The notes under the pieces: generated by a model
The model's input: only the letters and a program-made list of their open reading frames with translations
What the model was told of the DNA's origin: nothing
Databases searched by the model: none
Made by a program: the position numbers and the translations under genes
Shown here: positions 1 to 64,000 of the stretch, one piece after another
Layout: each line of letters begins with the position of its first letter
Numbering within the stretch: position 1 is the stretch's first letter
Source: an uncultured Bacilli bacterium
GTDB taxonomy: Bacteria > Bacillota_I > Bacilli_A > RF39 > UBA660
Length of the DNA stretch: 64,000 bases
Reading direction: 5' to 3'
Assembly: GCA_934098515.1 (NCBI GenBank)
Contig: CAKOOK010000001.1
Span: 89,076-153,075, forward strand

Positions 1-81
1 ATATTTATCACTAATCATAAATTCGTTTACATCAAATTTCATTCCTTTAGGAGCAATCTCACTTTTAAATGTATTAGACAT
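1..81 (-). CDS. VirB4/TrsE-like T4SS ATPase, 5' end only (gene runs off the left edge)
   Basis: The ATG at 81-79 opens MSNTFKSEIAPKGMKFDVNEFMISDKY. It is too short to appear in the ORF track. The IAP..i.F....i.dKY segment normally follows the N-terminal domain in Firmicute VirB4 proteins. It overlaps the upstream ORF stop by 8 nt. Confidence 0.4.
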   Translation of the reverse strand, partial: MSNTFKSEIAPKGMKFDVNEFMISDKY

Positions 82-631
82 TACTCATCACCGTCCCATA
101 CTCATTTTTTGTTCCTCCATTAAGGAAGTTTTGTAACAAGAACTTTAAGTCATCGTCACTTGCTTGTCTTGAATTTAAGCCGCAGCTTGCTAAATTAGCA
201 ATCATTGTTTGAACTCTCTTTTGTACTACATCTAACTTTTTATCTCTAAATAAGAAGAAGTATTCTGTATCAACCGCATTAACACTACTTCCACCGAACA
301 TTTCAGCTTTTTGAATATCTTGATTAATTAATTTTCTTACAGTTTGATTTTGAGCATTGTCATATTGAAGTTGTAGTTGTGATAAGTATAGTTTGATATC
401 TACTGGTCTATCGGCAACTACTAGCCAGAATTCATAATCAATTGTGTTATAAAAGTTTCTTAAATTAAAGATAATGTTATTTTGTGTTTGATAATCTAAT
501 ATGAAGATATTTTTAGGTTCAACTTTTATACCGGTTACATAGTAATTATTATTTAGGATAATCATTCCATTTTGAATTGCCTTAACTGGTACCCAATCTT
601 CTGAGTACTTACTTGTCATCTGTTTTGCCAT
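74..631 (-). CDS. VirB4/TrsE-family N-terminal domain protein, encoded as a separate 185-aa ORF
   Basis: WVPVKAIQNGMIILNNNYYVTGIKVEPKNIFIL resembles the conserved N-terminus of Gram-positive conjugative VirB4 ATPases (Tn916 Orf16 / PrgJ type). The ORF stops before any NTPase motif. Confidence 0.5.
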   Translation of the reverse strand: MAKQMTSKYSEDWVPVKAIQNGMIILNNNYYVTGIKVEPKNIFILDYQTQNNIIFNLRNFYNTIDYEFWLVVADRPVDIKLYLSQLQLQYDNAQNQTVRKLINQDIQKAEMFGGSSVNAVDTEYFFLFRDKKLDVVQKRVQTMIANLASCGLNSRQASDDDLKFLLQNFLNGGTKNEYGTVMSNV

Positions 632-932
632 AGCTATTACACCAACCTTTCCAATAATAAACTCGATTATTTGTATAGTATGTATATACGTTTTTAATGA
701 ATGTTCTTACATTGTGCTGATTAGGTAGAGGAACTATTAAGAACGTGCATACAAAAGCTGGAGTTAATATTAAGAGTGCTGTTTTTATGTCATTAGTTTG
801 AATTGATAACATAAGAACGAAGCTTACTATAATTCCAGTTGCAAATATCACCAGGTCTGTTGTATTAAATAGTCCCAATATCAGCATGGATTTTTTTGAG
901 TTAGCTGGTATCAAGTAATTATTGTTTCCCAC
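609..932 (-). CDS. Small two-TM membrane protein, VirB3/PrgI/TcpE-like by size, topology and position
   Basis: 107 aa with two hydrophobic helices. It sits immediately upstream of, and overlaps, the VirB4-like ORF. Confidence 0.45.
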   Translation of the reverse strand: MGNNNYLIPANSKKSMLILGLFNTTDLVIFATGIIVSFVLMLSIQTNDIKTALLILTPAFVCTFLIVPLPNQHNVRTFIKNVYTYYTNNRVYYWKGWCNSYGKTDDK

Positions 933-948
933 TTTTTATTCCTCCTTT

Positions 949-1395
949 TTAAATGTGCTTCCCAAGATGAAGTTCTAATCTTTTTTTTACTTCTTGAGCT
1001 ACCATATAATTTGCATAATAATTAACTAAAGTTAACTGTTTCCCATTTTCCGGTATCATAAGGCCTAATCTTTTTGCATCTTCTCTTTTTTTTAGAAGCT
1101 GCTTATCTATTTCTTTTCTTATTAATGATGACATACTTTCTGGTATCTCAGTGAGTACTTTGATTTTTTTTATTAAAAAGTATTTTTTTATTTCAGATAT
1201 ACTTTTATTTTTTAGTGGTCCTTCAAGTTTACCACTTTGATAATCAACTAATGCTGAATTCATTGCAGCTTCAATTGACTTTAAAATTTCTTCATCACCT
1301 AGCTGCCAGTAGTACTCACTTAACTCAATGTACTTTTTACAAAATTGTAAATCACTTTCTCTTTGTGGTCCATTTATAAAATTATCTATATTCAT
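949..1395 (-). CDS. Hypothetical cytoplasmic helical protein
   Basis: 148-aa ORF with no TM segment. Its start is coupled to the stop of the VirB6-like gene (shared nt 1395). Confidence 0.5.
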   Translation of the reverse strand: MNIDNFINGPQRESDLQFCKKYIELSEYYWQLGDEEILKSIEAAMNSALVDYQSGKLEGPLKNKSISEIKKYFLIKKIKVLTEIPESMSSLIRKEIDKQLLKKREDAKRLGLMIPENGKQLTLVNYYANYMVAQEVKKRLELHLGKHI

Positions 1396-3503
1396 TATTT
1401 CTTATCCTTTTGTTTTTCTACAGTGTTTGCAAAACTATTTGCTTTAACTTGATCGCCAACAGCGAATGAAATTTTTCTTAGTTTTTCCATATCTTCTGGC
1501 TGTAAACCATTTGGACCTACTTTGCCTGCTTTATCAAATAACTTGCTTAATTCTTCAATACTATGAACGCCATTCTTTTCAAGGATACCGGTTATTACAT
1601 CTTTGCCTAATACATTCATTGATTTTTCCATTTGTTTACAAATTGTTTCACCTTGCTGTTTTATGGCATCACTATATATTTCTTTATTAAATTTTTCTCT
1701 AAGAGATTCTCTTTGTAATTCTTCAAATTTACTTTTAATTATTTCTGGGTTTAAATCTGAGACTGGTATATCGGTTCCAGCATCATAGTGTCTTGTATTT
1801 CCATTTGCATCTGTAAAGTCATAGGCTGTTCTGAATTTAACTTTTTTACCATTTTGATAATCCTTAAGTGCACCATTTTTGGCATCCTCAATTGATTTAT
1901 CTATAAAAGCGTTAAATAATGTATCAAATCCAGCCTGCAAATTCTTAGCAGCTGTTAGCTTTTCATTTGATGCTCCACCAACATTTACAAATCCATCTAT
2001 TTGTGTTGCTTTCTTTGTAGCCCAATCGCCAATTAATTTATCAACAGGTTCTTGATTAGGTCCGAATAGTTTATCAGCTTTATCAATGGCATTTCTTCCA
2101 TGATTTTTGACTGCATTAATGTCTGTTTCATTTTGAACTCTTGCGGTTGTAATAGCATCTTGTACTTGGCTCCAATCTGATACATTTCCATTCTGCCATC
2201 CTCTACGTCCAGCATTTAATGCACTAGGTATAGTTCCTGGAATATCTCTTATTGTTCCTATTGCAGCCCTTCCGACACCACGTAATACATGTCTTTTCCC
2301 ATTCTCGTCTTTTTTAAAACCTTCAACTATAGCTTTGCCGTTATTCCAAATTGGTTTTGCAATTACTCCAGCAGCAGCTCCGCCAAGAGAAGCAGCTCTT
2401 TTTGCATATTCATTATCGTTTAGTTTATCTTTAATTCTCATAGCTGGTATTTTAACATTGAAGATATCTTCAATAAGTTTTGGTGCGTCTTTTGCAAATT
2501 TTAAGATTCCTAAGATTACTACTACTGTAGCTATAACATTAATAAGGAAATTGCCATCTGTTGCAAATATGTTTACATCTGAAACGAATGAGATTAGAAG
2601 CATTGCAAAATTTATTATTATTATTCTTTCAAAAACTTGAAGATATGTCTTAGTAAATTCACTGAACCATTTATCGAAAGGACCACCTTTAGGTTTGGTT
2701 ATTCTTAAAAATATTGGAATTGGTGCGATTAATTTTAATGCGCCTAATTTGGCAGCTCTAACTCCTAAGTCTAGTGAAAATGATAAGAATAAGTATGCTG
2801 CTACTACTCCGGCTATTGTACTTAATGGAAATAGGTATTCCATATTATCTTCTGCTATACCATTTTTTAAATCACTATCTTGCATAAAATTATGAAGGTC
2901 AACTATACTGTTTTTAGATTTATCTGCTAATTCTTTATATCTTGGACATAATTTGGCGGAAGATGTTTCACATTCTGTTAAAGTTACCGCTTCTCCGTTT
3001 TCATTAAGTGGGTGGTAAAACGCGGTAAAAATTGTTGTTGAAACATTTAAAGCGCCTTTCCCGTTACCGTTTTCTCCAGTGTCCGACACAGTTGAACCCA
3101 TAATTAAATTACTAATTGTATTGTTTTCAACTATATGATTTTGAAAAGTTTGCATGTATTCACATATTAATGGAAATAGTGTAATTAGGACAACTGATAT
3201 TACAGTATTTTTAACTATATTTTGGACTGATTTATCTCCTTTGTTAATTGAATCTGGATCAACAATTCCCAAAATAATATTATACGCAAAAACAAATAGC
3301 ATTACTATGCCAATTATTGTATATATTCTTCTAGATATAATACCGACATTTTCTGTTGTAAATACTTCTACTTTACTAACTACTTCAAATAATTGGTAAC
3401 ATAAATTGATTGCTAAATAAATTACGTAGTCAATTGTAAGAAGAATTCCGTAAAAAGCATTTATTAGCCAACTACCGACTATACCTCCTGTAAGTGTTCC
3501 CAT
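1395..3503 (-). CDS. VirB6/TrbL-like polytopic membrane protein with a long soluble C-terminal region
   Basis: 702 aa. The N-terminal ~380 aa contain multiple TM helices and the C-terminal ~320 aa are hydrophilic. Position relative to VirB3/VirB4-like genes is typical of Gram-positive T4SS channel proteins. Confidence 0.5.
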   Translation of the reverse strand: MGTLTGGIVGSWLINAFYGILLTIDYVIYLAINLCYQLFEVVSKVEVFTTENVGIISRRIYTIIGIVMLFVFAYNIILGIVDPDSINKGDKSVQNIVKNTVISVVLITLFPLICEYMQTFQNHIVENNTISNLIMGSTVSDTGENGNGKGALNVSTTIFTAFYHPLNENGEAVTLTECETSSAKLCPRYKELADKSKNSIVDLHNFMQDSDLKNGIAEDNMEYLFPLSTIAGVVAAYLFLSFSLDLGVRAAKLGALKLIAPIPIFLRITKPKGGPFDKWFSEFTKTYLQVFERIIIINFAMLLISFVSDVNIFATDGNFLINVIATVVVILGILKFAKDAPKLIEDIFNVKIPAMRIKDKLNDNEYAKRAASLGGAAAGVIAKPIWNNGKAIVEGFKKDENGKRHVLRGVGRAAIGTIRDIPGTIPSALNAGRRGWQNGNVSDWSQVQDAITTARVQNETDINAVKNHGRNAIDKADKLFGPNQEPVDKLIGDWATKKATQIDGFVNVGGASNEKLTAAKNLQAGFDTLFNAFIDKSIEDAKNGALKDYQNGKKVKFRTAYDFTDANGNTRHYDAGTDIPVSDLNPEIIKSKFEELQRESLREKFNKEIYSDAIKQQGETICKQMEKSMNVLGKDVITGILEKNGVHSIEELSKLFDKAGKVGPNGLQPEDMEKLRKISFAVGDQVKANSFANTVEKQKDKK

Positions 3504-3513
3504 TTTTGTCCTC

Positions 3514-3861
3514 CTACTCTATGCATGTTGTGTATGTATCATTAATGAAACTTAATAAAAGGTTTAATATTATTGGCAAAAAGAATAACACAACAACTAA
3601 AATTAATCTTGTAACAAGTTTTTTATTAACTTTTTTATATTCTTCTGGATCTTTGTTTACTAGTGCTGATATATAGTCATAAGTTGAGTATGCAATTACT
3701 AAAATTGGGCCTAAAATTTTCATGTATTTGAAAATATTTGATAAATCTTCCATTGTTGATTCGCCCAAAATTCCTTCACAAGTTTCTTCTGTTAACGCGT
3801 AAACATTATTATTTATAGTTAAAATTAAACCTAGTATTATAAGCCAAGCCTTTTTTTTCAT
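3514..3861 (-). CDS. VirB2/TrbC-like pilin-type small protein, paralogue 1
   Basis: Start moved to ATG 3861 (GAGG upstream). Signal peptide MKKKAWLIILGLILTINNNVYA is followed by two Pro-containing TM helices split by a Lys/Glu loop. One Cys lies near the mature N-terminus (TCEG) and one near the C-terminus (TTCIE). Confidence 0.5.
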   Translation of the reverse strand: MKKKAWLIILGLILTINNNVYALTEETCEGILGESTMEDLSNIFKYMKILGPILVIAYSTYDYISALVNKDPEEYKKVNKKLVTRLILVVVLFFLPIILNLLLSFINDTYTTCIE

Positions 3862-3927
3862 ATTAATCAAACCTCTATATACAATATAATTTTAATATAA
3901 AATCATGCATATTGCAAGGAAAATACT

Positions 3928-4830
3928 TTAATTATTTTTATATGCATTTTCATTTTGATTTTTGGGTTCGTAAATATCAGTTATTTGAATAAATAGTGCT
4001 TGTCGTCCCATTGAGTCATAGCTTTTATTGAATTTTTTTCTTGAAACTTTGATTTCTTTTTCGTCTTTTAATGGGTCATTTATGTAATAATTGTCTTTAT
4101 CCATACCAATTACTACAACAACATGAGCATTTTTTGGATATGTGTAGGTTTTAGATTTATCATAACTGAACCATTCATAAACATCTTTAGCTTCGGTGTA
4201 ATCGGCTGTTGTCCACACTAGAACAGGATAACCACTTTGAACATATTCTTCTAATGGCCTTTTATCATTTGAGGTAAAAACGTGACCGGCAGTATCTTCT
4301 GGAAGCATTTCTTTAAATATGGAATATATAGAATTTTTTATAACTGGTAAGAATGTCCCCCAGCCTCTTTTGGGTTCACTTGGGTCTCCAGCATAATATT
4401 CACTAGGGTCTGGCCCGTAACGAACACCATTTTTTTCATAAACGTCTTCTTTTGGAAGAAATGTGTCAACATATTTCTTCATATCAATATCAATGCCAGC
4501 ATAATTAAGTAACATTGTTGCACTAGCTACTTCACATCCATTTGGATAATCTGGATTTTGCTTTACTAGTGGAAAGTTTTTAGTAATATAGCTATATCGT
4601 AAGTTACTATAGTATTTATCTAATAAGTCTTCATACTCATATATACTATAATTATTTCCTCCTTTTGAGAGTATTAGTTGGTTTGTAAAGTAGTCATCTT
4701 TTAATGATGGAATTATTGCATGCTTTAATTTTTCTTTTTCACTAGTAAAAAGTTTATACCATATAAAATTGCTTGATAGGATTGTTATTATTAATAAGGT
4801 TATTATAGTAAATTTGTATTCTTTTTTCAT
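3928..4830 (-). CDS. C39-like (YvpB-type) papain-fold cysteine peptidase, membrane anchored
   Basis: N-terminal TM segment. Cys motif QNPDYPNGCEVASATMLLNYAG and His motif NAHVVVVIGMD..YYINDP. The start is ambiguous (GTG 4839 or ATG 4830). Confidence 0.65.
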   Translation of the reverse strand: MKKEYKFTIITLLIITILSSNFIWYKLFTSEKEKLKHAIIPSLKDDYFTNQLILSKGGNNYSIYEYEDLLDKYYSNLRYSYITKNFPLVKQNPDYPNGCEVASATMLLNYAGIDIDMKKYVDTFLPKEDVYEKNGVRYGPDPSEYYAGDPSEPKRGWGTFLPVIKNSIYSIFKEMLPEDTAGHVFTSNDKRPLEEYVQSGYPVLVWTTADYTEAKDVYEWFSYDKSKTYTYPKNAHVVVVIGMDKDNYYINDPLKDEKEIKVSRKKFNKSYDSMGRQALFIQITDIYEPKNQNENAYKNN

Positions 4831-4911
4831 ATATATCACGATTTAATTATAACAAATGGTTATAGTAAATGTTTTTTTATAGTTAATATTTTACATTTTA
4901 TTAGTTATTTT

Positions 4912-4940
4912 TACAAAAAAAATCTCAGTAATCTGAGATT
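4912..4940 (-). terminator. Strong rho-independent terminator after VirB2-like paralogue 2
   Basis: Minus strand AAUCUCAG-AUUA-CUGAGAUU followed by UUUUUUGU. Confidence 0.8.
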
Positions 4941-4945
4941 CTCAA

Positions 4946-5272
4946 TTAGTCACAATTCCAAGGACTTAAAATGCAGTCTTGACATTTTTTGAAGTTATCA
5001 ACTGGCATATCTTTGTATCCATTGATAGTTCCAAATAGCCACATTACTACTGTTGGTACGAAGAAAATTAGTACGCCAGCAATTGCACGATACATTAAAC
5101 GCTTACTAGCAACTTTAATATCATCATCTTTACTTCCAACTACTGCTTTTCCTAAATCGAACATACCATATCCAATAATTAATAATGGAATAGCTATTTT
5201 AAATACTGTTAGGATCCAACCAATAAATCCTAATACGTCTGACGCTTGATCACAAAATCCGGTAACGTTCAT
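4946..5272 (-). CDS. VirB2/TrbC-like pilin-type small protein, paralogue 2
   Basis: 108 aa with two TM helices (..KIAIPLLIIGYG.. and ..LIFFVPTVVMW..) and a charged loop. Cys at position 7 and a C-terminal KKCQDCILSPWNCD. A strong terminator follows. Confidence 0.5.
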   Translation of the reverse strand: MNVTGFCDQASDVLGFIGWILTVFKIAIPLLIIGYGMFDLGKAVVGSKDDDIKVASKRLMYRAIAGVLIFFVPTVVMWLFGTINGYKDMPVDNFKKCQDCILSPWNCD

Positions 5273-5331
5273 AATTCACATCTCCCTTACATAATTAAAT
5301 TTTATCTAAATTTTTAGTTATTGTCAACAAA

Positions 5332-6396
5332 TTATTTGAAAAGGCCGAAAAAACTTGTACTTCCTTGTTTTCCAAACCCTAGTTTTAGTAATAATTTGTC
5401 AACTACTAATAGTCTGTCTGCTCGGTCGTTTATTACCGGCATATTATAATAAACTTTAAATTTTGTTTCATATTCAAAGTTTGATAATTCTTCATCCTTA
5501 ATTGCACTTTGATTAAGTATTATTTTTCCATCTGTAATTTTTTCTCTAATGTTAATGTCTTTTTTGAGTGCTTTATTGAGGCTTATTGTTCCTGGATTTA
5601 CTAAATATAAAATATCATGACAAAGTTTTTTTTCTGATAAACCATTTAGGTCAATGAGGATAATTTCAGTGTCTTTTAATGTGTTTATTTTATATTTTAA
5701 ATCTTCAACTGATGTACAAAATGATATGTCACTATCTTTTAGATAAATTGAGTCTTGTTTAAACATTTCGAATGCTTTAACTTTATAGTTGATTCTTAAT
5801 TGTTTAAGCATCATGTACATTAGTGTTGTTGCTCCTGCATGCTCAGTTATATTTTGAATACCAATGATTCTTGCATTTGTTTTAATAGATTCTTCTTCTT
5901 TAACATATCCTGGATTGTAGTCTTCGTTGGAATATGTATTACTTTGATATACTTGATTTCCAAAGGTATTTGGACCAGTTTTATTTATTTCAATACTCTC
6001 ACTTTGATTCAAACTATTTATATATTTAGTTACATCATTTAATGTGTTTGGGTTTGAAAGTAAATAGTTTATGCCAGCAGCATTTCTTGTAAAGTTGTAG
6101 TAGCCGTTTTGAACTAATAATGATAGATAACTACTACTGTTTACGAGCTCACTATTATTAAGTAGAAGTACTGTTTTGTTTGGGCCAAAGAAACTTAGGA
6201 ATCTAAGGACTTCTTTAATATCAAAGAAGTTTTTGATGGCGGTTATATCTATTACAGCTTTACTATATAATAGATTACCTAGTTCTAGTTCGATTGTTTC
6301 TCTAGTAAACTCACCGGTTAAGGTTTTTATTGAGTTTATGTTAACATTATCAATAACTTTACTATTTTGATTTTTAATTATTATGTTTATATTCAT
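5332..6396 (-). CDS. ParA/MinD-fold protein with a degenerate Walker A and an N-terminal receiver-like region (TadZ/CpaE-like architecture)
   Basis: RIIGIQNITEHAGATTLMYMMLKQL aligns to the deviant Walker A (G.KGGvGKTT) but lacks the lysines. IILIDLNG looks like a Walker B. The N-terminal ~130 aa have an alternating beta/alpha pattern. Confidence 0.4.
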   Translation of the reverse strand: MNINIIIKNQNSKVIDNVNINSIKTLTGEFTRETIELELGNLLYSKAVIDITAIKNFFDIKEVLRFLSFFGPNKTVLLLNNSELVNSSSYLSLLVQNGYYNFTRNAAGINYLLSNPNTLNDVTKYINSLNQSESIEINKTGPNTFGNQVYQSNTYSNEDYNPGYVKEEESIKTNARIIGIQNITEHAGATTLMYMMLKQLRINYKVKAFEMFKQDSIYLKDSDISFCTSVEDLKYKINTLKDTEIILIDLNGLSEKKLCHDILYLVNPGTISLNKALKKDINIREKITDGKIILNQSAIKDEELSNFEYETKFKVYYNMPVINDRADRLLVVDKLLLKLGFGKQGSTSFFGLFK

Positions 6397-6407
6397 AGAA
6401 TCACCAT

Positions 6408-6872
6408 TTAGAAGACATCATTTTTAGGAAAATAGATTGGTTTTGTTTCACCAGTTACTGGGAATGTAAATATCTCTCCCATGATTGGTAAATCAACTTT
6501 AAAAAAGACAGTTACTTTGTAGTAAGTCTTTTTAATATTTCCACTAGTATCTTCTGTTCTTGCAATGCAGTATTTAAATTTTCTTGAGTTTGTGTTGCTT
6601 GCTTCGAATCCATGTGCACTTTCATTGGATTGTGATGCTACATAGTCAGGGCAACTGCTATATACTAAGTAACCTACATTATTTAAATAGTCTGATATTT
6701 CATCGACTGTTGCATCGCTTATCCCTTCTCTTTTTTCGATGATATTAACGATACCATTTTTTACTTTGAAGGCTTTAGAGTAGTTTACAGATATAGCTAG
6801 AAAGCTTGTAAAAAGTACTATAAAGACAATAACGATAGAAAAAATCCAAGTTCCACCTATCGCTTCTCTCAT
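6408..6872 (-). CDS. N-terminally anchored secreted protein, possibly TadE/pseudopilin-like
   Basis: MREAIGGTWIFSIVIVFIVLFTSFLAI is a short polar leader, then Gly-Gly, then a ~22-aa hydrophobic segment. No Glu at +5, so the assignment is weak. Confidence 0.35.
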   Translation of the reverse strand: MREAIGGTWIFSIVIVFIVLFTSFLAISVNYSKAFKVKNGIVNIIEKREGISDATVDEISDYLNNVGYLVYSSCPDYVASQSNESAHGFEASNTNSRKFKYCIARTEDTSGNIKKTYYKVTVFFKVDLPIMGEIFTFPVTGETKPIYFPKNDVF

Positions 6873-6882
6873 ATTTTACCTA

Positions 6883-7128
6883 CTAATTAGTTGCTTCACT
6901 ATTTGGACATTTAACATCTACTGTAGTTGTACATGCATCGTCTTCACAATAATAGCAATCACATATTTCAGTAGTACAGTTTGGACAAGTGGCTGCTGAG
7001 CAATGAAGTTTAGATAAAATATTTGATTTCATTGATGGCCAGATAAGTGTAGTAAATACTACTCCTATTGCAGCGATAGCTACTACTGCTACTGCAGTCA
7101 TACTTAATTCACCTGAAGCTTCTTTCAT
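6883..7128 (-). CDS. Small Cys-rich pilin-like protein (Flp-like N-terminus?)
   Basis: 81 aa with a strong RBS (AGGAGGAATAAATAATG). MKEASGELSMTAVAVVAIAAIGVVF is followed by a tail with 9 Cys (CSAATCPNCTTEICDCYYCEDDAC..KC). Confidence 0.35.
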   Translation of the reverse strand: MKEASGELSMTAVAVVAIAAIGVVFTTLIWPSMKSNILSKLHCSAATCPNCTTEICDCYYCEDDACTTTVDVKCPNSEATN

Positions 7129-7159
7129 TATTTATTCCTCCTTATCTTAAGTTAATTAT

Positions 7160-7190
7160 ATAATAAAAAGAATTGTAAATCAATTCTTTT
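7160..7190 (-). terminator. Rho-independent terminator after VirB2-like paralogue 3
   Basis: Minus strand AAGAAUUG-AUUUA-CAAUUCUU followed by UUUAUUAU. Confidence 0.7.
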
Positions 7191-7600
7191 TAGCAATTGT
7201 TTGGATGGAATAGACACTCTGTACATGTTTCATATTCGCCTTGATAATCAGTCCAATCTTTTACAGTTGATAATGTAATATCAATAATTGTTGGTAAGAG
7301 CATAATTATTATACCAACAAGAATTCTTTTACCTAGTGTTTGAACACATTTTTTTAGTTCATCTTCTTTTCCTGCTTTAACTCCGTTATAGAAGATAAAG
7401 ACTCCTTGACCTATAATTATTAGTGGTACAAATAGTTTGATGAACATGATTATATATCCAACAAATCTCATTACGTTTTGGATTTCTTCTCTTGAACACA
7501 TGTTTTCTCCTACTGCTTCAGCGTGAACAGTTATGGGTAAGATTAAAAAAAGTAATAGTAAATATTTATAGTATTTTTTATTCGTAGTCATATCCATCAT
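7190..7600 (-). CDS. VirB2/TrbC-like pilin-type small protein, paralogue 3
   Basis: Signal peptide ending VHAEA, two Pro-containing TM helices and a KEDELKK loop. Cys near the mature N-terminus (NMCS) and a C-terminal CTECLFHPNNC. A terminator follows. Confidence 0.5.
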   Translation of the reverse strand: MMDMTTNKKYYKYLLLLFLILPITVHAEAVGENMCSREEIQNVMRFVGYIIMFIKLFVPLIIIGQGVFIFYNGVKAGKEDELKKCVQTLGKRILVGIIIMLLPTIIDITLSTVKDWTDYQGEYETCTECLFHPNNC

Positions 7601-8714
7601 CTTCCTTTTGCTCTGGCATTTTAGTTACTAGTTTATAGATTACGTAACCGCATATTCCAAGTAATATTAATATTATTAAGATTAAGCCAAAGTTACTTGA
7701 TTTTTTTATTGTTATTGTGTAGTCTTTAGTATCACCATTTTCTGCTGTAACAGTAATGACTACTTTACTTTTATTTTTTAGGTTTGTATTGTTTTTTATT
7801 TCGTATGTTGATGAGTCACTTTCAGTTTCAACAATCATATCTAAAGTTTTGTCACTCTTATTTATTTTTAGGGTGTACTCAGTTACATCTGGTTTAAATT
7901 CGATGTTGTATCCTTGAATTTCAATTTTTGATAGGTTCGTATTGTTATCTTTTTCATCAGCATAAGAAAGGATTATTCTATATACTCGGCTTGTATCATC
8001 TTCAGCTTTTACAGTTATTAATATTGGCTTATCAATGTCGATATTTTCGTTGTTTTCAATTTTAACTGTTGCTTTTTCACTTTCTGGCTTAGCAGTAATT
8101 TCAATGTTTGTTATGTCTTTATTTATTTTTAAGTTGTATGTTTCAACGTCTCTACTAAAGATAAAGTCTGTACCCTTTAAAGTAAGCTCTTTTAAGTAGT
8201 TGTTACTATCTTTTAAAGTACTAGTAGTTGTAGTAGTTGAAGTTGTAGTTTTAGAGGTAGTTACATTTGGTTTTGTAGTATTTGGCTTATATATTTTTTT
8301 AGTTGTTGTAGTAGTCGTTGTTGTTTTCTTAGTTGTAGTTGTGTATGCTAGGCCATTACTTGTTCTTGAACAGTCGTATGATGCTAGGATAGCACAGTAT
8401 TTTGGGTATGCGTCACTTCTACAAGCACCACTATATGCGGTACATGAACTTTTGGCAACAAAGTATAGTGGGTCTTTGTTACCATTTGAACATTTTACTA
8501 GTCCTTCAGTGTAGAACTGTGTTTGCCAGGTTCCACTATAGCAGGTTGCTTTAACGCAGTGACCGAAATATCCTTGATTAAAGTTTGCTTGGCCATAACT
8601 TGCTTGAAAGTCTAGACATGATTGATAATCTTTTACATATCCAACATCTAAAGCTGCATTAGCTTTTAAGGGAATTATAATTGATAGCATTGCTATTAAT
8701 AAATACTTTTTCAT
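7578..8714 (-). CDS. Surface adhesin: Cys-rich head, Thr-rich linker, two cadherin-like beta-sandwich repeats, C-terminal TM anchor
   Basis: Signal peptide, then 10 Cys in aa 30-115. Linker TTTKKTTTTTTTTKK..TTTSTTTTTST. Repeats of the form L.EL.L.G..F.F....Y.L.I..; C-terminal LILIILILLGICGYVIY. Confidence 0.65.
   Translation of the reverse strand: MKKYLLIAMLSIIIPLKANAALDVGYVKDYQSCLDFQASYGQANFNQGYFGHCVKATCYSGTWQTQFYTEGLVKCSNGNKDPLYFVAKSSCTAYSGACRSDAYPKYCAILASYDCSRTSNGLAYTTTTKKTTTTTTTTKKIYKPNTTKPNVTTSKTTTSTTTTTSTLKDSNNYLKELTLKGTDFIFSRDVETYNLKINKDITNIEITAKPESEKATVKIENNENIDIDKPILITVKAEDDTSRVYRIILSYADEKDNNTNLSKIEIQGYNIEFKPDVTEYTLKINKSDKTLDMIVETESDSSTYEIKNNTNLKNKSKVVITVTAENGDTKDYTITIKKSSNFGLILIILILLGICGYVIYKLVTKMPEQKEDDGYDYE
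8217..8342 (-). repeat. Thr/Lys-rich low-complexity linker coding tract
   Basis: aa 125-166 of the 378-aa adhesin. It produces the spurious poly-Val antisense ORF at 8200-8514. Confidence 0.8.
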
Positions 8715-8722
8715 ATTACCTC

Positions 8723-8764
8723 CAAAAAAAGATACCGATTTGTTAAACCAAATTTGGGTATCTT
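8723..8764 (-). terminator. Terminator/attenuator after the SPNTG protein gene
   Basis: Minus strand AAGAUACC-N20-GGUAUCUU followed by UUUUUGGAGG. The T-tract runs into the RBS of the next gene. Confidence 0.6.
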
Positions 8765-8801
8765 CAAATCTATATTAATAATATCATAAAATTATTAATA
8801 T

Positions 8802-9398
8802 TTAAATCTTTTTGAATACATTTTTCTTATTTAAAATAAATAGTCCACCAATTAATACTGCTGCTGATGCGGTTAATGCTAGGTAATAATCTTCTACTCC
8901 AGTGTTTGGGCTTTCTTCTTTATTACTTGGTGTTTCACTAGATGCTTCGTCTTTGTTTCCTGGATTAGTCGGAGTTGAAGGTGTATACTCGGTACCGCCT
9001 ACCTTTTGTGAGCAGTTATAGAATGTTTTTTGAGTAAAGTATACGTAAGCGCCTGTATCTGTACAAGTTGCACCTTCTTTTATTGCAGATGCAGGAGCAC
9101 CAGCGTCTATTATGGCGTTTGGTGTAGTGTTACCATTTGCACAGCTTACTGCATAAGTATTTAATTTCTTATGAACGTTTTTGCTGTTTGTACAAGATAC
9201 TTCGATACATTCTAGGTAGTAGCCAGCAGTGGCATTAGATAAGCTAGTGCCACCATTTTGATTGGCTGCTTCTATACATTTGTTTTTTGCATCTGCTTCA
9301 TCTTTAACATTCCAGATGGTTGTTGTTGTATTTTGATCTACTTTTGCAAATACACTTATAGGCATTATAAGTAATAGACTAATAAGTATTTTTTTCAT
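8802..9398 (-). CDS. Secreted Cys-rich protein with an SPNTG sortase sorting signal
   Basis: Signal peptide and a Cys-rich domain homologous to the head of 7578-8714 (..YYLECIEVSC..VSCANGNTTP). C-terminal SPNTG, a hydrophobic stretch, then NKKNVFKKI. Confidence 0.65.
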   Translation of the reverse strand: MKKILISLLLIMPISVFAKVDQNTTTTIWNVKDEADAKNKCIEAANQNGGTSLSNATAGYYLECIEVSCTNSKNVHKKLNTYAVSCANGNTTPNAIIDAGAPASAIKEGATCTDTGAYVYFTQKTFYNCSQKVGGTEYTPSTPTNPGNKDEASSETPSNKEESPNTGVEDYYLALTASAAVLIGGLFILNKKNVFKKI

Positions 9399-9405
9399 AT
9401 TATTC

Positions 9406-12400
9406 CTACTTTCCTAAATATTCTTTCATTTTTTTATTTTTCTTACGAACTACTATTATTATACCCGTTCCTAAGATTATTACACTTCCAATAATTACAG
9501 CAGTCATTTCAAGTGCTTTGTTATAACTATCTTTTTGAATGTCAATTGAGTATATGTTTGTAGCTCCATTTTCAGCAACAACTTTAATTCTAACTGTACT
9601 AAATCCTGTTAGTGAGTTGTTACCATACATATATACTTCTGACCTACTGCTTGTTGGTGTTGCGGTTATGACTAAACTCTTTTCTCTTTTGATTTTGATT
9701 GTATAGTCTAGTTTTTCTGGTGAAAAGTCTATTCCGTAATCTTTTACTGTTAATGATGAAAGTGTGACGTCGTTAGATATTTCTAGGCCCGCTTCTTTTC
9801 TAATTACTGTTACGGTATATGATTTTGTTTGTTTACCATTTTTAACAGTTATCTTTAGGTTGTTAGCACCAACTTTTAGGCCTCTATCTCCTTCAACTGT
9901 GGCAAAGGCGTTGTCACTTTCTGGGAAAGCATATACATTTACTGATGAGTATTCGTATGGAACAGTTACTGAGTATTCATAGATTTCTTTGTTAAAGTCA
10001 AGGGCGGTTCCTTCGATTGTTAAGGTGTCTAGATAAGCACTTGTACTAGTTTCTTCTTCTGCACCTTTTTTAATAAATGTTAGAACGTAACTTCTTGTTA
10101 TACCAGACTCACTTATTACTTCAAGAACTGATGTTGTAATATCTTCAGTTAGTTCTATTTCACGAGGTTCATTACCTTCAACAAATGATGATGTATCACT
10201 TGCTAGTGTACCATTGATACTTACTTTTTTAGTGTTTTTTGGTACTTCAATGTTATAGTCTGTTACGTATGGATCAAATTCAATTTTACCTTTACTTACT
10301 GTTAAATCTGTTAGAAGGTTGTTAGATACACGGTTATCTGTTCTTGTAGCGATGATTGTGTAAGTTCTTACTTTGCCTTCTTTGTTTTTGATTTTGATTA
10401 AGATTTTATTTTCACCATAATCTAGGTCTACTGTTCTTGGTTCGAAACCTTCAACGTATGATGCATCAGAACTTGTTAGAGTTGCAAATACACTTATTTT
10501 ACTACTGTTTACTTCTATTTTATAACCCATTGATAATGAGTCAAAGCCAGCTAGTGTTTTGTCATTTTTAAGTCTATTTGATAGTAGTGAGTATTCACTT
10601 GGCATAACGTCTAAGTAAGCGTTTTCTCCTTCAATGCTATTTAAGGTTACTGCTACATCGTTTGCATCTTTTACACTTAATGTTTGTAAAGTATTGGTAA
10701 TATCTGCATCATGAACTATTGCAAACATTGGTCTACTTAAGATTCCTTTTTCATCTTTTACCCATGCATAGTATAGACCTGCTTCTTTTTGTTCATAAGC
10801 AACTGCATTTGAATCGGCAAAGTCTTTCCAGATGCTATCTACTGTTGGGTTTTCAGAGTTATCTAAATAATAGCTTTTAACTTCATTAGTTATTTTTCTA
10901 CCTTTAATTGTGATTGTACCTAATCCTTGATTTAGCAATGATGCGGTTATTTCAATTGCAGGTCTTGTTCCATTTGAGCATGATACTAAGTATGTTTTAT
11001 GGCATGTTCCATTTTTAACTTTATCGCATGTGTTTTCGGTTAGTTCAACTGGATTTTGAGTATAATCTTTTGCGCAAGTGAACATATCCATTACATCAGT
11101 AGCATCAGTTATTTTATTATTTTTCTTTTCGTAACAGATTTTGATTTTTTTACTTGTATCTGTTACGTCTGTTTGTTTGTCACTAGTTTTGCAATTTTTT
11201 TCACCATCACCATTTAAAGCGTTGCATTCATCTTCAGTTTGGACTGATGCCTCAATTGCATATTTATTTGATAGGTCTTCTTCAGACCAAATGTATTTGT
11301 TTTCTGTTTCATTATGGTAGCATCTAGCTTCTACTTGTTCTTCTTCATCTGCACATGATGATTTATCCAGTACTCTTGATGTTAGGTTGTTACGATATAC
11401 GAATCCTTCTTTACCATTGTAGGTTACTTTGCAGTACTGATTATTTGAGTATGAGCAAGCTGATGTCACGCTTCCATTAATTGTTACTTTTTCAGCACAA
11501 GATATTTTATCATTTGCTTTTTTGTTTATTTCACTTTCACTAGAATAAAAATCTGTAGTTCTTAGGGTATATCTTGTTTGACTTTTACAACTTTCAGGAA
11601 GTACGTCAAAACTAGTTACTAGCAAGTTACGGTAAACTTTAGTAGTTGTATTTACGGCTACACCGTTTACTTTTGTAACAATACAAGTTGGGTTAGCACC
11701 TGATGTTTCACAAGTTGTTACGTATACCTCATCTCCACATGATACTTCGTAACCACCAGCTGATGCGTTTGCTTTTGCATATCTTACATCATTTATTGGC
11801 TCAGAAGTTATGCTTGGTGTTGGGACTGGGGTTACTGGTGAAGGATTACCACTACTACATGCTGAAGGTTTAGTTTCACTATAATACTTTGTGTCTAATC
11901 CTGTGTAATTTTTACCATTATAAGTAAATGCACATAGTGCTCCTTGAGAATTACCACTACAAGTTGTTACTTTAATTTGCGAACATTTTTTGATTGTTTC
12001 ATTTTTTCCAGAACTATTTTTTACTGTAACGTCTGATTTTATCCAAGCTTGTTTATTTACTGTATAGCCACCATTTGTATTACAATCGGATGGTTTTGTA
12101 TAATTATAGTATTTGCTATTCAAACCTGAATAAACCTTTCCATTATAAGTAAATGAACATATTGCACCTTGTGAGTTCCCGTTACATGTTGTTACATGGA
12201 TTTGCGAACATTTCTTTATTTTTTCATTGCTTCCTGAACTGTTTTTTACTGAAGTGTCTTGAGTTATCCAAGCAGTTTTGTTTACTTGGTATCCACCACC
12301 TGTTACGGTAATGTTAGCAATTAATTTGGTCCTTTGGAAGCCATAATAAAGTTCTACCTTTGCATTTCCTACACTTGTACCTTTAATAGTAGTAACTACG

Positions 12401-12723
12401 CCGCTTCTTGATACATTGTTTGTTAATGAAATAAAATCATTTCCTTGTAAAATATTATTACTTCCAGAAGTTCCTCCTGCGTCTGTTCCGTAGCCACATT
12501 TTGTTGCTATATCACGTCTAATTTCGACTGATTCTCCAACTTTAACTGTATAATTAAATACATCGCCTTCTTTGCAAGATTTTGCGGCTAGGGTGTCATT
12601 GTTTTGAACTTCTTTTTGTGATTCGGTTTTACTATTATTGTTTAAACTTATCTTGGATATACTGAAAAAAATTATTGGTAAGATAAGTAGTAATAATAAA
12701 TATAGATATTTTTTCTTTTTCAT
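9406..12723 (-). CDS. Large surface adhesin (1105 aa): Ig-like N-domain, four ~75-aa Cys-containing modules, Cys-rich middle, four cadherin-like repeats, TM anchor
   Basis: Signal peptide; modular repeats read directly from the translation; C-terminal AVIIGSVIILGTGIIIVVRKKNKK. Confidence 0.7.
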   Translation of the reverse strand: MKKKKYLYLLLLLILPIIFFSISKISLNNNSKTESQKEVQNNDTLAAKSCKEGDVFNYTVKVGESVEIRRDIATKCGYGTDAGGTSGSNNILQGNDFISLTNNVSRSGVVTTIKGTSVGNAKVELYYGFQRTKLIANITVTGGGYQVNKTAWITQDTSVKNSSGSNEKIKKCSQIHVTTCNGNSQGAICSFTYNGKVYSGLNSKYYNYTKPSDCNTNGGYTVNKQAWIKSDVTVKNSSGKNETIKKCSQIKVTTCSGNSQGALCAFTYNGKNYTGLDTKYYSETKPSACSSGNPSPVTPVPTPSITSEPINDVRYAKANASAGGYEVSCGDEVYVTTCETSGANPTCIVTKVNGVAVNTTTKVYRNLLVTSFDVLPESCKSQTRYTLRTTDFYSSESEINKKANDKISCAEKVTINGSVTSACSYSNNQYCKVTYNGKEGFVYRNNLTSRVLDKSSCADEEEQVEARCYHNETENKYIWSEEDLSNKYAIEASVQTEDECNALNGDGEKNCKTSDKQTDVTDTSKKIKICYEKKNNKITDATDVMDMFTCAKDYTQNPVELTENTCDKVKNGTCHKTYLVSCSNGTRPAIEITASLLNQGLGTITIKGRKITNEVKSYYLDNSENPTVDSIWKDFADSNAVAYEQKEAGLYYAWVKDEKGILSRPMFAIVHDADITNTLQTLSVKDANDVAVTLNSIEGENAYLDVMPSEYSLLSNRLKNDKTLAGFDSLSMGYKIEVNSSKISVFATLTSSDASYVEGFEPRTVDLDYGENKILIKIKNKEGKVRTYTIIATRTDNRVSNNLLTDLTVSKGKIEFDPYVTDYNIEVPKNTKKVSINGTLASDTSSFVEGNEPREIELTEDITTSVLEVISESGITRSYVLTFIKKGAEEETSTSAYLDTLTIEGTALDFNKEIYEYSVTVPYEYSSVNVYAFPESDNAFATVEGDRGLKVGANNLKITVKNGKQTKSYTVTVIRKEAGLEISNDVTLSSLTVKDYGIDFSPEKLDYTIKIKREKSLVITATPTSSRSEVYMYGNNSLTGFSTVRIKVVAENGATNIYSIDIQKDSYNKALEMTAVIIGSVIILGTGIIIVVRKKNKKMKEYLGK
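9532..10695 (-). repeat. Four diverged cadherin-like beta-sandwich modules (~85-95 aa each)
   Basis: Recurrent L..L.V..g.i.F.p....Y.i.V......v.i.a......s.v.g.....l..g.n.i.i.v....g....Y.i.i pattern across aa 677-1064. Confidence 0.65.
11848..12297 (-). repeat. Tandem 2 x 225-nt coding repeat (aa 143-217 and 218-292 of the 1105-aa adhesin)
   Basis: GGYQVNKTAWITQDTSVKNSSGSNEKIKKCSQIHVTTCNGNSQGAICSFTYNGKVYSGL.. versus GGYTVNKQAWIKSDVTVKNSSGKNETIKKCSQIKVTTCSGNSQGALCAFTYNGKNYTGL.. Confidence 0.8.
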
Positions 12724-12750
12724 TTTACACGCTCCTACTTTCTATATATT

Positions 12751-12779
12751 ATTGTAAAGCATACGTTAAAAAAAAGCAA
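12751..12779 (-). promoter_or_regulatory. Sigma-A-type promoter candidate for the adhesin/T4SS-like operon
   Basis: Minus strand TTGCTT-N17-TACAAT, followed by RBS GTAGGAGCG and the ATG at 12723. Confidence 0.5.
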
Positions 12780-12859
12780 TAAAAAAGAAAGATGTCAGCT
12801 TAAATTTATGTTCTTGCACTTAAATGTTAATAAAAAAACATTAATTATTTATTTTTGTA

Positions 12860-12920
12860 ATATAAAAAGATACATGTTTACCTTAACTTATAATGTATTA
12901 TAGGTAATTAATGTATCTCT
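12860..12920 (-). terminator. Imperfect hairpin plus T-tract ending the dnaB-dnaI transcription unit
   Basis: Arms 12868-12882 and 12903-12918 (AGATACAT core is perfect). The loop is about 20 nt and the minus strand follows with UUUUUAUAUU. Confidence 0.4.
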
Positions 12921-12934
12921 TTTACTTACTTAAA

Positions 12935-13219
12935 TTAATTTTGAGTTAATAAAATATATTGAGCAAGAAGATTTTTAAAATTTTCTATGTATACTAATAA
13001 AGCTTCTAAAAAGTCATCTTCGCTTTCTAGTCCATCTTTCATATCTAGTATTTCTTTGCTTTTTAGATAATTTAAATCAACTTTTGAATCTTCAGCTAAT
13101 TTGTCAATAATAGCATTTATTTCTTTTACCGAATTTATGATTTCCATTCTTTTGTCTGGAATATCTAATGTTTTAAAAGTTTCCATGTACTCACTGAAGG
13201 CATCGTTAAATTCAGTCAT
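12935..13219 (-). CDS. Hypothetical small acidic protein
   Basis: 94-aa ORF. Its start overlaps the stop of the upstream gene (TAATG), and a hairpin lies downstream. Confidence 0.5.
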   Translation of the reverse strand: MTEFNDAFSEYMETFKTLDIPDKRMEIINSVKEINAIIDKLAEDSKVDLNYLKSKEILDMKDGLESEDDFLEALLVYIENFKNLLAQYILLTQN

Positions 13220-13755
13220 TATTTGCTTTTTCCTCCATATAAAGCATCAATTTCACTTGACTTCATATTTTCAATATTTAGTTTATCTGGTTTTTTTGCG
13301 AATAATTTGGTTACTGGAGATAAATTTTGATATCTTGCTTTAGCCCTTTTAAAAGCTAGCATTTTAGCGCCTTGTTCTTTTGATTCTTCTGCTTGCCTTT
13401 GTTCTTCTGTTTTTCTAGCTTCTAATAGTTCGTTATCTCTTTCGTAAGCAGCGGATCTTTTATCAGGGTCCATTCCACGATAGTAATCTTCTCTTTCTTT
13501 AATCTCGTCATGTTGTTTACGTTCTTCTGGTGTCATATTTTTTAGTGCTTCAGCAAGTTCTTCTTTTCTTTTTGCGCTTTTCTCATAGAATTCATCTAGT
13601 TCATCTTTTCTTCTTGCTTCAGCTAATTCTTTGTCCCATTCAGCTTCAGTCATACCAAAATATGGATTATCGATTGGGCTTACTCCTTCTTGATAGGCAT
13701 TATCATAAAATTCTCTATCTCTTTTTAAATCTTCTTCTCTACTCATAACAAGCAC
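13219..13755 (-). CDS. Hypothetical highly charged (Glu/Lys/Arg-rich) protein
   Basis: 178-aa ORF downstream of dnaI with helical, coiled-coil-like composition. Confidence 0.5.
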   Translation of the reverse strand: MLVMSREEDLKRDREFYDNAYQEGVSPIDNPYFGMTEAEWDKELAEARRKDELDEFYEKSAKRKEELAEALKNMTPEERKQHDEIKEREDYYRGMDPDKRSAAYERDNELLEARKTEEQRQAEESKEQGAKMLAFKRAKARYQNLSPVTKLFAKKPDKLNIENMKSSEIDALYGGKSK

Positions 13756-13816
13756 CTCTTTCTTATTTTGATATTATCATTAAATAATTTATTTTTCAAC
13801 ATTTGCATTTTTTTGT

Positions 13817-14728
13817 TTACACTTGCTTTCTTCTGTTATCACTTATTAATTCAAGATTATCTGTTAATTGTTTGATTCTTTCCATTATTCTTCCGGATTT
13901 TATTTGTTCTTCTGCTGATTTAGATGTACTAAAGTGAGATGCTAGTTCTTCTAGGTTTAAATTTGATGTGAAGAATGTTGCTTTTTTTTCTTCCATTCTA
14001 TATTGAAGAATGGTTCCTAGGACTTCATCCCTGTTCCAGCCGGTTACAGTTTCTGCGCCAAGATCATCTAGGAGTAAAAGATCTGCTTCTTTTAATTCTT
14101 TGATTCTTGTGTAATAGTCGTCATTTGTAAATGATTCTTTAAGGCTTCTTAGTAGTTCTGGGTAGTAGATAATAAGTGCGGTGTAGCCTTCTTTTGATAG
14201 TTCATTTAGAAGAGCACTAATTAGGTAGGTTTTACCACTACCAAAGGAGCCATGTAAGTATAAGCCTTTTTCTGTTTTTCCTTCTTTGAAATTATCGTAG
14301 AATTTTTTTAACCATTTGATTATTTTTACTCTTTTAGCATCAGTGATATCGATGTTAGACATTTTGGCAGTTTTAATTTCATATGGCATTTCAAAGAATT
14401 CTGATTTTATTTCGGCTTTTTCTTTAAGGATTGCTTTTTTATATTTGCAAGCAACATAGTTAAATGTTACGGAGTCTTCGTCAATGGTTGGATAGTATAC
14501 TGCACCTTCAACTTTATTTTTGCACATGTGAATGCTTTTGCAGTTTTTACAGTTTTCTAGTTCTTGCATTGTTCTTTCAATTTTTGATGTGTATTTGTAA
14601 GCAATGTTATCTTTTATTTTGAGTCTTTTGACTGTTTTTTTGAATTCTTCGTTTGTTAGAGCATGGGCATAATCTTTTTTCAGAGCATCATCTAAGTTTG
14701 GTTTTTGGTATTTTTTTAATTCTTCCAT
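13817..14728 (-). CDS. dnaI: Primosomal helicase-loader protein DnaI
   Basis: Cys cluster CKNCKSIHMC near the N-terminus. Walker A GLYLHGSFGSGKTYL and Walker B LLLLDDLGAE. It lies immediately after the dnaB-type gene, as in Bacillus. Confidence 0.85.
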   Translation of the reverse strand: MEELKKYQKPNLDDALKKDYAHALTNEEFKKTVKRLKIKDNIAYKYTSKIERTMQELENCKNCKSIHMCKNKVEGAVYYPTIDEDSVTFNYVACKYKKAILKEKAEIKSEFFEMPYEIKTAKMSNIDITDAKRVKIIKWLKKFYDNFKEGKTEKGLYLHGSFGSGKTYLISALLNELSKEGYTALIIYYPELLRSLKESFTNDDYYTRIKELKEADLLLLDDLGAETVTGWNRDEVLGTILQYRMEEKKATFFTSNLNLEELASHFSTSKSAEEQIKSGRIMERIKQLTDNLELISDNRRKQV

Positions 14729-14729
14729 G

Positions 14730-16004
14730 TTATCTAAACTCCTTTAATAGATTTTCCATTTCTTTTTGTTCTTCTTCGCTTATTTCTTCTTTTGTTTGGT
14801 CTTTACCGAACCATACAGGAAGTTTGCTTACGTTTTTGACTTCTTTTTTAGGTTTCTTTTTGTATTCTTTTTCAGCTTCTTTCATGGCTTCGCGTGCGGT
14901 TTTGATTCCAAGGCGAGCCCACTGTCCAGCGATTGTTTCAATAAATGCTTTAGTTAGTTTGTTATTGTTTATTTTTAGGACATAGTCAATTAGGACGTTG
15001 ATTACTGCAGGAGTCATGTTTAGTTCAATCGCTAGGTATTCTAAAATTTTTAAGTCTGATGCAGTTGGTGTGCCAATTTTGTATTTACTTCTTAAAAAGT
15101 CATATGGTGTTGTGTTTTCAAAGATGTAGATCATTTTACCTCTACTTGATGTATCTCCATCTGGAGTTTTTAAGTGTTCCGGCTGAGTTCTATAGATGAG
15201 TGTTGGTAGTGCCCCAGTGTTGTTGTATTCATAATATTTTCTAACTTCTTTTTGAAGGATATCTCTGTTAAGCATTCCTTGTTCATCTAAGCATATACGC
15301 ATGATTTCACTCATTTTTAAAGTATCTAGGTTGTAGACGAAAGCTAGTGAGTTTATTAGTTCTTTATTTTTCTTATTTAGTGTTTTTTCATTTAAAATGT
15401 TATTTGGGATGCTTGATGATAGAAGGTCAAAGTCAATTAGATTGGTTACTTCGGGTTTGTTTGTTTCTTTTTCTTTGATGGATGATCCTGCTAGCATAGA
15501 TGCGGGTACTGATGAAAATGTTGTATTTATTTTTTCACTTATTTCTTCAAAACCTGTATAGTTAAAAGTTTTCTTTTTATAGTTTTTGATAAGTTCTTCG
15601 TATTCATCTTTACCTATGTTATTATATAAGACAATATTTAAGATTGGATGATTAAAGAATTCTGATGCTGATAATGGTGCGTATAGTTCATAGATGTAAC
15701 TATTTAATTCTTCACCGTCTTTGTAGTATGTTCTAAGAAGTCCAGTTGCTTCTAAGGCTTTTCTTGATTCTTTAATATCATCTAGTTTAGTTTTTAAGAT
15801 GGTCATTAGGTGATGATGTGTGTGTGTTATGCTTGATGTTTCACTTTTGTCTAGGTCACTCCATAAAGATAAGTATAAGCTTACTGGAAGAGCACCAATG
15901 ATAGGTTCGTAAAGACTTATTAAGTTTTTTTTGTCGTATTCAGTTAATAAAGTTTTGTTTATTACTGTATAAAGATCTGCTGGTAGTAAGCTTATATATT
16001 TCAT
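14730..16004 (-). CDS. dnaB: Replication initiation and membrane attachment protein (Bacillus DnaB type, DnaD-like domain)
   Basis: C-terminal MTPAVINVLIDYVLKINNNKLTKAFIETIAGQWARLGIKTAREAMKEAE is the DnaB_2/DnaD-type motif. The gene is coupled to dnaI. Confidence 0.75.
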   Translation of the reverse strand: MKYISLLPADLYTVINKTLLTEYDKKNLISLYEPIIGALPVSLYLSLWSDLDKSETSSITHTHHHLMTILKTKLDDIKESRKALEATGLLRTYYKDGEELNSYIYELYAPLSASEFFNHPILNIVLYNNIGKDEYEELIKNYKKKTFNYTGFEEISEKINTTFSSVPASMLAGSSIKEKETNKPEVTNLIDFDLLSSSIPNNILNEKTLNKKNKELINSLAFVYNLDTLKMSEIMRICLDEQGMLNRDILQKEVRKYYEYNNTGALPTLIYRTQPEHLKTPDGDTSSRGKMIYIFENTTPYDFLRSKYKIGTPTASDLKILEYLAIELNMTPAVINVLIDYVLKINNNKLTKAFIETIAGQWARLGIKTAREAMKEAEKEYKKKPKKEVKNVSKLPVWFGKDQTKEEISEEEQKEMENLLKEFR

Positions 16005-16057
16005 GGAATCACCCTCTTCTTTTTTATATTCTACATATTTTTTTATTTATTTACAAG

Positions 16058-16086
16058 TTAAAAAAGAAAGTTTTTAGGCTTTCTTA
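16058..16086 (-). terminator. Terminator after the C1 protease gene
   Basis: Minus strand AAGAAAG-CCUAAAAA-CUUUCUU followed by UUUUAA. Confidence 0.45.
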
Positions 16087-18324
16087 GAATTTCTTAAATA
16101 CGTTATGTTTTTTACTTAAAATGAACAGTGTTACTGAGATAAATAGACTTGATAGAAGGACTGCAGTTAGATTGCTTATTCCAGTTTTAGGATTTTCGGT
16201 GCTGTTTTGATTTTGATTAACATCACCGCTTATGATTGTTTCTCCGTTACCTTCTTCTTTGTTAATATCAATTATTTTAATGGTTTTGGTTCCTTTAATG
16301 CCACTTCCGTCTTTTGCTGATGCCGTAACAATTACTTCTCCTTCTTTTAAGCCAGTTAGAATACCGCTTTGATTGATTGTTGCTACGCGGACATTGTTAA
16401 CACTCCAATAGATATCTTTATTACTAGCATTTGATGGAGTTATTTCTGCTGATAAGTTTAGGGTGCCTGCAACACTTATTTCATTGTTACCAATTATGCT
16501 TATGTTTGTTATAGGTATACTTTTTTTATCTCCTATAGTAAAGGTTGTTTTAGCATTAGCGTTAGTTGAGGCAATAGTTACTTCATATGTGCCAGCGGTT
16601 GCTTTATCAGTTAGAGTTATTTTTATGCCAGTTGTGTCTTTTGTAATTGTAAACTGGTTTGTTACGTCAATATTTTTTTTAGTAATTTTTATGTTTAAAG
16701 TATTGGGGTTTACGTTTGTTAGGTTTAGGGTTATATAGACGTATCCACCATTTTGAATGTTAAGGTCAGTTGGAGTCTTTGTGGTGTTTTTGATTTCAAT
16801 GTTTTCTTTTTCATTTTTAGTAAATACTGAGATAACTGGGTAGAACTGAAGAGCACTATTTGATGTGGTGTCGATCCATGATGTTGTATCAAGGCTGTAG
16901 TAGCTTACTTTACTAGGTTTGTTTGCTACGTAGTACCATTTATCTTCAGCTGTGCTTGATGAAGCAAAGGCTTCTACTGGGAAGATGTTATAAGTTTCAC
17001 CATTATCTACTTCTTTATATAAGGTAGTGTATTTTAGATAGATGTAATATTTTTCTTTAGTTATACTAATTTTATTAGATATATTTACTGAGGTATAACC
17101 TACTTTACTAGCAGTTCCTTCACCTATTTTAGTAGCTTTACTAAAGTCATCAACATCTGAGTAGTAAAGTTCATACTTGTCGCCTGGATAACCAGTAAAG
17201 ATATTTACTTTAGTAAGTTTTTCTGAAGCACTACTTTGTTTAGTATAAATATTTTTAAAATAAAGAACGGATGTATCAGTTGTTTGAATATCACCACTAA
17301 AGCCATGAATGTTATTTGAATATTTATTATCAAATGATGTTGTTTCAACTTTATAAGCACTCATTAAACTTGAACAAATATTAGTATCATAATAACTTAC
17401 ATAGTGATATCCAGCTGGAATAGTATTGTTTCCAGGAAAGATTGTGGGATATGTGTCTTTAGTAAGCCATGCTCCGTTTCCTTTAGGAGTAGTTTTAAAA
17501 TTAGAAGCACTATAGTCATCATCCCACCCTACTATTGTTAAGGCGTGATTAATTGTGTTATTTCCATTATAGTAATATGATAGTTTATCATTTGATACAT
17601 ATGCAGGAGTTTCAGCATATATTTGAGCACCTACTGCACCATACTCAGTAAGATTCTTTTTAATTGCTAGAATGGTATTTGCATCACAAGATGCGCTTGA
17701 TACGTAGTCAATTTCATTTACATAGTAGTCACTTTTTTGATTTAGTGTATTTGTTTTGGAACTTGATGTAGTACTCCAAGGTAGTTTTGTTTCTAAAATT
17801 GGGCCGCGGCCAGATGATAGATAAGCACCAGATAGGTAGTAGTTTCCACCCTCATCTTTAGTTTTACTATAGTAGCCAAAAGGGTTTTTAGTGCCATCAT
17901 CTAATGAGTAAACTGTGCTATAGTCGATATGTTTTTCAGATAAATCTATTTCTTTATTTTGCTCAATTAATAATGATGACTCTATTACAGAAGTGGTTGC
18001 AAATGTCCAGCACATACTAGTATTACCTTGATCATGGGCTTTACTTACTTTATTATAATCTAGTAATGAGAATTTTCTTAAAGTTTTATAATCTACATTA
18101 AAAGCGTTACCAACAGATGCAGTTAGATTCTTATTGGTTGTATAAAATTCTTCACACTTTACAGGCATTATAGTATTTTCTTTTTCAGTTGGAGACAATA
18201 ATTTCCATTTTTTATAATTTTCAGTTTCTGTGCATAAATTATTTTCTGCTTTAATATATGATAAGGCATTAACATTTGATGTTATTGCTAGAAGTGCAAT
18301 TAATAATACTATTTTCTTTTTCAT
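16084..18324 (-). CDS. Cell-wall-sorted papain-family (C1) cysteine protease with a Big_2-like Ig domain
   Basis: Signal peptide. Catalytic Cys motif QGNTSMCWTFATTSVIES, His motif NHALTIVGWDDD and GNGAWLTKD. Ig-like segment ..LSAEITPSNASNKDIYWSVNN..ATINQSGILTGLKEGEVIVTA. C-terminal NPKTG plus hydrophobic stretch plus KKHNVFKKF. Confidence 0.8.
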   Translation of the reverse strand: MKKKIVLLIALLAITSNVNALSYIKAENNLCTETENYKKWKLLSPTEKENTIMPVKCEEFYTTNKNLTASVGNAFNVDYKTLRKFSLLDYNKVSKAHDQGNTSMCWTFATTSVIESSLLIEQNKEIDLSEKHIDYSTVYSLDDGTKNPFGYYSKTKDEGGNYYLSGAYLSSGRGPILETKLPWSTTSSSKTNTLNQKSDYYVNEIDYVSSASCDANTILAIKKNLTEYGAVGAQIYAETPAYVSNDKLSYYYNGNNTINHALTIVGWDDDYSASNFKTTPKGNGAWLTKDTYPTIFPGNNTIPAGYHYVSYYDTNICSSLMSAYKVETTSFDNKYSNNIHGFSGDIQTTDTSVLYFKNIYTKQSSASEKLTKVNIFTGYPGDKYELYYSDVDDFSKATKIGEGTASKVGYTSVNISNKISITKEKYYIYLKYTTLYKEVDNGETYNIFPVEAFASSSTAEDKWYYVANKPSKVSYYSLDTTSWIDTTSNSALQFYPVISVFTKNEKENIEIKNTTKTPTDLNIQNGGYVYITLNLTNVNPNTLNIKITKKNIDVTNQFTITKDTTGIKITLTDKATAGTYEVTIASTNANAKTTFTIGDKKSIPITNISIIGNNEISVAGTLNLSAEITPSNASNKDIYWSVNNVRVATINQSGILTGLKEGEVIVTASAKDGSGIKGTKTIKIIDINKEEGNGETIISGDVNQNQNSTENPKTGISNLTAVLLSSLFISVTLFILSKKHNVFKKF

Positions 18325-18443
18325 TTTTTACTCCTATTATCTATTAAAATTATAAGTTATTAGGAGGATGTTGTCAATTAAAAAAGGCTAACTTAGATGG
18401 TGCACTTTTACGTGTTTTTAGTCAAGTAATGGTTTCTAATAGG

Positions 18444-18469
18444 ATTAAAAAAATGCCTTGAAGGCATTT
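18444..18469 (-). terminator. Rho-independent terminator after the cotZ-like gene
   Basis: Minus strand AAAUGCCU-UCA-AGGCAUUU followed by UUUUUAAUCC. Confidence 0.7.
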
Positions 18470-18917
18470 AGTTATTGCATATGTTGTCTACGAAGCAATC
18501 GTTTAGGCATCTAATAGCACAGCAACAGTTTAGGTTCATTGTGAAGAAACTGTTTGTTGATAGATATGGCTCTGTTGTGCTATCTGCATTTGCTACTAAA
18601 ACTCTAAATGTTGCACAGTTGTTGTCTACCTTTTCTACTCTAAATACTGTACTACAGTTTGTGGCTCCAGTTGCAGTGCAGTCAGTAGTAGCTTCTTTAG
18701 TTGTTGGCATACTAAATGGTGTTCCATTACCAGCACATGTATAAAGCATTATTGGTCTAGTGTTACAAACTATGCAGTTTGGAGAGCCTCCTAGCATTGG
18801 TCTATCGCATGAATCTAGTCCACTTTCAGGACAAACGTTTTGCTGAAGTATTTGAATTACTTTTAGAGTTTCAGCAATGCAGTTGCCAGAGTTTGTTTCA
18901 GTATTATTATTACACAT
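18468..18917 (-). CDS. CotY/CotZ-family spore coat/exosporium protein
   Basis: Cys-rich 149 aa. TVFRVEKVDNNCATFRVL and NLNCCCAIRCLND closely parallel B. subtilis CotZ/CotY motifs (TVFFRVERV..CATL and DLDCFCAINCLNP). Confidence 0.75.
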   Translation of the reverse strand: MCNNNTETNSGNCIAETLKVIQILQQNVCPESGLDSCDRPMLGGSPNCIVCNTRPIMLYTCAGNGTPFSMPTTKEATTDCTATGATNCSTVFRVEKVDNNCATFRVLVANADSTTEPYLSTNSFFTMNLNCCCAIRCLNDCFVDNICNN

Positions 18918-18945
18918 ATTAATTCACCCTTTCATTTTCTCAATA

Positions 18946-18973
18946 TATTTTATGTAAATTGGTAGTATTTAGT
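18946..18973 (-). promoter_or_regulatory. Sigma-K-like late-sporulation promoter candidate for the cotZ-like gene
   Basis: Minus strand AC-N17-CATAAAATA (consensus AC-N16/17-CATA---TA), about 25 nt upstream of RBS AAAGGGTGA. AT-rich background makes chance matches likely. Confidence 0.3.
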
Positions 18974-19023
18974 GATTTTATTTTTTGTTTTATTATAGTA
19001 TAATATTTTTAGGTGATGAATAT

Positions 19024-19335
19024 ATGTGGTGGCAATATTTAATTATATTTTTTGTATTATTAATTATTTCATTTGTAGTTGTTAAACTTAATAAGAAGAA
19101 TTTTACTTATGAGATAAATAAGTTAGTACAATATTTAGGTGGTAAAGAAAATATTATAGATAGTGAAGTTACAATGTCTAGATTAAAGGTTACTTTAAAG
19201 GATGTTACTTTAGCAGATAAGGAAGCTATTCAAAGGCTTGGTGCTAAGGGAATTGTAGAAATTGATAATCAGCTTAAGATAATATTTGGGCCGAATGCTA
19301 AAACATTAAAAAAATACATTAGTGAAATGAAGTAG
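19024..19335 (+). CDS. Membrane-anchored PTS EIIB(Glc)-like domain protein lacking the phospho-cysteine
   Basis: Start moved to ATG 19024 (AGGTGA RBS). One TM helix, then YLGGKENIIDSEVTMSRLKVTLKD..LGAKGIVE..QLKIIFGPNA matches the EIIB fold motif. The usual C(I/A)TRLR Cys is replaced by M-S. Confidence 0.55.
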   Translation: MWWQYLIIFFVLLIISFVVVKLNKKNFTYEINKLVQYLGGKENIIDSEVTMSRLKVTLKDVTLADKEAIQRLGAKGIVEIDNQLKIIFGPNAKTLKKYISEMK

Positions 19336-19353
19336 CTAATGTATTTTTATTTA

Positions 19354-19851
19354 TTATGGTCGCTCATTTTTGTATGGTTCATGGCACACGTTTTTTGAGT
19401 TTAAATCTAGAGATGCAGTTACTGTTTTGTATGTTGCATCTAGAGTTATGTTAATGTCTAAGCAGTCCATGCACATATTTTTATCTAATGGATTATAGAT
19501 GCTGCATGATTTTTTTTGAGAAGTCCCTTCATCTTTGTTTTCTTTTTTTAGGTCTCCAGAGTCAATTAGGTCGGCAATGTTTAAAACAAATTTGTATTTA
19601 CATTTGTTGTTTGTACACTCACAGTAAGTGTTATTTGCAGTACATGCACCAAAGTAGCTTTTGTATTTATTTGAGTTGTTTTGAACATGAACGATTGCGG
19701 CGTTTTCGATGCTTTCAATTTTAGCGTTTAGGGCTTTTTCGTTCATTCGATCACGCATTTTAAAAATTCCGGGAATAGCGATTACCATTACTAATGAGAT
19801 TAGTACAAGTACTGCTAAAAGTTCTACTAGGGTAAATCCTTTATTTTTCAT
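19354..19851 (-). CDS. Type IV pilin / pseudopilin with a prepilin-type N-terminal methylation motif
   Basis: MKNKGFTLVELLAVLVLISLVMVIAI shows the canonical G/FTLxE cleavage-methylation site. The globular part contains 7 Cys. Confidence 0.85.
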   Translation of the reverse strand: MKNKGFTLVELLAVLVLISLVMVIAIPGIFKMRDRMNEKALNAKIESIENAAIVHVQNNSNKYKSYFGACTANNTYCECTNNKCKYKFVLNIADLIDSGDLKKENKDEGTSQKKSCSIYNPLDKNMCMDCLDINITLDATYKTVTASLDLNSKNVCHEPYKNERP

Positions 19852-19860
19852 AGTTCCTCC

Positions 19861-20616
19861 TTATAGGCCTAGTAAGGCGTTTATAAATATGTTTGCTAAA
19901 TCAGCATTAAAGTATAGTAGTAACATGCTTGTTACTAGGAATGGCCCAAATGGTAGCATTCCTTCTTCTCCTTTAACACTAATATACATAGCGTATGGAA
20001 ATGCTAGAAATGATGCTAAGATGATATAGAATATTCCTAGGACTGGGCCTAGAGTAAGTCCAGCGATGAATGATAGTTTAATGTCCCCTCCACCTAGAGA
20101 TTCTTTTTTAAATAAGAAGTTTCCAAGCAACATTAATAAATATACGATAATAAATATTAATAAACCAGATAAAATACTATATATGCCTTCTTTTAGTCCA
20201 AGACTAATAATTTTAATGATGGTGATAAGAATACCTGATATTATTAATGGACTATCATTTATGATCATGTATTTAGAGTCACTTACAAAGATAATTGATA
20301 CTAAACTTGATATGATTATGGCAATAGCAAATTCGTAAGTTAAGCCAAAGATTATATAACTAGCAGTAAAGAGAACTCCTGTTAAAAGCTCGATGGCTGG
20401 ATAGATAAATGATATCTTTTGTTTGCATTTTTTACATTTTCCTTTTAAGAATATGAAAGACAATACAGGGATGTTTTCATACCAAGATAGTTTATGATTA
20501 CATTTTGGGCAGTGACTTCCTGGTTTAATGATTGATTCACCCTCTGGAAGTCTTAGTCCAACTACGTTATAAAAAGAGCCAAATATAAGGCCTATTATAA
20601 AGATTAATATTCCCAT
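19861..20616 (-). CDS. pilD: Prepilin peptidase (A24 family)
   Basis: CPKCNHKLSWYENIPVLSFIFLKGKCKKCKQKI zinc-ribbon segment, GGGDIKL aspartate motif, about 7 TM helices. Confidence 0.85.
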   Translation of the reverse strand: MGILIFIIGLIFGSFYNVVGLRLPEGESIIKPGSHCPKCNHKLSWYENIPVLSFIFLKGKCKKCKQKISFIYPAIELLTGVLFTASYIIFGLTYEFAIAIIISSLVSIIFVSDSKYMIINDSPLIISGILITIIKIISLGLKEGIYSILSGLLIFIIVYLLMLLGNFLFKKESLGGGDIKLSFIAGLTLGPVLGIFYIILASFLAFPYAMYISVKGEEGMLPFGPFLVTSMLLLYFNADLANIFINALLGL

Positions 20617-20623
20617 GGTGCAC

Positions 20624-22267
20624 CTACTTAATTTGACTGTAAAGGCTGAACATTGGTAAGATGACAGCTAGAACGATACCACCTACTACTACAGCTAGGA
20701 AGATAATCATTACTGGTTCGATGAAGTTTTTCATGTTGTTGATGATTGTTTTGTGTTCTGTTTGGTAGTAGTCTGCTACTTTACTCATCATTGCGGCTAG
20801 TTCACCAGTGGATTCTCCAGTTACAATCATGTAGTATGCTACTTCGGGGACAGCCCATTGGTCTTTGAATGATGTGCTTATTTTTTCTCCTTTGGCGATG
20901 TTGTTTACTGTTTTAAACATAATTTCTTTGTATACTTCATTAGTTGTTATTTCACTTAAAAGGTTAATGCTCTCAGTGATAAAGACGTTGTTTTTTAGTA
21001 GTGATGCAAAGGTTTTAGCAAAGATATTCATTTCTTTATAAATGATTATTTTACCAAAGATAGGTATTTTCATAGCAAATATTTGGAAGTTTTTTCTAAA
21101 TGATTTTACTTTTTTGTATAGGACGATAATGATTGAGATTATTATTACTAAGCCACCTATGATTAGGGCAAAGTTAGTGTCAAAGAATTTACTTAGGTTT
21201 AGTATCCATAGTGTATAACCATTAAGAGTTGCTCCTGTTGATGAGTATACGTCTTCAAATTGGGGGATAACGTATAGCATGATGAAGACAATGACTGCAA
21301 TGGAAAAGACTGATATGATTGCTGGATAACTCATGGCGTTTATCATGGCTTTTCTGGTGTTTTCTAGTTCTGTATAGTAGTCTGCCAAGTCATCTAGGGT
21401 TTCTTCTAGTTCGCCTGTTGCTTCAGCGGCTTTGACCATACTTATAAGTAATGCTGGAAATGAGTTTCTTTGTTTTTCTAAGGAGCTTGAGAAAGATTCT
21501 CCTAGAGTAAGGTTGTAAATTATTGAATCAAAGACTTTTTTCTTTCTTGGGTTTTTACTCATTTGTTTACCTAGGATGCGCATTGAGTCAGTTAAAGTTA
21601 TTCCGGCTTTTAGATAAGTAGATAACTGAGTTAACCAGAATATTAGATCTTTGTTTTTGAAACGGAAATTATTAAATTCTGAAGGGCCATAAAAAAGTTC
21701 AATATATTTGCTTGTTTCAATTGAAAGAACGGTGTAACCTTCACTAGTTAGGTATGTGTATACTTCCATTTTAGAGTATGCGTAGAAGGTGTTTATTACT
21801 TTTTTGCCTGAACTATCTAAAGCAACATATTTATAAGTTAATGGCTTTTCACTTCTTTCAGTGTCTGTTTGAAGGGCAGCTATTAGATTTTTATTTTGGG
21901 CTAGTTCTTTTTCTTTTTGTTTTTTTACAAAAGAAAGATTGTTATAGAATTTGTTCCATTTGTCGCCTAGAGTTTCTGTGTATTCCATTTTGTATGGGTC
22001 ATCGTTTTTTACTTCTTTTTTTTCTTCGCCTTTGAATGCAGATGTGCCACTATCTAGGTTTACTGCTTCTTCAACCATTTCTTTAACTCCCGAATTTTTT
22101 CTGGCATTTTCTTCATATTTGCTATATGCTTTGTCCCCTATTTTGTTAAATATAAAGATAAATGGGTATAGTAAAGCGTAAAGTGTGTAATAGATTCCAA
22201 GTACTTCATATTTTAGGAGATTTATGGGAAATAACAAGATTTTAATTATTGGGCTTTGCTTTTTCAT
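20624..22267 (-). CDS. pilC: Type IV pilus / T2SS platform protein (GspF/PilC/ComGB family) with a ~140-aa N-terminal extension
   Basis: YKYVALDSSGKKVINTFYAYSKMEVYTYLTSEGYTVLSIE is a typical PilC N-terminus but begins near aa 145. Two T2SSF repeats follow. The extension holds a hydrophobic hairpin plus an acidic stretch. Confidence 0.8.
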   Translation of the reverse strand: MKKQSPIIKILLFPINLLKYEVLGIYYTLYALLYPFIFIFNKIGDKAYSKYEENARKNSGVKEMVEEAVNLDSGTSAFKGEEKKEVKNDDPYKMEYTETLGDKWNKFYNNLSFVKKQKEKELAQNKNLIAALQTDTERSEKPLTYKYVALDSSGKKVINTFYAYSKMEVYTYLTSEGYTVLSIETSKYIELFYGPSEFNNFRFKNKDLIFWLTQLSTYLKAGITLTDSMRILGKQMSKNPRKKKVFDSIIYNLTLGESFSSSLEKQRNSFPALLISMVKAAEATGELEETLDDLADYYTELENTRKAMINAMSYPAIISVFSIAVIVFIMLYVIPQFEDVYSSTGATLNGYTLWILNLSKFFDTNFALIIGGLVIIISIIIVLYKKVKSFRKNFQIFAMKIPIFGKIIIYKEMNIFAKTFASLLKNNVFITESINLLSEITTNEVYKEIMFKTVNNIAKGEKISTSFKDQWAVPEVAYYMIVTGESTGELAAMMSKVADYYQTEHKTIINNMKNFIEPVMIIFLAVVVGGIVLAVILPMFSLYSQIK

Positions 22268-22293
22268 TTGACCTCCTAATTTATTCTAAATGT

Positions 22294-22321
22294 ATTATAG
22301 CATAGTTTTTTAAGTTGTTAA
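22294..22321 (-). promoter_or_regulatory. Sigma-A promoter candidate for pilC-pilD-pilin
   Basis: Minus strand TTAACA-N16-(TGc)TATAAT with extended -10. RBS TAGGAGGTCAA precedes ATG 22267. Confidence 0.5.
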
Positions 22322-22354
22322 AGTAAAAAGAATTGCTTGCATAAATTATATTAG

Positions 22355-22639
22355 GTGATGTGTGTGTTTGGTAATAGTTTTGTGAGGGTTCTTCCATGGA
22401 TTAGTAAGGGACTTAATGTTGCTAAGAATGTTATTCCACTTTATGAGGGAGCTAAACCGGTTATTAGTGGTGCTAAGAAGTTTTTAAATAGATTTAATAA
22501 TCAAGGTGTTAGTGTTAATGGAAATGCAATATCTAAAGAAAGGATTATTATTGATTATCCTAGGGATAAAAAAGTTATAAAGCATGTTAAAAGTGAGCCA
22601 GTAAAAAAAACTTTGGGTGGTCCAAAGTTCTTTATTTAA
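22355..22639 (+). CDS. Hypothetical small basic protein (weak resemblance to YqfQ/VrrA-type proteins)
   Basis: 94-aa ORF. The start is ambiguous (GTG/ATG cluster after AGGTGA). The C-terminus reads GGPKFFI. It overlaps the mutase gene tail-to-tail by 8 nt. Confidence 0.35.
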   Translation: MMCVFGNSFVRVLPWISKGLNVAKNVIPLYEGAKPVISGAKKFLNRFNNQGVSVNGNAISKERIIIDYPRDKKVIKHVKSEPVKKTLGGPKFFI

Positions 22640-23981
22640 GTTCTTTTTCAATTATATCCATATATTCTTTTTGTCTTGATTCTAGCGTATTTTGATCTTT
22701 GGCTTCAAATCTTAGAGTTATCATTGGGCCAGTGTTTGAGCATCTTACTAGAGCAAAGCCATCTGTGTAGTTTACACGTACTCCGTCTGATGTATTGCAG
22801 TTGTAATTTTTATCTAGTGCATATTTTTTTACTTTTTCAACTATTTCCCATTTTTTATCGTCTGGAGCGTTTAGTCTTATTTCGGGAGTGCTTACATATT
22901 TGGTAAATCCGTCAAGAAGGTTATCTGCTTTAATGCCTTTATTCATTAGAAGTTCTGCTGTTCTTAGACCGGCATATAAGCCGTCGTCATAACCATAGTA
23001 TTTATCTCTAAAGAAGATGTGGCCAGAAAATTCTCCACCGACTAGGGCATCTTCATCATGGGTTACTGATTCAATATAGGCAGAGCCATTTTTTACCATT
23101 AGGGGTACTGCCCCGATTTTTTTTAGTTCTTCTTCTAGGGCACATGAGCATTTAACGTCTAAGATAACTTTTTTCTTGTCAGTGTTTGGGATGATTTCTC
23201 TAGCAAAAATGCCGATTAAAAGGTCTGTACCAATAGTGGTTCCGGTGTTTGTGACGATACCTACTCTGTCTGCATCTCCATCAATACCGATACCTAAATC
23301 GTAATTACGAGTGCGAACTACCGATTTTAACCATTTTAGATTGTTTTCATCGTTAGGATCGGGATTATGAATTGGAAATGAGCCATCACTGTCACAGTTT
23401 AGGAAGGTTACTTCTTGAAATAGTTTAGAGTAAAGCTCTTTTACAATAATAGATGCAGTACCATTGCCACAATCTACTACTACTTTTTGTTTTATTTTAG
23501 GAAATTTGTCTAGTAGCATGTTTAGGTATTCTTCTTTTATATTGTCTTCCTTAATAGTTCCTGAACCTGATGTGAATTCTTCTGTTTTAATTAAATTATA
23601 GATTTCTTCTAGGTGCTCTCTTCTTAAATGAAGGTAGTCTTTACCAAATATTTTAAAGCCGTTGTCTTCTTTTGGGTTATGGCTTGCAGTAATCATGATG
23701 CCATTTTGCTCTTTTCTAGTTATGCAGGCGTAATTTAACATGGGTGTTGTTACTAGGCCAATATCAGTTATGTTTATGCCAGTACTTAATAGTCCTTCGA
23801 TAAGACCAGAATTTAGTTCTTCACTGCTAAGTCTATTGTCATGGCCAATTATACAGGAGTCTTCATCATGGCTTTTTAAGTATGTTCCGCACGCTTTACC
23901 TACTCTTATAGCAATTTCTTTGTTAATATCTTGTGGATAAGTTCCCCTTATATCGTTTTCTCTTAATATATTGTAGTTCAT
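22632..23981 (-). CDS. Phosphomannomutase/phosphoglucomutase-family hexosephosphate mutase
   Basis: Active-site ITASHNPKEDNGFK, metal loop GIDGDADRVGIV, GGEFSGHIFF, and FPIHNPDP. The N-terminus (NDIRGTY) looks more PMM/PGM-like than GlmM-like. Confidence 0.8.
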   Translation of the reverse strand: MNYNILRENDIRGTYPQDINKEIAIRVGKACGTYLKSHDEDSCIIGHDNRLSSEELNSGLIEGLLSTGINITDIGLVTTPMLNYACITRKEQNGIMITASHNPKEDNGFKIFGKDYLHLRREHLEEIYNLIKTEEFTSGSGTIKEDNIKEEYLNMLLDKFPKIKQKVVVDCGNGTASIIVKELYSKLFQEVTFLNCDSDGSFPIHNPDPNDENNLKWLKSVVRTRNYDLGIGIDGDADRVGIVTNTGTTIGTDLLIGIFAREIIPNTDKKKVILDVKCSCALEEELKKIGAVPLMVKNGSAYIESVTHDEDALVGGEFSGHIFFRDKYYGYDDGLYAGLRTAELLMNKGIKADNLLDGFTKYVSTPEIRLNAPDDKKWEIVEKVKKYALDKNYNCNTSDGVRVNYTDGFALVRCSNTGPMITLRFEAKDQNTLESRQKEYMDIIEKELK

Positions 23982-24004
23982 AGTCTCACCTATTTTAATT
24001 ATAT

Positions 24005-24042
24005 AATAAAAAAAGAGTAATTTTTAGTTTTTGTTACTCTTT
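24005..24042 (-). terminator. Terminator after gpmI
   Basis: Minus strand AGAGUAA-N13-UUACUCU followed by UUUUUUAUU. Confidence 0.5.
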
Positions 24043-24052
24043 TTCTTTTATT

Positions 24053-25570
24053 TTACACATCTTCTAAGATTAGGTCTTTGCTTTCTTTCATTTCTTTGGG
24101 GATTGCTATATCCATATATTTAAGAATTGTTGGAGCAATGTTTGTTAGGTCACCTTTTTCCTTTAAGGTTATTTTTTTATCTAAAAGAATGAATGGAACT
24201 GGACTTGTTGTATGGGTTGTTACTATTTCGCCATTATCATCTATCATGATATCACAGTTTCCGTGGTCAGCAGTAATCATTACTGTGTAGAAGTTATCTT
24301 TAGCTGATTCTACGACTGTTTGCAAGATTTTGTCTAGTGCACTAAGGCTGGTTACTGTTGCATCCATATTACCAGTATGACCTAACATGTCTGGATTTGC
24401 ATAGTTTACTAGGATAAAGTCAAAGTCGTTTTCTAAGCATTTTTTTATTTGTTTAGTTACGTCGATTGCACTCATAAGTGGGGTTTCATCATAGGTTGCA
24501 ACGTTTGGACTTGGTATAAGATAGTTTGTACACATTGGAAATTTCTTGCTCTTTTCGGCATTAAAGAAGTATGTTACATGATTATATTTTTCAGTTTCTG
24601 CTACTCTTGCTTGAGAAAGTTTTAGATCTGAGAAATACTCACCTATTGGGTATAAGTTATCTGGATTAGCAAGGATGAAGAAGTGCTTGACGTTTACGAC
24701 ATCGTCTTGTTTGAACATCATGTATGATTTAAAGTTAGATAAATTTTTAGTTTTAAATTCTTTAAAGTCCGGATTATTTATGGCATTTAGAATTTGTCTT
24801 GCTCTATCTGGTCTAAAGTTAAGCCATAAAAGAGCATCATTATCGTTTATTGGATTTTTACCATTTACGAGCATTGGTGGTAGAAATTCGTCAGTTATAT
24901 TTTTTCTATATAGGTTATTTATGGCAGTTTCATAGTTTAGGATGTTAAAACCTACGCCATTTATTACTAAGTTATAATATTTTTCTGTCCTATCCCATTT
25001 GTTGTCTCTATCCATAGCATAGTATCTACCACAGATTGAACCGATGATGCCATTATTTTCTTTTAGAACTTCTTCCATTTGTTTTAGGTATTTAACGCTC
25101 GTTTTTCTTCCGGTGTCTCTTCCATCAGTTATGGCGTGGAATACTATTTTTTTTATACCTTTTTCTTTTAAAAGAGGGATAAGTTTTAGCATATAGGTTA
25201 TACTACTATGGACACCACCATCAGATAGTAAGCCCATTAAGTGTAGAGTTCCACCAGTTGTTTCTAAGTGAGATATCATATCATTAAAGTTTTCGTTGTT
25301 TAGAATTTCTCTATTTTCAATATTTTCGTTAATGATAGTTATTTTTTGTTTTATTTTTTTGCCTAGACCAATTACTTCATGGCAAACTTCAGAGTTACCG
25401 AATTGTCCTTTTGGAAGGCCTACTGCTTCGCCTGATGATTCTAGGGTGCTATGAGGATATTCTTCCCATAGTTTATTAAAGTACGTCATGTTTGCTTTTT
25501 TTACAGCATTTCCATGTTCGTCTTCTCTTAAGCCAAAGCCATCTAATATAATTAAAAGTATTTTTTTCAT
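24053..25570 (-). CDS. gpmI: 2,3-bisphosphoglycerate-independent phosphoglycerate mutase
   Basis: MKKILLIILDGFGLREDEHGNAV..., GNSEVCHEVIGLG and ITADHGNCD are hallmark iPGM motifs. The length (505 aa) fits. Confidence 0.9.
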   Translation of the reverse strand: MKKILLIILDGFGLREDEHGNAVKKANMTYFNKLWEEYPHSTLESSGEAVGLPKGQFGNSEVCHEVIGLGKKIKQKITIINENIENREILNNENFNDMISHLETTGGTLHLMGLLSDGGVHSSITYMLKLIPLLKEKGIKKIVFHAITDGRDTGRKTSVKYLKQMEEVLKENNGIIGSICGRYYAMDRDNKWDRTEKYYNLVINGVGFNILNYETAINNLYRKNITDEFLPPMLVNGKNPINDNDALLWLNFRPDRARQILNAINNPDFKEFKTKNLSNFKSYMMFKQDDVVNVKHFFILANPDNLYPIGEYFSDLKLSQARVAETEKYNHVTYFFNAEKSKKFPMCTNYLIPSPNVATYDETPLMSAIDVTKQIKKCLENDFDFILVNYANPDMLGHTGNMDATVTSLSALDKILQTVVESAKDNFYTVMITADHGNCDIMIDDNGEIVTTHTTSPVPFILLDKKITLKEKGDLTNIAPTILKYMDIAIPKEMKESKDLILEDV

Positions 25571-25626
25571 ATTGTCACCTTCTTTATTATTTTATCATAA
25601 TATTTTTTAAAAAAACATATATTTTT

Positions 25627-25653
25627 TTAGCACTCTCTATTGACAGGTGCTAA
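25627..25653 (+). promoter_or_regulatory. CIRCE (HrcA operator) inverted repeat
   Basis: TTAGCACTC-tctattgac-AGGTGCTAA versus consensus TTAGCACTC-N9-GAGTGCTAA (16/18 match). It overlaps the -35 of the clpB promoter. Confidence 0.75.
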
Positions 25654-25667
25654 TTATGGAGTATAAT
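25640..25667 (+). promoter_or_regulatory. Sigma-A promoter of clpB
   Basis: TTGACA-N16-TATAAT, about 30 nt upstream of RBS GGAGGGG and ATG 25699. Confidence 0.7.
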
Positions 25668-25698
25668 ATTAAATGTAAACTTGATTGGAGGGGTGAAT

Positions 25699-27816
25699 AT
25701 GAATAACAATGAGTTTGAAGAAGGACTTAAGAATCCTTTAGAAAAGTATGGACGTGATATATGTGCTCTTGCTAAAGACGGGAAAATAGATCCGGTTATT
25801 GGCAGAGATGATGAGGTCCGTTCTATTACAAGAATATTATCAAGAAAGACAAAGAATAACCCTGTTCTTATTGGTGAGCCAGGTGTTGGTAAGACAGCAA
25901 TTGTTGAAGGGCTTGCACAAAGAATTATTAAAGGAGATGTTCCTAGTAGTTTAAAGAATAAACGTATTTGGGAACTTGATATGTCTGCTCTTATTGCTGG
26001 TGCTAAGTATCGTGGTGAGTTTGAGGAAAGACTAAAAGCTGTATTAAAAGCTGTTAAGGATTCTGATGGCGAGATTATTATGTTTATCGATGAAATACAT
26101 ATGATAGTTGGTACTGGAGCTTTAGAAGGAGCGATGGATGCTGGTAATATTTTAAAGCCAATGCTTGCTAGGGGTGAATTACACTGCATAGGAGCTACTA
26201 CTTTAAATGAGTATCGTAAGTATATTGAGAAAGATGCTGCTTTAGAAAGACGTTTTCAAAAGGTACTTGTTAGTGAGCCATCTGTAATTGATACGATTAC
26301 AATACTTCGTGGTTTAAAGAATAGATTTGAAGTCTATCATGGAGTTACTATTAAGGATAAGGCTTTAGTTGCTGCTGCTACAATGAGTGATAGATATATT
26401 ACAGATAGATTCTTACCAGATAAAGCTATCGATTTAGTGGATGAGGCTTGTGCAACAATTAAAGTTCAGTTAGAGTCAGTCCCTACTTCACTTGATAATT
26501 TGACAAGAAGTATTTTAAGACTTCAGGTTGAAAAGGAAGCTTTGAAGAAAGAAAAAGATAAGTTTTCTAAGGAAAGAATTAATGAGATTGATGAAAAATT
26601 AAAAGATTTACAAGCTAAGGAAGCTAAACTTAGAAGTGACTGGGAAGATGAAAAACGAGTTAATAATTTAATAAATAAGAAGAAGGAAGAAATTGAGAAT
26701 GCTAGACGTGAGTTAGAGTATGCTGAGGCTAGGTATGACTTAGATACTGTTGCTAGATTACAACATGGTACTATTCCTAAACTTGAGAAGGAACTAGCTG
26801 ATTTAAGGTTAGAAGATAAGAATGCAATATTAAGTGATGTTGTTGATGATGAGTCTATTGCGAGAATTGTTTCTAAGTGGACAAATATTCCGGTAAGTAA
26901 ACTTGCTAGTAGTGAAAAAGATAAGTTATTACATTTAGAGGATAATTTAAAGAGACGTGTTAAGGGCCAAGATGAGGCACTCCATTTAGTTAGTGAAGCA
27001 ATTATAAGAGCTAGAGCAGGTATTAAAGATCCTAATAGACCAATTGGTTCATTTATCTTTTTAGGGCCTACTGGTGTTGGTAAGACTGAGGTTGCTAAAG
27101 CACTTGCTTATGAGTTATTTGATGATGAAAGACATATGGTTCGTATTGATATGAGTGAGTATATGGAAGCACATTCTGTTTCTAGATTAGTTGGAGCGCC
27201 TCCAGGATATGTAGGTTATGATGAAGGTGGTCAGCTTACTGAGGCAGTTAGACGTAATCCATATAGTATTATCTTATTTGATGAGATTGAGAAAGCTCAT
27301 AAAGATGTATTTAATATACTACTACAGATATTAGATGATGGTAGAATTACTGATTCACAAGGTAGAACTGTTGATTTTAAGAATACAATTATTATTATGA
27401 CTTCTAATTTAGGTAGTGAGTATATTTTAGATAATAAAGAGAATAAAAATGAACTTGTTATGGGTGAACTTAGAAAAACATTTAAACCTGAGTTTATTAA
27501 TCGTATAGATGAGGTTATTGTGTTTAATTCGTTATCTAAGAGTGTTGTTTATGATATTTTAGATAAGATTGTTAAGGAAACTGAGGCTAGATTAAGTGAT
27601 AAGAAGATAAGATTAATTCTTACTGATAAAGCTAAAGATTATATTATAGATAATTCTTATGATGAAAATTATGGTGCTAGACCTATTAAGAGATATGTTA
27701 GTCGTAATTTAGAGTCTATGCTAGCTAAAGCAATTATACTTGATGAGATTAAATATGATAGTGAGGTTATTATTGATGTTAAAGATAATGAACTCATAAT
27801 AAAAGAGGACAAATAG
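25699..27816 (+). CDS. clpB: ClpB disaggregase, natively lacking the N-terminal domain (705 aa)
   Basis: It starts directly at ..[34 protein letters not shown]. Two AAA+ modules ([30 protein letters not shown]) and a long coiled-coil middle domain. There is no ClpP-binding IGF loop. The upstream sequence is promoter, not coding. Confidence 0.9.
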
Positions 27817-27830
27817 TAGTCCCCTTTTTT
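27805..27830 (+). terminator. Weak hairpin plus T-tract after clpB
   Basis: GAGGAC-N8-GTCCCC (5/6 pairs) followed by TTTTTT. Confidence 0.35.
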
Positions 27831-28341
27831 AGATCTTAGTACCTGTGTAGGCATTAAGATAGAATAAATAGCAGTTGTAACAGAATAATGGTTTTCTGTA
27901 TTCATAGAACTCGATGGCATCTGGATCATATGGCTTTTTGGTAAAGTCTTGAAAGTTCAGTCTAAAGTAATCTTTAAGATTTTCAATATCGCTGAATTTT
28001 CTGATACCTTTTTGGCCTTCCCATGATGCTTCGAACCAGTACATTTTGTCATCTACAGTGATTGTAGTAAAGGTGTGGCATGGAGAACCACCCTTTTTAT
28101 TTTTAATTACAGCCATTATGGTATGATTTTCAATTTTGTGTTTGTTAAAGAAGTGTCTTTCTAACTCACAGAGTTCCCAGCATATAGCATAACCACTTTC
28201 TTCTATTTTATTGTAGGGTTGCATTTTATATTCTTTTGCAAATATTTGTGGTTCTATTTTTGGATGAAGACGCCCTTCTTTGTCATGCCAACCATATTTT
28301 ATTTTTAATAATCGATTATAAAATTCTTCTATTTCTTTCAT
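27829..28341 (-). CDS. Hypothetical protein with possible papain/transglutaminase-like Cys-His motifs
   Basis: 170-aa ORF with GYAICWELCELE and SPCHTFTTI. The function is not recognised. Confidence 0.45.
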   Translation of the reverse strand: MKEIEEFYNRLLKIKYGWHDKEGRLHPKIEPQIFAKEYKMQPYNKIEESGYAICWELCELERHFFNKHKIENHTIMAVIKNKKGGSPCHTFTTITVDDKMYWFEASWEGQKGIRKFSDIENLKDYFRLNFQDFTKKPYDPDAIEFYEYRKPLFCYNCYLFYLNAYTGTKI

Positions 28342-28351
28342 GTTTCTCCTT

Positions 28352-28378
28352 ATAAAAAGAACATCAAAAAGATGTTCT
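28352..28378 (-). terminator. Rho-independent terminator after cdaR
   Basis: Minus strand AGAACAUC-UUUUU-GAUGUUCU followed by UUUUAUAAGGAG. One arm overlaps the TAG stop. Confidence 0.7.
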
Positions 28379-29741
28379 AACTATATATTTTGACTTTTAC
28401 AGTTGCTCTTTTTGGTACAAGTGTGATTCTTACATCGTCTGAACTAACTTTTACAGGTACGTCGTATGTTCCTGGGCCGTATCCGCTTAAGTCAATGTAA
28501 GCTTTAATCTTTGATGTGTCAACAGTGTCTAGTACACTTGATACACCTTTAGCAATTACTTCAATTGTTCTATCTTCTTCGCTTATTGCATTAACTGAGT
28601 AGCCTGTTCCAAGATTGATAGATTCAATAATAATATTACTAAATTCTTTACTTGATTCAGTATCTAGTTTAACCTCGACGGTAGTATTTGTTTCACTTAG
28701 ATATCTTACTCCGGCTGGTTTAGTTAATGTTACATTAAATTTCTTATCAGAGTTTAGTTTGTTAATATCAATTTTTGCTTCAATGTATGATAGTTTTTTA
28801 ATTTCTGCTTCGTCACCATATACTCCTACTTTGGTTACTGAACTTGTAACACTTGATAGAGCATAACCACTATTGATAGTTCCGGTTGTTACTACTTTAA
28901 CTGGTAATTCAACATAGTATGAGTCAACAGTTACTGATGCACTAATCTTTGCTGGAACGATTTCCACGTTATCAATTTTTTTACCATCAGAGCCATAAGC
29001 AACTAGGATAATTGAATCTACGGTAAATGTTCCTTTTTCAGATAGTTTAGCTGCTTCTAAGTCAATTAGGGCTTTTACTTTAGCAACTTTATCTAGGGTT
29101 TCTTTGCTGCCTTTTACGATTACTTCGTTTCTATCTAGTTCAACTGATTTAATGCTTAATTTCTTATCTAATTTATCTTCGTTTAATAAGTCATAGTCAA
29201 GCGTTTTAACATCGCTTACTTTTTCACTTATTTTTACAGTGACTGTTCCTGGGTCTAATTTATAATCTACTGATTCAACACTGTGATTATATTTTAGTTT
29301 TACTTTATATGTTCCTACTCCATAACCACTTAAGTCCATTACTACTTCGTGTTCACCAAGTTGTTTTGCTAGATATAAAGAACTTTTTCTACCAATAAGG
29401 GTAATGTCTACTGTTTCTGGAACACCATCAACAACATATGCTTCTTCATTATATATTACGTTTACTGGTTGATCTGATAGAATTTCTGCTTCGTCAGTTA
29501 CTAGGTTAATCGCTTTAGTATCTATTAATACAAATAAAGCAATTGCACTAAATAATGATATGTATAGTAAGACGTTCGGTCTATTAAGAAGACGCTCTAT
29601 TTTACCACTATTGTTTTTAGAAAGTTCACTTAGACGATAAATTAGTCTGCTTATTGGAGTAACTATTATTTTGTCTAAGAATCTATATATGGCTTTAAAG
29701 AAGAGTATAATTGGTTTAAATATTTTATTCATCTTCTTCAC
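28377..29741 (-). CDS. cdaR: YbbR-domain protein CdaR (regulator of CdaA)
   Basis: N-terminal TM segment then four YbbR-like repeats (..V.V......v...P..V.V.G). It overlaps the cdaA stop by 17 nt, the canonical cdaA-cdaR arrangement. Confidence 0.8.
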   Translation of the reverse strand: MKKMNKIFKPIILFFKAIYRFLDKIIVTPISRLIYRLSELSKNNSGKIERLLNRPNVLLYISLFSAIALFVLIDTKAINLVTDEAEILSDQPVNVIYNEEAYVVDGVPETVDITLIGRKSSLYLAKQLGEHEVVMDLSGYGVGTYKVKLKYNHSVESVDYKLDPGTVTVKISEKVSDVKTLDYDLLNEDKLDKKLSIKSVELDRNEVIVKGSKETLDKVAKVKALIDLEAAKLSEKGTFTVDSIILVAYGSDGKKIDNVEIVPAKISASVTVDSYYVELPVKVVTTGTINSGYALSSVTSSVTKVGVYGDEAEIKKLSYIEAKIDINKLNSDKKFNVTLTKPAGVRYLSETNTTVEVKLDTESSKEFSNIIIESINLGTGYSVNAISEEDRTIEVIAKGVSSVLDTVDTSKIKAYIDLSGYGPGTYDVPVKVSSDDVRITLVPKRATVKVKIYS

Positions 29742-30552
29742 CTTCTTCGTTTATGTCTGCATCATAGAAAACTTCCATTTTTGGTTTAAGTTCTTCTAGG
29801 AGCATTATTTTGAATTCTTCTAGGGTTAGATTGTAGTTAATGTTGCCATCAACGGCGATTGATATTGCTCCGGTTTCTTCTGATACGATAAGAGCAATAG
29901 CATCTGTTTCTTCTGCTACGCCTAAAGCTGCACGATGTCTTGTTCCCAATTTTTTACTAACGTTAGGGTTCATACTTGTTTTAAAGACTGCTCCAGCACA
30001 TGTGATGCGGTCTCCTTGAATAATTACGCCACCATCATGTAAAGGGTTTGGTGGGAAGAAAATTGCTTCAAGTAAAGGTGCTGTTATGTCTGAGTAGATT
30101 TTATTTGCTGGCTGAATGTATTCTTGTAAAGATACGTTTCTTTCAATAACAATAAGTGCTCCAATACGATTTCTTTTTAGATATTCTACTGCAGTAGTAA
30201 TTTCGAATACGGCTCTTTCTCTTTGATCTGCAGTTAGTACCTTATGTCTTCCTAGAAGCTGACTTCTACCGATAGTTTCAAGGACTGTTCTGATTTCTGG
30301 TTGGAAGATAATGATTAATGCTAGTGGTCCCCAAGAGATAACATACTCTAGAAGTAAACCAATAGTGTATAGATTTAGCCAATCACTTAATAGTTTGATT
30401 GCAATTATAATTATGATTCCTTTAAAAATTAGGACTAGTTTAACATTGTTTTTTAAATTTTTTAATAAGTAATAGAACATTAACCATACAAGACTAATGT
30501 CGATTATTTTGGTTATGATTTCCCATATTGATGTGAAAGTCATTTTCATCAC
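29725..30552 (-). CDS. cdaA: Diadenylate cyclase CdaA
   Basis: Three N-terminal TM helices and a DAC domain with LHDGGVIIQGDRI and GTRHRAALGVAEETDAIALIVSEETG. Confidence 0.9.
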   Translation of the reverse strand: MMKMTFTSIWEIITKIIDISLVWLMFYYLLKNLKNNVKLVLIFKGIIIIIAIKLLSDWLNLYTIGLLLEYVISWGPLALIIIFQPEIRTVLETIGRSQLLGRHKVLTADQRERAVFEITTAVEYLKRNRIGALIVIERNVSLQEYIQPANKIYSDITAPLLEAIFFPPNPLHDGGVIIQGDRITCAGAVFKTSMNPNVSKKLGTRHRAALGVAEETDAIALIVSEETGAISIAVDGNINYNLTLEEFKIMLLEELKPKMEVFYDADINEEGEEDE

Positions 30553-30611
30553 TCCTTAGCATTTTTATTATAACAAATTATGAGTTAAATATCTACGTTT
30601 AATTATGATTT

Positions 30612-30646
30612 AGTGAAAAAGGAAGACTTTAATTATTGTCTTCCTT
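30612..30646 (-). terminator. Rho-independent terminator straddling the stop of the 80-aa gene
   Basis: Minus strand AAGGAAGAC-N10-GUCUUCCUU (9 bp) followed by UUUUCAC. Confidence 0.7.
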
Positions 30647-30871
30647 TGGTTCTTCTTCCTCTTTAGTTTCTTCTATTTCTGGTATAAAGTTCTCATTTTG
30701 AGGGCTTTCTTGATTGATTTCTTCTTTGACATTTTCTTGGCGGTCACTTGACTCATTACTTTCACTTTTTTTACGTTTCTTGTCAGTGTCAACCATGTAA
30801 CCGATTAAAGCAAATAATAAGAAAGCAGCAATGATAATTATTAGAAAATAGTTTTTTGCAATAAACTCCAT
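30629..30871 (-). CDS. Small membrane protein with an acidic C-terminal tail
   Basis: 80 aa, one TM helix, Glu/Lys-rich tail, RBS AGGAGGAATAAAATG. Confidence 0.5.
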   Translation of the reverse strand: MEFIAKNYFLIIIIAAFLLFALIGYMVDTDKKRKKSESNESSDRQENVKEEINQESPQNENFIPEIEETKEEEEPKEDNN

Positions 30872-30898
30872 TTTATTCCTCCTTATATATTATACTCT

Positions 30899-31942
30899 TT
30901 ATTCGATTGTTAATGTCTGTCCTTTAGGTTGAATTTGAATGAATGTGTTTCCATCGTTAACAACTAGTTCTTCACCGTTTTGGTATTTGTAAACTGTTTG
31001 AGCTGCTCTACTTTTCTTTTCCCAAGTTATTGGTACAGCAATTCCTTCTGAAATGTAATAACCAGTTCCTGATCCAATATTTTCTAAACCTTGTCTACCT
31101 TTGTTTTCAGGGTCGTCTAGTGTATAATTTTTTACTTGATATGTGATTATGTTTTTAAATGTGTATTGTTTTTTTGTTACATAATCGGTATGTTCTTTAC
31201 CATTTACACTTCTTAAATATAGTTTTGTTTCTGGATCATATGTATATGAAGATGTTACTGCATTTGAATATTTGATTGATACATTATTTGCTGTAGTTTG
31301 TCCTTCATACTTGGTTAAATCTAGTGGGTCTGCACTATATTTTAATAATAGGTTGTTTTTGCGCTCTGTTCTTTTTGAGCCAATTCCTTTGTTTAGTTTT
31401 TCAATGCTAGTAAATAGGGTGTGCTCTGAAGCTACTTTTAAAGATTTATCTCTCCATCCAGTTTTTGAGTTATCTACTTCGATTCGGTCAATTCCTAGAG
31501 TACCAAAGTCAGATGATGCTTGTGGGCTTTTTCCATGATGAACATAGATTGCATCATTTTCTAGAGCATAGTCTAAATAGTAATGTCTTGCACTTCTAAT
31601 TGAACCGATTCTTTCGGTAGATTGGTCTAAAAATAATGCCATGTATCTTGTTAAGCCACCTTCTACTATCATTTCATACATTATGTAAGCATCTTGAAGT
31701 CCACTTTGAAGGGGTCTAGCAACTCCAATATTATTAATCATTACTGCATATGGTCTTGATTTAGTATCTGGATTTACTATTTTTATTTTTTTTACAGCTT
31801 CAGTTGTTTTTGACGAGTTTGGTTTACCAGAAGGAGATTTGTCTTTCTTTAATACACTCACGGCAATTATAGCAATTATTAAAATAATAATTGCTAAGAT
31901 TAAATACCCGTACTTTTTATTCTTTAATTTTATTTTTTTCAT
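30899..31942 (-). CDS. DUF3048 (YerB-like) secreted/membrane-anchored protein
   Basis: N-terminal anchor. RPYAVMINNIGVARPLQSGLQDAYIMYEMIVEGGLTRYMALF and SIRSARHYYLDYA match the YerB family pattern. Confidence 0.7.
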   Translation of the reverse strand: MKKIKLKNKKYGYLILAIIILIIAIIAVSVLKKDKSPSGKPNSSKTTEAVKKIKIVNPDTKSRPYAVMINNIGVARPLQSGLQDAYIMYEMIVEGGLTRYMALFLDQSTERIGSIRSARHYYLDYALENDAIYVHHGKSPQASSDFGTLGIDRIEVDNSKTGWRDKSLKVASEHTLFTSIEKLNKGIGSKRTERKNNLLLKYSADPLDLTKYEGQTTANNVSIKYSNAVTSSYTYDPETKLYLRSVNGKEHTDYVTKKQYTFKNIITYQVKNYTLDDPENKGRQGLENIGSGTGYYISEGIAVPITWEKKSRAAQTVYKYQNGEELVVNDGNTFIQIQPKGQTLTIE

Positions 31943-31986
31943 ATTTTACCACCTAAATTAATAATAACATAAAGTAAATATTTTTT

Positions 31987-32016
31987 AAACATTTAAATTG
32001 TATAAAATAAATGTTT
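31987..32016. promoter_or_regulatory. Perfect 9-bp inverted repeat in a divergent promoter region (candidate operator)
   Basis: AAACATTTA-N12-TAAATGTTT lies between the starts of 30899-31942 (-) and 32044-33162 (+). Confidence 0.25.
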
Positions 32017-32043
32017 TTGATATACTTATAGTGAGGTGAAAAC

Positions 32044-33162
32044 ATGGATAATATTAAAAAGATGCTTGATAATCCAATAGCAAGGAATGCGATGATAGGT
32101 CTTGGAATATTTTTTATTGTAGTTATAATTATTGTATTTATTGCTTCTTGTTCTGGTGGTGCTAAGTATACTTATGAGGAATTAGAAGCTAAAATGGTAT
32201 CGAGTGCTAAGAAATATTATGAGGCAAATGGTACTAATTTACCTAGTAAGGATAAGGATAAAGTTGAGTTATCGCTGCAAACATTAATTGATGGTGGTTA
32301 TGTTAAAGAGACTACTAAAATTACTAAAGATAAAGTAAGTTGTACTGGAAAGGTTGTAGTAGTAAATAATAATAGTAATTATTTATATTCTCCTTATTTA
32401 GATTGTGGTAGTAATTATAAGACTAAGTATTTATTAGATGTTATTAAAGATGAAGATAATATTGTTACTAGTGGTAATGGCTTATATAAAAATGGTACAG
32501 GTTATATTTATAAGGGAGATAATGTTAATAATATTTTAATATTAAATGAAGTTAAGTATATGATTATGAGTATTGATGATAATGGAATAAGAGTTGTTGA
32601 TACTACAAAGAGAGGGTCTGCTTCTTGGGATGATAGATATAATGTTGATAAGCAAGGCTCTATGGGAATTAATGATTATATTTCTAATAATATTAATAGT
32701 AGAATTAAAGATACACTTGAAGAATTATATAATAATGGTGAAGTTTACCCTAAAGATATAAAGGGATATTTTACAACTAGTAGTGTATGCATTGATAAAG
32801 TTTCAATAGACGATGTTAAAAATAATGATGGTTGTGGTAAAAGATTAGATGGACAAGTTTTTAGTCTTCTTACTGCTAATGATTTCTTTAAGCCAAGTTT
32901 AGATGAGAATTGTGCTAGCGATAGTAAAGCTTGTACAAATTATAATTATTTATCTTCTTTAGGTAACACTTGGACAATTACAGCTGACAAGGATACAAGT
33001 TATAAAGTTTATAAGATTACAAGTGGTAATTTGGAACTTAAGAATGCTTCTGGTATGGCTTCATATAAAATAGTTGCTTATTTAGACAAGAATGTGTTAT
33101 ATGCTTCTGGTGATGGTAGTGAAGCAAATCCTTACGTAGTGAAAACTTATTTAGAAAAGTAA
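32044..33162 (+). CDS. Membrane-anchored or lipoprotein-like surface protein, function unknown
   Basis: Hydrophobic N-terminus ending FIASC (lipobox-like). Pilin-like segment VELSLQTLIDGGYVKE..VSCTGKVVV..YLDCG. Six further Cys. Confidence 0.55.
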   Translation: MDNIKKMLDNPIARNAMIGLGIFFIVVIIIVFIASCSGGAKYTYEELEAKMVSSAKKYYEANGTNLPSKDKDKVELSLQTLIDGGYVKETTKITKDKVSCTGKVVVVNNNSNYLYSPYLDCGSNYKTKYLLDVIKDEDNIVTSGNGLYKNGTGYIYKGDNVNNILILNEVKYMIMSIDDNGIRVVDTTKRGSASWDDRYNVDKQGSMGINDYISNNINSRIKDTLEELYNNGEVYPKDIKGYFTTSSVCIDKVSIDDVKNNDGCGKRLDGQVFSLLTANDFFKPSLDENCASDSKACTNYNYLSSLGNTWTITADKDTSYKVYKITSGNLELKNASGMASYKIVAYLDKNVLYASGDGSEANPYVVKTYLEK

Positions 33163-33190
33163 AAAAGAACCTTTGTGGTTCTTTTAATTT
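33161..33190. terminator. Bidirectional rho-independent terminator between convergent genes
   Basis: AAGAACC-TTTGT-GGTTCTT is flanked by an A-run on one side and a T-run on the other. Confidence 0.7.
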
Positions 33191-33942
33191 TGTTTCCATT
33201 TTGCTGTTAGAATGATATTTGAAGTAACTGGAGTATTAAAGTCATATTCTTTATTATTATAGTACCAACCTAGGAATGTATATCCTTCTTTTGTAGGTGT
33301 TTGTGGTTTAGTTGCTTTTTCGCCTAGTTTTAATGTTTGAGTTGGAATGCTTGCTGCTTTGCCTGTATCAAATACAACATAATATTTCTTTTCTTTAGTA
33401 ATAACTTTTGTTATGTATTCCACTTTCTTGGTTGTAGCCGGTCTTTGATTGTTTGATGCATTATTTGAATTAGTATTTGCTTTTTTTGTAGTTGCTACTT
33501 TTTTAGTAGTAGTTGTTGTTGTTTCACTACATTTTGTTTCATCGCATGATGTTTTATATACATAAATAGTTTCTTCTTCATTACCACATTTTAAGTATAC
33601 TTCTACTTCATATTCATTACCATTTTTAGTTGCTTCAATATAACTATTTTCTTCGTCACAATCTTTACCTTTAGAGTCTTGTAATTTGCTAATTTTACCA
33701 GATATAATTAAATCATTTAATGTAACTACTTTAGTATCATTTTCTTTTTCTGGTAGATTTTTATTTTGGAAATAACTAATACTTACATCTTTTAGTTTAG
33801 TAATGTTACTCGTGAAGCTTTCACTTCTATTTTTTTGCTTTGTAGGTAATAATTTAATTACTAATATTACTACTAAAATAATTATTGCAAATTTAAGTAA
33901 GAATCCTTTCCAGTCAAATTTAATTTTTGTTTCTTCGTACAT
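33184..33942 (-). CDS. Membrane-anchored surface protein with a C-terminal Listeria-Bacteroides (Flg_new) repeat
   Basis: TM anchor, pilin-like VVTLNDLIISGKISKLQD..YLKCG, Thr-rich linker, then YYVVFDTGKAASIPTQTLKLGEKATKPQTPTKEGYTFLGWYYNNKEYDFNTPVTSNIILTAKW. Confidence 0.6.
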   Translation of the reverse strand: MYEETKIKFDWKGFLLKFAIIILVVILVIKLLPTKQKNRSESFTSNITKLKDVSISYFQNKNLPEKENDTKVVTLNDLIISGKISKLQDSKGKDCDEENSYIEATKNGNEYEVEVYLKCGNEEETIYVYKTSCDETKCSETTTTTTKKVATTKKANTNSNNASNNQRPATTKKVEYITKVITKEKKYYVVFDTGKAASIPTQTLKLGEKATKPQTPTKEGYTFLGWYYNNKEYDFNTPVTSNIILTAKWKQN

Positions 33943-34016
33943 GTTCTCCCCTGCTTTCTATAAGACCTTTCTTATATGACTTATGATAGCAGAATTGTAT
34001 TTAAAAAGCAAGAATA

Positions 34017-34751
34017 TTATCCTTGCTCATTAAATTTTTTTAGTTTGTTTAATTCTTCTAGGTAGTCACTTTTTCGAAGGTGCTCTAGTGTTACATCAAC
34101 TTGTTTATTTGCTTTAACTTCGTCTATTTGTGATGTATTATTGCTTATTTTACCTACCGTTTTTTTGTTATATACTAGTTTGGCAATTTTTATAATATCA
34201 TAGATAATAACACCTAGTGCTGGTAATAGAACTACAATAAACCATCCCATTTTGGTAGCAATAAATCCTTGAATTTTACCAACACCTGGCAATTTGATAG
34301 CTACTTTACCAATTATGTCATCATATTTAGCAGTAGCACTATCTGCTGATGGATTAAAGTCACCTTTGGTAACATATTCGTAGGAGCCATCATCGTTTTT
34401 AATTATATTAATAACACGGTGAGTAACAGTTAATCCTTTACTAATTGAACTAGTAGAACTAAATGTTATTACGTCACCTACTTTAATAGATTCTGGTGAT
34501 TTTACTCTGATGTTTACAATTACATCATCGACTTTAATGTTGGGTTCCATTGAACCAGTCGCTATGTTATATAATGAAAATAAAGGTTTATATTCAGGAT
34601 TTTTAATAACTACTCTAGCTGCTATTACATAGTAAATTAAAAACATACCAATTATAATTAGTAGGATTAAGACTGCTGTAGATAGAAGTTTACCAACGTA
34701 AGTTAAGGCATTTTTTATTTTAATATAAGTTGATTTTTCTACTTGATCCAT
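34017..34751 (-). CDS. sipW: Signal peptidase I, SipW (ER/archaeal) type, paralogue 1
   Basis: TM segment then ATGSMEPNIKVDDVI..GDVITF..VTHRV..TKGDFNPSAD and a C-terminal TM segment, the SipW-type Ser/His layout. Confidence 0.8.
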   Translation of the reverse strand: MDQVEKSTYIKIKNALTYVGKLLSTAVLILLIIIGMFLIYYVIAARVVIKNPEYKPLFSLYNIATGSMEPNIKVDDVIVNIRVKSPESIKVGDVITFSSTSSISKGLTVTHRVINIIKNDDGSYEYVTKGDFNPSADSATAKYDDIIGKVAIKLPGVGKIQGFIATKMGWFIVVLLPALGVIIYDIIKIAKLVYNKKTVGKISNNTSQIDEVKANKQVDVTLEHLRKSDYLEELNKLKKFNEQG

Positions 34752-34855
34752 AACTCACCTTCTTACTCTATTTCTACATTTATTATATAAAATCTTTTAT
34801 TAAAGTTCAAGGAGTTTACTTCTATTTTTGTAAAGAAGTATTTTTTAATAACAAA

Positions 34856-34876
34856 ATAAAAAAGCCCGAAGGCTAA
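34856..34876 (-). terminator. Terminator after the TasA-like gene pair
   Basis: Minus strand AGCC-UUCG-GGCU (UUCG tetraloop) followed by UUUUUAUUUU. Confidence 0.55.
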
Positions 34877-34886
34877 TTTTATATTA

Positions 34887-35558
34887 TTACTTTGTAATTT
34901 CAGCTGTTCCGATTTCAACCTTAGCACCAAATACTTTGTTTTTATCAATATCTTGGTTAACATGGTTATCTGGGAAATAGATGTTTAAATCATATTGATG
35001 AACAGTGTCTGTTCCTGGTAAGAAATATCCTGAACCTATTGCTGTAGCTTCAGCAGCTCCAGTTTTAACATCAACCCAAGTTGCAACTTGTGCTAATTCA
35101 CCTGTAGCAGCTTCTCCGCCTTTTTTAGTACCAACTAATGTATACTTAATTGCGCCAGTTGAAAATTCATTTTTAGTAACTATTAATTTAATAGTATATG
35201 GCATTTTCATATTATCTGATGCTAAAGTTGAGTTAGTACCAGTTAATGTGAATTTTTTAGTTGCTACTGGAGAATATTGAGCTTGGTCACAGTAATATCC
35301 AGCAGTTTCACTAACTTTTTTATCTGGGCATTCTACTGCAGCCTTTGTTGGTTCAAATCCTTCTGTAGTTTGAACAGTATTACCATTAGCAAAGTTAATC
35401 TTTAAAACACCTGCATTCATTTTAACTGTAGTTGCACTTTCGCCACCACCAACTTGAGCAGTGAAGTATGCGAATGTTGCTCCGATAACAGCTACTAATA
35501 GAGTTGCTACACCAATAACAGTTAATAGTAATGTATTAGTTTTTGAATTATCTTTCAT
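34887..35558 (-). CDS. TasA/camelysin-like SipW-dependent secreted protein (Ala/Gly/Thr-rich, probable fibre subunit)
   Basis: Start moved to ATG 35558 (GGAGGA RBS). Signal ..LLVAVIGATFAYFTAQ. C-terminal YDLNIYFPDNHVNQDIDKNKVFGAKVEIGTAEI. One Cys pair. Confidence 0.7.
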   Translation of the reverse strand: MKDNSKTNTLLLTVIGVATLLVAVIGATFAYFTAQVGGGESATTVKMNAGVLKINFANGNTVQTTEGFEPTKAAVECPDKKVSETAGYYCDQAQYSPVATKKFTLTGTNSTLASDNMKMPYTIKLIVTKNEFSTGAIKYTLVGTKKGGEAATGELAQVATWVDVKTGAAEATAIGSGYFLPGTDTVHQYDLNIYFPDNHVNQDIDKNKVFGAKVEIGTAEITK

Positions 35559-35578
35559 ATGTCCTCCTTCTATCAATT

Positions 35579-36202
35579 TTATTGTGTAATTTCAGTAATT
35601 GCAATGTGTCCTTTAAATTGAGCACCTTGGTTAGCGTTTTGATCTTCACCAGTATCTTTAAAGAACATTGATAATGTGTAAGTTTGAGTTACTTCTTGTG
35701 CATCATTACCATAAATAGTTGCTTCACCAAATACGATGTCCTTTGATGGGTCAGCAATTTTTGTTTCAGTAGCAGTAGGCATTGTACCTTTTGTAGAAGC
35801 ATTTGCTTCTGTAGCAGTTAGTGTATATGATAATGCACTTGCTTGGAATCTCTTAACATGTCCAGCACCATCAGATATAGTTGCGTCTGCAGTTGTATCA
35901 TTATCATCAATTACAAGAGTAATTTTGTACTTTGTAGACACGCCTTTAGTAGCAGTTGTTTTAATTGAGAATGTTTTTGTTCCCCAAGCTTCTGCTTTAG
36001 GATAAATTCCGGCAGCAGCTATTTGATCTCCACCATTAAACTCTGTTCCAACTGTTGCTGATCTAACTGTGTATTCTTTTTCATTTTCGGTACCAGATAA
36101 TGTTGCACTGAAGTAAGCAAATGTTGCTCCAACTACGGCAATTAATAGTGTTGCAATACCGATGATAGTTAGCATTACAGTATTATTTTTCCCTTCGCTC
36201 AT
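35579..36202 (-). CDS. TasA/camelysin-like SipW-dependent secreted protein, tandem paralogue
   Basis: Signal ..LLIAVVGATFAYFSAT. C-terminal YTLSMFFKDTGEDQNANQGAQFKGHIAITEITQ. RBS AAGGAGGATACAAAAATG. Confidence 0.7.
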   Translation of the reverse strand: MSEGKNNTVMLTIIGIATLLIAVVGATFAYFSATLSGTENEKEYTVRSATVGTEFNGGDQIAAAGIYPKAEAWGTKTFSIKTTATKGVSTKYKITLVIDDNDTTADATISDGAGHVKRFQASALSYTLTATEANASTKGTMPTATETKIADPSKDIVFGEATIYGNDAQEVTQTYTLSMFFKDTGEDQNANQGAQFKGHIAITEITQ

Positions 36203-36227
36203 TTTTGTATCCTCCTTTACTATATAC

Positions 36228-36256
36228 AGAATATCATTTTTAAAAAATTAAATCAA
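36228..36256 (-). promoter_or_regulatory. Promoter candidate for the TasA-like pair
   Basis: Minus strand TTGATT-N17 (ending TGa)-TATTCT, about 25 nt upstream of ATG 36202. Confidence 0.4.
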
Positions 36257-36457
36257 TGATTTTTAATTAATTTTTTATTTTTTTTGATGATAATTTTGAT
36301 GAAAGTAACAGATGTTTTACGATAAATTTTGAATTTTATTCATGGTGTAAATTTTACGTATCAAAAATGTGTCAAGTTGTTCTTTATTTTGGATTAAAAT
36401 ATTTTTGCTTTCATTATATAGGTTATAATTAAGTTAAGATAAGAAAGGGATGATACA

Positions 36458-37042
36458 ATGTTAATTAAAAAGAAATTTAGATTGTTACTTGCTTTAATTG
36501 CGTTGTTTATTTGCCTTTCTTCTATTGAGAAAACTTATGCAAAGTATATTACTTCTGCTTCTGGTAATACTGATGTCACTATTTCTAGATGGAATATAAA
36601 GTTAAATGATTTTGATATTACAAATGGTTCTAATTTTACTAATGCTATTGTTCCTACTTTTAATGGTGATGAGTATACTTCTGCTGGTATTATTGCTCCA
36701 AGGTCTGAAGGAAGTTTTTCAATTAGTATTGATGGTTCTGAGACAGATACTGCTTATTCTTTAGATTTTGATATTGGTATTAGTGATGATAGTGCGGTTA
36801 AGGATTTGGTTATTACTAAGTATACGATTGGTGATGATCCTACTGAATATAATTATGATGGTAATTTAGTTACTAATTTTAATTTAGATGATAATAAGAT
36901 TATTACTTATAATTTCTTTATTAAGTGGAATGATGATGAAACTACTGAAACAATGACTAATGAGGATGATACTACTGCAGCTTATAATAGTGGTAAAGCT
37001 ATAATGAATGTAAATGTAAAAATAACACAATTAGCTAAGTGA
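36458..37042 (+). CDS. TasA/camelysin-like SipW-dependent secreted protein (only plus-strand member)
   Basis: Signal ..LSSIEKTYAKYITSASG. It ends ..AYNSGKAIMNVNVKITQLAK with a TGA stop. Confidence 0.65.
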   Translation: MLIKKKFRLLLALIALFICLSSIEKTYAKYITSASGNTDVTISRWNIKLNDFDITNGSNFTNAIVPTFNGDEYTSAGIIAPRSEGSFSISIDGSETDTAYSLDFDIGISDDSAVKDLVITKYTIGDDPTEYNYDGNLVTNFNLDDNKIITYNFFIKWNDDETTETMTNEDDTTAAYNSGKAIMNVNVKITQLAK

Positions 37043-37055
37043 TTGTGTTATTTTT
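37018..37055. terminator. 14-bp perfect inverted repeat forming a bidirectional terminator across two overlapping convergent gene ends
   Basis: AAAAATAACACAAT-N10-ATTGTGTTATTTTT. Both stop codons lie at the edges of or inside the loop. Each arm encodes KITQ for its own gene. Confidence 0.65.
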
Positions 37056-37720
37056 AATTCTATTATAATTTTTAGTCCAGGTTCGTTTGGATGGTTTCGT
37101 TTGTAATTATATGCGTCGGTTCCCCATTTTGTGTCTAAAGCGTCGTTTCCTGATTCATAGGCCCAGTTCATTTTTACATTGAATGCGGCTTCACCACCAT
37201 AGGGGTCTAGTTGGTTATTAGATGTTATTAATTCAATTTTAAATGGGTATTTAGTTCCATCTTTTAATGAGTTTTCAAGTTCTTCACTTGTTGGATTATC
37301 TTCTGTGGGGGTACCTCCATCTGAGATTATTTTTTCACTTGTAATTATTTCGTTACCAAAGGCGTTTATGGATAGAATTGTGTATTTGAAGTCTGCTTTT
37401 GATTCACCTTGGTTGTATACTTTTGTTTCGTTTAGGAATTCTTCCATTCCTGGGTATGCAGATTTAATATCAACGTTTAATGTGCTTATAACTTCACTTT
37501 CAGAGTTTGTTAATACTACGTTCCAAGCTCTTACTTTTACATTAATGTCTGTATGTACTTCTTTTACGTAAACAAACCATGCAAAGGTATTTGCTGAAAG
37601 AATTATAATTAGAAAAATAAGATTTTTAGGTTTAATTGATTTTTTTAATAATCTTAGAAAAACTTTTCTTCTTATTTTTCTTTCAGTTATATCATTCTTG
37701 TTCTTCGTCATCATTGTCAT
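37031..37720 (-). CDS. TasA/camelysin-like SipW-dependent secreted protein
   Basis: Basic N-region, signal ..IIILSANTFAWFVYV. It ends ..GLKIIIELKITQSLS. It overlaps the sipW paralogue 2 stop. Confidence 0.6.
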   Translation of the reverse strand: MTMMTKNKNDITERKIRRKVFLRLLKKSIKPKNLIFLIIILSANTFAWFVYVKEVHTDINVKVRAWNVVLTNSESEVISTLNVDIKSAYPGMEEFLNETKVYNQGESKADFKYTILSINAFGNEIITSEKIISDGGTPTEDNPTSEELENSLKDGTKYPFKIELITSNNQLDPYGGEAAFNVKMNWAYESGNDALDTKWGTDAYNYKRNHPNEPGLKIIIELKITQSLS

Positions 37721-38258
37721 ATATTATTTTTACAACTTGAATAGATACTAGTAATCCCATTATAGTTGCAAGAATGTAGTATGCGTATATATTTAACATT
37801 ACTCTACTTAGAAGACTTAAGAAACCCATTTTATACACTATTTTTCCGTATATTTGGTCTTCGTTTATTTCTGGGTCTGCGATTTCATTAGCAGTTCCTT
37901 TTGTTGTGAAGTAATATTTACCATTTTCTTCTCTTACTTCAATAACTTTGTGTGTTACGATTAGACCAGTCATATCACCTTTTTCGCCTTTGTATACGAC
38001 GTTATCCCCTACTTTGATTGTTTCGGGAGCTACTTCTTTTGATACTAACATATCGCCTTCAACGTATTCTGGTTTCATTGAGCCAGTTACGACAGTGAAT
38101 ATTTTGATGCCACCCAGTGAGAGGTCATTTCTTGATACTTTTTGTACTAAGATTACGAATAATAAACCAATTAGGATTATATATAAAATGGTTTTAATTA
38201 TTTTACTAATTATGTTTAGTACTTTATTTTCTTTTATTTTTTTTATAAATTGTTTCAT
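37692..38258 (-). CDS. sipW: Signal peptidase I, SipW type, paralogue 2
   Basis: VVTGSMKPEYVEGDML..GDNVVY..VTHKV..TKGTANEIAD and a C-terminal TM segment. Confidence 0.8.
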   Translation of the reverse strand: MKQFIKKIKENKVLNIISKIIKTILYIILIGLLFVILVQKVSRNDLSLGGIKIFTVVTGSMKPEYVEGDMLVSKEVAPETIKVGDNVVYKGEKGDMTGLIVTHKVIEVREENGKYYFTTKGTANEIADPEINEDQIYGKIVYKMGFLSLLSRVMLNIYAYYILATIMGLLVSIQVVKIIYDNDDEEQE

Positions 38259-38265
38259 TTTTCAC

Positions 38266-39390
38266 CTAAAATCTATAGCTTTCTATTTTGTCTAAATATT
38301 GTCTTATTTTAATATCATATTTACTTTGAATTTCAGCAATTGATGCTTCTTTTTTATTTCTGATTACGGCGATTTTGTCACCAATTATTTCTTCTAGTTT
38401 TGTCATTGGTAGGTCGGAGTTTAGTTCGACTATTTTGGTGATCATTTCATCAGTTATTTCTTCTATTTTTTGTCTTCGGTCTTCCTCAGTTATTTTGTCT
38501 TTAGATTTACCAGTACTATTAAGAACTAGGTACTGCAGAAGAATTGCATTATCTAAGAGGCTTTGAAGTTCGGGGTTATCTTTGATTGTTGCTTTACTTT
38601 TTACACTTTTTGATGATATTTTTTCGTTGTATGATTGAAGATAATCCCATAGTTTTGTAGCATATTGAAAGTTTGGATTTTTTAAAATTAGATTTGTTTT
38701 TTTAATTGGTGGTACTACTTTTGCTACGTGAAGTTTTGCTAGTGTTTTAAATACATCGCTTTTTTTAAGGTCTGATACTTTGTCTTCTACTTTTTTAATT
38801 CTTGCTAGTAGTTCGGTTTCTTCTTGTTTAGTAGATTCTTTGGTAAAGACTCTTGAGTTGATGTTTAGACTAAAAGCAACGTTTTCACCACCTACTCTAC
38901 TACTTCCACTATATTCACAATTTTTATAGTCTTTTAATGATGATGATAAGATTAGTTTCTTTTTTCTCATCATAATGAATTGTTCTGTGTTTAAGACGAG
39001 TGTGTAGATAAATCTATTTTCGTATGTGTTGTAACTTTCTTCTTTATTAATGTTTAATATTTTTGATGGCTTAACGTCACCATTTTCTTCAATTTCTTGG
39101 ATGAAGTTAGTATGTTTTGATAGATGTTTAATGCTTTCAACGGTTATCTTTCTAGCTTTTTCGATTTGAACAACTTCTTCTTCATTTACGATGAAGCGGT
39201 TAGGACTTCTTAGGATGTTGTCTAGGTATCTAACAGTTTCTTCAATAATGGTTAGCCATTCAAAGTCGACGTCATTTTTTTCGTAGTTGGTTTCAATAGT
39301 GTAGTTTGAGTTTACGTTAGCGTTAAATTCATCTATTTTCTTTTTGTTACTAGTATCATATAGTTCAAATATTTTTAAATCCCTTTTCAT
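38266..39390 (-). CDS. McrC N-terminal/DUF2357-like protein without a recognisable nuclease domain
   Basis: 374 aa and cytoplasmic. ESYNTYENRFIYTLVLNTEQFI resembles the (D/T)xYENRF motif of DUF2357/McrC-like partners of McrB NTPases. The C-terminal half is helical with no PD-(D/E)xK pattern. It begins 8 nt after the AAA+ gene. Confidence 0.45.
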   Translation of the reverse strand: MKRDLKIFELYDTSNKKKIDEFNANVNSNYTIETNYEKNDVDFEWLTIIEETVRYLDNILRSPNRFIVNEEEVVQIEKARKITVESIKHLSKHTNFIQEIEENGDVKPSKILNINKEESYNTYENRFIYTLVLNTEQFIMMRKKKLILSSSLKDYKNCEYSGSSRVGGENVAFSLNINSRVFTKESTKQEETELLARIKKVEDKVSDLKKSDVFKTLAKLHVAKVVPPIKKTNLILKNPNFQYATKLWDYLQSYNEKISSKSVKSKATIKDNPELQSLLDNAILLQYLVLNSTGKSKDKITEEDRRQKIEEITDEMITKIVELNSDLPMTKLEEIIGDKIAVIRNKKEASIAEIQSKYDIKIRQYLDKIESYRF

Positions 39391-39398
39391 GTTAACCC

Positions 39399-40928
39399 CT
39401 ATGACATTTTCTTAAGTCTTTGAACGTATTCGATGCATTCATGCATTTTGTCTTGTCCAAATGTTGTGTTTAAGTATTTTACGAAATCGTCTATTTCATC
39501 TCTGATGTATGAGATGTTTAACTGTTCAAATTTTCTTAATATTTTACGGGCGATGAAGTAGTCTACGCCTGATACTTCTTCTCCACCACAGGCAACGTAT
39601 ACTGGAACGAATTTTCTCATGTGAGCTACGATACGATTACCGAAAGCGATACGGAAGTGTTTGATAACGTAGTTGTCCATTTCTTCAATTTTAGCGTACA
39701 TTTCTTCTGACATTGGGTATGTTTCAATTGCCGTTTGAAATAAGTTATTTAGGTATGAGTAGTTAATATCTTGTGCTGGTGTATCAATTGGAGTAAATAC
39801 TTTTCCTTTATCATTGATATCAATTGGCATAGCACGGTCGTATACTTTATCTGTTACCATGAATGTTGAGTCATCGTTGTTGATTGTACCGATGTACCAT
39901 ACGTTGTCTGCTATATGAAGTTTACCACCTTTTAGGTGAATTGGGTCATTTTTCCAAGCAGATGATACGATTTCGATTATCCATTCGTCGTGGTTAGGCA
40001 TTTCTAGGATTGATAGCATTTCAGCAAAGTAGTATTCTACACGTGAGATATTCATTTCATCTAGGATTATTGTATAAACGTCATCGGTGTAACCTGCTTT
40101 GTAGATTTCTTTTAGGATATCTGTTTCGTTAAATTTACGGGTGAACTCGTTGAAGTAACCGAATACTTCTGAACGGTCTCTCCAAGATGGTTGAACTGAT
40201 GCAATACATGAGTCGTGTTTTAAAAATTTTCCCCATGCGTATGCAAGTGATGTTTTACCTGTACCAGAAATACCTTGTAAAATAACAATCTTTGTTGAAG
40301 CAAGAGCTGATATAAATAGTCTAATCATTTCTGGGGAATAGTATAGTTTTAACTGAGATGCAGCAAAGTTTCTAAATAGTTCGACTAGTTCTGGTAAGGT
40401 GAAACTATTATTGTAATTTTGAATTTTGTAATTTTTAAATTCAATATCTATTTCGTTTAATTTTGAGAATCTGATGTTTGCGTCATCGCCAGTTTCGTTT
40501 TCACTTTCTTCTGTATTAGGTGTCTCTGTAGCATTTTCATTAGGTTTTAGTCCTATCTGGCTTACTTTCATTGCAAGTATTTCTTCTTTTTCTTTCATCA
40601 TTGTTGCTACTTTATTATTAAGATCACCAATTTCTTCAATTAGTGATTCTTGTTCGACAAGTGTTTTTTTAAATTTAAATATTTTTTTAATTAAAATTAT
40701 AAATAAGAATATTATTAAAGCTAGGATTGCTACAATAATGAGCATGATGATTACTACTAGAATCCACTCACCTACGCTTAAATCTTGTTTATAGTCTTGT
40801 ATGATACTAATATATTTATTTACGTTGAAGATAGCTACTAAACCGGTAAATAGGCCAGTAAAGATGTTTTTAAATCCTAAAAAGAATTGGCTTAGTAGTT
40901 CATATAAAAATTTTAAGAATGTGTTCAT
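39399..40928 (-). CDS. Membrane-anchored McrB-like AAA+ (AAA_5) NTPase
   Basis: Two N-terminal TM helices plus a coiled coil. Walker A LQGISGTGKTSLA, SVQPSWRDRSEVFGYFN, Walker B plus signature IILDEMNISRVEYYFAEMLSILE, and YIGTINNDDSTFMVTDKVYDRAMPIDI. These match the McrB-family layout. Confidence 0.7.
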   Translation of the reverse strand: MNTFLKFLYELLSQFFLGFKNIFTGLFTGLVAIFNVNKYISIIQDYKQDLSVGEWILVVIIMLIIVAILALIIFLFIILIKKIFKFKKTLVEQESLIEEIGDLNNKVATMMKEKEEILAMKVSQIGLKPNENATETPNTEESENETGDDANIRFSKLNEIDIEFKNYKIQNYNNSFTLPELVELFRNFAASQLKLYYSPEMIRLFISALASTKIVILQGISGTGKTSLAYAWGKFLKHDSCIASVQPSWRDRSEVFGYFNEFTRKFNETDILKEIYKAGYTDDVYTIILDEMNISRVEYYFAEMLSILEMPNHDEWIIEIVSSAWKNDPIHLKGGKLHIADNVWYIGTINNDDSTFMVTDKVYDRAMPIDINDKGKVFTPIDTPAQDINYSYLNNLFQTAIETYPMSEEMYAKIEEMDNYVIKHFRIAFGNRIVAHMRKFVPVYVACGGEEVSGVDYFIARKILRKFEQLNISYIRDEIDDFVKYLNTTFGQDKMHECIEYVQRLKKMS

Positions 40929-40938
40929 GAGTACCTCC

Positions 40939-41910
40939 TTATAGGGTGATTATTGTTGTGCCAAAGGCATTTTTGTCTTCGGTTAGTGCATCATAGACGT
41001 CTAGATGTTCATATACAATAACGTATTTAAATAATACTAGAATATTAAATGAGTTGTCAAATGTTTCATCTAGTTCTAGGACAAAGCTTATTCCAGAATT
41101 GATTGATTCATTTATTATTTCTTTATGATTTGTGTATTCTTGATAAGTTACTTGCAAGTTTATTCTATTTCTAATTAAGTCATTATCTAGCATTGATATT
41201 AGTTTTTTATATTTCTTAGGTTTTGTAAAGAATGATTCTGGAAGACTTATAATGTATTTTTGAGTAAAATCATTTTTGATAGCGTCTTTTAGTATTTTTT
41301 CAGAAAGCATTCTAATTAAACAATAGTTTTTGTCTTCGTTAATTGTTCCTTCATTAAAGGCTTTTTCTTTTGCATATTCACTGTAGAGTTTACCGATATC
41401 TATATTGTTTTGAATGATTACTTTGTAGACATTTTTTTTATATCTTTTGTATTTTAGGTCAAACTCTTTGGTTATGAATAATTTATGATATGCTTCTTTT
41501 TTAGTGATTGTTTCTTTAATGAAGTTAGTAAATTCTGATTTGATTTCGGGAGGTGCTAGTACATATTTTTCTTCAAATAAGGCATCTATTAATATATCAA
41601 GATCAGCATATTCACAAGCATCATCAAAGTATAGGACGTATCCGAATAATGCACAGATGTTTTTGATAAGGTCACTGTCAGCGTCTTCTTCTTTCATTAG
41701 TTCTTTTGCGATTAGTTTGAATTCTTTTCCTAGTTTATCTGATAAGTTTTTATCACGGTAAATGCCATTATTGTAGTATCTTATTTCAATGTATTTTGTT
41801 ATGAATATTTTGACGATACTATATTTGTATGATTTACCTAAAAGATATTTAAAGTAAGTAAATAAGCTATTTTCAATATAGTTTATGTATATTTCTATTT
41901 TACTACCCAT
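40939..41910 (-). CDS. Hypothetical cytoplasmic protein
   Basis: 323-aa ORF with no TM segment or signal. It is tightly coupled (9-10 nt gaps) to both neighbours. Confidence 0.5.
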   Translation of the reverse strand: MGSKIEIYINYIENSLFTYFKYLLGKSYKYSIVKIFITKYIEIRYYNNGIYRDKNLSDKLGKEFKLIAKELMKEEDADSDLIKNICALFGYVLYFDDACEYADLDILIDALFEEKYVLAPPEIKSEFTNFIKETITKKEAYHKLFITKEFDLKYKRYKKNVYKVIIQNNIDIGKLYSEYAKEKAFNEGTINEDKNYCLIRMLSEKILKDAIKNDFTQKYIISLPESFFTKPKKYKKLISMLDNDLIRNRINLQVTYQEYTNHKEIINESINSGISFVLELDETFDNSFNILVLFKYVIVYEHLDVYDALTEDKNAFGTTIITL

Positions 41911-41919
41911 TTTTACCTC

Positions 41920-42828
41920 CTATAATGCACTAAAATTAATAATTGGGGTTGTTGTAATTATTGGATATGTGTAATTTTTGCTTGTGTCTTTTTTGTAGAA
42001 TCTTATTGCCATACTACTAACAGCGTCCATGTCAAATGTGATTGAGCTTATGTATGATATTCCATCTACTGTTGTATATTGTTTTTCACTGTTTTTAGTT
42101 ATGTTTGCGGTTGTATCTAGGATTACGATGTTTGGATCAAATGATAAGGTTATGCGGGCACTACTGAAGTTTTTTTTGTCTGCGTCTGATAATGCTAGGT
42201 AGTCTTCTGCGATGATTTCGTCTCCTACGTTATAGCTGCCAAAGGCAGTTCTGGCAAAATATGATTGTCTTGTGTTGGTGATATTAAACATTAGGTAAGG
42301 TTGAAGTTTTTCGTCTTTTATTTCATAGGTTAGTCCTTGGGTGCCTACTTTTATTTTAAAGGTTGCTGATAGTGTTCTTTTGTATGGTGATAAAGATTTT
42401 CCGGTAACTTTAATTGTTACTTCTTCATTTACATTAAATACTCTTTTTGGGGTTATTGTTAGGTTAAAGATTTCACTGTTTTCTTCTTTGTAGATTACTC
42501 CATTTTTGTTTGTTATAGAACAAAGAGTATCTTCTTCACATTCAACATTTAATTCGTACTGGATATCACTGTCACTATAAAGAAGGTTGTTTTTTCTGTT
42601 GTTTAGGTCAAATTCTATATTAAAAGGGTCGGTCCCTGACCAGTTATTTATTTCATATATTTTGCCATCTTTAGTTAGTTTATCACTATTAAAGTAAAAT
42701 TTATTTGTTTCTAGAATGTAGTCTATAACTTTGGAGTAGACGTATCTAGAGAATGTTATTGTAAGGGGTAGTATGATAATAATTAGTAAGCTTAAAAAAA
42801 TAATCTTATGTTTTTTTATAAACTCCAT
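41920..42828 (-). CDS. SipW-signal-type secreted protein (TasA-like, larger, 302 aa)
   Basis: Signal ..IIILPLTITFSRYVYSKV. Beta-rich body. It heads a sub-operon after an internal terminator and promoter. Confidence 0.5.
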   Translation of the reverse strand: MEFIKKHKIIFLSLLIIIILPLTITFSRYVYSKVIDYILETNKFYFNSDKLTKDGKIYEINNWSGTDPFNIEFDLNNRKNNLLYSDSDIQYELNVECEEDTLCSITNKNGVIYKEENSEIFNLTITPKRVFNVNEEVTIKVTGKSLSPYKRTLSATFKIKVGTQGLTYEIKDEKLQPYLMFNITNTRQSYFARTAFGSYNVGDEIIAEDYLALSDADKKNFSSARITLSFDPNIVILDTTANITKNSEKQYTTVDGISYISSITFDMDAVSSMAIRFYKKDTSKNYTYPIITTTPIINFSAL

Positions 42829-42853
42829 ATCTTCACCTACTCTTACTTTTTAC

Positions 42854-42862
42854 ATTATATCA
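42854..42862 (-). promoter_or_regulatory. Extended -10 promoter candidate (TGaTATAAT) for the 41920-37031 sub-operon
   Basis: Minus strand TGTGATATAATG lies 20 nt upstream of RBS TAGGTGAAGATATG. There is no good -35. Confidence 0.35.
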
Positions 42863-42873
42863 CACAAATATAA

Positions 42874-42902
42874 TTAAAAAAAGAGATTATAATTATCTCT
42901 TA
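42874..42902 (-). terminator. Internal terminator/attenuator after the 192-aa TasA-like gene
   Basis: Minus strand AAGAGAU-AAUUAUA-AUCUCUU followed by UUUUUUAAUU. Confidence 0.6.
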
Positions 42903-43478
42903 AACTCTTTGGGTGGCATTTATTTTGATCATGAATGAGTCAATTAGGCCTTGATATTCGTCAGGTTTATCGTTGTATGTTATTGGAAAGTTTACTACTA
43001 ATGTATATTCTTCTGTTTGATTTTCTTCATATGAAAATGAGCCTGCTTCATTAGTGTTTAGTTTGTTAAAGTACATATCACCATCTTGAATGATTTCATT
43101 ACTGGTTATAATGTTGTTAGTGCCTTCCTTATATATTTTGTAGGTTAAGGGAAGATTTGTGGTTGTTACAAACTCAATGTTATAGTCTAGTTTAACGTTG
43201 GTTCTTTTACTGTTTTTAAAGTTGTTTACTGTGAATTTATAGATGTAGTCATTATTTGACGGCTCTAAGTTATCTAGGGATATTGTGTTTTCGTATGTAC
43301 CAACATCAACGATGAAAAATGCTATATTTGCTGCTGCATCTCCTTTAGCAGAAGATGAGTATTTTGAGTATGTTATTTCCATTATGTTGATTATGAAAAC
43401 GACTAAGAGAAATATAGCAATATATTTAAAAAAGAATAAAAATTTAGTTTTATTAATATTTTTGATTATGTTAGTCAT
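42900..43478 (-). CDS. TasA/camelysin-like SipW-dependent secreted protein
   Basis: Signal ..FIINIMEITYSKYSSSAKG. C-terminal YTLVVNFPITYNDKPDEYQGLIDSFMIKINATQRV is the classic camelysin/TasA ending. Confidence 0.7.
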   Translation of the reverse strand: MTNIIKNINKTKFLFFFKYIAIFLLVVFIINIMEITYSKYSSSAKGDAAANIAFFIVDVGTYENTISLDNLEPSNNDYIYKFTVNNFKNSKRTNVKLDYNIEFVTTTNLPLTYKIYKEGTNNIITSNEIIQDGDMYFNKLNTNEAGSFSYEENQTEEYTLVVNFPITYNDKPDEYQGLIDSFMIKINATQRV

Positions 43479-44148
43479 TATTAGTTTTATCCTCTTTATT
43501 TATTTTTTTACTTATGTTTTTTTGGATTTCAGTTAAGTCTAATCTAATGGTGTAGTCTTCTTCTAAGTCATCAATGTTATCTTTAATTTCTTTTATTTGA
43601 CTTTTAGTTATTTCTTCTTTTTTATTATTTAATTTTTTGATGTTTAATTGTTTACTTTTTTTAGGTTCGTAAGAAAACGCTATATCGAAAATCACAAGAG
43701 TTATAAATATTATTACTAAAATTTTAGGGTTAGTAAATACTTCTTTCCATATACCTAGGTTAGGATATATTTTAATTACTTTACCAATGATTGAGCTTGT
43801 TTCTATGGGGGTATCAGCTGTGTTGTTAGCATCGCCTTTTGTTATACATGTGTCATTATTTTTACTTATGATGCGGTGTGTTATATAGTTTTTATCTTTG
43901 GAAAATGTGATGATATCATTTATTTCATATGTATTATTCTTCTTAGTTATGATGATGTCATTTTTACTTATAGCTGGCTCCATACTACCAGTTGCTACTT
44001 CAAATACAGAGTAACCAAATAGTTCAAAATAGTTATTACCATTAATAAGAGTTTTTGCTTTGACAAAGATGATAATTGCGAGAATAATAAATAAAATTAC
44101 TAGTATGGTGTTAGTTATTATTTTAACTATTTTTTTTAGTACTCCCAT
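43471..44148 (-). CDS. sipW: Signal peptidase I, SipW type, paralogue 3
   Basis: VATGSMEPAISKNDII..NDIITF..ITHRI..TKGDANNTAD, a C-terminal TM segment, plus a Lys/Glu-rich tail. Confidence 0.8.
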   Translation of the reverse strand: MGVLKKIVKIITNTILVILFIILAIIIFVKAKTLINGNNYFELFGYSVFEVATGSMEPAISKNDIIITKKNNTYEINDIITFSKDKNYITHRIISKNNDTCITKGDANNTADTPIETSSIIGKVIKIYPNLGIWKEVFTNPKILVIIFITLVIFDIAFSYEPKKSKQLNIKKLNNKKEEITKSQIKEIKDNIDDLEEDYTIRLDLTEIQKNISKKINKEDKTNND

Positions 44149-44164
44149 TTTATCCCTTCTTTTC

Positions 44165-44764
44165 TTATCCTTGGTACTGATTTAGTGTTATGGTAATTGG
44201 TATCTTAAGTTTGTTTGCTTCAATTGTTCCAAGATTTGTATCACTTTCATTAAATTCTTCATTATTTTCCCATATTAAGGTTAATTTTAAAGTGATTGTT
44301 TTATTGCTTTTTATATCATTTAAACTTATAAGTCCTTTAAAAGTATTGCCAATAACTTCTACTTCACCATCTGTGCTTGTGTTTTCGACACTTAACTTTA
44401 TATTGTCTGGATATGCACATTCATCTAGTCTTACATTTATTTCATAACTTATAGCAACGTCTGTTCCACTTGGATCTAGAACTATATCAAAGTAGCCGCT
44501 TTTTCCCGGTGCTATATAACCATTTTCGATGTTTTCATTGCTTTCATCATAAATAATATTGTTTAAGGTAAATGTTTCAGTTATACCATTTGAGATATTT
44601 TTCTCATTTAGTTTTATTGTCCAGCTTCCGGTTTTTACTTCGGCATTACCTGATGAAATAGTCTGTAGTAAAGCATATGACTCGTTTATTATGAGAATAA
44701 GCGCTATAAATGCAAAGAATACTGCAGTTACCCACAATATTTTTTTAGTTTTATTCTTTTTCAT
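44165..44764 (-). CDS. TasA/camelysin-like SipW-dependent secreted protein
   Basis: Signal ..ALILIINESYALLQTISSG. GYIAPGKSGYFDIVL and an ending ..LKLTLIWENNEEFNESDTNLG..KIPITITLNQYQG. Confidence 0.65.
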   Translation of the reverse strand: MKKNKTKKILWVTAVFFAFIALILIINESYALLQTISSGNAEVKTGSWTIKLNEKNISNGITETFTLNNIIYDESNENIENGYIAPGKSGYFDIVLDPSGTDVAISYEINVRLDECAYPDNIKLSVENTSTDGEVEVIGNTFKGLISLNDIKSNKTITLKLTLIWENNEEFNESDTNLGTIEANKLKIPITITLNQYQG

Positions 44765-45362
44765 TTTCTGTTTTTTTCTTTAGTTCTTCTTGACGCATTT
44801 CTTCTTCGATTTCTTTTCTTAGTTTTTCTTTTAAGTCTACTTTAGAGTTCTTTTTTACTTCATTAATTACTGCATATAGTTCATATACTGCAAAGAAGAT
44901 TGTTGGAAGAATAACGAAGAACATAAAGCCCCAACGTGATTCAATAATTGATAAGATTAAACCTGCTTTTTTGTAAACGATAGAACCATTTACGTTACCG
45001 ATGATATCATCATAACTTAGTTTATAATCACCAATATAATATGAGGCTTGGGCACCATTTTCAGAATGTACATCTGTAATTTCGCCAAGATTAATAAAGT
45101 TTACTACTTTTGGATTTCCAGAGTAGAATAAAATTTTATCACCCTTTTTATAATCTTCTTCATTAGCTTTTTTGATTATTACTAATGAATCTTGTTCATA
45201 AACACTTCTTAGCTCTTTATTATTAATAATAAGCAAGCTGTATTTACCAAATTCACTTACTTGATAGTCATTGTATGAAAGTAAGCAAACTGTTGTAAAT
45301 ATTGCGATTATAAGCCATAAAGTAAATAATGTTCCTTTTATAAAATTTAATATGTGTTTCAT
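44751..45362 (-). CDS. SipW-like protein lacking the catalytic Ser motif (probable pseudo-peptidase)
   Basis: Topology and spacing match the three SipW paralogues (N-TM, KKGDKILF, DDIIGNV, C-TM). GSMEP is replaced by NNKELRS, and no (I/V)THR(I/V) motif is present. Confidence 0.55.
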   Translation of the reverse strand: MKHILNFIKGTLFTLWLIIAIFTTVCLLSYNDYQVSEFGKYSLLIINNKELRSVYEQDSLVIIKKANEEDYKKGDKILFYSGNPKVVNFINLGEITDVHSENGAQASYYIGDYKLSYDDIIGNVNGSIVYKKAGLILSIIESRWGFMFFVILPTIFFAVYELYAVINEVKKNSKVDLKEKLRKEIEEEMRQEELKKKTENEKE

Positions 45363-45428
45363 AATTTTCTCCTCTATTTTTCTATTAAAATAATACCATA
45401 ATAATAAAATTATAACAAGAAGTATTTA

Positions 45429-46940
45429 TTATGCGATATTATTTTTTTGTACTTGTACTAAGAATTCTATTTTATTTATATCAAGGTTAAGTTTTTGGAT
45501 ATCATAATATGTTATGATTGTATTTATGTTTTTAATAGTTGTATCAATGTCTTCTTCAAGATCACTTTCAGTGATGTTTATATTTAGTAATGAGTAATGG
45601 TCAGTGATGTTTTGACAGATGTTTTCATTATCAACAATTTTAACATTGGATATAATATTTAGATTGTTTGTGTATAAGTATTTTTTTAGTTTATTAATTA
45701 ATTTTATTAGTTCTTCGATTGTTAGGTTAGTGTATTCTTCTTTGTAGAAATCATAAAAGTATTTGATGTTTATAGATATTAGTTCTAGAGTTTCTTTTAA
45801 GTCGGTATCATCTTTGATGTTGTTATAGATTTGATCTTTTATATTTATTTCTTCTAACTCGTTATATTCTGTATTAAGAGTTTCAAGGATGGTATCAATT
45901 TTTAATGAAAGCTCTCTTTGTTTATCTTCTTTTGGTTTAAAGATGCCTTTTTTATTTAGTTTTTTATTTAATGAGAATAGTTCAGATTCATTTTTAGATA
46001 TTTCTTTTAGCTTATTGTTATAAAGGTTTTGATAGGTATTCTTATCTTTATACAGATTAACAATAGTTTCAAGTATACTTTTATATTCAGTGAACTCTTT
46101 ATATTCTTTTAGATTAAGTAATAGTTTAAGAAGGTTATCATAGTTATGTTCGTTTTCTTTATCGTTTAGATATCTATTAAATAATTTAGTTATGTTTGTT
46201 TCGGTGTAGTCATTAAGTAGTAGTTCATTGTTTAAGAATTTATCTATGATGAATCTTTTATCACTGTGTGTAAGGATATCATATTCTTTTTGCTGTTTGA
46301 TTAGTTTATCAATATAAATGTTTAGATTTTCTTCTTTGTAGGTTTTAGTGTAGTAAGCATCAATTTGTTTTTTGTTATTAAAATAGATACTATAGAAGTT
46401 TAGTCTGATGATAGTTATTATTTCAGGGCAAGCCCAGTATATTTTTTCAAATTCTGTATATAATGTTTTTTCATCAATGTTTTTAGTAAAGACCATTTTC
46501 ATGTATTCTTTAACATATTTGTGATAATTAAAGTCATCTAATGTTAAAGTTAGCCCTACTTCTTTAAATATTTTAATGATTGTTTTGATTGCTATGTTTA
46601 CTTCATTTATATTATTTTTGTAGTAGTATTTTAATTTAAAGAGATTGATGTCTAGCCCCATCTTGTTTAAGGAACTAGCAAGAGGACTAAGACACATTAT
46701 TTTGTTGTAATCTGGTTCTAGGTTTGCTAGTTCGTTTATTTTAGGATTTTGAACTATTTCTAAATATTTAGTTTTTCTTTTAATTATTTCTTCTTTTATG
46801 TATTCTTCTTTTTCTTTGTAGTCGGTAATATTTTTTGCTAAATATTCAGTGTATTTTTTCTTATCAGCTTTTTTAGTGTGGGGTAATATGCTTATATTTT
46901 CTCGTATTTCAGCTATTTCATCATTAATTTTATCAATCAT
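45429..46940 (-). CDS. Hypothetical cytoplasmic Lys/Glu/Asn-rich helical protein (503 aa from ATG 46940; 506 from GTG 46949)
   Basis: Long ORF with no TM segment or signal and strongly helical, coiled-coil composition. Confidence 0.55.
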   Translation of the reverse strand: MIDKINDEIAEIRENISILPHTKKADKKKYTEYLAKNITDYKEKEEYIKEEIIKRKTKYLEIVQNPKINELANLEPDYNKIMCLSPLASSLNKMGLDINLFKLKYYYKNNINEVNIAIKTIIKIFKEVGLTLTLDDFNYHKYVKEYMKMVFTKNIDEKTLYTEFEKIYWACPEIITIIRLNFYSIYFNNKKQIDAYYTKTYKEENLNIYIDKLIKQQKEYDILTHSDKRFIIDKFLNNELLLNDYTETNITKLFNRYLNDKENEHNYDNLLKLLLNLKEYKEFTEYKSILETIVNLYKDKNTYQNLYNNKLKEISKNESELFSLNKKLNKKGIFKPKEDKQRELSLKIDTILETLNTEYNELEEINIKDQIYNNIKDDTDLKETLELISINIKYFYDFYKEEYTNLTIEELIKLINKLKKYLYTNNLNIISNVKIVDNENICQNITDHYSLLNINITESDLEEDIDTTIKNINTIITYYDIQKLNLDINKIEFLVQVQKNNIA

Positions 46941-46941
46941 T

Positions 46942-47052
46942 TTACTCACTCTCTTTCTTTTGCATGTCTTCTAGTTCTTTAATAAACTCGGTTATATGTT
47001 TATAAAGTTGTAGTAGTTCTTTATCCGTTAATTCTTCTAAATTTGTATTCAT
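46942..47052 (-). CDS. Unannotated 36-aa ORF (MNTNLEELTDKELLQLYKHITEFIKELEDMQKKESE)
   Basis: It exactly fills the 111-nt gap. GGAGGA lies directly upstream. The ATG is 8 nt after the giant gene's TAA, and its own TAA is 1 nt before ATG 46940. It is below the ORF-track length cutoff. Confidence 0.4.
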   Translation of the reverse strand: MNTNLEELTDKELLQLYKHITEFIKELEDMQKKESE

Positions 47053-47060
47053 AGTCCTCC

Positions 47061-50000
47061 TTATTTTATTATGATGTATTTTTCAACAGTTCCTATTTTA
47101 GAGTTGTTATCGTATAAGATAAATTCTAGTTTGTATGTTCCATTTAATAGGTTATTCTTTAAATCTAATCTTAGTTTGGTGTTGTCACTTGGATTACTTG
47201 ATACGATGTATTCGTTATCTGAACCATTTTTCTTGATTAGCGTCATGTCTAAATATTCTTGTAGGTCAACTAATTCATAGTTTGTGTCGTAGACTTCGTT
47301 ATAACTTCTTCTATATAGTTTCATGTTTAGGCTTGGATTTTCAAATACAGAGTTGTATTTTATAGTAAATTCTAGAGTGCTATTGCCGTCTATGTTTGTA
47401 CCAGTTTCTTTGTTTATTATTAGGTCTTTATTATCTATTTTGATATCTAGGCCGTATTTTTCATTGATGTAGTTAATTGGGATTTCTAAGGTGTCGGATG
47501 GGTTAAGTCCATAGTAGATACCATCTGGCGAACCATATGAGTCTATTTTTAAGGTATATGAACCTGTTGGTATATTAGAGTTTGCGGTATTAACAGTTAT
47601 CCACGTTTTAACGTTACCTATTTTTTCAGAAATTTTAATTCTGGTAGTTCCATCTAAGTTAGGATAATATTTGTTTCCGTCTATTTCATAGTATAGACCC
47701 ATCATACTTGTACCTGATACAGCATTGCCATTTTCATCGATTAAAGATATTTTAATTCCTAATTTGTAGTCTAATAGCTTTGTATCATTAATAATTGTTG
47801 AACCTGATTTTGATTGCGTATACGCTGTTTCAAGATCTAGTTTGAAGTCTTCTCCACTATAGATTGTGTTTTTAGAGATTGTTCCATCTATATCAATAAT
47901 AGCGTCTTTTCCAGTGTAGATGTCGTAGCTCATTACGTCGTACTGGTTACCTAAAATGCTTATTCTGGTTTCTCCTTGTTTATCTTTAAGTTCTAGGATT
48001 AGGTGATTGTTTAGCATATCTGCTTGGATGTTAGTGTCTTCAAAGTCAAGGATGAAAATAAATTCTTCAGATGAAGTGTTTTTATCAGGATGGTAGTAGT
48101 CAGCACTGTTACTGCCATTATTATAGTAGACGTTACTGTTTAGTGCTCCCATTGTTTCAAATGATGATAGTGGGTATGAGACGTCTCCATGAGATGCTAT
48201 TTCAGCTTCTGCTCTTGTTACATCGTCTTCATTTATTGTGTGATAGTAGTATTCTGGAGTTGTTTTGCTTAGGTCAATCATAGTTATTTTTGTGTGAAGT
48301 GGAAGTACGGATGTTGATACTAATGATCTATTATCACCATCTTTATAAACGTTTTCGCCATCTTTATATAGTGAGAAATAAGCACTAATTGAACTTTTAT
48401 CTGTGATATCTACTGCTGTACTTGGAAAGATTTCGTATTTTCTTCCAGATGTGATTGCTCCTTCGTAGTCGTTGGTGTTATATAAAACTCTGGAAAGATT
48501 TACGTTTATAACGATTCTTTTTGCTTCACTTGTTAAGCCATCGATTCTTCTTATAGCCATGACAACAATGCTTACTTTACCCATTTCATCTGTTGTTCCT
48601 AGATTTTTAGAGTGATATAGGTAAAATGCTAAAGTAGGTACTGAGTTTGAGTTTTCACCGATGTATTTTTTATCTCCTATGATACTAGGTTCCTTGCTAA
48701 GAAGAACGGTTTCTCCTCTATTTATCCATCCGGTTGAACCTGTTTCCATTTTGAGGCTCATGATGTTATCAGCGTCTGCGGTTGTTGCAGCTATTCTTGG
48801 TACATCTTCTCTTTCAACAAGACTGACACCTTCTTTTAGGTTTGAGTAATCAAATCCTAGAATTTCAAAGTTTGTGTTTGGGTCAGCAAAGTCGTAAAAA
48901 CTTACTTCTTTAATACCTAAAGTTGAGTATTTTGATGCACTTAGGTCAATATTGTATTCAACGACAAGTTCACCAATTATCCACATATAAAAGTCAGAGT
49001 TTTCTGGTGTTGGGGTAATATAGTTTGCTTTATTTTTGGATGTTTCTTCATTCATAAAGTTACTGTAGAAGCCATCTTTTGTAATGTCATGGTTTGCTTT
49101 ATGTAATCCTAGGACGTATGATCCTTGTGTTGGCATGTCACCCCAATTAAGGTCATCCCCATTTTGGATTGATTTTTTGTAGATTCCAGCATTGACGTGT
49201 CCACTTGAGTTATATGTGTATAAACCAAAGAAAGTCATACCGTTTACTTCTCCATAATCGGTTGCAGTTTCATCTATTGTTTCACCTTTAGCAATGTTGA
49301 TGGCTTTTACACCTTCAAGAGCATATATACGATTATCAACGTTTCTTGTGTAAGAACCTGTTTCTTCATCAATAACAACTTCAGCTAGGGTGCTATCATC
49401 AACCAAACTATTGAATTCTTGTAGTAGATTTGTTCCACTTTCTAAGTATAATGATGAGTTATTTTTTAAATTTAGTTTGCCAATTATTGATAAGGTAAAT
49501 AGTGTATCTGAGTATTCGTTTGTTCTGTCGGTAGCTCCAATTAGGATCATTCCGGAGTTATTGATATTTAGTATATCAGTTCTCTGGATAGATGTTATTT
49601 TTTTAGGGTTTTCGTCAGAACCAAATTTTGTTATGTTAATTTTACTTGTTCCAGATGAACTTGAAGCATTTCCACTACCAAATATTGAACCTTTAATATT
49701 AATATCAGAAAAATCAGTTGCATCAAGATTGACAGTAATGGATTTAGTAACACTAATAAATGAGTAGTCATATGTGTCTGAACCACTTGCGTTAGCTTCT
49801 CCTCCACCAAAGATAGTGCCATCTAGCGTGATAGGTGCTTTTACTGTGCTTTCACTTACTGCACTGTTAGCTACGTTAACAATTGCATCGCCTTTTACTA
49901 CGGATGTATTTGCTCCTCCATAGACGTTGCCGTAAATATGTCCACCTGCTAAGTTTACTGTTGATTTTGATGTTCCATCTTTACCAGTTGCAGCAGCATT

Positions 50001-53000
50001 TCCTCCACCAAATAATGAGCAATTTGCTTTTTTACTGCATGAAGTTGAACCAATTGTAGTTGTTCCACTTACTGTTATATTGGTGTTTTCGTTTACGATT
50101 GCTGGTGAACCATTACCTCCTCCGTAGGCTGATCCTTGGACTGTTCCATTGGTAATACTTACAAATGTACTTTTTAGAACTTCACCAAAGTTTCCACCAC
50201 CATAAATGTTATTTGTTATTTGACCGCCAGAAATATTTAAGTTCGTATTATTTATAATATTGGCAGCGTTTCCTCCTCCGTAGATGTTGTAAGTAGTGCC
50301 GCCGGTAACTGTAACTTTTGGATTATTTACATCGGCTTCGTTACCTCCACCATATACTTCAAAGGCATAACCATTTTTAATGTTAACGTTGGCATTATTT
50401 GTTAAACCACCCTTGTTGTTTCCTCCATATATTTTAAATCCGGTGTTTGTACTAGTTAAGTCTTCTTCTATTTCATTTTTTCCAGTAATTTTGTACTCAG
50501 ATGTAAAGTATGTGTTTTCTTGTAAAATAGTAAAATTAAAGGTATAAGAACTTCCAGGGGCAAGTTCATGGTTACTTTGAGTATTCCACCTTCCTGCACT
50601 TGTGAATGTATATTTTTCATTGTTGTCTATAACGTCTGTGTCTGATGAGTAATTATTATATAGTTTTGATTTAGGAATATTTATTGTTCCTTCCCAAGAT
50701 TTGATTGTTTTATCAGAATTATTTTTAATTTCTACATTTACGGTTACAACTTGATTAAAATTAGTACCATAATTTGTTTTTTCCCAGTCTGTTATAGTTC
50801 TTGATGATGGTGTAATAATTGCTTCTAGGCTGTTATCTTGATTTTGTGTATTTGAACTACCATTAAGTGTTATGTTACTTTCTTGGACTGTTCCTGTTTC
50901 GTTTGATCCACCAAAGGCTTTACTTATGGTTCCACCATTTATGATTACATTTGTTTTTCCGGATACTCCGGCGTTATTTCCCCCACCATAAGCATTATTT
51001 ACTGTTCCGTTATTTATAGTAAGGTTAGCATTTTGGGTTTCAATTTTATTTCCTCCACCAAAGATTCCTTCAGTAATTTTACCACCTGTCATGATTACGT
51101 TTGTCTTTTCACAGGTACCACCTAAGTTGTTGCCGCCAAAAGCATAATTAGCATTTCCACTTTCAATGTATACGTTTGTTAGATTAACTAAACCGCTTTG
51201 ATTAGAGCCACCATAGATATAGTCAACTTGGGCACCTTTAAGATAGATGTTGGTGTTTGTTTGGGATGTGTTTTTTCCTCCACCAAATGCTTGTCCAATA
51301 ATGCCACCATTTAAGTATACAATGTCTTCATTTTCTGGGGTTCCGTTTGCATCAAAGCCTCCATAGACGTTTGCTATTGTTCCACCATTTATGTTTACTG
51401 TTATTTTCCCTTTGACTTTTGGTGTACTTGATGCATCACCTTTTGCACCGCCAAATACGTCGCCTGTTATATTTCCATTATTAACTGTTACATTTACTGT
51501 TTTGGAGTTGGTTGATTCACTCGCGGTTGTTGCATTTACTGTTCCAAAGGCAGAGCCACCATAGACGTTTCCACTTATATTAGGTCCTTCTTCTTGGGTG
51601 CCAATGGTAACATCAATATTATCTCTTACAAATGTATTTTGCCCTTCTCCCCCACCATATACGGATGATACTTTACCATTTTTAATGTTAAGTTCTGTGC
51701 TTCCATAAACAATTCCGGTAATATTTGAACCACCATAAATACCATTTTTTACGTTTCCACCAGTCATATTTATTTTTATTTGTGAGTTAATATTAAAAAA
51801 TTCTATTTTTGTTTGATACCATCCACTTCCAGATGTTATTGTGTGTGCATAATTACCAGCTCCGTTGTTGTTTCCGGCACCATATACAGAACCATTGATT
51901 GTTCCACCTGCTAAGAGTATCTCTGTATTTGATGGATTATACGTTTTTTTGTTACCATATCCAGTTGCTCCATAGTTTCCTCCGCCATAAACATTTTTCT
52001 TAATTGTAGCGTTTCCATCAATTACTATGTATGAGTTATTAACTGAACCTACTCCTACTGATGATGAGTTTCCATTTCCTGCACCGAATACACTGCCTGA
52101 TTCAACTTTTGATACTGTATGATTTATTTGAGAGTCATTGCCAATTGTTGCGTGTCCACCAATGTATACGTATGAGTCTCCATATAGAATTCCGGGATAT
52201 TGTCCACTGTCGGAACCCATTACACCATTTGAGCCGCCAAATACAGCGTATCCAACTGTGCCACCAGTTACTTGGATTATACGGTTTCCGTATGTACTTG
52301 AGGCTCCTGCTCCACCTACAATAATTGATGGTGTGCCTCCTTTAACATAAATGAAAGTGTCATTTAAAAATGTGTTACCATTTTTTACATTAGTTTCAAC
52401 TGATAAAGGGCCGCCAATTACATTTGCTTGTGTGCCGCCTTCAATAATTGCTTTTCTTAGTACATAATGGTTTCCGTTGTTTCTACCACCTACATAAAGA
52501 CCAGCTGCATAATCATAATTGTTTTTACCTATATTGCCACTTTTTACTGTTGTATTAAGTGCAATGGTTGATGTACTCGTGCTTCTTATTGTTGCTCCCC
52601 ATGATCCTGATGCGCAGTACTGAACTATGAAATTATTATTGTTATTAGTTACTCTGTCATAATCATTACCATATGTTCCATAAGCCATTACGTAGTGTGT
52701 TCCACTAGATGATGTGGTTGTTGTTAGACCAAGGTTATTGTAAAAACCTGATTCAACTATAAATGTATATCTTTTGACTGTGGTACCAGAAAATGAAGTT
52801 GAGCCTCCAGCTGCAGCATCAAATGATGCGTAATTATTATATTGAGTAATACCTCTACCAATTTTAAGATTGTAATAGTTTCCAAAAATAGTTCTGTTTG
52901 TATAAGGAGCATCATCTCCAGTTTGCATACTTTTTCCAGAGTTTATTCTTATCATTTCGATTCTTGTGTCTGCACCTATATTTAATGTATCAGATTGTTC

Positions 53001-55193
53001 CCAGTAATATCTATTTATATTATTTATTTGGTTATTTATTGCGGTTAATGTAAATGGTTTAGATTGATTAGACCATGCACCAGAGATATTACCTGTAACA
53101 AATGCTATATTGGTATCTCTTGTTACAAGGAAATAGTATTTAACTCCTTCTAAAACTTTTTCTAAGGTGCCATTTTCATTTTTGATTTTTATGAGTTCAT
53201 AATATTGGCATCCGTTTGTTTGATTACATGTACCTGTCGTAAGCATTTCAGCGTTGCTGTTATAGTATCCGTATAAAGCTTCTCCATATGGCAGAATTAC
53301 CTCTCTATATAGGCCTCCTGCTAAATCTCCTATGTTTACTTGTTCACTAGTTTCGTTTATGTGTTGTGGGGTTGTTTCATTAAATGAAGCTCCATACCAG
53401 CTTTCAGCTTTAGTATAATAAGTTCTTGTAGATGAATACTCGGTTCCTCTTGCGGGTCTCATTATGTCGCATCCACCATTATTACGACAGGTTGTATTGT
53501 TAGTTACTTCTTGCCAGCCGTACCATCCAGATTCTTGATAATCGCCTGCAATTATTTGTCCATTTCTCGGAACTCTTACTGAGTAATATAAATCGTCAAT
53601 TTCCCAGTACGATACTGTACCTCTTGCTAGTTTTAAGCCGGCATCAAAGAAGTAATTAAAAGCACTATTCCAATTGTTTCCAGAAATGTTATAGGTTCTT
53701 GCGTTTATCCACGAAGAATAAAAGGTTATTTCAATAGGATTTGGTTTCCCATTTTCATACGTTACTGGTATTCTTACTTTTCTTACATAAATATCTCGGT
53801 CTATCTCAATAGTTGCATTTGGATATTCTGTTAGCCAGCCATTAAATGCTTTATTAGCTGGTCTATTTGCAAATGGATTGTCTATTAAATCGAATTCAAC
53901 GAAGTCATCTGATGTATCTTCTGTGCCATTAGTATTTATTTCGTAGATTTTGTAATAAATATATGTATCTTGTTCTTCTGTAAGTGATACTTTTCCTATA
54001 TTTTGATTGTTATAGTCAGCGCCTTTATATGTTGCTGCTACGTAGACTAAGTTATTTTCACTATATATTTCTTTTAAAATTCTTGTGGGAATTGTTTGAT
54101 TAGAACTACTTGTGTAGTTTAGTCCCATGTAGTAATCATAGTCTGCAAGAAAGTCATTAACATATACAATATTATTTTCAATACCACTTTCATGAGATGT
54201 TATGCCAGCCGTTTCATTTGTTAGTGCAATCTCATCAATTCCATTGTTCATTAGTCTTATCGTATTATTCGCATAAGTCCATGTGAAATTTGAATTCTTA
54301 TTTAGAATGTTTATAATACTCTTAACTGGATATTGATTTTCAAAAGTGATGATGTTATCAGTCTTGTTATAACCATAAGATGTTATGTTTGATGACTCGG
54401 CGTTATTAAATAAATTTAGGTTATTAATATGATAAATAATATTTGACACTTGACTATTGTTATAATTATTAATTAAGATAGCTGAATTTGAATTAGAATC
54501 GTTCAAGTCTACATGAATATTGCTTATGTTATTATTTTGCTTATCATTTATTAATAGTCCTGCTGATTGTGTTTCATAATTTTCATCTTCACTTATGTTG
54601 TATTTTATATTACTAAGGGAGATGTTATTTAAGGTACTATTTGCTACATTAGTAGCAAGAGCTGATATTGTACGTTTTTGGTTTACTTTATTTGCCGCTA
54701 TTTTAAGATTTGTGATGTTTAAATTTTTGATGTTTGCACCATTAAGATTTGAAAAAAGTGAATATTCACATGTAGCAGTTTCTTCGTTGCTACTGCAGTT
54801 ATTAAAATTTAAATTAGATAGTGTGTATCCATTTCCGTTGATGGTTCCACTAAATGTTTTGCTAGTTTCTATAAATGAAAAGTCTCTATTATCAAAATCT
54901 ATATTATTTTTTATTTCATAAAATTTATTAAAATATGATGAAGAATCTTCACTTTTTAATTTATTAAATAGGAGGGCAAACTCTGAACCCTCAGTTATTA
55001 TATACGGATTAGACTCGCTTCCATCTCCATCTTGAAAAGATGTTGCTATACTTCCATCCCATATACTTGATGTTAATTTTTCACTGAATGTTGGATAAAG
55101 TTTAATTGCCGCAAAAACAATAGTGAAGATTGTTAAAATTGCTACTAATGAAATGAATAAATTTTTTTTATTTTTTATACGCAATGCCCTCAT
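47061..55193 (-). CDS. Giant secreted beta-helix surface protein (2,710 aa from ATG 55193)
   Basis: N-terminal TM/signal segment. GSESNPYIITEGSEF..FSGTINGNGYTLSNLNF adhesin-type N-domain. Dozens of (V/I/A)(Y/F)GG(G/S)N repeats. An inserted beta-sandwich domain. C-terminal Ig-like modules. The track start (TTG 55211) is less likely than the ATG preceded by GGAG. Confidence 0.8.
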   Translation of the reverse strand: MRALRIKNKKNLFISLVAILTIFTIVFAAIKLYPTFSEKLTSSIWDGSIATSFQDGDGSESNPYIITEGSEFALLFNKLKSEDSSSYFNKFYEIKNNIDFDNRDFSFIETSKTFSGTINGNGYTLSNLNFNNCSSNEETATCEYSLFSNLNGANIKNLNITNLKIAANKVNQKRTISALATNVANSTLNNISLSNIKYNISEDENYETQSAGLLINDKQNNNISNIHVDLNDSNSNSAILINNYNNSQVSNIIYHINNLNLFNNAESSNITSYGYNKTDNIITFENQYPVKSIINILNKNSNFTWTYANNTIRLMNNGIDEIALTNETAGITSHESGIENNIVYVNDFLADYDYYMGLNYTSSSNQTIPTRILKEIYSENNLVYVAATYKGADYNNQNIGKVSLTEEQDTYIYYKIYEINTNGTEDTSDDFVEFDLIDNPFANRPANKAFNGWLTEYPNATIEIDRDIYVRKVRIPVTYENGKPNPIEITFYSSWINARTYNISGNNWNSAFNYFFDAGLKLARGTVSYWEIDDLYYSVRVPRNGQIIAGDYQESGWYGWQEVTNNTTCRNNGGCDIMRPARGTEYSSTRTYYTKAESWYGASFNETTPQHINETSEQVNIGDLAGGLYREVILPYGEALYGYYNSNAEMLTTGTCNQTNGCQYYELIKIKNENGTLEKVLEGVKYYFLVTRDTNIAFVTGNISGAWSNQSKPFTLTAINNQINNINRYYWEQSDTLNIGADTRIEMIRINSGKSMQTGDDAPYTNRTIFGNYYNLKIGRGITQYNNYASFDAAAGGSTSFSGTTVKRYTFIVESGFYNNLGLTTTTSSSGTHYVMAYGTYGNDYDRVTNNNNNFIVQYCASGSWGATIRSTSTSTIALNTTVKSGNIGKNNYDYAAGLYVGGRNNGNHYVLRKAIIEGGTQANVIGGPLSVETNVKNGNTFLNDTFIYVKGGTPSIIVGGAGASSTYGNRIIQVTGGTVGYAVFGGSNGVMGSDSGQYPGILYGDSYVYIGGHATIGNDSQINHTVSKVESGSVFGAGNGNSSSVGVGSVNNSYIVIDGNATIKKNVYGGGNYGATGYGNKKTYNPSNTEILLAGGTINGSVYGAGNNNGAGNYAHTITSGSGWYQTKIEFFNINSQIKINMTGGNVKNGIYGGSNITGIVYGSTELNIKNGKVSSVYGGGEGQNTFVRDNIDVTIGTQEEGPNISGNVYGGSAFGTVNATTASESTNSKTVNVTVNNGNITGDVFGGAKGDASSTPKVKGKITVNINGGTIANVYGGFDANGTPENEDIVYLNGGIIGQAFGGGKNTSQTNTNIYLKGAQVDYIYGGSNQSGLVNLTNVYIESGNANYAFGGNNLGGTCEKTNVIMTGGKITEGIFGGGNKIETQNANLTINNGTVNNAYGGGNNAGVSGKTNVIINGGTISKAFGGSNETGTVQESNITLNGSSNTQNQDNSLEAIITPSSRTITDWEKTNYGTNFNQVVTVNVEIKNNSDKTIKSWEGTINIPKSKLYNNYSSDTDVIDNNEKYTFTSAGRWNTQSNHELAPGSSYTFNFTILQENTYFTSEYKITGKNEIEEDLTSTNTGFKIYGGNNKGGLTNNANVNIKNGYAFEVYGGGNEADVNNPKVTVTGGTTYNIYGGGNAANIINNTNLNISGGQITNNIYGGGNFGEVLKSTFVSITNGTVQGSAYGGGNGSPAIVNENTNITVSGTTTIGSTSCSKKANCSLFGGGNAAATGKDGTSKSTVNLAGGHIYGNVYGGANTSVVKGDAIVNVANSAVSESTVKAPITLDGTIFGGGEANASGSDTYDYSFISVTKSITVNLDATDFSDINIKGSIFGSGNASSSSGTSKINITKFGSDENPKKITSIQRTDILNINNSGMILIGATDRTNEYSDTLFTLSIIGKLNLKNNSSLYLESGTNLLQEFNSLVDDSTLAEVVIDEETGSYTRNVDNRIYALEGVKAINIAKGETIDETATDYGEVNGMTFFGLYTYNSSGHVNAGIYKKSIQNGDDLNWGDMPTQGSYVLGLHKANHDITKDGFYSNFMNEETSKNKANYITPTPENSDFYMWIIGELVVEYNIDLSASKYSTLGIKEVSFYDFADPNTNFEILGFDYSNLKEGVSLVEREDVPRIAATTADADNIMSLKMETGSTGWINRGETVLLSKEPSIIGDKKYIGENSNSVPTLAFYLYHSKNLGTTDEMGKVSIVVMAIRRIDGLTSEAKRIVINVNLSRVLYNTNDYEGAITSGRKYEIFPSTAVDITDKSSISAYFSLYKDGENVYKDGDNRSLVSTSVLPLHTKITMIDLSKTTPEYYYHTINEDDVTRAEAEIASHGDVSYPLSSFETMGALNSNVYYNNGSNSADYYHPDKNTSSEEFIFILDFEDTNIQADMLNNHLILELKDKQGETRISILGNQYDVMSYDIYTGKDAIIDIDGTISKNTIYSGEDFKLDLETAYTQSKSGSTIINDTKLLDYKLGIKISLIDENGNAVSGTSMMGLYYEIDGNKYYPNLDGTTRIKISEKIGNVKTWITVNTANSNIPTGSYTLKIDSYGSPDGIYYGLNPSDTLEIPINYINEKYGLDIKIDNKDLIINKETGTNIDGNSTLEFTIKYNSVFENPSLNMKLYRRSYNEVYDTNYELVDLQEYLDMTLIKKNGSDNEYIVSSNPSDNTKLRLDLKNNLLNGTYKLEFILYDNNSKIGTVEKYIIIK
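49650..52450 (-). repeat. Periodic coding repeats (about 19-22 aa) with a hydrophobic-(Y/F)GGGN core, parallel beta-helix type
   Basis: VYGGGNYGATG, VYGAGNNNGAG, IYGGSNITG, VYGGGEGQN, AFGGGKNTS, IYGGSNQSG, AYGGGNNAG, IYGGGNAAN, AYGGGNGSP, LFGGGNAAA, IFGGGEANA, IFGSGNASS and others. Confidence 0.75.
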
Positions 55194-55255
55194 ATTTTTT
55201 ACTCCATCCAATTATACTACCATTATAACATTTAGGCTCGGTAAATACAATAAAA

Positions 55256-55290
55256 CATTAAAAAAAGTCTACTTTGAAAATAGACTTTAG
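55256..55290 (-). terminator. Terminator/attenuator between the 325-aa TasA-like gene and the giant gene
   Basis: Minus strand AAAGUCUA-N9-UAGACUUU followed by UUUUUUAAUG. Confidence 0.65.
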
Positions 55291-55312
55291 TATATAAATT
55301 CACAATAGATTA

Positions 55313-56290
55313 TTATGCTGCGGTTGCATTTTGGCTTAATGCAATATTTAATGAAATACCAGTACCAGAAGCATTATTTTCACAGTCAACGTCTTGACCT
55401 TCAACCCAGAAATAAATTCTCATTTTCGTAATACCAGTTTTTAATGAGAAAATAGCAGTATATGATGTTGGGGTTGCAAGTGTTCCAATTGTATCAACTT
55501 TTACGTAATTCTCATCTTCATATGTTAATTCTTTTTTTTCTACTGCTGCTTTTACGCCCTTATAATCTAATTTATTATTTCCCGGTGCTGCAGTTAAACT
55601 GTTGATTCCGTATACTGTGCTAGCTTGTGTTACACCATAACTTGTATGATCATCATAATTTGGTTCCCAAACAACAACGTCAGTTGCAGTTGCTCCATTT
55701 AAAGCATATACTGTATCTATGGCTGCATCTGCTGGTTTATTTCCTTCATTTACGAATGCTATACGAGAAGCATTTTTTAATCCTTTTTCTTCACTAGTTG
55801 CTTCTTTTGTAACATTTGCTGATGTTGTTAGATAAATTTGACCTGCTGTTTCTGTTTTAAAGAATACGTCAAAAGCAACATAGTTTCCAGAAGTTCCGTT
55901 TGCTTCATTAACAGCTTTGGTTGTACTTAATTTTAGTACTCCACCATCACTTGTTACTTCACCGTCGTACATATCAAGTGCGCCTGCTTCTGTTTCATCC
56001 ATAGTTTTACCAGTTGTTGTATTTGTTATTGTTCCAGGCATTTGGTTTTTTACGCCTTTCCATGTAGCGCTCGTTAAATCAACATTAGTAAGAGTTGTTT
56101 TCCAATTAGTTGCATCTGCTGATATTAATAAACCAGAACTTGTAGTTACTTTAACATCAATGCCTTCGATAGATACATTTTTATTTGATGTGAACCATGC
56201 ATAGGTTGATGTTCCTAGTAATACTACTGAAAGTAATAGTAATAATATAAGTGAAGATAATTTCTTCTGTTTTTTTCTTTTATTCTTCAT
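55313..56290 (-). CDS. TasA-like SipW-dependent secreted protein (325 aa), candidate abundant subunit
   Basis: Start moved to ATG 56290 (GGAG RBS). Signal ..VVLLGTSTYAWFTSNKN. Ala/Thr/Gly-rich body. C-terminal MRIYFWVEGQDVDCENNASGTGISLNIALSQ. Confidence 0.65.
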   Translation of the reverse strand: MKNKRKKQKKLSSLILLLLLSVVLLGTSTYAWFTSNKNVSIEGIDVKVTTSSGLLISADATNWKTTLTNVDLTSATWKGVKNQMPGTITNTTTGKTMDETEAGALDMYDGEVTSDGGVLKLSTTKAVNEANGTSGNYVAFDVFFKTETAGQIYLTTSANVTKEATSEEKGLKNASRIAFVNEGNKPADAAIDTVYALNGATATDVVVWEPNYDDHTSYGVTQASTVYGINSLTAAPGNNKLDYKGVKAAVEKKELTYEDENYVKVDTIGTLATPTSYTAIFSLKTGITKMRIYFWVEGQDVDCENNASGTGISLNIALSQNATAA

Positions 56291-56308
56291 AATACACTCC
56301 AAACAATT

Positions 56309-57004
56309 TTATTCTCTTATATGATCTTCTGTAATGTCCATGTGCATTTTTACTTCTCCACCGAGTAGTGAATTAGTACATTCTGGGTCGTCTCCTTCAA
56401 TCCAAATAACTATTGTGAATTTATCTAGTTCATAAGGTTCAATATTTTCCCTCTTTTGCAATATTATTGTACCATCTTCGTCTTTAAGAAAAGCTGTTGT
56501 TCCTGTCTCTGGTTGTCCATCCGTTGCGCTTTCTTTGGCATAAACGACTTTTTCGTCATTTCGATATATCATTACTCTGATTGCTTCATCTGCATCTTTG
56601 ATGACATCATCCATGACCATTTTGTACCAATAATTAGTTGCTTCAGTGCCTTGATTTTCAACATAAAATGTATAAGCTATGTAGTTATCACCATTATGTG
56701 AACCATCAGATTCATTGTTGATATTTTGTGGCAACCATTTTATTGATATATTCGTCATAAATCTAGAACCATCAGCAAACAATCTTCTTTTTGAGTGTGG
56801 ATCATTTACGCTTTCATAGATTACTATGCTGCTGTTGTCTCCATCATTATATATACTTAGAGTTCCTCTTTGAAAGATGGATACAAGTACTAAATAAACG
56901 ACTATAAGTACAAATAGCAATGCAATTAAGGATATTTTAACAATACGCTTGAATTCACGCCATTTTTTGATTCTATCCGCAGTTTTGATTACTTCTTTTG
57001 CCAT
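56309..57004 (-). CDS. Membrane-anchored protein sharing the C-terminal domain of the 325-aa TasA-like protein
   Basis: Cytoplasmic basic N-terminus then one TM segment. C-terminal FTIVIWIEGDDPECTNSLLGGEVKMHMDI parallels IYFWVEGQDVDCENNASGTGISLNIAL. It is the first gene after the promoter. Confidence 0.55.
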   Translation of the reverse strand: MAKEVIKTADRIKKWREFKRIVKISLIALLFVLIVVYLVLVSIFQRGTLSIYNDGDNSSIVIYESVNDPHSKRRLFADGSRFMTNISIKWLPQNINNESDGSHNGDNYIAYTFYVENQGTEATNYWYKMVMDDVIKDADEAIRVMIYRNDEKVVYAKESATDGQPETGTTAFLKDEDGTIILQKRENIEPYELDKFTIVIWIEGDDPECTNSLLGGEVKMHMDITEDHIRE

Positions 57005-57066
57005 AATTCCTCCTCAATCCTGCTAGATATACACATGATAGATTACACTCCCTACCATACAATGTC

Positions 57067-57095
57067 ATTATATTATAGTTTTTTGAGAAAAGCAA
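57067..57095 (-). promoter_or_regulatory. Sigma-A promoter candidate for the fibre operon
   Basis: Minus strand TTGCTT-N17-TATAAT, a ~55-nt leader, then RBS TGAGGAGGAATTATG. Confidence 0.45.
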
Positions 57096-57125
57096 TATAT
57101 TTTGTCGAAATATGTATTTTTTTTA

Positions 57126-58508
57126 TTATAGTTTTTTAGATTTAGAAATGTAAAAATAAAATTTTGTTCCTTTGTTTTTTGTGCTTTCAACACCGTACTT
57201 GAAATTATGTTTTACAAGAATATTTTGAACTATAGATAATCCCAAGCCTGTTCCTACTACGTTTCGTTTATGATTTTTTTCGTCTTTATAATATTTAGTC
57301 CAGATTTGTTTAATGTCATTTTTATCGATGCCTTTCCCAGTGTCGATTACTTCAACTAGATAATTATTTCTATTTTCTGTAATATTTATTTTTACTGTTA
57401 AATCCTCGCCAGTATAATTTATTGCGTTATTTATTAGGTTATATAAAACTTGATTTATTTTATTTTTATCTGCATGAACTACAGCAATTTCTGGTGCATT
57501 TAGGATTAGTTTGTAGTTTTCAGTTTCTTTAATTATTTGATATCTATTTAGAATTGATTTTACTTCTTCAACTAGGTCATAGTCTTCTAAGGTAAGTTCA
57601 TCTTTATTGTTTTCTAATTTTGATAAATTTAGGATATCGTTTACAAGAATGTTTAGTCTATCGGCTTCTTGAATAATTATACTTAGGTTTTCATTTCTTT
57701 TATCTTTGTCATTGTAGTTTATATCGCGTGCCATTTCAGCATATGCTTTAATCATGGTTAAGGGTGTTTTTAAATCATGGGATACGTTTGCCATTAGATC
57801 TTTCCTAAGTTCATCTGTGTTTTTAATTTCACTTTTAGCATAGTTTAAGGTTGTTGTTAGTTCGTCTAGTTCTTTGATATTGTATATTTCTTCATCAGGT
57901 TCATAATTTCCTTTTGCCATTTCTTTGGCCTTATTTGTAATTTTTAATATTGGTTTATTTAACATATCGGATACGAGAATTGACATTATGCCAGATAGAA
58001 TTATTACGATAAAAGTTATGTATATTAACTGACCACTTAAAACATTAGTTGTACTGTTAACGTCTTCTAGTTTAGTATTTAAAATTATATATATATTATC
58101 ATTTAATTTTAGACCGTATATAATACTTTTAGAATCATATCTTGGGTCGATTATTTTTATTAGACTTTTTTTAGATGTTCCTGTTATAATTTTATTTTTG
58201 GCATTTATGATTTTAGCGTTGTTTGAATTTAATATGCAGTCTTTATTTTGAGTGTTATAACCATATATTTTATCTCCATAGTAAACTTCAGCACACATAT
58301 CATTGTTGTAAATTTCTTCTTCTAAGTTTTCTAGATTATTTTCGGAAATTTTGGATGCAACTTCAATTATTTTGTTATACTGATATCTTTCAAAAAAAAT
58401 CTTTAAAAATACTATTTGAAACAGCCAAAGAAGAAGTAGGATTATTGCTGAGTATGAAAGTAAGTAAATGAAAGTTTTTTTTCTGATACTGTTACTCTTT
58501 GTATTCAA
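57126..58508 (-). CDS. Sensor histidine kinase (HisKA + HATPase_c) with a ~120-aa extracytoplasmic loop
   Basis: Two TM helices. H-box ANVSHDLKTPLTMIKAYAEM, N-box LYNLINNAINYT, G-boxes VIDTGKGI and GTGLGLSIV. Confidence 0.85.
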   Translation of the reverse strand: MNTKSNSIRKKTFIYLLSYSAIILLLLWLFQIVFLKIFFERYQYNKIIEVASKISENNLENLEEEIYNNDMCAEVYYGDKIYGYNTQNKDCILNSNNAKIINAKNKIITGTSKKSLIKIIDPRYDSKSIIYGLKLNDNIYIILNTKLEDVNSTTNVLSGQLIYITFIVIILSGIMSILVSDMLNKPILKITNKAKEMAKGNYEPDEEIYNIKELDELTTTLNYAKSEIKNTDELRKDLMANVSHDLKTPLTMIKAYAEMARDINYNDKDKRNENLSIIIQEADRLNILVNDILNLSKLENNKDELTLEDYDLVEEVKSILNRYQIIKETENYKLILNAPEIAVVHADKNKINQVLYNLINNAINYTGEDLTVKINITENRNNYLVEVIDTGKGIDKNDIKQIWTKYYKDEKNHKRNVVGTGLGLSIVQNILVKHNFKYGVESTKNKGTKFYFYISKSKKL

Positions 58509-59160
58509 ATTTATAGCCTACCTTTCTAATTGTTTTTATGTTATCACGGTAGTTTTTAAGCTTGCTTCTAAGAAGTTTGATATGAGCATCAATTGTGCGG
58601 TCATCGGCTTCATAGTCGTATCCCCATATTTTATTTATGATTACTTCTCTTGATAATGCTATATTAAGGTTAGTTAAAAATAATTTAAGAAGTTCAAATT
58701 GAGTATGAGTGAGTTCAATTATTTCGTCATTAATAGAGACCTCTCTTGTTAGGTTGTTTAGTTTGATTGTTCCAACTGAAATGATGTCCTCACCTTTTTG
58801 TCTTTTGGTAACTGCTTTGATTCTAGCAATTAATTCTTTTGGACTAAATGGTTTAATTACATAGTCATCGATTCCCAGATCAAAGCCATTAAGTTTGTCT
58901 TCTTCCATAGTACGTGCTGATAGCACTATTACGGGTATGTCTTTGATTTTTTTAATCTCTCTTATTGCACTAAAGCCATCTCTTTTTGGCATCATGATGT
59001 CCATAACGATAACGTTATAATCTTTTGACAAAGCTTTTTCGATTGCTGCATCGCCATCTTCTGCTTCATCCACTTCATAGTTTTCTAATTTTGCATATTC
59101 TTTTATTACGTTTCTGATTAGTTCTTCGTCGTCAACAATTAACAATTTCACTTTTATCAC
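58492..59160 (-). CDS. OmpR/PhoB-family response regulator
   Basis: Receiver LLIVDDE..VIVMDIMMPKRDG..K. Winged-helix C-terminus ..RTIDAHIKLLRSKL..IKTIRKVGYKF. The true start may be GTG 59151 (AAGGTGA RBS). Confidence 0.85.
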   Translation of the reverse strand: MIKVKLLIVDDEELIRNVIKEYAKLENYEVDEAEDGDAAIEKALSKDYNVIVMDIMMPKRDGFSAIREIKKIKDIPVIVLSARTMEEDKLNGFDLGIDDYVIKPFSPKELIARIKAVTKRQKGEDIISVGTIKLNNLTREVSINDEIIELTHTQFELLKLFLTNLNIALSREVIINKIWGYDYEADDRTIDAHIKLLRSKLKNYRDNIKTIRKVGYKFEYKE

Positions 59161-59195
59161 CTTGAGTTATATTATATCAAATTTATGAAGATTAT

Positions 59196-59223
59196 ATGAA
59201 AAAAACTAGAATTAATCTAGTTT
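59196..59223 (-). terminator. Rho-independent terminator after yebC
   Basis: Minus strand AAACUAGA-UUAAU-UCUAGUUU followed by UUUUCAU. Confidence 0.75.
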
Positions 59224-59931
59224 AACGTTTGTGTAGATTGCACTTACATCATCAATTGCATCTAGTAAGCCATATAGTTTATCATAAACTTCTTTATCTT
59301 CACCAGTTAGAGTTACTTCTTCTTTTGCAAACATACCTACTTCATCGTAAGTGTATTCAATTCCTGGAATTATTTTTTCAAGTTCTTCTTTGACTTTGTT
59401 AATATCCTTAGGGTTTGCAGTGATTGTTATTTCACCATCATTTGATTCTAAGTCTATGATTTCAATTCCAGCATTAAGTAGTTCTTCAAAGATTTTTTCT
59501 TCTTCGTTACTTTTAAAAGAAATGATTGCTAGGTAGTCATAATTATATGATACTGAATTAGTTACTCCTAAACTTTTGTGTACTTTATTAAAAGCAGCTC
59601 TTATTTCACCTACAGTGCGGTTTACATTATCTGTTAAAGTTTTGATGATAAAAGTACTTGCTCCTGGTCCGAATCCTTCATAAATAACTTCTGTATAATC
59701 TTCGCCACCTGCGCCTTTTGCTTTATCGATAGCTCTTTTAATAATGTCCATAGGTACTTGTTCTTTTTTGGCTTTTTCGACTAGATGTTTAAGGTTAATA
59801 TTTGATTCTAGTTCTGGTACACCTTTTTTAGCAGCTAAATAAATTTCTTTAGCATAGTTACTATATAATTTTGCCTTTACTGCACCATTTTTTTGGATGC
59901 TTGCTTTTCTTACTTCGTATGCTCTTCCCAT
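59212..59931 (-). CDS. yebC: YebC/PmpR-family transcriptional regulator
   Basis: MGRAYEVRKASIQKNGAVKAKLYSNYAKEIYLAAKKG.. is typical of the family. Start moved to ATG 59931 (GGAAGGTGAG RBS). Confidence 0.85.
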   Translation of the reverse strand: MGRAYEVRKASIQKNGAVKAKLYSNYAKEIYLAAKKGVPELESNINLKHLVEKAKKEQVPMDIIKRAIDKAKGAGGEDYTEVIYEGFGPGASTFIIKTLTDNVNRTVGEIRAAFNKVHKSLGVTNSVSYNYDYLAIISFKSNEEEKIFEELLNAGIEIIDLESNDGEITITANPKDINKVKEELEKIIPGIEYTYDEVGMFAKEEVTLTGEDKEVYDKLYGLLDAIDDVSAIYTNVKLD

Positions 59932-59968
59932 ACTTCTCACCTTCCGTTCTTATGTATTATAATAAAAT

Positions 59969-61015
59969 TTAAAATAATTTACAATCTTTTATAAATGTTT
60001 TTAGGTTTTTGTCTTTTATTTTCGTACGTTTTAGTTTAAATATTAGATAAGTTGGATTATATATTTTAAAGCGTTCTAGTTTTTCTTTTTTAAGAATGCC
60101 TTCAAGTATTTTGATTACAAGTAATTTTGTATCTAGTGTGCGGTATTTAAATTTTAGTTTGATTATTAAATCTTCATCAATGTGTCTAGTTATTTTCTCA
60201 TAGTATTTATTCGTTTTATTTTTAAAGTAGTACTTGTTTCCATCTAGATTGTCTAAAATTTTTAAGGTATCATAGTATCCTAATTTCATGTTGTGGATAT
60301 TACTTTCTTTGTCAAAGATAATTATTGAACCTAAATTTTCACTTGGCTTTATTTCAATGACTTTAGTTTCTTTTTTTAATTTGTTATGACTTACGCCAAT
60401 TCCCTTTATTCTTATTGAATATATTGTGTCACATCCGTATTTTTCAACAAGTGATAGTGGTATGTTGTTGTAAAACCCACCATCTATGTAGTATTTGTTA
60501 TCTATTATTGGTTTATAGTTAAATAGAGGTAGGTAACAAGATGCTAGGATGTACTCAGCAAGTTTTCCTTTTGGAATGTCATCTATTGTAAGTTCTAGAG
60601 GTTTTAGTCCATCTACTTTTACAGTGATTAAACCTAGTTTTATTTTGCTTTTACGGATTTTATCTTCATTAATTGATGATTTTAACAGATTAAGAAATTT
60701 TGATACGTCAATTCCTTTATTTTTTAAAATTTTTTTGATATTGTTAACACCTAGCTCAATATCGGTAATTTTTAAATTTTTACTTTTAATTTTTTCAGCG
60801 AGTTCACTATTTATACCGAAAATATCGGTTGTTGCTGTAAGCCAGAGATTAACTAATTTTTTGATGTCACCTTGAACCATTAAGGCTGCATTTACTGAGC
60901 CAATGCTTGTACCTGCAATTATTGATGGCTTTATATGTTTTTTCTTTAAAGCAATATAAGCGCCAACTTGGTAGGCACCTTTTGCTCCACCACCTTCTAA
61001 GGCTATACCTAACAT
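59969..61015 (-). CDS. Patatin-like phospholipase
   Basis: Oxyanion motif LEGGGAKGAY, nucleophile elbow GTSIGS, and DGG near aa 178. Confidence 0.8.
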   Translation of the reverse strand: MLGIALEGGGAKGAYQVGAYIALKKKHIKPSIIAGTSIGSVNAALMVQGDIKKLVNLWLTATTDIFGINSELAEKIKSKNLKITDIELGVNNIKKILKNKGIDVSKFLNLLKSSINEDKIRKSKIKLGLITVKVDGLKPLELTIDDIPKGKLAEYILASCYLPLFNYKPIIDNKYYIDGGFYNNIPLSLVEKYGCDTIYSIRIKGIGVSHNKLKKETKVIEIKPSENLGSIIIFDKESNIHNMKLGYYDTLKILDNLDGNKYYFKNKTNKYYEKITRHIDEDLIIKLKFKYRTLDTKLLVIKILEGILKKEKLERFKIYNPTYLIFKLKRTKIKDKNLKTFIKDCKLF

Positions 61016-61737
61016 ATTAGACCTCCTATGACAATTATTAGTATACCAGTAATTATTCCAAAGATGGTTTCTTTATGCCAATTTTCTTTTAATTCAGTTA
61101 AAAGTTCTGCTAAAAGTAGGTATAATATCATACCAATTGTTACACTTAATAGAATTCCTTGAACAAAGTCCGTTAGGCTTTCTTTGAAGAGCATTGTAAA
61201 CAAACCTCCTATAAATGTGCTTAGAGTTAAAATTATAATATAAATTTCTTTATGTTTGTTATGTGATTTGTTTAGCATTGTTGATATTTCTAAACCGAAT
61301 GGGATATTATGCATACCAACAGCAATTGAATAGATTATTCCGGATTTTACTGAACTGGTGGCAATTCCGTATATACCAATTCCTTCAACAATGTTATGAA
61401 TTATTAAAGCAAGAGATGTCATTATACCGATGTGTTCTAAGTGGTTTTCGTGATGATGGTTTTTACTCTCTTCAAAGTGGTCGTGATGAGGCACTAATTT
61501 TTCTAATAGTAGTAGAATTCCTATCCCTATTAAAATGCCTGATAATATATATATTTTATTTTCAAGTAGTTCAAATGTTTCAGGAATTATGTCAATTATT
61601 AGTAGTAGTATTAGCGAAGAAAAAGCCATTCCTATTGAAAAACTGATAACTTTTTTACTTCCTTTGTTGATTTTATTAATTACTACTCCTATAAGGAAGA
61701 ATAAGCCAGCTATTAGTGTTAATAATAATTCTTTCAT
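61009..61737 (-). CDS. ZIP-family divalent metal transporter
   Basis: Eight hydrophobic segments, a His-rich loop HHDHFEESKNHHHENHLEH, and conserved HNIVEGIGI and HNIPFGLEI. Confidence 0.8.
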   Translation of the reverse strand: MKELLLTLIAGLFFLIGVVINKINKGSKKVISFSIGMAFSSLILLLIIDIIPETFELLENKIYILSGILIGIGILLLLEKLVPHHDHFEESKNHHHENHLEHIGIMTSLALIIHNIVEGIGIYGIATSSVKSGIIYSIAVGMHNIPFGLEISTMLNKSHNKHKEIYIIILTLSTFIGGLFTMLFKESLTDFVQGILLSVTIGMILYLLLAELLTELKENWHKETIFGIITGILIIVIGGLIC

Positions 61738-61748
61738 TTGTTTCTCCT

Positions 61749-61772
61749 TTAAAAAAAGACTTTACAGTCTTT
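61749..61772 (-). terminator. Rho-independent terminator after the orphan TasA-like gene
   Basis: Minus strand AAAGACU-GUAA-AGUCUUU followed by UUUUUUAAAGGAG. Confidence 0.7.
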
Positions 61773-62358
61773 ATTCTGCAGTCTCATTAATCATTTCAGC
61801 ATTCATAGTTACTTTCACTTTTAATGTGCCATTTAATAATTCAATTTGGTTTGTGTTTGTTTCTAAAACGTATATTCTTAATTCATAATTGTCTGTTGTG
61901 TCTTTGTTTATAATGATATTATCTTTGAGTAATAATGTAGTTGTTACATCTTTGAATGTCCCATTTGATATTTTTATATTTGTATCAGTATTCCAAAGTT
62001 CCCATTTTAAATCTTCAGATGATTTTAAGTTGTCTGATATAGTAATGTCTGTTAGTGATAAGCTGTAGTTAATTTTATAGTCGTTGGTTCCGGTTTTTAC
62101 AGAGAAGTTGCCTTTTGCTGCTTTATCTTTGGAAGCAGCCTCACTAATTGGTATCATGTCTGAAGCATTTATGTATCCTTCGTTAGTTGTTATTAAGTTT
62201 ATGTCAAATTTATTGGTAGCATTTCCGTCAATTACTGTATTGTCACCACTTACTCGTGCTAGGAAGTATGCGTATGAAACGCTTAGAATAATTGGTATGA
62301 TTACAGCAATCATTATTAAGAATTTATAATTTAATTTACTTTCCTTTTTATCTTTCAT
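61771..62358 (-). CDS. Orphan TasA-like SipW-signal-type secreted protein
   Basis: Start moved to ATG 62358. Signal ..PIILSVSYAYFLARVSGDN. C-terminal YELRIYVLETNTNQIELLNGTLKVKVTMNAE. Confidence 0.55.
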   Translation of the reverse strand: MKDKKESKLNYKFLIMIAVIIPIILSVSYAYFLARVSGDNTVIDGNATNKFDINLITTNEGYINASDMIPISEAASKDKAAKGNFSVKTGTNDYKINYSLSLTDITISDNLKSSEDLKWELWNTDTNIKISNGTFKDVTTTLLLKDNIIINKDTTDNYELRIYVLETNTNQIELLNGTLKVKVTMNAEMINETAE

Positions 62359-62415
62359 ATTTAAACCTATCTTTTCTAATATAATATTACTATATGGAAG
62401 TTCTTTTTGCAAGTT

Positions 62416-63423
62416 TTAGTTTAAGTTCATTGTACTTTCTGCGTTTAAAGAGTAGTCGGTAAAATCATTTTTTAGGTATAGCGGATATGCAGCACAGCCA
62501 ATCATAGCGGCGTTATCAGTACAGTATTTAATTGGAGGTACTGTTAAGTTGACGTCATATTTATTGGCAAGTTTTTCCATTTCACTGCGCAAGTATTTGT
62601 TAGCAGTTACTCCACCAGCTACGATAAGCCTTTTAATGTTATATTTTTTTATTGCAAGTTCAGTTTTTCTTACAAGTTCATCGATAGCAACTTTTTGAAA
62701 TGATGCTGCCAAGTCATATTTTCTTATCTCGTTACCTCTTTGTTTTTCGTTGTGTACTAAATTTATTACAGCACTTTTTAAGCCACTATATGAAAAATTT
62801 AATTCATCGTTATTCATTGGAATTGGTAATTCATAAGATGGTGTACCTTGTTCGGCGTATTTTTCAATATTTGGGCCACCTGGATATGGTAAGTCTAAAA
62901 CTCTTGCTACTTTGTCATACACTTCCCCTATAGCGTCATCTAGGGTTTCACCTAGGACTTTAAATTTGTAATCATCTTCCATAAGGACTAATTCAGTGTG
63001 ACCACCGCTTATAACAAGTGCTAGAAGTGGAAATTCCATTTTTTGAACAAGATTGTTAGCATAGATATGACCCGCTAGATGATTTACCTTAATTAAGGGC
63101 TTATTATAAACAAGTGCTAATGTTTTTGCTGCTTCTATTCCAACTAATAGGCTACCTAAAAGTCCAGGAGCATATGTCACTGCAATGGCATCAACGTCTT
63201 CAACTTTCATGTTTGCTTTATTTAAAACGTCTTCTAGTACCATTGTAATGTTTTCACTGTGCATGCGGCTAGCTATTTCTGGCACTACTCCACCAAAGGC
63301 AGCATGTGTGTCCATTTGAGTTAGGATTGTAGTTGCAATGTTATCTGTGCCATTTTTGATTATTGCCATGCTTGTTTCGTCGCATGATGATTCGATAGCT
63401 AAAATATATACATCTTTTTTCAT
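62416..63423 (-). CDS. tsaD: tRNA N6-adenosine threonylcarbamoyltransferase TsaD
   Basis: ILAIESSCDETSMAII, HMHSENI-type His pair (SRMHSE..), GGHTELV and VAGGVTANKYLR are canonical Kae1/TsaD motifs. Confidence 0.9.
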   Translation of the reverse strand: MKKDVYILAIESSCDETSMAIIKNGTDNIATTILTQMDTHAAFGGVVPEIASRMHSENITMVLEDVLNKANMKVEDVDAIAVTYAPGLLGSLLVGIEAAKTLALVYNKPLIKVNHLAGHIYANNLVQKMEFPLLALVISGGHTELVLMEDDYKFKVLGETLDDAIGEVYDKVARVLDLPYPGGPNIEKYAEQGTPSYELPIPMNNDELNFSYSGLKSAVINLVHNEKQRGNEIRKYDLAASFQKVAIDELVRKTELAIKKYNIKRLIVAGGVTANKYLRSEMEKLANKYDVNLTVPPIKYCTDNAAMIGCAAYPLYLKNDFTDYSLNAESTMNLN

Positions 63424-63833
63424 AATACTCTCTCCATTATAATTGCATCACCAGTTTTATAGTATTTGGGTCTGCGATTTATTTCTATAAATTTGTGTTT
63501 TTGATAAAAGTTAATTGCTTCGATATTGTTTTCATTTACCTCTAAAATAATTTTTTGAGCGTCTTTATTTTTGGTAATTAAAATATTTAATAGTTTTGAA
63601 GCATAGCCTTTATTTCTCCACATTTTATCCACAATAATATTTTGAATTTCTAAGCATTCGTATATTCTTGAATAGTGAATGAAACCAATAAGCTGGTTCT
63701 TTTCTTTGATTATTAGAATGTTTTCACTTTCTGGTAGTTTTTCTATGTGAAATAGTTTCTCAAAATTAGGATTTAGTTTAGTGCCCAAACTGTTTATTTG
63801 TGCTATATCTTCTTTAGAATAATTATTTACCAT
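63420..63833 (-). CDS. rimI: Ribosomal-protein-alanine N-acetyltransferase RimI (GNAT)
   Basis: GNAT motif A (IIVDKMWRNKGYASKLL). Position between tsaB and tsaD matches the Bacillus tsaE-tsaB-rimI-tsaD operon. Confidence 0.8.
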   Translation of the reverse strand: MVNNYSKEDIAQINSLGTKLNPNFEKLFHIEKLPESENILIIKEKNQLIGFIHYSRIYECLEIQNIIVDKMWRNKGYASKLLNILITKNKDAQKIILEVNENNIEAINFYQKHKFIEINRRPKYYKTGDAIIMERVL

Positions 63834-64000
63834 TTAGTGCTTCAATTCCTTTGATATATCTTGCTTTTATTGTATGAGGATTTTGGTTTTTGATATTTTG
63901 TGAGTAATTGCAAATTGCTTCGATATCAAGCTTGTCATCATCTTTTTCTTTATATTCTTTATAATTTGTGTTTATAAAGTTTTCATATTGTACATTTGAC
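63823..64000 (-). CDS. tsaB: TsaB (tRNA threonylcarbamoyladenosine protein), C-terminal fragment
   Basis: Hand-translated frame ..NPHTIKARYIKGIEALNGK with stop at 63825-63823 overlaps the rimI start. The assignment rests mainly on conserved operon order. Confidence 0.45.
   Translation of the reverse strand, partial: SNVQYENFINTNYKEYKEKDDDKLDIEAICNYSQNIKNQNPHTIKARYIKGIEALNGK

What the first reader, a model, noticed from the sequence alone, without database searches (positions are those of the whole stretch)
1..12779. Chromosomal T4SS-like cluster that combines VirB3/B4/B6-like genes, three VirB2-like pilin genes, Tad-like elements and Cys-rich adhesins
Seen in the sequence: one co-oriented block has its own promoter (12751-12779). 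It begins with three adhesins and continues with small pilin-like genes, two of which are followed by terminators. Then come a Flp/TadE/TadZ-like trio, a C39-like peptidase, and VirB6-like, VirB3-like and VirB4-like genes. It abuts the essential dnaB-dnaI operon. Within this window it has no relaxase, coupling protein, integrase or visible compositional break.

Established knowledge: Gram-positive conjugative T4SSs normally lack VirB2-type pili and rely on surface adhesins.

Inference: this may be a pilus-forming Gram-positive T4SS. It could be a new ICE type whose DNA-processing genes lie left of the window, or a domesticated secretion/adhesion apparatus.
Basis: partly seen in the sequence, partly recalled or inferred. 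Interest (0 to 1): 0.65.

Follow-up and report, generated by a model that had tools for sequence, protein, structure and literature searches.

The report
Inherited pilin-bearing T4SS in gut Bacilli
This is the first two-thirds of a roughly 22-kb type IV secretion gene cluster that uncultured small-genome gut Bacilli inherit at a fixed place in their chromosome, not on a mobile element, and it carries three VirB2-like pilin genes, which reviews say monoderm bacteria outside the Patescibacteria lack.

Summary
Window 1-12723 (minus strand) is one co-oriented block: three surface proteins, three paralogous VirB2-like pilin genes, a small-protein/pseudopilin-like/ParA-fold trio, a C39-like peptidase, an extended VirB6, a VirB3/PrgI-like gene and a split VirB4.

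An identical metagenome contig shows what lies left of the window. It carries the VirB4 ATPase, two peptidoglycan hydrolases, small membrane proteins and a VirD4 coupling protein. No relaxase or integrase was found.

The ICE reading is not supported. In dozens of species of uncultured gut Bacilli (RF39-like) the cluster sits between dnaB-dnaI and dedA-rmuC. VirB4 diverges in step with rmuC (r = 0.86) and is more conserved than DnaB and DnaI (87% vs 67-69%). All 24 contigs read for this species have the same junction.

The closest sequence relatives are the Mollicutes ICE proteins Mbov_0395-0397. The closest in architecture is the chromosomal, relaxase-less, pilin-array T4SS of Patescibacteria.

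"TadZ-like" holds at fold level only. "Flp" and "TadE" fail sequence tests, although in relatives a T2SSE ATPase sits next to the trio.

Verdict: a new variant of a known kind. Pilus formation and the substrate are inferred, not shown.

The parts
12751..12779 (-). Candidate sigma-70-type promoter TTGCTT-N17-TACAAT, followed by an AGGAG ribosome-binding site at 12736-12732 and the ATG at 12723
   Evidence: Read directly from the sequence. It matches 8 of 12 consensus positions, is not called by the scan, and promoter-like sites are not enriched over shuffles. Plausible only.
12864..12922 (-). Strong hairpin plus U-run terminator that ends the dnaB-dnaI-178aa-94aa transcription unit upstream of the cluster
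   Evidence: Fold of 12800-12940: -26.3 kcal/mol, z = -4.1, and 0 of 200 shuffles fold as well.
9406..12723 (-). 1105-aa surface protein with a signal peptide, Cys-rich N-terminal repeats (26 Cys), Cadherin-like beta-sandwich domains and a C-terminal membrane anchor; putative adhesin
   Evidence: PF12733 at E 5e-15 with 2 stretches. Membrane segments and Cys count. The adhesin role is inferred.
8802..9398 (-). 198-aa Cys-containing wall-anchored protein with an SPNTG sortase-type motif; a terminator-like hairpin follows at about 8765-8722
   Evidence: Weak Gram_pos_anchor hit; sequence; hairpin -20.6 kcal/mol, z = -3.1. Its N-terminal domain is paralogous to those of the 378-aa and 1105-aa proteins.
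7578..8714 (-). 378-aa surface protein with a Cys-rich N-terminal domain, a Thr-rich linker, Cadherin-like domains and a C-terminal membrane anchor
   Evidence: PF12733 at E 1e-8; membrane segments.
7190..7600 (-). VirB2-like pilin paralog 1 (136 aa): signal peptide, two membrane helices, C-terminal C-x2-C-x7-C tail; an A+T-rich hairpin plus U-run follows at about 7192-7164
   Evidence: jackhmmer places it in one family with the other two copies; alignment A1; hairpin. It gives no Pfam hit on its own.
6883..7128 (-).
   Evidence: No Pfam or NCBIfam hit. It lacks the G/XXXXEY Flp motif (sequence). It is conserved together with the next two genes in other species.
6408..6872 (-).
   Evidence: 265 homologs; alignment A3; AF2 model pLDDT 77. 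None of 34 members hits any Tad family. No significant PDB fold match.
5332..6396 (-). 354-aa cytoplasmic protein: N-terminal alpha/beta domain plus a C-terminal ParA/MinD-fold domain with a degenerate P-loop (HAGATT, no Lys); TadZ/CpaE-like in architecture
   Evidence: 1365 homologs, none with a Pfam domain on record and the few named ones called hypothetical; AF2 model pLDDT 82.8; Foldseek hits to MinD, FlhG, HypB and ParA at E about 1e-5.
4946..5272 (-). VirB2-like pilin paralog 2 (108 aa), the best conserved copy (66-85% identity in other species); short N-terminal tail with an invariant Cys, two membrane helices, C-x2-C-x6-C tail; terminator at about 4943-4915
   Evidence: PF18895 at 21.1 bits, below the 26.6-bit gathering score; family membership; hairpin plus U8; identities.
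3928..4839 (-). 303-aa membrane-anchored extracytoplasmic Peptidase_C39_2 cysteine peptidase, with a candidate catalytic Cys in NGCE (residue 102) and a candidate catalytic His in HVVVV (residue 239)
   Evidence: PF13529 at E 4e-20; motifs and membrane anchor. Its substrate is unknown; pilin or adhesin maturation is an inference.
3514..3870 (-). VirB2-like pilin paralog 3 (118 aa) immediately upstream of VirB6: signal peptide, N-terminal Cys, two membrane helices, C-terminal ...TC-IE
   Evidence: PF18895 at 22.9 bits and NF045849 (Mbov_0395 pilin-like) at 21.5 bits, both sub-threshold; family.
1395..3503 (-). Extended VirB6/TrbL-like polytopic membrane protein (702 aa): a membrane domain of about 350 aa plus a hydrophilic C-terminal half of about 350 aa
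   Evidence: NF045848 at E 7e-14 and NF045889 at E 9e-8, both covering the full model but below cut-off. 7 of 24 family members hit TrbL_4 and 2 hit TrbL. Membrane segments.
949..1395 (-). 148-aa soluble helical protein of unknown role, conserved in this position in several species
   Evidence: No family hit; present in 5 loci and as 139-aa genes at the same position in L088 and L091.
609..932 (-). VirB3/PrgI-like two-helix membrane protein (107 aa), overlapping the next gene by 23 nt
   Evidence: It matches positions 2-79 of the Mollicutes VirB3-VirB4 fusion model NF045975 (E 0.002). It also gives TcpE at E 0.005 and BLASTP E 8e-6 to the PrgI-family protein of pBMB67.
74..631 (-). VirB4 N-terminal domain encoded as a separate 185-aa protein (TrsD/TraC-like)
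   Evidence: NF045975 positions 99-281 at E 4e-15; PF26593 TraC-like on record. The split is conserved in 49 loci.
1..88 (-). First 28 codons of the 596-aa VirB4 ATPase ORF, which overlaps the previous gene by 8 nt and runs off the window
   Evidence: Sequence and translation. The full gene on the identical contig L001 has P-loop_TraG, AAA_10 and DUF87 hits, NF045975 at 360 bits and intact Walker A and B motifs.

Best explanation
The block is the promoter-proximal two-thirds of a roughly 22-kb chromosomal type IV secretion system of the monoderm (MPF_FATA) kind. A lineage of uncultured, small-genome gut Bacilli (RF39-like) inherits it vertically at a fixed site between dnaB-dnaI and dedA-rmuC. 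It is not a mobile element.

Shown:
- Gene content and order: three surface proteins; a pilin; a small-protein, pseudopilin-like and ParA-fold trio; a pilin; a C39-like peptidase; a pilin; an extended VirB6; a 148-aa protein; VirB3; and the VirB4 N-domain.
- Left of the window: the VirB4 ATPase, an M23 plus lysozyme hydrolase, two bitopic proteins, a GDSL plus NlpC/P60 hydrolase, a 227-aa protein and the VirD4 coupling protein.
- The ATPase motifs are intact, the core is under strong purifying selection, and no relaxase or integrase is present.

Inferred mechanism:
- The hydrolases open the wall.
- VirB3, VirB4 and VirB6 form the membrane translocon.
- VirB6 and VirB4 extract the two-helix pilins from the membrane and stack them into a short pilus or wall-spanning conduit. 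In the pilins an invariant N-terminal Cys and C-terminal Cys both face outward and could staple the hairpin.
- The C39-like peptidase matures extracellular components.
- The Cadherin-like, wall- or membrane-anchored proteins bind the partner cell.
- VirD4 feeds substrate into the channel.

My committed guess for the substrate is DNA: conjugation-like chromosomal exchange between cells of the lineage, as with the homologous Mollicutes ICE machinery, which also moves chromosomal DNA. I rate this guess at only about 0.4. Apparatus identity and vertical inheritance I rate at about 0.85 and 0.8.
For: Gene families.

Leftward extension: from an identical contig and from a relative with 89% T4CP identity, where housekeeping genes (murF-like, dacB-like, spmA/B-like, rluB-like) follow.

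Core order: conserved in more than 40 GTDB species loci.

Conserved site:
- Downstream of T4CP lie a small rhodanese-like ORF, DedA and RmuC, then ftsEX/whiA or dacB/spmAB.
- L088 shows the same RNase J, C1 peptidase, DnaB, DnaI junction as the window.
- L091 shows the whole island between DnaI and DedA-RmuC, 20 genes with no relaxase or integrase.
- All 24 contigs read that carry this species' exact DnaI have the same context.

Conservation and co-divergence:
- Window vs L088 identities: VirB4 ATPase 87%, VirB4 N-domain 80%, DnaB 67%, DnaI 69%, VirB6 33%, M23 hydrolase 40%.
- Pairwise identity of VirB4 vs the neighbouring RmuC: r = 0.86, Mantel p = 0.001, 21 loci.
- More than 7000 90%-identity clusters of the ATPase exist. 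The top 120 are all 84-98% identical and almost all exactly 596 aa, on contigs of up to 1.15 Mb.
- In the 50% representative library the clade is isolated: 71%, then 46% and 44%, then 35% or less.

Other points:
- Walker A and B motifs are intact in VirB4 and VirD4.
- VirD4 passes the curated NF045973 cut-off.
- There is no GC break.
- The best NCBIfam hits are the Mollicutes ICE families Mbov_0395, 0396 and 0397, in the same gene order.
- That machinery transfers ICE and chromosomal DNA (PMC12857230).
Against:
- The pilin assignment rests on topology, gene position and family-level sub-threshold hits. None of the three window copies reaches the PF18895 gathering score, and a profile search of the PDB gave only spurious membrane-helix hits.
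- No relaxase was found, so DNA transfer would need a distant or unknown DNA-processing enzyme.
- The closest system in architecture (Patescibacteria) is thought not to be conjugative.
- Only about 20 kb on each side was inspected, not whole genomes.
- rmuC is physically linked to the cluster, so in principle co-divergence could reflect co-transfer of a larger segment.
- The module of adhesin-like genes, the trio and a pilin stands apart from VirB4 in one species (L086/L087), so the block may be two functional units.
Confidence: 0.62

Rival explanations
1. The apparatus is the same, but its role is that proposed for the Patescibacteria T4SS. It would be a pilus-bearing conduit that exchanges proteins, signals or nutrients with other bacteria and supports a dependent lifestyle of these small-genome, uncultured Bacilli, rather than DNA transfer.
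For: - Same architecture as the Patescibacteria system: chromosomal, relaxase-less, TrsD-like protein plus VirB4, PrgI/VirB3, VirB6, an array of divergent VirB2-like pilins, and a peptidase plus lysozyme directly downstream of virB4.
- VirB4 is conserved more strongly than the replication proteins DnaB and DnaI.
- Contigs of about 1.15 Mb suggest small genomes.
- Members of the pilin family hit PF18895, the model used to find Patescibacteria pilins.
Against: - VirD4 is tightly linked here, whereas in Patescibacteria it is usually unlinked and was non-essential.
- The nearest sequence relatives are conjugation proteins of Mollicutes ICEs and Erysipelotrichales, not Patescibacteria.
- These bacteria have a wall and sporulation genes (CotZ in the window; SpmA/B-like in a relative), so they are not obviously epibionts.
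- No effector candidates were identified.
Confidence: 0.27
2. It is an integrative conjugative element, or a recently immobilised one, that targets the dnaI-rmuC site, with its DNA-processing genes lying outside the inspected region.
For: - All T4SS parts are of the conjugative type, and VirD4 belongs to the CD1115 conjugal family.
- The closest plasmid relatives (pBMB67-like, 30% identity) pair the same gene order with a MobP3 relaxase.
- The adhesin part is variable between species.
Against: - No integrase, transposase or relaxase lies between DnaI and RmuC in a complete island or in the extensions.
- The site is the same in species whose DnaB and DnaI are only 67-69% identical.
- The cluster co-diverges with rmuC.
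- There is no compositional break and no tRNA.
- 24 of 24 contigs read share the junction.
- The accessory genes are more diverged than the housekeeping genes, which argues against recent spread.
Confidence: 0.05
3. It is mainly an adhesion and pilus-assembly locus. In this view the VirB-like core and the small-protein, pseudopilin-like and ParA-fold trio exist to build surface filaments and display the Cys-rich Cadherin-like proteins for attachment to mucus, fibre or other cells, with no substrate translocation. A DNA-uptake (ComB-like) role is a variant of this reading.
For: - Three surface proteins lead the operon.
- Terminator-like hairpins after the 198-aa gene and two pilin genes suggest high expression of the structural subunits.
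- The module of adhesins, trio and pilin can stand alone next to sortase-pilus genes in L086/L087.
- In L069 and L076 the trio sits beside a T2SSE ATPase and two membrane proteins, like a type IV filament operon.
Against: - A conserved, linked VirD4 with intact ATPase motifs implies substrate recruitment. ComB-type uptake systems lack VirD4.
- Two wall hydrolases and an extended VirB6 fit a translocation channel.
- The window lacks the T2SSE ATPase and platform genes.
Confidence: 0.06

Closest known systems
Patescibacteria (CPR) chromosomal T4SS, e.g. Southlakia epibionticum (PMC12102498; PMC12857230)
   Same: - Monoderm, chromosomal and relaxase-less.
- VirB4 with a separate TrsD-like N-terminal-domain protein.
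- PrgI/VirB3 and VirB6.
- An array of sequence-divergent VirB2-like pilins detectable with PF18895.
- A peptidase plus lysozyme immediately downstream of virB4.
- Vertically inherited within the lineage.
   Different: - The host is a walled Bacillota with sporulation genes, not a CPR epibiont.
- VirD4 is tightly linked here but usually unlinked there.
- There are 3 pilin copies with an invariant Cys at each end.
- Cadherin-like surface proteins are present; the Patescibacteria study detected no adhesins.
- A pseudopilin/ParA-fold trio and a C39-like peptidase are present.
- The nearest VirB4 relatives with names are Erysipelotrichales (32-34% identity), so it is probably a separate clade. This was not tested by phylogeny.
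Mollicutes ICE conjugation module (Mycoplasma bovis/agalactiae CDS15-CDS16-CDS17; NCBIfam Mbov_0395, 0396 and 0397)
   Same: - These are the best NCBIfam matches, and they lie in the same order: pilin-like small protein, VirB6-like membrane protein, VirB3-VirB4 ATPase.
- No canonical relaxase is known there either.
- Both belong to the Bacilli/Mollicutes branch.
   Different: - All matches are below the curated cut-offs (VirB4 360 bits vs 590).
- One 894-position Mollicutes protein corresponds here to three ORFs (model positions 2-79, 99-281 and 294-891).
- There is no DDE transposase, and the cluster is at a fixed site rather than mobile.
- Wall hydrolases, three pilin copies, adhesins and the trio are present here. 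Mycoplasma ICEs lack VirB1-like and VirB8-like parts.
pAW63/pBMB67-type conjugative plasmids of Bacillus thuringiensis (MPF_FATA)
   Same: - The order is a small two-helix protein, TrbL/VirB6, PrgI/VirB3, a VirB4 N-domain protein of about 227 aa, then a DUF87 VirB4 ATPase.
- The VirD4 is of the CD1115 family.
- A T2SSE ATPase and a ParA-like AAA ATPase lie nearby.
   Different: - VirB4 is only 30% identical.
- The system is plasmid-borne with a MobP3 relaxase.
- The single small protein lacks the Cys bracket and gives no credible profile match to the pilin family (hhalign probability about 1%).
- The 108-aa pilin has no tblastn match in 72,556 plasmids.
Tad/Flp (type IVc) pilus systems
   Same: - A ParA/MinD-fold protein with an extra N-terminal domain, like TadZ/CpaE.
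- Two small proteins with a short charged leader ending in Gly followed by a hydrophobic helix.
- In other species a T2SSE ATPase and two polytopic membrane proteins sit directly upstream.
   Different: - There is no G/XXXXEY motif.
- None of 34 homologs hits any Tad family.
- There is no PDB fold match for the 154-aa protein.
- The P-loop lacks both lysines.
- No ATPase or platform genes occur anywhere in the 64-kb window.

Membership tests
Type IV secretion system, monoderm MPF_FATA class | VirB4-family ATPase with intact Walker A and B motifs | tested here: met
   The 596-aa ORF starts at window base 88 and runs off the edge. On the identical contig it hits P-loop_TraG, AAA_10 and DUF87. 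It also hits NF045975 (360 bits), NF045971 (191 bits) and TIGR00929. The motifs are GTSGSGKS and VMFVDE.
Type IV secretion system, monoderm MPF_FATA class | VirB3/PrgI-like small membrane protein next to VirB4 | tested here: met
   The 107-aa protein gives NF045975 positions 2-79 (E 0.002), TcpE (E 0.005) and BLASTP E 8e-6 to a PrgI-family protein. Each match is weak, but they agree with one another and with the gene's position.
Type IV secretion system, monoderm MPF_FATA class | VirB6/TrbL-like polytopic membrane protein | tested here: met
   NF045848 at E 7e-14 over the full model length but below cut-off. 7 of 24 orthologs hit TrbL_4 (best E 4.7e-8) and 2 hit TrbL. At least 5 membrane segments.
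Type IV secretion system, monoderm MPF_FATA class | VirD4-type coupling protein | tested here: met
   A 774-aa protein about 8 kb left of the window scores 304 bits against NF045973, above the 250-bit cut-off, and PF02534 at E 5e-54.
Type IV secretion system, monoderm MPF_FATA class | VirB1-like peptidoglycan hydrolase | tested here: met
   A 693-aa protein with Peptidase_M23 plus Phage_lysozyme, and a 582-aa protein with GDSL plus NlpC/P60. Both lie left of the window.
Type IV secretion system, monoderm MPF_FATA class | VirB8-like bitopic protein | tested here: inconclusive
   The 167-aa and 162-aa proteins each have one N-terminal membrane helix but no family hit. No structure was predicted for them.
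Type IV secretion system, monoderm MPF_FATA class | Relaxase or other DNA-processing partner (for the conjugative subclass) | tested here: not met
   No relaxase domain was found in any cluster protein or in the complete island L091. The rest of the genome was not searched.
Integrative and conjugative element (ICE) | Integrase, recombinase or DDE transposase inside the element | tested here: not met
   None is present between DnaI and RmuC or in the extensions.
Integrative and conjugative element (ICE) | Variable presence, empty sites, or different insertion sites | tested here: not met
   24 of 24 contigs read share the same junction. Both flanks are the same in other species. The cluster co-diverges with rmuC, r = 0.86. 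att repeats were not searched for.
Integrative and conjugative element (ICE) | Compositional difference from the host chromosome | tested here: not met
   GC is 0.28-0.33 throughout 1-20 kb, the same as the flanks.
VirB2/TrbC-like T4SS pilin (Pfam T4SS_pilin PF18895 and relatives) | Small protein with a leader or signal peptide and two membrane helices joined by a short charged loop | tested here: met
   Alignment A1 and hydrophobic segments. The loop is rich in Lys, Arg and Asp, so both ends would lie outside the membrane.
VirB2/TrbC-like T4SS pilin (Pfam T4SS_pilin PF18895 and relatives) | Sequence match at the family's gathering score | tested here: inconclusive
   The window copies score 22.9 bits, 21.1 bits and no hit, against a 26.6-bit gathering score. 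Among 30 orthologs and paralogs, 14 hit PF18895 at E <= 0.01 (best 2.5e-7) and 2 hit T4SS_CagC.
VirB2/TrbC-like T4SS pilin (Pfam T4SS_pilin PF18895 and relatives) | Gene placed with VirB6, VirB3 and VirB4 | tested here: met
   52 family members occur in 29 loci, typically 1-3 copies directly upstream of VirB6.
VirB2/TrbC-like T4SS pilin (Pfam T4SS_pilin PF18895 and relatives) | Polymerises into an extracellular pilus | not testable with these tools
   This needs microscopy or biochemistry.
Tad/Flp type IVc pilus | Flp prepilin with the G/XXXXEY processing motif | tested here: not met
   The 81-aa protein starts MKEASGELSMTAV and has no EY motif. It gives no family hit.
Tad/Flp type IVc pilus | TadE/TadF pseudopilin (PF07811) | tested here: not met
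   None of 34 homologs of the 154-aa protein hits any Tad family even at E <= 1. The model has a pilin-like long helix plus sheet but no PDB fold match.
Tad/Flp type IVc pilus | TadZ/CpaE: a ParA/MinD-type domain with an N-terminal receiver-like domain | tested here: inconclusive
   The fold matches MinD, FlhG, HypB and ParA at E about 1e-5 over the C-terminal domain, and there is an N-terminal alpha/beta domain. There is no sequence match, and the Walker A lysines are replaced (HAGATT).
Tad/Flp type IVc pilus | TadA ATPase and TadB/TadC platform | tested here: not met
   There is no tblastn hit in the window. In L069 and L076 a T2SSE ATPase (PF00437, E 4.5e-26) and two polytopic proteins precede the trio.
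Mollicutes ICE T4SS (NCBIfam Mbov_0395, 0396 and 0397) | Scores above the curated equivalog cut-offs | tested here: not met
   NF045975: 16, 54.6 and 360 bits for the three ORFs, against a 590-bit cut-off. NF045889: 32 vs 70. NF045849: 21.5 vs 40. Related, but not a member.
Patescibacteria-clade T4SS | VirB4 nested in the Patescibacteria clade | not tested
   No phylogeny was run. The nearest named relatives at 32-34% identity are Thomasclavelia, Solobacterium and Erysipelotrichaceae.

The most novel reading that the evidence does not exclude
RF39-like gut Bacilli are abundant, have small genomes and have never been cultured. They may depend on this chromosomal, pilus-forming T4SS in the way Patescibacteria depend on theirs. 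It would be a core, near-essential organelle that connects them to other cells. That would make it the first such system in true Bacillota, and possibly the evolutionary link between Gram-positive conjugation machines, Mollicutes ICEs and the Patescibacteria T4SS.
Probability: 0.2. Interest if true: 0.9.

Novelty: new variant of a known kind. Interest (0 to 1): 0.7.

Why it matters
A December 2025 review (PMC12857230) states that VirB2-type pilins are absent from Gram-positive T4SSs with the single exception of Patescibacteria. It also states that nearly all known Gram-positive T4SS functions are DNA transfer by mobile elements.

This cluster is a second, independent case, and it sits inside Bacillota. 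It is vertically inherited, relaxase-less and pilin-bearing. It is fixed between housekeeping genes and more conserved than the replication proteins beside it. It occurs across a large lineage of uncultured human and animal gut bacteria.

- It gives a concrete handle on the biology of RF39-type organisms: contact-dependent exchange, possibly the reason they resist culture.
- It gives a testable candidate for a Gram-positive conjugative-type pilus.
- It bears on where the Patescibacteria and Mollicutes systems got their pilin-like genes.

I found no paper that links RF39 or RFN20 with a T4SS.

Tried and rejected
- Strict terminator and promoter scan: no minus-strand terminators, and promoter-like sites at the chance level. 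The hairpins showed up only by folding the intergenic regions.
- No tRNA and no Rfam family in the window.
- A profile of the pilin family against the PDB gave only GPCR and other membrane-helix noise.
- A profile of the 354-aa protein against the PDB gave nothing. Only the predicted fold was informative.
- The 154-aa protein gave no PDB fold match and no Tad family hit.
- hhalign of the pilin family against the 126-aa two-helix protein of pBMB67 gave probability about 1%, so it is not demonstrably homologous.
- BLASTP of VirB6 against pBMB67 TrbL found nothing significant.
- tblastn of the 108-aa pilin against PLSDB plasmids found no match.
- tblastn of the T2SSE ATPase and its two membrane partners from L069 against the window found no match.
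- One exact-protein look-up (window 55313-56302) was not on record.
- Rejected: ICE (see the rival explanations); a pseudogenised VirB4, because the three-way split is conserved, the ORFs overlap and the ATPase is a constant 596 aa; and a Tn916- or pCW3-like module, because TcpE is only a weak hit and the VirD4 is of the CD1115 type, not TcpA.

Full report
**What is in the window.** Bases 1-12723 carry 14 co-oriented minus-strand ORFs, plus the first 28 codons of a fifteenth that runs off the left edge. GC content is flat at 0.28-0.33, with no break against the flanks. No tRNA and no Rfam element is present.

Upstream lie dnaB (DnaB_2 domain) and dnaI (IstB-like), then two small ORFs of 178 and 94 aa. 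A strong hairpin plus U-run follows at about 12922-12864 (-26.3 kcal/mol; 0 of 200 shuffles fold as well). The promoter matches only 8 of 12 consensus positions, and promoter-like sites are not enriched here. The terminator and the gap, not the promoter, are the evidence for a separate transcription unit.

Hairpin plus U-run structures also follow the 198-aa gene, the 136-aa pilin gene and the 108-aa pilin gene. Their A+T-rich stems escape the strict scan.

**Gene by gene.**

- *Surface proteins.* The 1105-aa and 378-aa proteins have signal peptides, Cys-rich N-terminal regions, Cadherin-like beta-sandwich domains and C-terminal membrane anchors. The 198-aa protein ends in SPNTG plus a hydrophobic tail, a sortase-type anchor. 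An adhesin role is inferred.
- *Pilin-like proteins.* The 136-, 108- and 118-aa proteins converge on one family in iterative searches: 52 members in 29 related loci. They share two membrane helices joined by a charged loop. They also share an invariant Cys before helix 1 and a near-invariant Cys in the C-terminal tail. There are two tail types...YGTCGI and C-x2-C-x5-7-C. The window copies score just below the T4SS_pilin gathering score (22.9 and 21.1 bits vs 26.6). The 118-aa copy also touches the Mbov_0395 "pilin-like conjugal transfer protein" model. Across the family, 14 of 30 members hit PF18895 (best E 2.5e-7) and 2 hit CagC, the Helicobacter VirB2 homolog.
- *Peptidase.* The 303-aa protein is a membrane-anchored Peptidase_C39_2 enzyme with candidate catalytic Cys and His residues.
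- *VirB6.* The 702-aa protein is an extended VirB6. It covers the full length of the MMCAP2_0566 and Mbov_0396 models at E 7e-14 and 9e-8. Its orthologs hit TrbL_4 and TrbL.
- *VirB3.* The 107-aa protein is VirB3/PrgI-like.
- *VirB4 N-domain.* The 185-aa protein is the VirB4 N-terminal (TrsD/TraC-like) domain.

**The trio.**

- The 354-aa protein has 1365 homologs, none with a Pfam domain on record and the few named ones called hypothetical. Its AF2 model (pLDDT 82.8) has an N-terminal alpha/beta domain and a C-terminal ParA/MinD/FlhG/HypB-fold domain. The P-loop is conserved but degenerate (IGxxNxTxHAGxTT) and has no lysine. That is TadZ/CpaE-like in architecture only.
- The 154-aa protein has an invariant MREAIGGTW start and models as a long N-terminal helix plus a four-stranded sheet, which is pilin-like. 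It has no PDB fold match and no Tad family hit in 34 homologs.
- The 81-aa protein (MKEASGE..., one helix, 8 Cys) lacks the Flp motif.
- In other species (L069, L076) the trio is preceded by a T2SSE-family ATPase (E 4.5e-26) and two polytopic membrane proteins. In L076 this all sits in one cluster with the pilins, VirB3, VirB4 and VirD4.
- Those three genes are absent from the 64-kb window.

The trio is therefore best described as the retained part of a type IV-filament-like module. It is not a Tad system.

**Left of the window.** An identical 196-kb Hadza gut metagenome contig (L001) continues as follows:

- the 596-aa VirB4 ATPase, with intact Walker A and B motifs;
- a 693-aa M23 plus lysozyme hydrolase;
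- two bitopic proteins of 167 and 162 aa;
- a 582-aa GDSL plus NlpC/P60 hydrolase;
- a 227-aa protein;
- a 774-aa VirD4 that passes the curated CD1115-family cut-off.

In the closest GTDB genome (89% VirD4 identity), VirD4 is followed by two unknown proteins and a small rhodanese-like ORF. After these come a Mur ligase, a D-Ala-D-Ala carboxypeptidase, SpmA/B-like proteins, a pseudouridine synthase and a tRNA methyltransferase. No relaxase, integrase or transposase domain appears anywhere.

**Not an ICE.** A scan of one genome per GTDB species found at least 411 VirD4 relatives. The best 80 all come from gut metagenome-assembled genomes. Most are labelled uncultured Bacilli or Tenericutes, and a few carry what look like mislabelled bin names such as Muribaculaceae.

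- More than 40 loci keep the order [pilins]-VirB6-VirB3-VirB4N-VirB4C-hydrolases-VirD4, followed by a small rhodanese-like ORF.
- Downstream in most of them are DedA and RmuC, then ftsE/ftsX/whiA or uppP/trpS/dacB/spmAB/rluB.
- L088 (210-kb contig) has the same right-hand junction as the window: RNase J, C1 peptidase, DnaB, DnaI, then the cluster.
- L091 (420-kb contig) shows the whole island, 20 genes in about 19 kb, between DnaI and DedA-RmuC.
- All 24 contigs read with this species' exact DnaI share the junction.
- Between the window and L088, the VirB4 ATPase is 87% identical and the VirB4 N-domain 80%. DnaB and DnaI are 67% and 69%. VirB6, the M23 hydrolase and the ParA-fold protein are 33-49%. 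This is the pattern of old vertical descent with a strongly constrained motor, not of recent transfer.
- Pairwise VirB4 identity tracks that of the neighbouring rmuC (r = 0.86, Mantel p = 0.001, 21 loci).
- The ATPase has more than 7000 90%-identity clusters. The top 120 are 84-98% identical and almost all exactly 596 aa, on contigs of up to 1.15 Mb.
- In a 50%-identity representative library the clade is isolated: 71%, then 46% and 44%, then 35% or less. The nearest named relatives are Thomasclavelia, Solobacterium and Erysipelotrichaceae.

Some of the related genomes are Candidatus Coprovivens, which GTDB places in order RF39 (PMC8035907).

**Comparison with known systems.**

- *Mollicutes ICEs.* These give the best curated-model matches. 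Mbov_0395 (pilin-like), Mbov_0396 (VirB6-like) and Mbov_0397 (a VirB3-VirB4 fusion) lie in the same order as here. All scores are below cut-off. The single 894-position Mollicutes model is covered here by three ORFs, at positions 2-79, 99-281 and 294-891.
- *Plasmids.* The best VirB4 is 30% identical, on B. thuringiensis pBMB67. That plasmid has the same small protein, TrbL, PrgI, N-domain, DUF87 order, but with a MobP3 relaxase.
- *Patescibacteria.* This is the closest match in architecture. That T4SS is chromosomal and relaxase-less. It has a TrsD-like protein plus VirB4, PrgI and VirB6. It also has arrays of divergent VirB2-like pilins and a peptidase plus lysozyme after virB4, and it is essential in one species (PMC12102498, PMC12857230).

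Those papers state that other Gram-positive T4SSs lack VirB2 and that Patescibacteria are unique among monoderms in their potential to make conjugative pili. The present cluster is a counter-example inside Bacillota. I found no paper connecting RF39 or RFN20 with a T4SS.

**How it most likely works.** The parts list, intact motors, translational coupling of VirB3, VirB4N and VirB4C, and purifying selection are shown. The rest is inferred, as follows.

- The hydrolases breach the wall.
- VirB3, VirB4 and VirB6 form the translocon.
- The pilins are extracted from the membrane and stacked into a short pilus or wall-spanning tube. Their outward-facing terminal Cys residues may staple the helical hairpin, a functional analogue of the cyclised T-pilin or TrbC.
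- The C39-like peptidase matures surface parts.
- The Cadherin-like proteins hold the partner cell.
- VirD4 delivers the substrate.

For the substrate I commit to DNA, meaning conjugation-like chromosomal exchange as with the homologous Mollicutes machinery. I rate this at only about 0.4. A Patescibacteria-style exchange role is the main rival, at about 0.27.

**Verdict.** The cluster is a new variant of a known kind and merits follow-up.

Noticed in passing
window 47061-55211 (- strand): A 2716-aa ORF with no Pfam domain at E <= 1e-4. It sits in the most GC-rich part of the window (0.33-0.36, against about 0.30 elsewhere).
   Followed up: partly
window 19354-22267 (- strand): A type IV pilus or competence-like trio: a 547-aa T2SSF platform protein, an A24 prepilin peptidase (251 aa) and a canonical KG/FTLVE pilin (165 aa). 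No adjacent assembly ATPase is present. This peptidase is the only candidate in the window for processing the MKEASG and MREAIG leaders of the 81-aa and 154-aa proteins.
   Followed up: partly
window 16084-18324 (- strand): A 746-aa secreted papain-family (C1) peptidase with a Big_2 domain and an NPKTG sortase-type anchor. It is a conserved neighbour of dnaB in another species (L088).
   Followed up: partly
window about 34000-47000: A run of about a dozen minus-strand ORFs with almost no family hits (one DUF2357, one Flg_new). GC content is the lowest in the window, down to 0.24 at 45-47 kb. This could be a foreign or defence-type island.
   Followed up: no
L069 1143-3950; L076 2-2208; L079 14991-17536: In some related species a T2SSE-family (VirB11/TadA-like) ATPase and two polytopic membrane proteins sit directly upstream of the 81/154/354-aa trio and next to VirD4. 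In L076 they share a cluster with VirB3 and VirB4. A 2025 review says Gram-positive T4SSs universally lack VirB11 homologs.
   Followed up: partly
L004 14041-14256 and 57 other loci: A rhodanese-like ORF of about 71-78 aa follows VirD4 in 58 of the 81 loci. In most loci it comes directly after VirD4 and is followed by DedA and RmuC. Whether it belongs to the system is unknown.
   Followed up: no
L014 744-2105 and 12444-13691; L029, L031, L035, L042: Some members of the pilin family carry Cys-rich N-terminal extensions of 200-350 aa. One (L014, 415 aa) carries a long C-terminal domain instead. They may be tip or minor-pilin variants.
   Followed up: no
L086/L087 4762-11498: In one species (66% identity for the 354-aa protein) a six-gene module stands apart from any VirB4 within 10 kb. 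It comprises a 1072-aa protein, a DUF5411 protein, the 82-, 158- and 370-aa trio and the 108-aa pilin. It lies beside SpaA-type pilin and sortase genes.
   Followed up: partly
window 12935-13755 (- strand): Two small ORFs with no family hits (178 and 94 aa; the 178-aa one is rich in charged residues) sit between dnaI and the cluster and end at the strong terminator. No tblastn match to them appears at this position in L088, and no 94-aa or 178-aa gene is called there in L091.
   Followed up: partly
L091 14972-16834; L048, L049, L051, L053, L073 downstream of VirD4: A Peptidase_C39_2 domain recurs in the cluster but in different places. It is a 620-aa protein at the position of the GDSL/NlpC hydrolase in L091, and 443-aa proteins after VirD4 in five loci. 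It looks like a mobile accessory module within the system.
   Followed up: no

Follow-up and report, generated by a model that had tools for sequence, protein, structure and literature searches.

In the tapA-sipW-tasA operon of Bacillus subtilis and its sipW-tasA-calY counterpart in B. cereus, TasA is encoded beside the signal peptidase SipW, and TasA fibres form via an N-terminal donor strand (PMC9674648). The sipW-bsaABCRSD operon of Clostridium perfringens specifies several secreted substrates that yield very stable polymers, and includes a two-component system (PMC7395162). In Streptococcus pyogenes the signal-peptidase-like SipA is essential to pilus polymerisation, which provides a precedent for a conserved dead peptidase (PMC4049620). 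In McrBC, GTP hydrolysis is stimulated by the DUF2357 partner, which slots into the hexamer; the same source gave the name CoCoPALM, in 2024, to an FtsB-like-anchored McrB GTPase paired with signal-peptidase genes (PMC11090510). Its treatment of CoCoPALM consists of the name and one paragraph, with no gene-level description, accessions or experiment.

Every ORF listed in the initial annotation of the window (the whole stretch of 64,000 nucleotides analysed) was found where listed; proteins are named here by the first coordinate of their gene. Neighbourhood comparison delimits a core at 36458–57004, the synteny of which is kept in 84 related loci, sampled among relatives with at least 64% GTPase identity. 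The core GTPase occurs in the genomes of at least 577 species (more than 8000 90%-clusters), and all carriers are MAGs of uncultured Bacilli or “Tenericutes”. The cluster is real and strongly conserved, and its hosts are uncultured small-genome gut Bacilli. Core gene order is preserved throughout the 84 loci; blocks A and B adjoin, and the order of the two is interchangeable. The genes for the GTPase, the DUF2357 protein, SipW and 37031 are contiguous in 79–84 of the 84 loci, and median identity is 69% for the GTPase versus 29–48% for the secreted parts. The locus is a composite of this conserved core, an optional duplicated cassette, and a lineage-specific module of sipW and two substrates. 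The core order kept across relatives confirms the original proposal of a syntenic multi-component envelope system, as opposed to a chance juxtaposition, and its several SipW paralogues, many SipW-type signals, giant surface protein, membrane NTPase and cytoplasmic helical proteins were all upheld. That the system had not been described holds for its components, order and mechanism, but its type already bore the name CoCoPALM (PMC11090510) and a sipW operon with a two-component system was on record (PMC7395162). The account below draws directly on gene content, synteny, catalytic status, motifs, predicted topology and beta-sandwich folds.

Judged by its sequence, the “membrane NTPase” of the initial annotation is an McrB-type AAA+ GTPase of 509 aa with a TM anchor (39399–40928, minus strand), next to a nuclease-less McrC (DUF2357) homologue. 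A conserved hydrophobic N-terminus is followed by a TM segment (residues 56–74), a charged helical segment and then the GTPase domain. One clear TM segment is predicted in the N-terminal part, with ambiguous topology, and residues 57–132 give a weak FtsL-like match. McrB is the sole PDB match in a profile search, with the Walker A, Walker B and GT(M/I)N..D signature motifs aligning, while GISGTGKT, ILDEMN and GTINNDDS are invariant in the family alignment. Due to its NNDD motif, the protein fits the “NxD followed by D/E” branch (PMC11090510). The PADLOC model PDC-M26A matches it at E 1e-31, and its relatives are 64–92% identical. The McrC-like partner (38266–39390, minus strand, 374 aa) adjoins the GTPase in 84/84 loci; it consists of a DUF2357 N-terminal domain (Pfam, E 1.3e-13) and a helical C-terminal half, for which a designed helical protein is the single kind of match. 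Beyond residue 160 its alignment contains no invariant D/E..K, and thus no conserved nuclease triad. Directly upstream of the GTPase, in 74 loci, is the gene for a cytoplasmic 323-aa protein (40939–41910, minus strand) with no predicted TM segment and no match in Pfam or PDB searches.

Four signal peptidase I genes had been counted. There are indeed four SipW paralogues, yet only three enzymes, because 44751 is without catalytic residues. Proteins 34017, 37692 and 43471 pass the archaeal-type signal peptidase model TIGR02228 (89.6, 85.6 and 75.7 bits; cutoff 51.85), whereas 44751 falls below the cutoffs. The core enzyme (37692–38258, minus strand), present in 83/84 loci, retains the catalytic Ser and His. 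The dead paralogue (44751–45362, minus strand; 68 loci) has two TM segments and is a full-length SipW homologue, matching SipW models at E 1.6e-4 (NF046067) and 1e-3, under every cutoff. In all orthologues examined it has lost both the Ser (GSMEP to NKELRS) and the His (THR to NLG).

The window has 56 ORFs of 120 aa or more, and the signal motif [ST][YF][AS]x[YFL] turns up 11 times in them. Nine of these occurrences directly follow an N-terminal hydrophobic segment, in exactly the nine ORFs originally credited with it: TFAYF in 34887 and 35579, TYAKY in 36458 (plus strand), TFAWF in 37031, TFSRY in 41920, TYSKY in 42900, SYALL in 44165, TYAWF in 55313 and SYAYF in 61771. Against the NCBIfam model TIGR04088 (SipW-dependent-type signal), scores for 35579 (18.6 bits), 55313 (18.3) and 34887 (14.6) come near the threshold, but all lie under the cutoff of 19. 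Residues +1/+2 after the predicted cleavage site (marked by a slash below) are invariant. The C-terminal strand ending in Q, also noted earlier, is real and conserved in family alignments, with a terminal Q that never varies in the families of 37031 and 36458 and is conserved to 90% or more in the 42900/44165 set.

Within the core, 37031 (37031–37720, minus strand; TFA/WF, end KITQ) is a beta-sandwich protein with this signal in 79/84 loci. Positions A47, W48 and Q226 are invariant in its family (alignment A2), and hhalign shows this family to be homologous to those of 36458, 44165 and 42900 (95–98%). The similar 36458 (36458–37042, plus strand; TYA/KY, end KITQ) lies on the opposite strand and is convergent in every one of its 67 loci; its family comprises 2525 50%-identity clusters at E<=1e-3. 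In its AF2 model (pLDDT 80.5), an N-terminal helix is followed by low-confidence residues 28–39 and then a beta-sandwich. The same succession of TM helix, low-confidence stretch at the motif and beta-sandwich is seen in both AF2 models (36458 and 55313). The 302-aa protein 41920 (41920–42828, minus strand; TFS/RY; 75 loci) has the signal and conserved Cys residues (alignment A5), and shares only its N-terminal 50–80 residues with the small-subunit families. The optional cassette (42900–44764, minus strand) consists of 44165, a paralogue of 36458 (hhalign E 1e-38), the active SipW 43471 and the small subunit 42900; it is present in about 41–50 of the 84 loci and missing as a block elsewhere. 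On the evidence of profiles and predicted folds, the small secreted proteins constitute beta-sandwich families of their own.

Block A includes the membrane-anchored 231-aa protein 56309 (56309–57004, minus strand), which has no SipW motif and is found in 48 loci at 48% median identity (alignment A7). Its C-terminal motif, WIEGDDPEC, is common to 55313 (55313–56302, minus strand), a 329-aa SipW-signal protein (TYA/WF) in 57 loci, and the W(I/V)EG.D..C likeness first seen by eye is corroborated by hhalign (probability 76–83%, E about 1e-5). The AF2 model of 55313 (pLDDT 78) has no significant PDB fold match in Foldseek; the best is 7pnb, an archaeal thread filament (E 0.049). The giant surface protein (47061–55211, minus strand) is 2716 aa long when read from TTG and 2710 aa when read from the first ATG. 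It bears an N-terminal TM segment and, at residues 990–1800, a G/N-rich repeat of about 24–26 aa that forms a putative beta-solenoid; it has no Pfam or PDB match. In 58 loci its gene lies no more than 10 kb from that of the GTPase, to one side of block B or to the other. A variable gene beside it, detected in 21 loci, encodes a 506-aa cytoplasmic helical protein (45429–46949, minus strand) with no predicted TM segment and no family match.

Several neighbours are not conserved with the core. The accessory module at 34017–36202 (minus strand) contains the active SipW 34017 and the paralogous substrates 34887 and 35579, which are homologous to each other (hhalign 97.5%). It occurs in the closest relative alone among the 84 loci, and stands apart from the core as a sipW operon of classical type, with two substrates. 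A membrane-anchored protein with a Listeria-Bacteroides repeat (33184–33942, minus strand; Flg_new, E 5e-14) has no counterpart in the 84 loci, and that it belongs to the system is doubtful. The OmpR-type response regulator and histidine kinase (57126–59160, minus strand), proposed as an upstream part of the system, are confirmed by Pfam, but kinase homologues lie beside the core in 3/84 loci and those of the regulator in 1/84, so the two-component system is a local neighbour and not a conserved part. As reported before, the stretch between it and 56309 gave nothing terminator-like on the minus strand. A promoter-like site is present at 57154–57125, but shuffled sequence yields such sites at least as often as the region does. 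The orphan SipW-signal protein 61771 (61771–62412, minus strand; SYA/YF), recognised by its motif, lies among housekeeping genes; it is weakly similar to 34887 (hhalign 36%) and has no homologue in the 84 loci.

The secreted proteins had been called TasA/camelysin-like, and the whole could be an expanded but ordinary TasA/camelysin biofilm-matrix locus, with SipW-made TasA-family subunits and NTPase genes that are accessory or unrelated. In favour are the SipW genes, the TIGR04088-like signals and a C-terminal “...xQ” strand similar to FSFEATQ of TasA; in addition, 34887/35579 align co-linearly with the TasA/camelysin profile (hhalign 48%, E 2e-4, 169 columns, including F.F.D.G.DQN..QG), making them the sole, borderline, camelysin-like pair. 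Weak local hhalign matches of the core families also sit at topologically equivalent places, but against a 7-member TasA/camelysin profile the probability is at most 10% for each family. At E<=1, Peptidase_M73 matches none of the window proteins and none of 59 family members. TasA is not in the top 50 Foldseek matches of the two AlphaFold models, which retrieve generic jelly-rolls at E >= 3e-4 for one and >= 0.049 for the other (55313). The name is not supported for the core families, for which no HMM, profile or fold match to TasA was found. Since, moreover, no other part of the locus is as conserved or as tightly linked as the GTPase/McrC pair, an ordinary matrix locus is unlikely. It is less likely still that the pair serves in defence, as a type IV restriction-like (CoCoNuT-like) module merely located among surface-protein genes. 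Homology to McrB and McrC, the PADLOC candidate-defence match and the mostly defence-type systems of the NxD branch (PMC11090510) point that way, but no nuclease or other effector domain was found, and a TM anchor replaces the nucleic-acid-binding domain. The pair (adjacent in 84/84 loci) is also fixed between 40939 (in 74) and SipW (in 83), and 64–92% identity over at least 577 species looks vertical and housekeeping-type, unlike a mobile defence island.

It is rather improbable that the locus encodes a machine dedicated to the export, anchoring or quality control of the giant adhesin, in which the small proteins would make up a collar or base spanning the wall instead of a long fibre. The giant gene adjoins the core in either order, the membrane-anchored 56309 and 55313 with their common domain suggest a base and subunit pair, and the FtsL/FtsB-like TM and helix would suit an anchor that may target the machine to the division site. 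The diversified small subunits and the duplicated subunit/peptidase cassette, however, look more like pilin repertoires; the data at hand do not separate such a machine from the fibre model.

The best explanation, with a probability of about 0.6, is a CoCoPALM-type system, in which an apparatus coupled to a GTPase handles the processing, assembly or anchoring of a surface fibre and adhesin. Its hallmark would be an McrBC-derived, nuclease-less, membrane-anchored GTPase module genetically locked to archaeal-type (SipW) peptidases and their substrates. We infer the cleavage site, polymerisation, the role of the giant protein and the coupling to GTP hydrolysis as follows. At least six secreted proteins (families 36458/44165, 37031, 42900, 41920 and 55313) would be inserted by Sec and cleaved by the active SipW paralogues after T-[YF]-[AS], exposing a conserved aromatic N-terminus. 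The mature beta-sandwich subunits would build an extracellular fibre or stalk, probably by means of the N-terminal strand that cleavage sets free, in the manner of donor-strand-exchange filaments, and this fibre or stalk would carry or anchor the giant beta-solenoid protein as adhesin. The dead SipW 44751 may serve as a membrane chaperone or platform. On the cytoplasmic side, the McrB-like ring and McrC-like plug would exert GTP-dependent control or force through the TM and coiled-coil anchor, and 40939 and 45429 may work with the ring. SipW substrates leave the membrane on release, so a cytoplasmic NTPase is not obviously needed, which counts against GTPase coupling; to our knowledge, no fibre system uses an McrB-type GTPase. 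The small subunits (two models) matched no solved fibre subunit in Foldseek.

Like the tasA operons of B. subtilis and B. cereus, the locus has a dedicated archaeal-type signal peptidase beside secreted beta-rich proteins whose signals end in T-[WYF]-A / x-[FY] and whose C-terminal strand closes with Q. It differs in core proteins without Peptidase_M73 homology, in three active and one dead peptidase with at least six substrate families, and in its GTPase/McrC module, cytoplasmic proteins and 2.7-kaa surface protein; only 34017–36202 resembles the classical layout. The C. perfringens operon, a clostridial-type sipW operon, also has multiple secreted substrates, but has no McrBC-like module, and its two-component system is within the operon and needed for expression, whereas the one here is not conserved. 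With E. coli McrBC, a type IV restriction enzyme, the module shares an AAA+ GTPase with Walker A, Walker B and signature motifs and a DUF2357 partner; here there is no DNA-binding domain or PD-(D/E)xK nuclease, and the module is membrane-anchored and vertically conserved. The S. pyogenes SipA/LepA protein resembles 44751 in being signal-peptidase-like, devoid of catalytic residues and encoded in a pilus locus, where it is required for polymerisation (PMC4049620), and 44751 may have an analogous role. SipA serves a sortase-dependent pilus, whereas here no C-terminal LPXTG sorting signal is present in the translated locus proteins and no sortase was found among the window ORFs scanned against Pfam. 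Archaeal donor-strand filaments (AbpA, PMC9245690; Sulfolobus ‘threads’, 7pnb) also have beta-sandwich subunits with ordinary (non-type-IV) signal peptides. As the top Foldseek match of 55313, 7pnb (E 0.049, probability 0.35, TM 0.19–0.30) is no evidence of homology. We know of no NTPase in these filaments. The closest likeness is to CoCoPALM: an NxD(D/E)-type McrB-like GTPase fused to an FtsB-like TM and helical segment, an McrC (DUF2357) homologue that carries helical extensions but no nuclease, signal-peptidase-family genes alongside, and a host in the Bacillota. The locus probably belongs to the CoCoPALM clade, matched point by point by description and not by shared accessions. Substrates, dead peptidase, giant protein, cytoplasmic partners, operon order, host clade and mechanism are absent from the CoCoPALM paper; for one clade, the gene content, order and hosts of a system of this type are supplied here.

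Every ORF that the initial annotation named between 33184 and 59160 exists. The whole finding spans about 26 kb at a G+C content of about 30%, with a conserved core of about 20 kb (36458–57004). All of its ORFs lie on the minus strand except 36458–37042 (+). In transcription order, the two-component system (TCS; RR at 58492, HK at 57126) comes first, followed by 56309 (membrane-anchored), 55313 (a protein with a SipW-type signal), the gene for a giant protein of 2716 aa (47061–55211) and 45429 (cytoplasmic). The middle part consists of 44751 (a SipW paralogue), 44165 (SipW-signal protein), 43471 (SipW), 42900 and 41920 (SipW-signal proteins), 40939 (cytoplasmic), 39399 (a membrane-anchored McrB-type GTPase), 38266 (its DUF2357/McrC-like partner), 37692 (SipW) and 37031 (SipW-signal protein). 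The last part begins with the convergent SipW-signal gene 36458 (+), which overlaps the 3' end of 37031–37720 (−) by 12 bp, and continues with a divergent minus-strand set of 35579 and 34887 (putative substrates), 34017 (SipW) and 33184. Housekeeping genes flank the locus on the left (cdaA, a YbbR-domain gene, DUF3048) and on the right (YebC, patatin, a ZIP transporter, TsaD, RimI). Promoter and terminator sites were no commoner in the scan than in shuffled sequence, giving little information on operon structure, and no RNA families were found in the window (Rfam). At the left border, 32044–33162 (+) and 33184–33942 (−) are convergent and encode membrane-anchored proteins with similar N-terminal extracellular regions (“...NLP...V.L..LI..G...”), the latter with a Listeria-Bacteroides (Flg_new) repeat at its end; the related loci contain no homologue of either.

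The GTPase has many relatives: the scored candidates fill more than 8000 clusters at 90% identity, and contigs of one genome per GTDB species contain at least 577 matches, 64–92% identical. Among the matches listed, all named records are MAGs (Bacilli, Tenericutes, Mollicutes, “Mycoplasma sp.”, Erysipelotrichaceae, Clostridium sp. CAG:567 and Firmicutes bacterium CAG:884), which we take to belong to the GTDB orders RF39 and RFN20; two of the carriers are complete chromosomes (1.26 and 1.55 Mb). The two orders are described as uncultured small-genome relatives of the Mycoplasmatales (PMC10868615).

Synteny was examined by calling ORFs in 84 fetched loci and assigning them to the window proteins by BLASTP, so that all counts are lower bounds because of contig ends. 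The core of the gene set proposed to occur together does so: DUF2357 is present in 84/84 loci and SipW-37692 in 83, where it lies directly downstream of the GTPase/DUF2357 pair. Next come 37031 (79), 41920 (75), 40939 (74), 44751 (68), 36458 (67), the giant protein (58), 55313 (57) and 56309 (48). The cassette 44165-43471-42900 is present or absent as a block (41–50 of the 84), while 45429 occurs in 21. The putative substrates 35579 and 34887 have counterparts in a single locus, that of the closest relative. The TCS, which had been regarded as part of the system, drops out of it, with HK in 3 and RR in 1 of the 84 loci. By these counts, 36458–57004 is the core, and the TCS and the 33184–36202 module are local additions. 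Within the core, one block (56309, 55313, optionally 45429, and the giant protein) always adjoins a second (44751 to 37031, plus 36458), on either side. Median identity is 69% for the GTPase versus 29–48% for all other parts. In all 67 loci that have it, the 36458-family gene runs on the opposite strand, a conserved inversion that suggests a separate regulation of that putative subunit. Further copies occur in places: some relatives (L034, L046, L064 and L050) carry one more copy of the 55313-family gene and of 44751 inside the second block, and others (L056, L081) have tandem extra SipW-like genes adjoining the giant gene. This indicates that duplication of subunit-plus-peptidase units is ongoing.

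Among the 56 ORFs of 120 aa or longer, the motif [ST][YF][AS]x[YFL] is present 11 times; nine of these copies come straight after a hydrophobic N-terminal segment, in exactly those nine ORFs for which the motif had been listed (by eye and by regular expression). The residues at +1 and +2 of the predicted cleavage site are invariant, and the C-terminal strand ending in Q, also pointed out initially, is invariant within families. The W(I/V)EG.D..C motif is indeed common to 55313 and 56309, and hhalign agrees. Scores against the SipW-cognate signal model TIGR04088 are all below the cutoff of 19 bits (35579, 18.6; 55313, 18.3; 34887, 14.6). One of the nine, 61771–62412 (−), is an orphan SipW-type signal protein (SYA↓YF) outside the locus, between the ZIP transporter gene and tsaD; it shows a weak likeness to 34887 (hhalign 36%) and has no counterpart among the 84 related loci.

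Of the four signal peptidase I genes reported initially, all are SipW paralogues and three encode enzymes. The cutoff of the archaeal-type signal peptidase I model (TIGR02228) is passed by 34017, 37692 and 43471 (89.6, 85.6 and 75.7 bits), and the catalytic Ser and His motifs, (G/E)SM(E/K)P and THR, are kept in their alignment. The fourth gene product, 44751, can be aligned with SipW models over its entire length, yet scores just 18.9–21.3 bits, and alignment with its orthologues shows catalytic Ser and His both replaced throughout the family; it is a conserved pseudo-enzyme. In Streptococcus pyogenes, the inactive signal-peptidase-like protein SipA can serve as a pilus-assembly chaperone (PMC4049620).

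The assignment of the small proteins to TasA/camelysin is not supported for the core families. Peptidase_M73 (PF12389) matches no protein of the window at E≤0.01; at E≤1 it also misses 59 members of the 42900 and 44165 families, together with 35579, 34887 and 61771. Comparison by hhalign places 44165 in the same family as 36458 (E 1e-38) and relates 42900, 44165, 36458 and 37031 to each other over most of their length (95–98% probability); 41920 and 55313 have only their first 50–80 residues in common with these families. The putative substrates 35579 and 34887 are a separate homologous pair (97.5%). A profile was built from Bacillus subtilis TasA (100% identical to PDB 8AUR and 5OF1) and six genes annotated “TasA family protein” from B. 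cereus-group plasmids (PLSDB). Against this seven-member profile the core families reach just 0.3–9.8% probability, and TasA alone gives them no support. The 35579/34887 group, with two orthologues from the closest relative, aligns with the profile at 48% (E 2e-4) over 169 co-linear columns that take in the camelysin C-terminal motif F.F.D.G.DQN..QG. A TasA-like nature of this pair is suggestive but not proven.

AlphaFold2 models of 36458 (pLDDT 80.5) and 55313 (78.3) both start with a helix, drop to low confidence exactly where the conserved motif lies, and continue as a beta-sandwich. This low-confidence segment just past the predicted cleavage site is compatible with donor-strand exchange, though monomer predictions are no proof of it. 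TasA (5of1, 8aur) is absent from the top 50 Foldseek matches of both models. For 36458 the matches are generic jelly-rolls (PNGase C-domain, GOLD, CBMs, Cry domain III) with TM-scores of 0.24–0.31; for 55313 none is below E 0.049, and the best is the Sulfolobus “thread” filament subunit 7pnb (probability 0.35). A profile search of representatives with 36458 reveals a large family of 2525 clusters. Pfam, NCBIfam and PADLOC give no match for 40939, 45429, 41920, 56309 or the giant protein, and PDB sequence and profile searches give none of meaning for 35579, for the 36458, DUF2357 and 40939 families or for the giant protein. Judged from alignments and models, the core proteins with SipW signals are beta-sandwich proteins that form families of their own, perhaps very distant analogues of TasA; membership of the TasA family is not supported. 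The one part of the locus that is borderline TasA-like is the left-hand module 34017-34887-35579, in which a peptidase and two putative substrates are arranged in the classical way.

The GTPase 39399 has a hydrophobic, conserved N-terminus followed by one clear TM segment (residues 56–74), a Pro-free, charged helical stretch and an AAA+ domain. Searched as a profile against the PDB, it matches only E. coli McrB, with Walker A (GISGTGKT), Walker B (ILDEMN) and the signature motif (GTINNDDS, versus GLMNTADRS in McrB) all aligned; these motifs are invariant among 10 homologues. The GTPase core is also recognised by PADLOC's candidate model PDC-M26A (E 1e-31). A match of FtsL type at residues 57–132 is weak (E 0.007, 16 bits against a cutoff of 55). 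In the partner 38266, DUF2357, the N-terminal domain of McrC, is recognised at E 1.3e-13. No nuclease domain was found in it by Pfam, and the family alignment shows no invariant acidic/Lys triad past residue 160; in a PDB search, the sole resemblance of its C-terminal half is to a designed helical protein. Given the McrB and DUF2357 matches, the TM segment and the lack of a catalytic triad, 39399 and 38266 form a membrane-tethered, nuclease-less McrBC pair.

The most far-reaching reading, with a probability of about 0.3, is that the system represents a surface-filament machine of a new, NTP-coupled class. A restriction-derived, membrane-tethered McrB ring and McrC plug would power or control how SipW-processed beta-sandwich subunits and a giant adhesin are assembled (or retracted). 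For this whole lineage of uncultured small-genome gut and rumen Bacilli, the machine would then be an organelle central to their way of life, with which they attach to host, food particles or partner microbes. In the model that we favour, with moderate confidence, substrates would be inserted by Sec and cut by the active SipW paralogues after T-[YF]-[AS], on the pattern of TasA (TWA↓AF), leaving conserved aromatic N-termini, and the subunits would assemble into a fibre or stalk. The membrane-anchored 56309, with its domain in common with 55313, is a possible base, the giant protein, which has an N-terminal TM segment and G/N repeats of about 25 aa (aa 990–1800), could be adhesin or cargo, and the dead paralogue 44751 might hold or present substrates. 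The McrB-like ring and McrC-like plug, with the cytoplasmic 40939 and 45429, would regulate or power the process via the membrane anchor. The model does not account for what a cytoplasmic GTPase would do for substrates that leave the membrane, which is both its main weakness and its main interest.

A machine dedicated to exporting or anchoring the giant adhesin, in place of a long fibre, is unlikely, as is an ordinary expanded TasA locus. With fixed synteny, vertical-type conservation and the nuclease missing, we rejected a defence island, and we consider a defence module brought in by juxtaposition highly improbable. Sortase pili were dismissed as no LPXTG occurs in the locus proteins. Type IV filament systems have a class III signal (G↓F...E), an A24 prepilin peptidase, a PilB-type ATPase and a PilC platform. 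They too were rejected for this locus: the cleavage motif comes after, not before, the hydrophobic segment, and no locus protein matches N_methyl.

Elsewhere in the window there is a small type IV pilus/competence-like set (19354–22267, −), made up of a pilin with an N-terminal methylation motif (19354–19851), an A24 prepilin peptidase (19861–20616) and a T2SSF/PilC-like platform protein of 547 aa (20624–22267). The set has no PilB-type ATPase beside it; its neighbour encodes a phosphoglucosamine-mutase-like enzyme. A functional link to the SipW locus is conceivable, because in Clostridium perfringens the sipW operon is under the control of a type IV pilin (PMC7395162). Envelope proteins abound in the window, and further large surface proteins are encoded upstream (7578–12723 and 16084–18324, both −): two with cadherin-like beta-sandwich domains (378 and 1105 aa), between them a small LPXTG-like protein (8802–9398), and a 746-aa papain-family protease with a Big_2 domain. 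A CotZ-like spore-coat protein (18468–18917, −; E 3e-14) hints that this small-genome organism may still sporulate. Among the few plus-strand genes, that for a ClpB/ClpC-type double-AAA chaperone (25681–27816) coincides with a sharp GC-skew excursion (+0.37) at 26–28 kb.

The finding is real and biologically substantial. The hosts are abundant, and a GTPase kept at 64–92% identity across at least 577 species genomes implies a major selected function. The system would be the first in which a McrBC motor of restriction type has been taken over for building the cell envelope or fibres, and it would give Gram-positive bacteria a way of surface assembly that differs from sortase, type IV and classical TasA pathways. 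The view that the system type had not been described goes too far: it is a rediscovery of one already flagged and named, though uncharacterised. The name CoCoPALM was given by Bell et al. (eLife 2024, PMC11090510), who put it off to a later paper; in the literature only that article and its preprint were found to mention it, the supplements of the article holding nothing further. The gene-level anatomy presented here (three active peptidases and a dead one, putative substrate families with a predicted cleavage site, a giant candidate adhesin, core versus optional parts) makes that one-line prediction approachable by experiment.

Among known systems, sipW-bsaABCRSD of C. perfringens is a sipW operon with a TCS and several polymer-forming substrates (PMC7395162). 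Canonical McrBC differs in having a PD-(D/E)xK nuclease in McrC, whereas neither such a domain nor conserved catalytic residues were found here, and a nucleic-acid-binding domain in McrB, where 39399 has a hydrophobic/TM N-terminus instead of a DNA reader. CoCoPALM corresponds in most points. Its McrB-family AAA+ GTPase is represented by 39399, for which McrB is the sole PDB match. Its NxD variant of the signature motif, usually followed by D/E, can be read in the invariant N350-N351-D352-D353, though the gap-free alignment with NTAD of E. coli McrB also permits NxxD. The fusion of its GTPase to an FtsB-like TM segment and coiled coil may be paralleled by the TM segment and charged helical stretch, with the FtsL-type match being weak. 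Finally, its adjacent McrC (DUF2357) with a helical extension and no active nuclease has its equivalent in 38266, in all 84 loci, and its association with genes of the signal peptidase family in the SipW of 83 of them.
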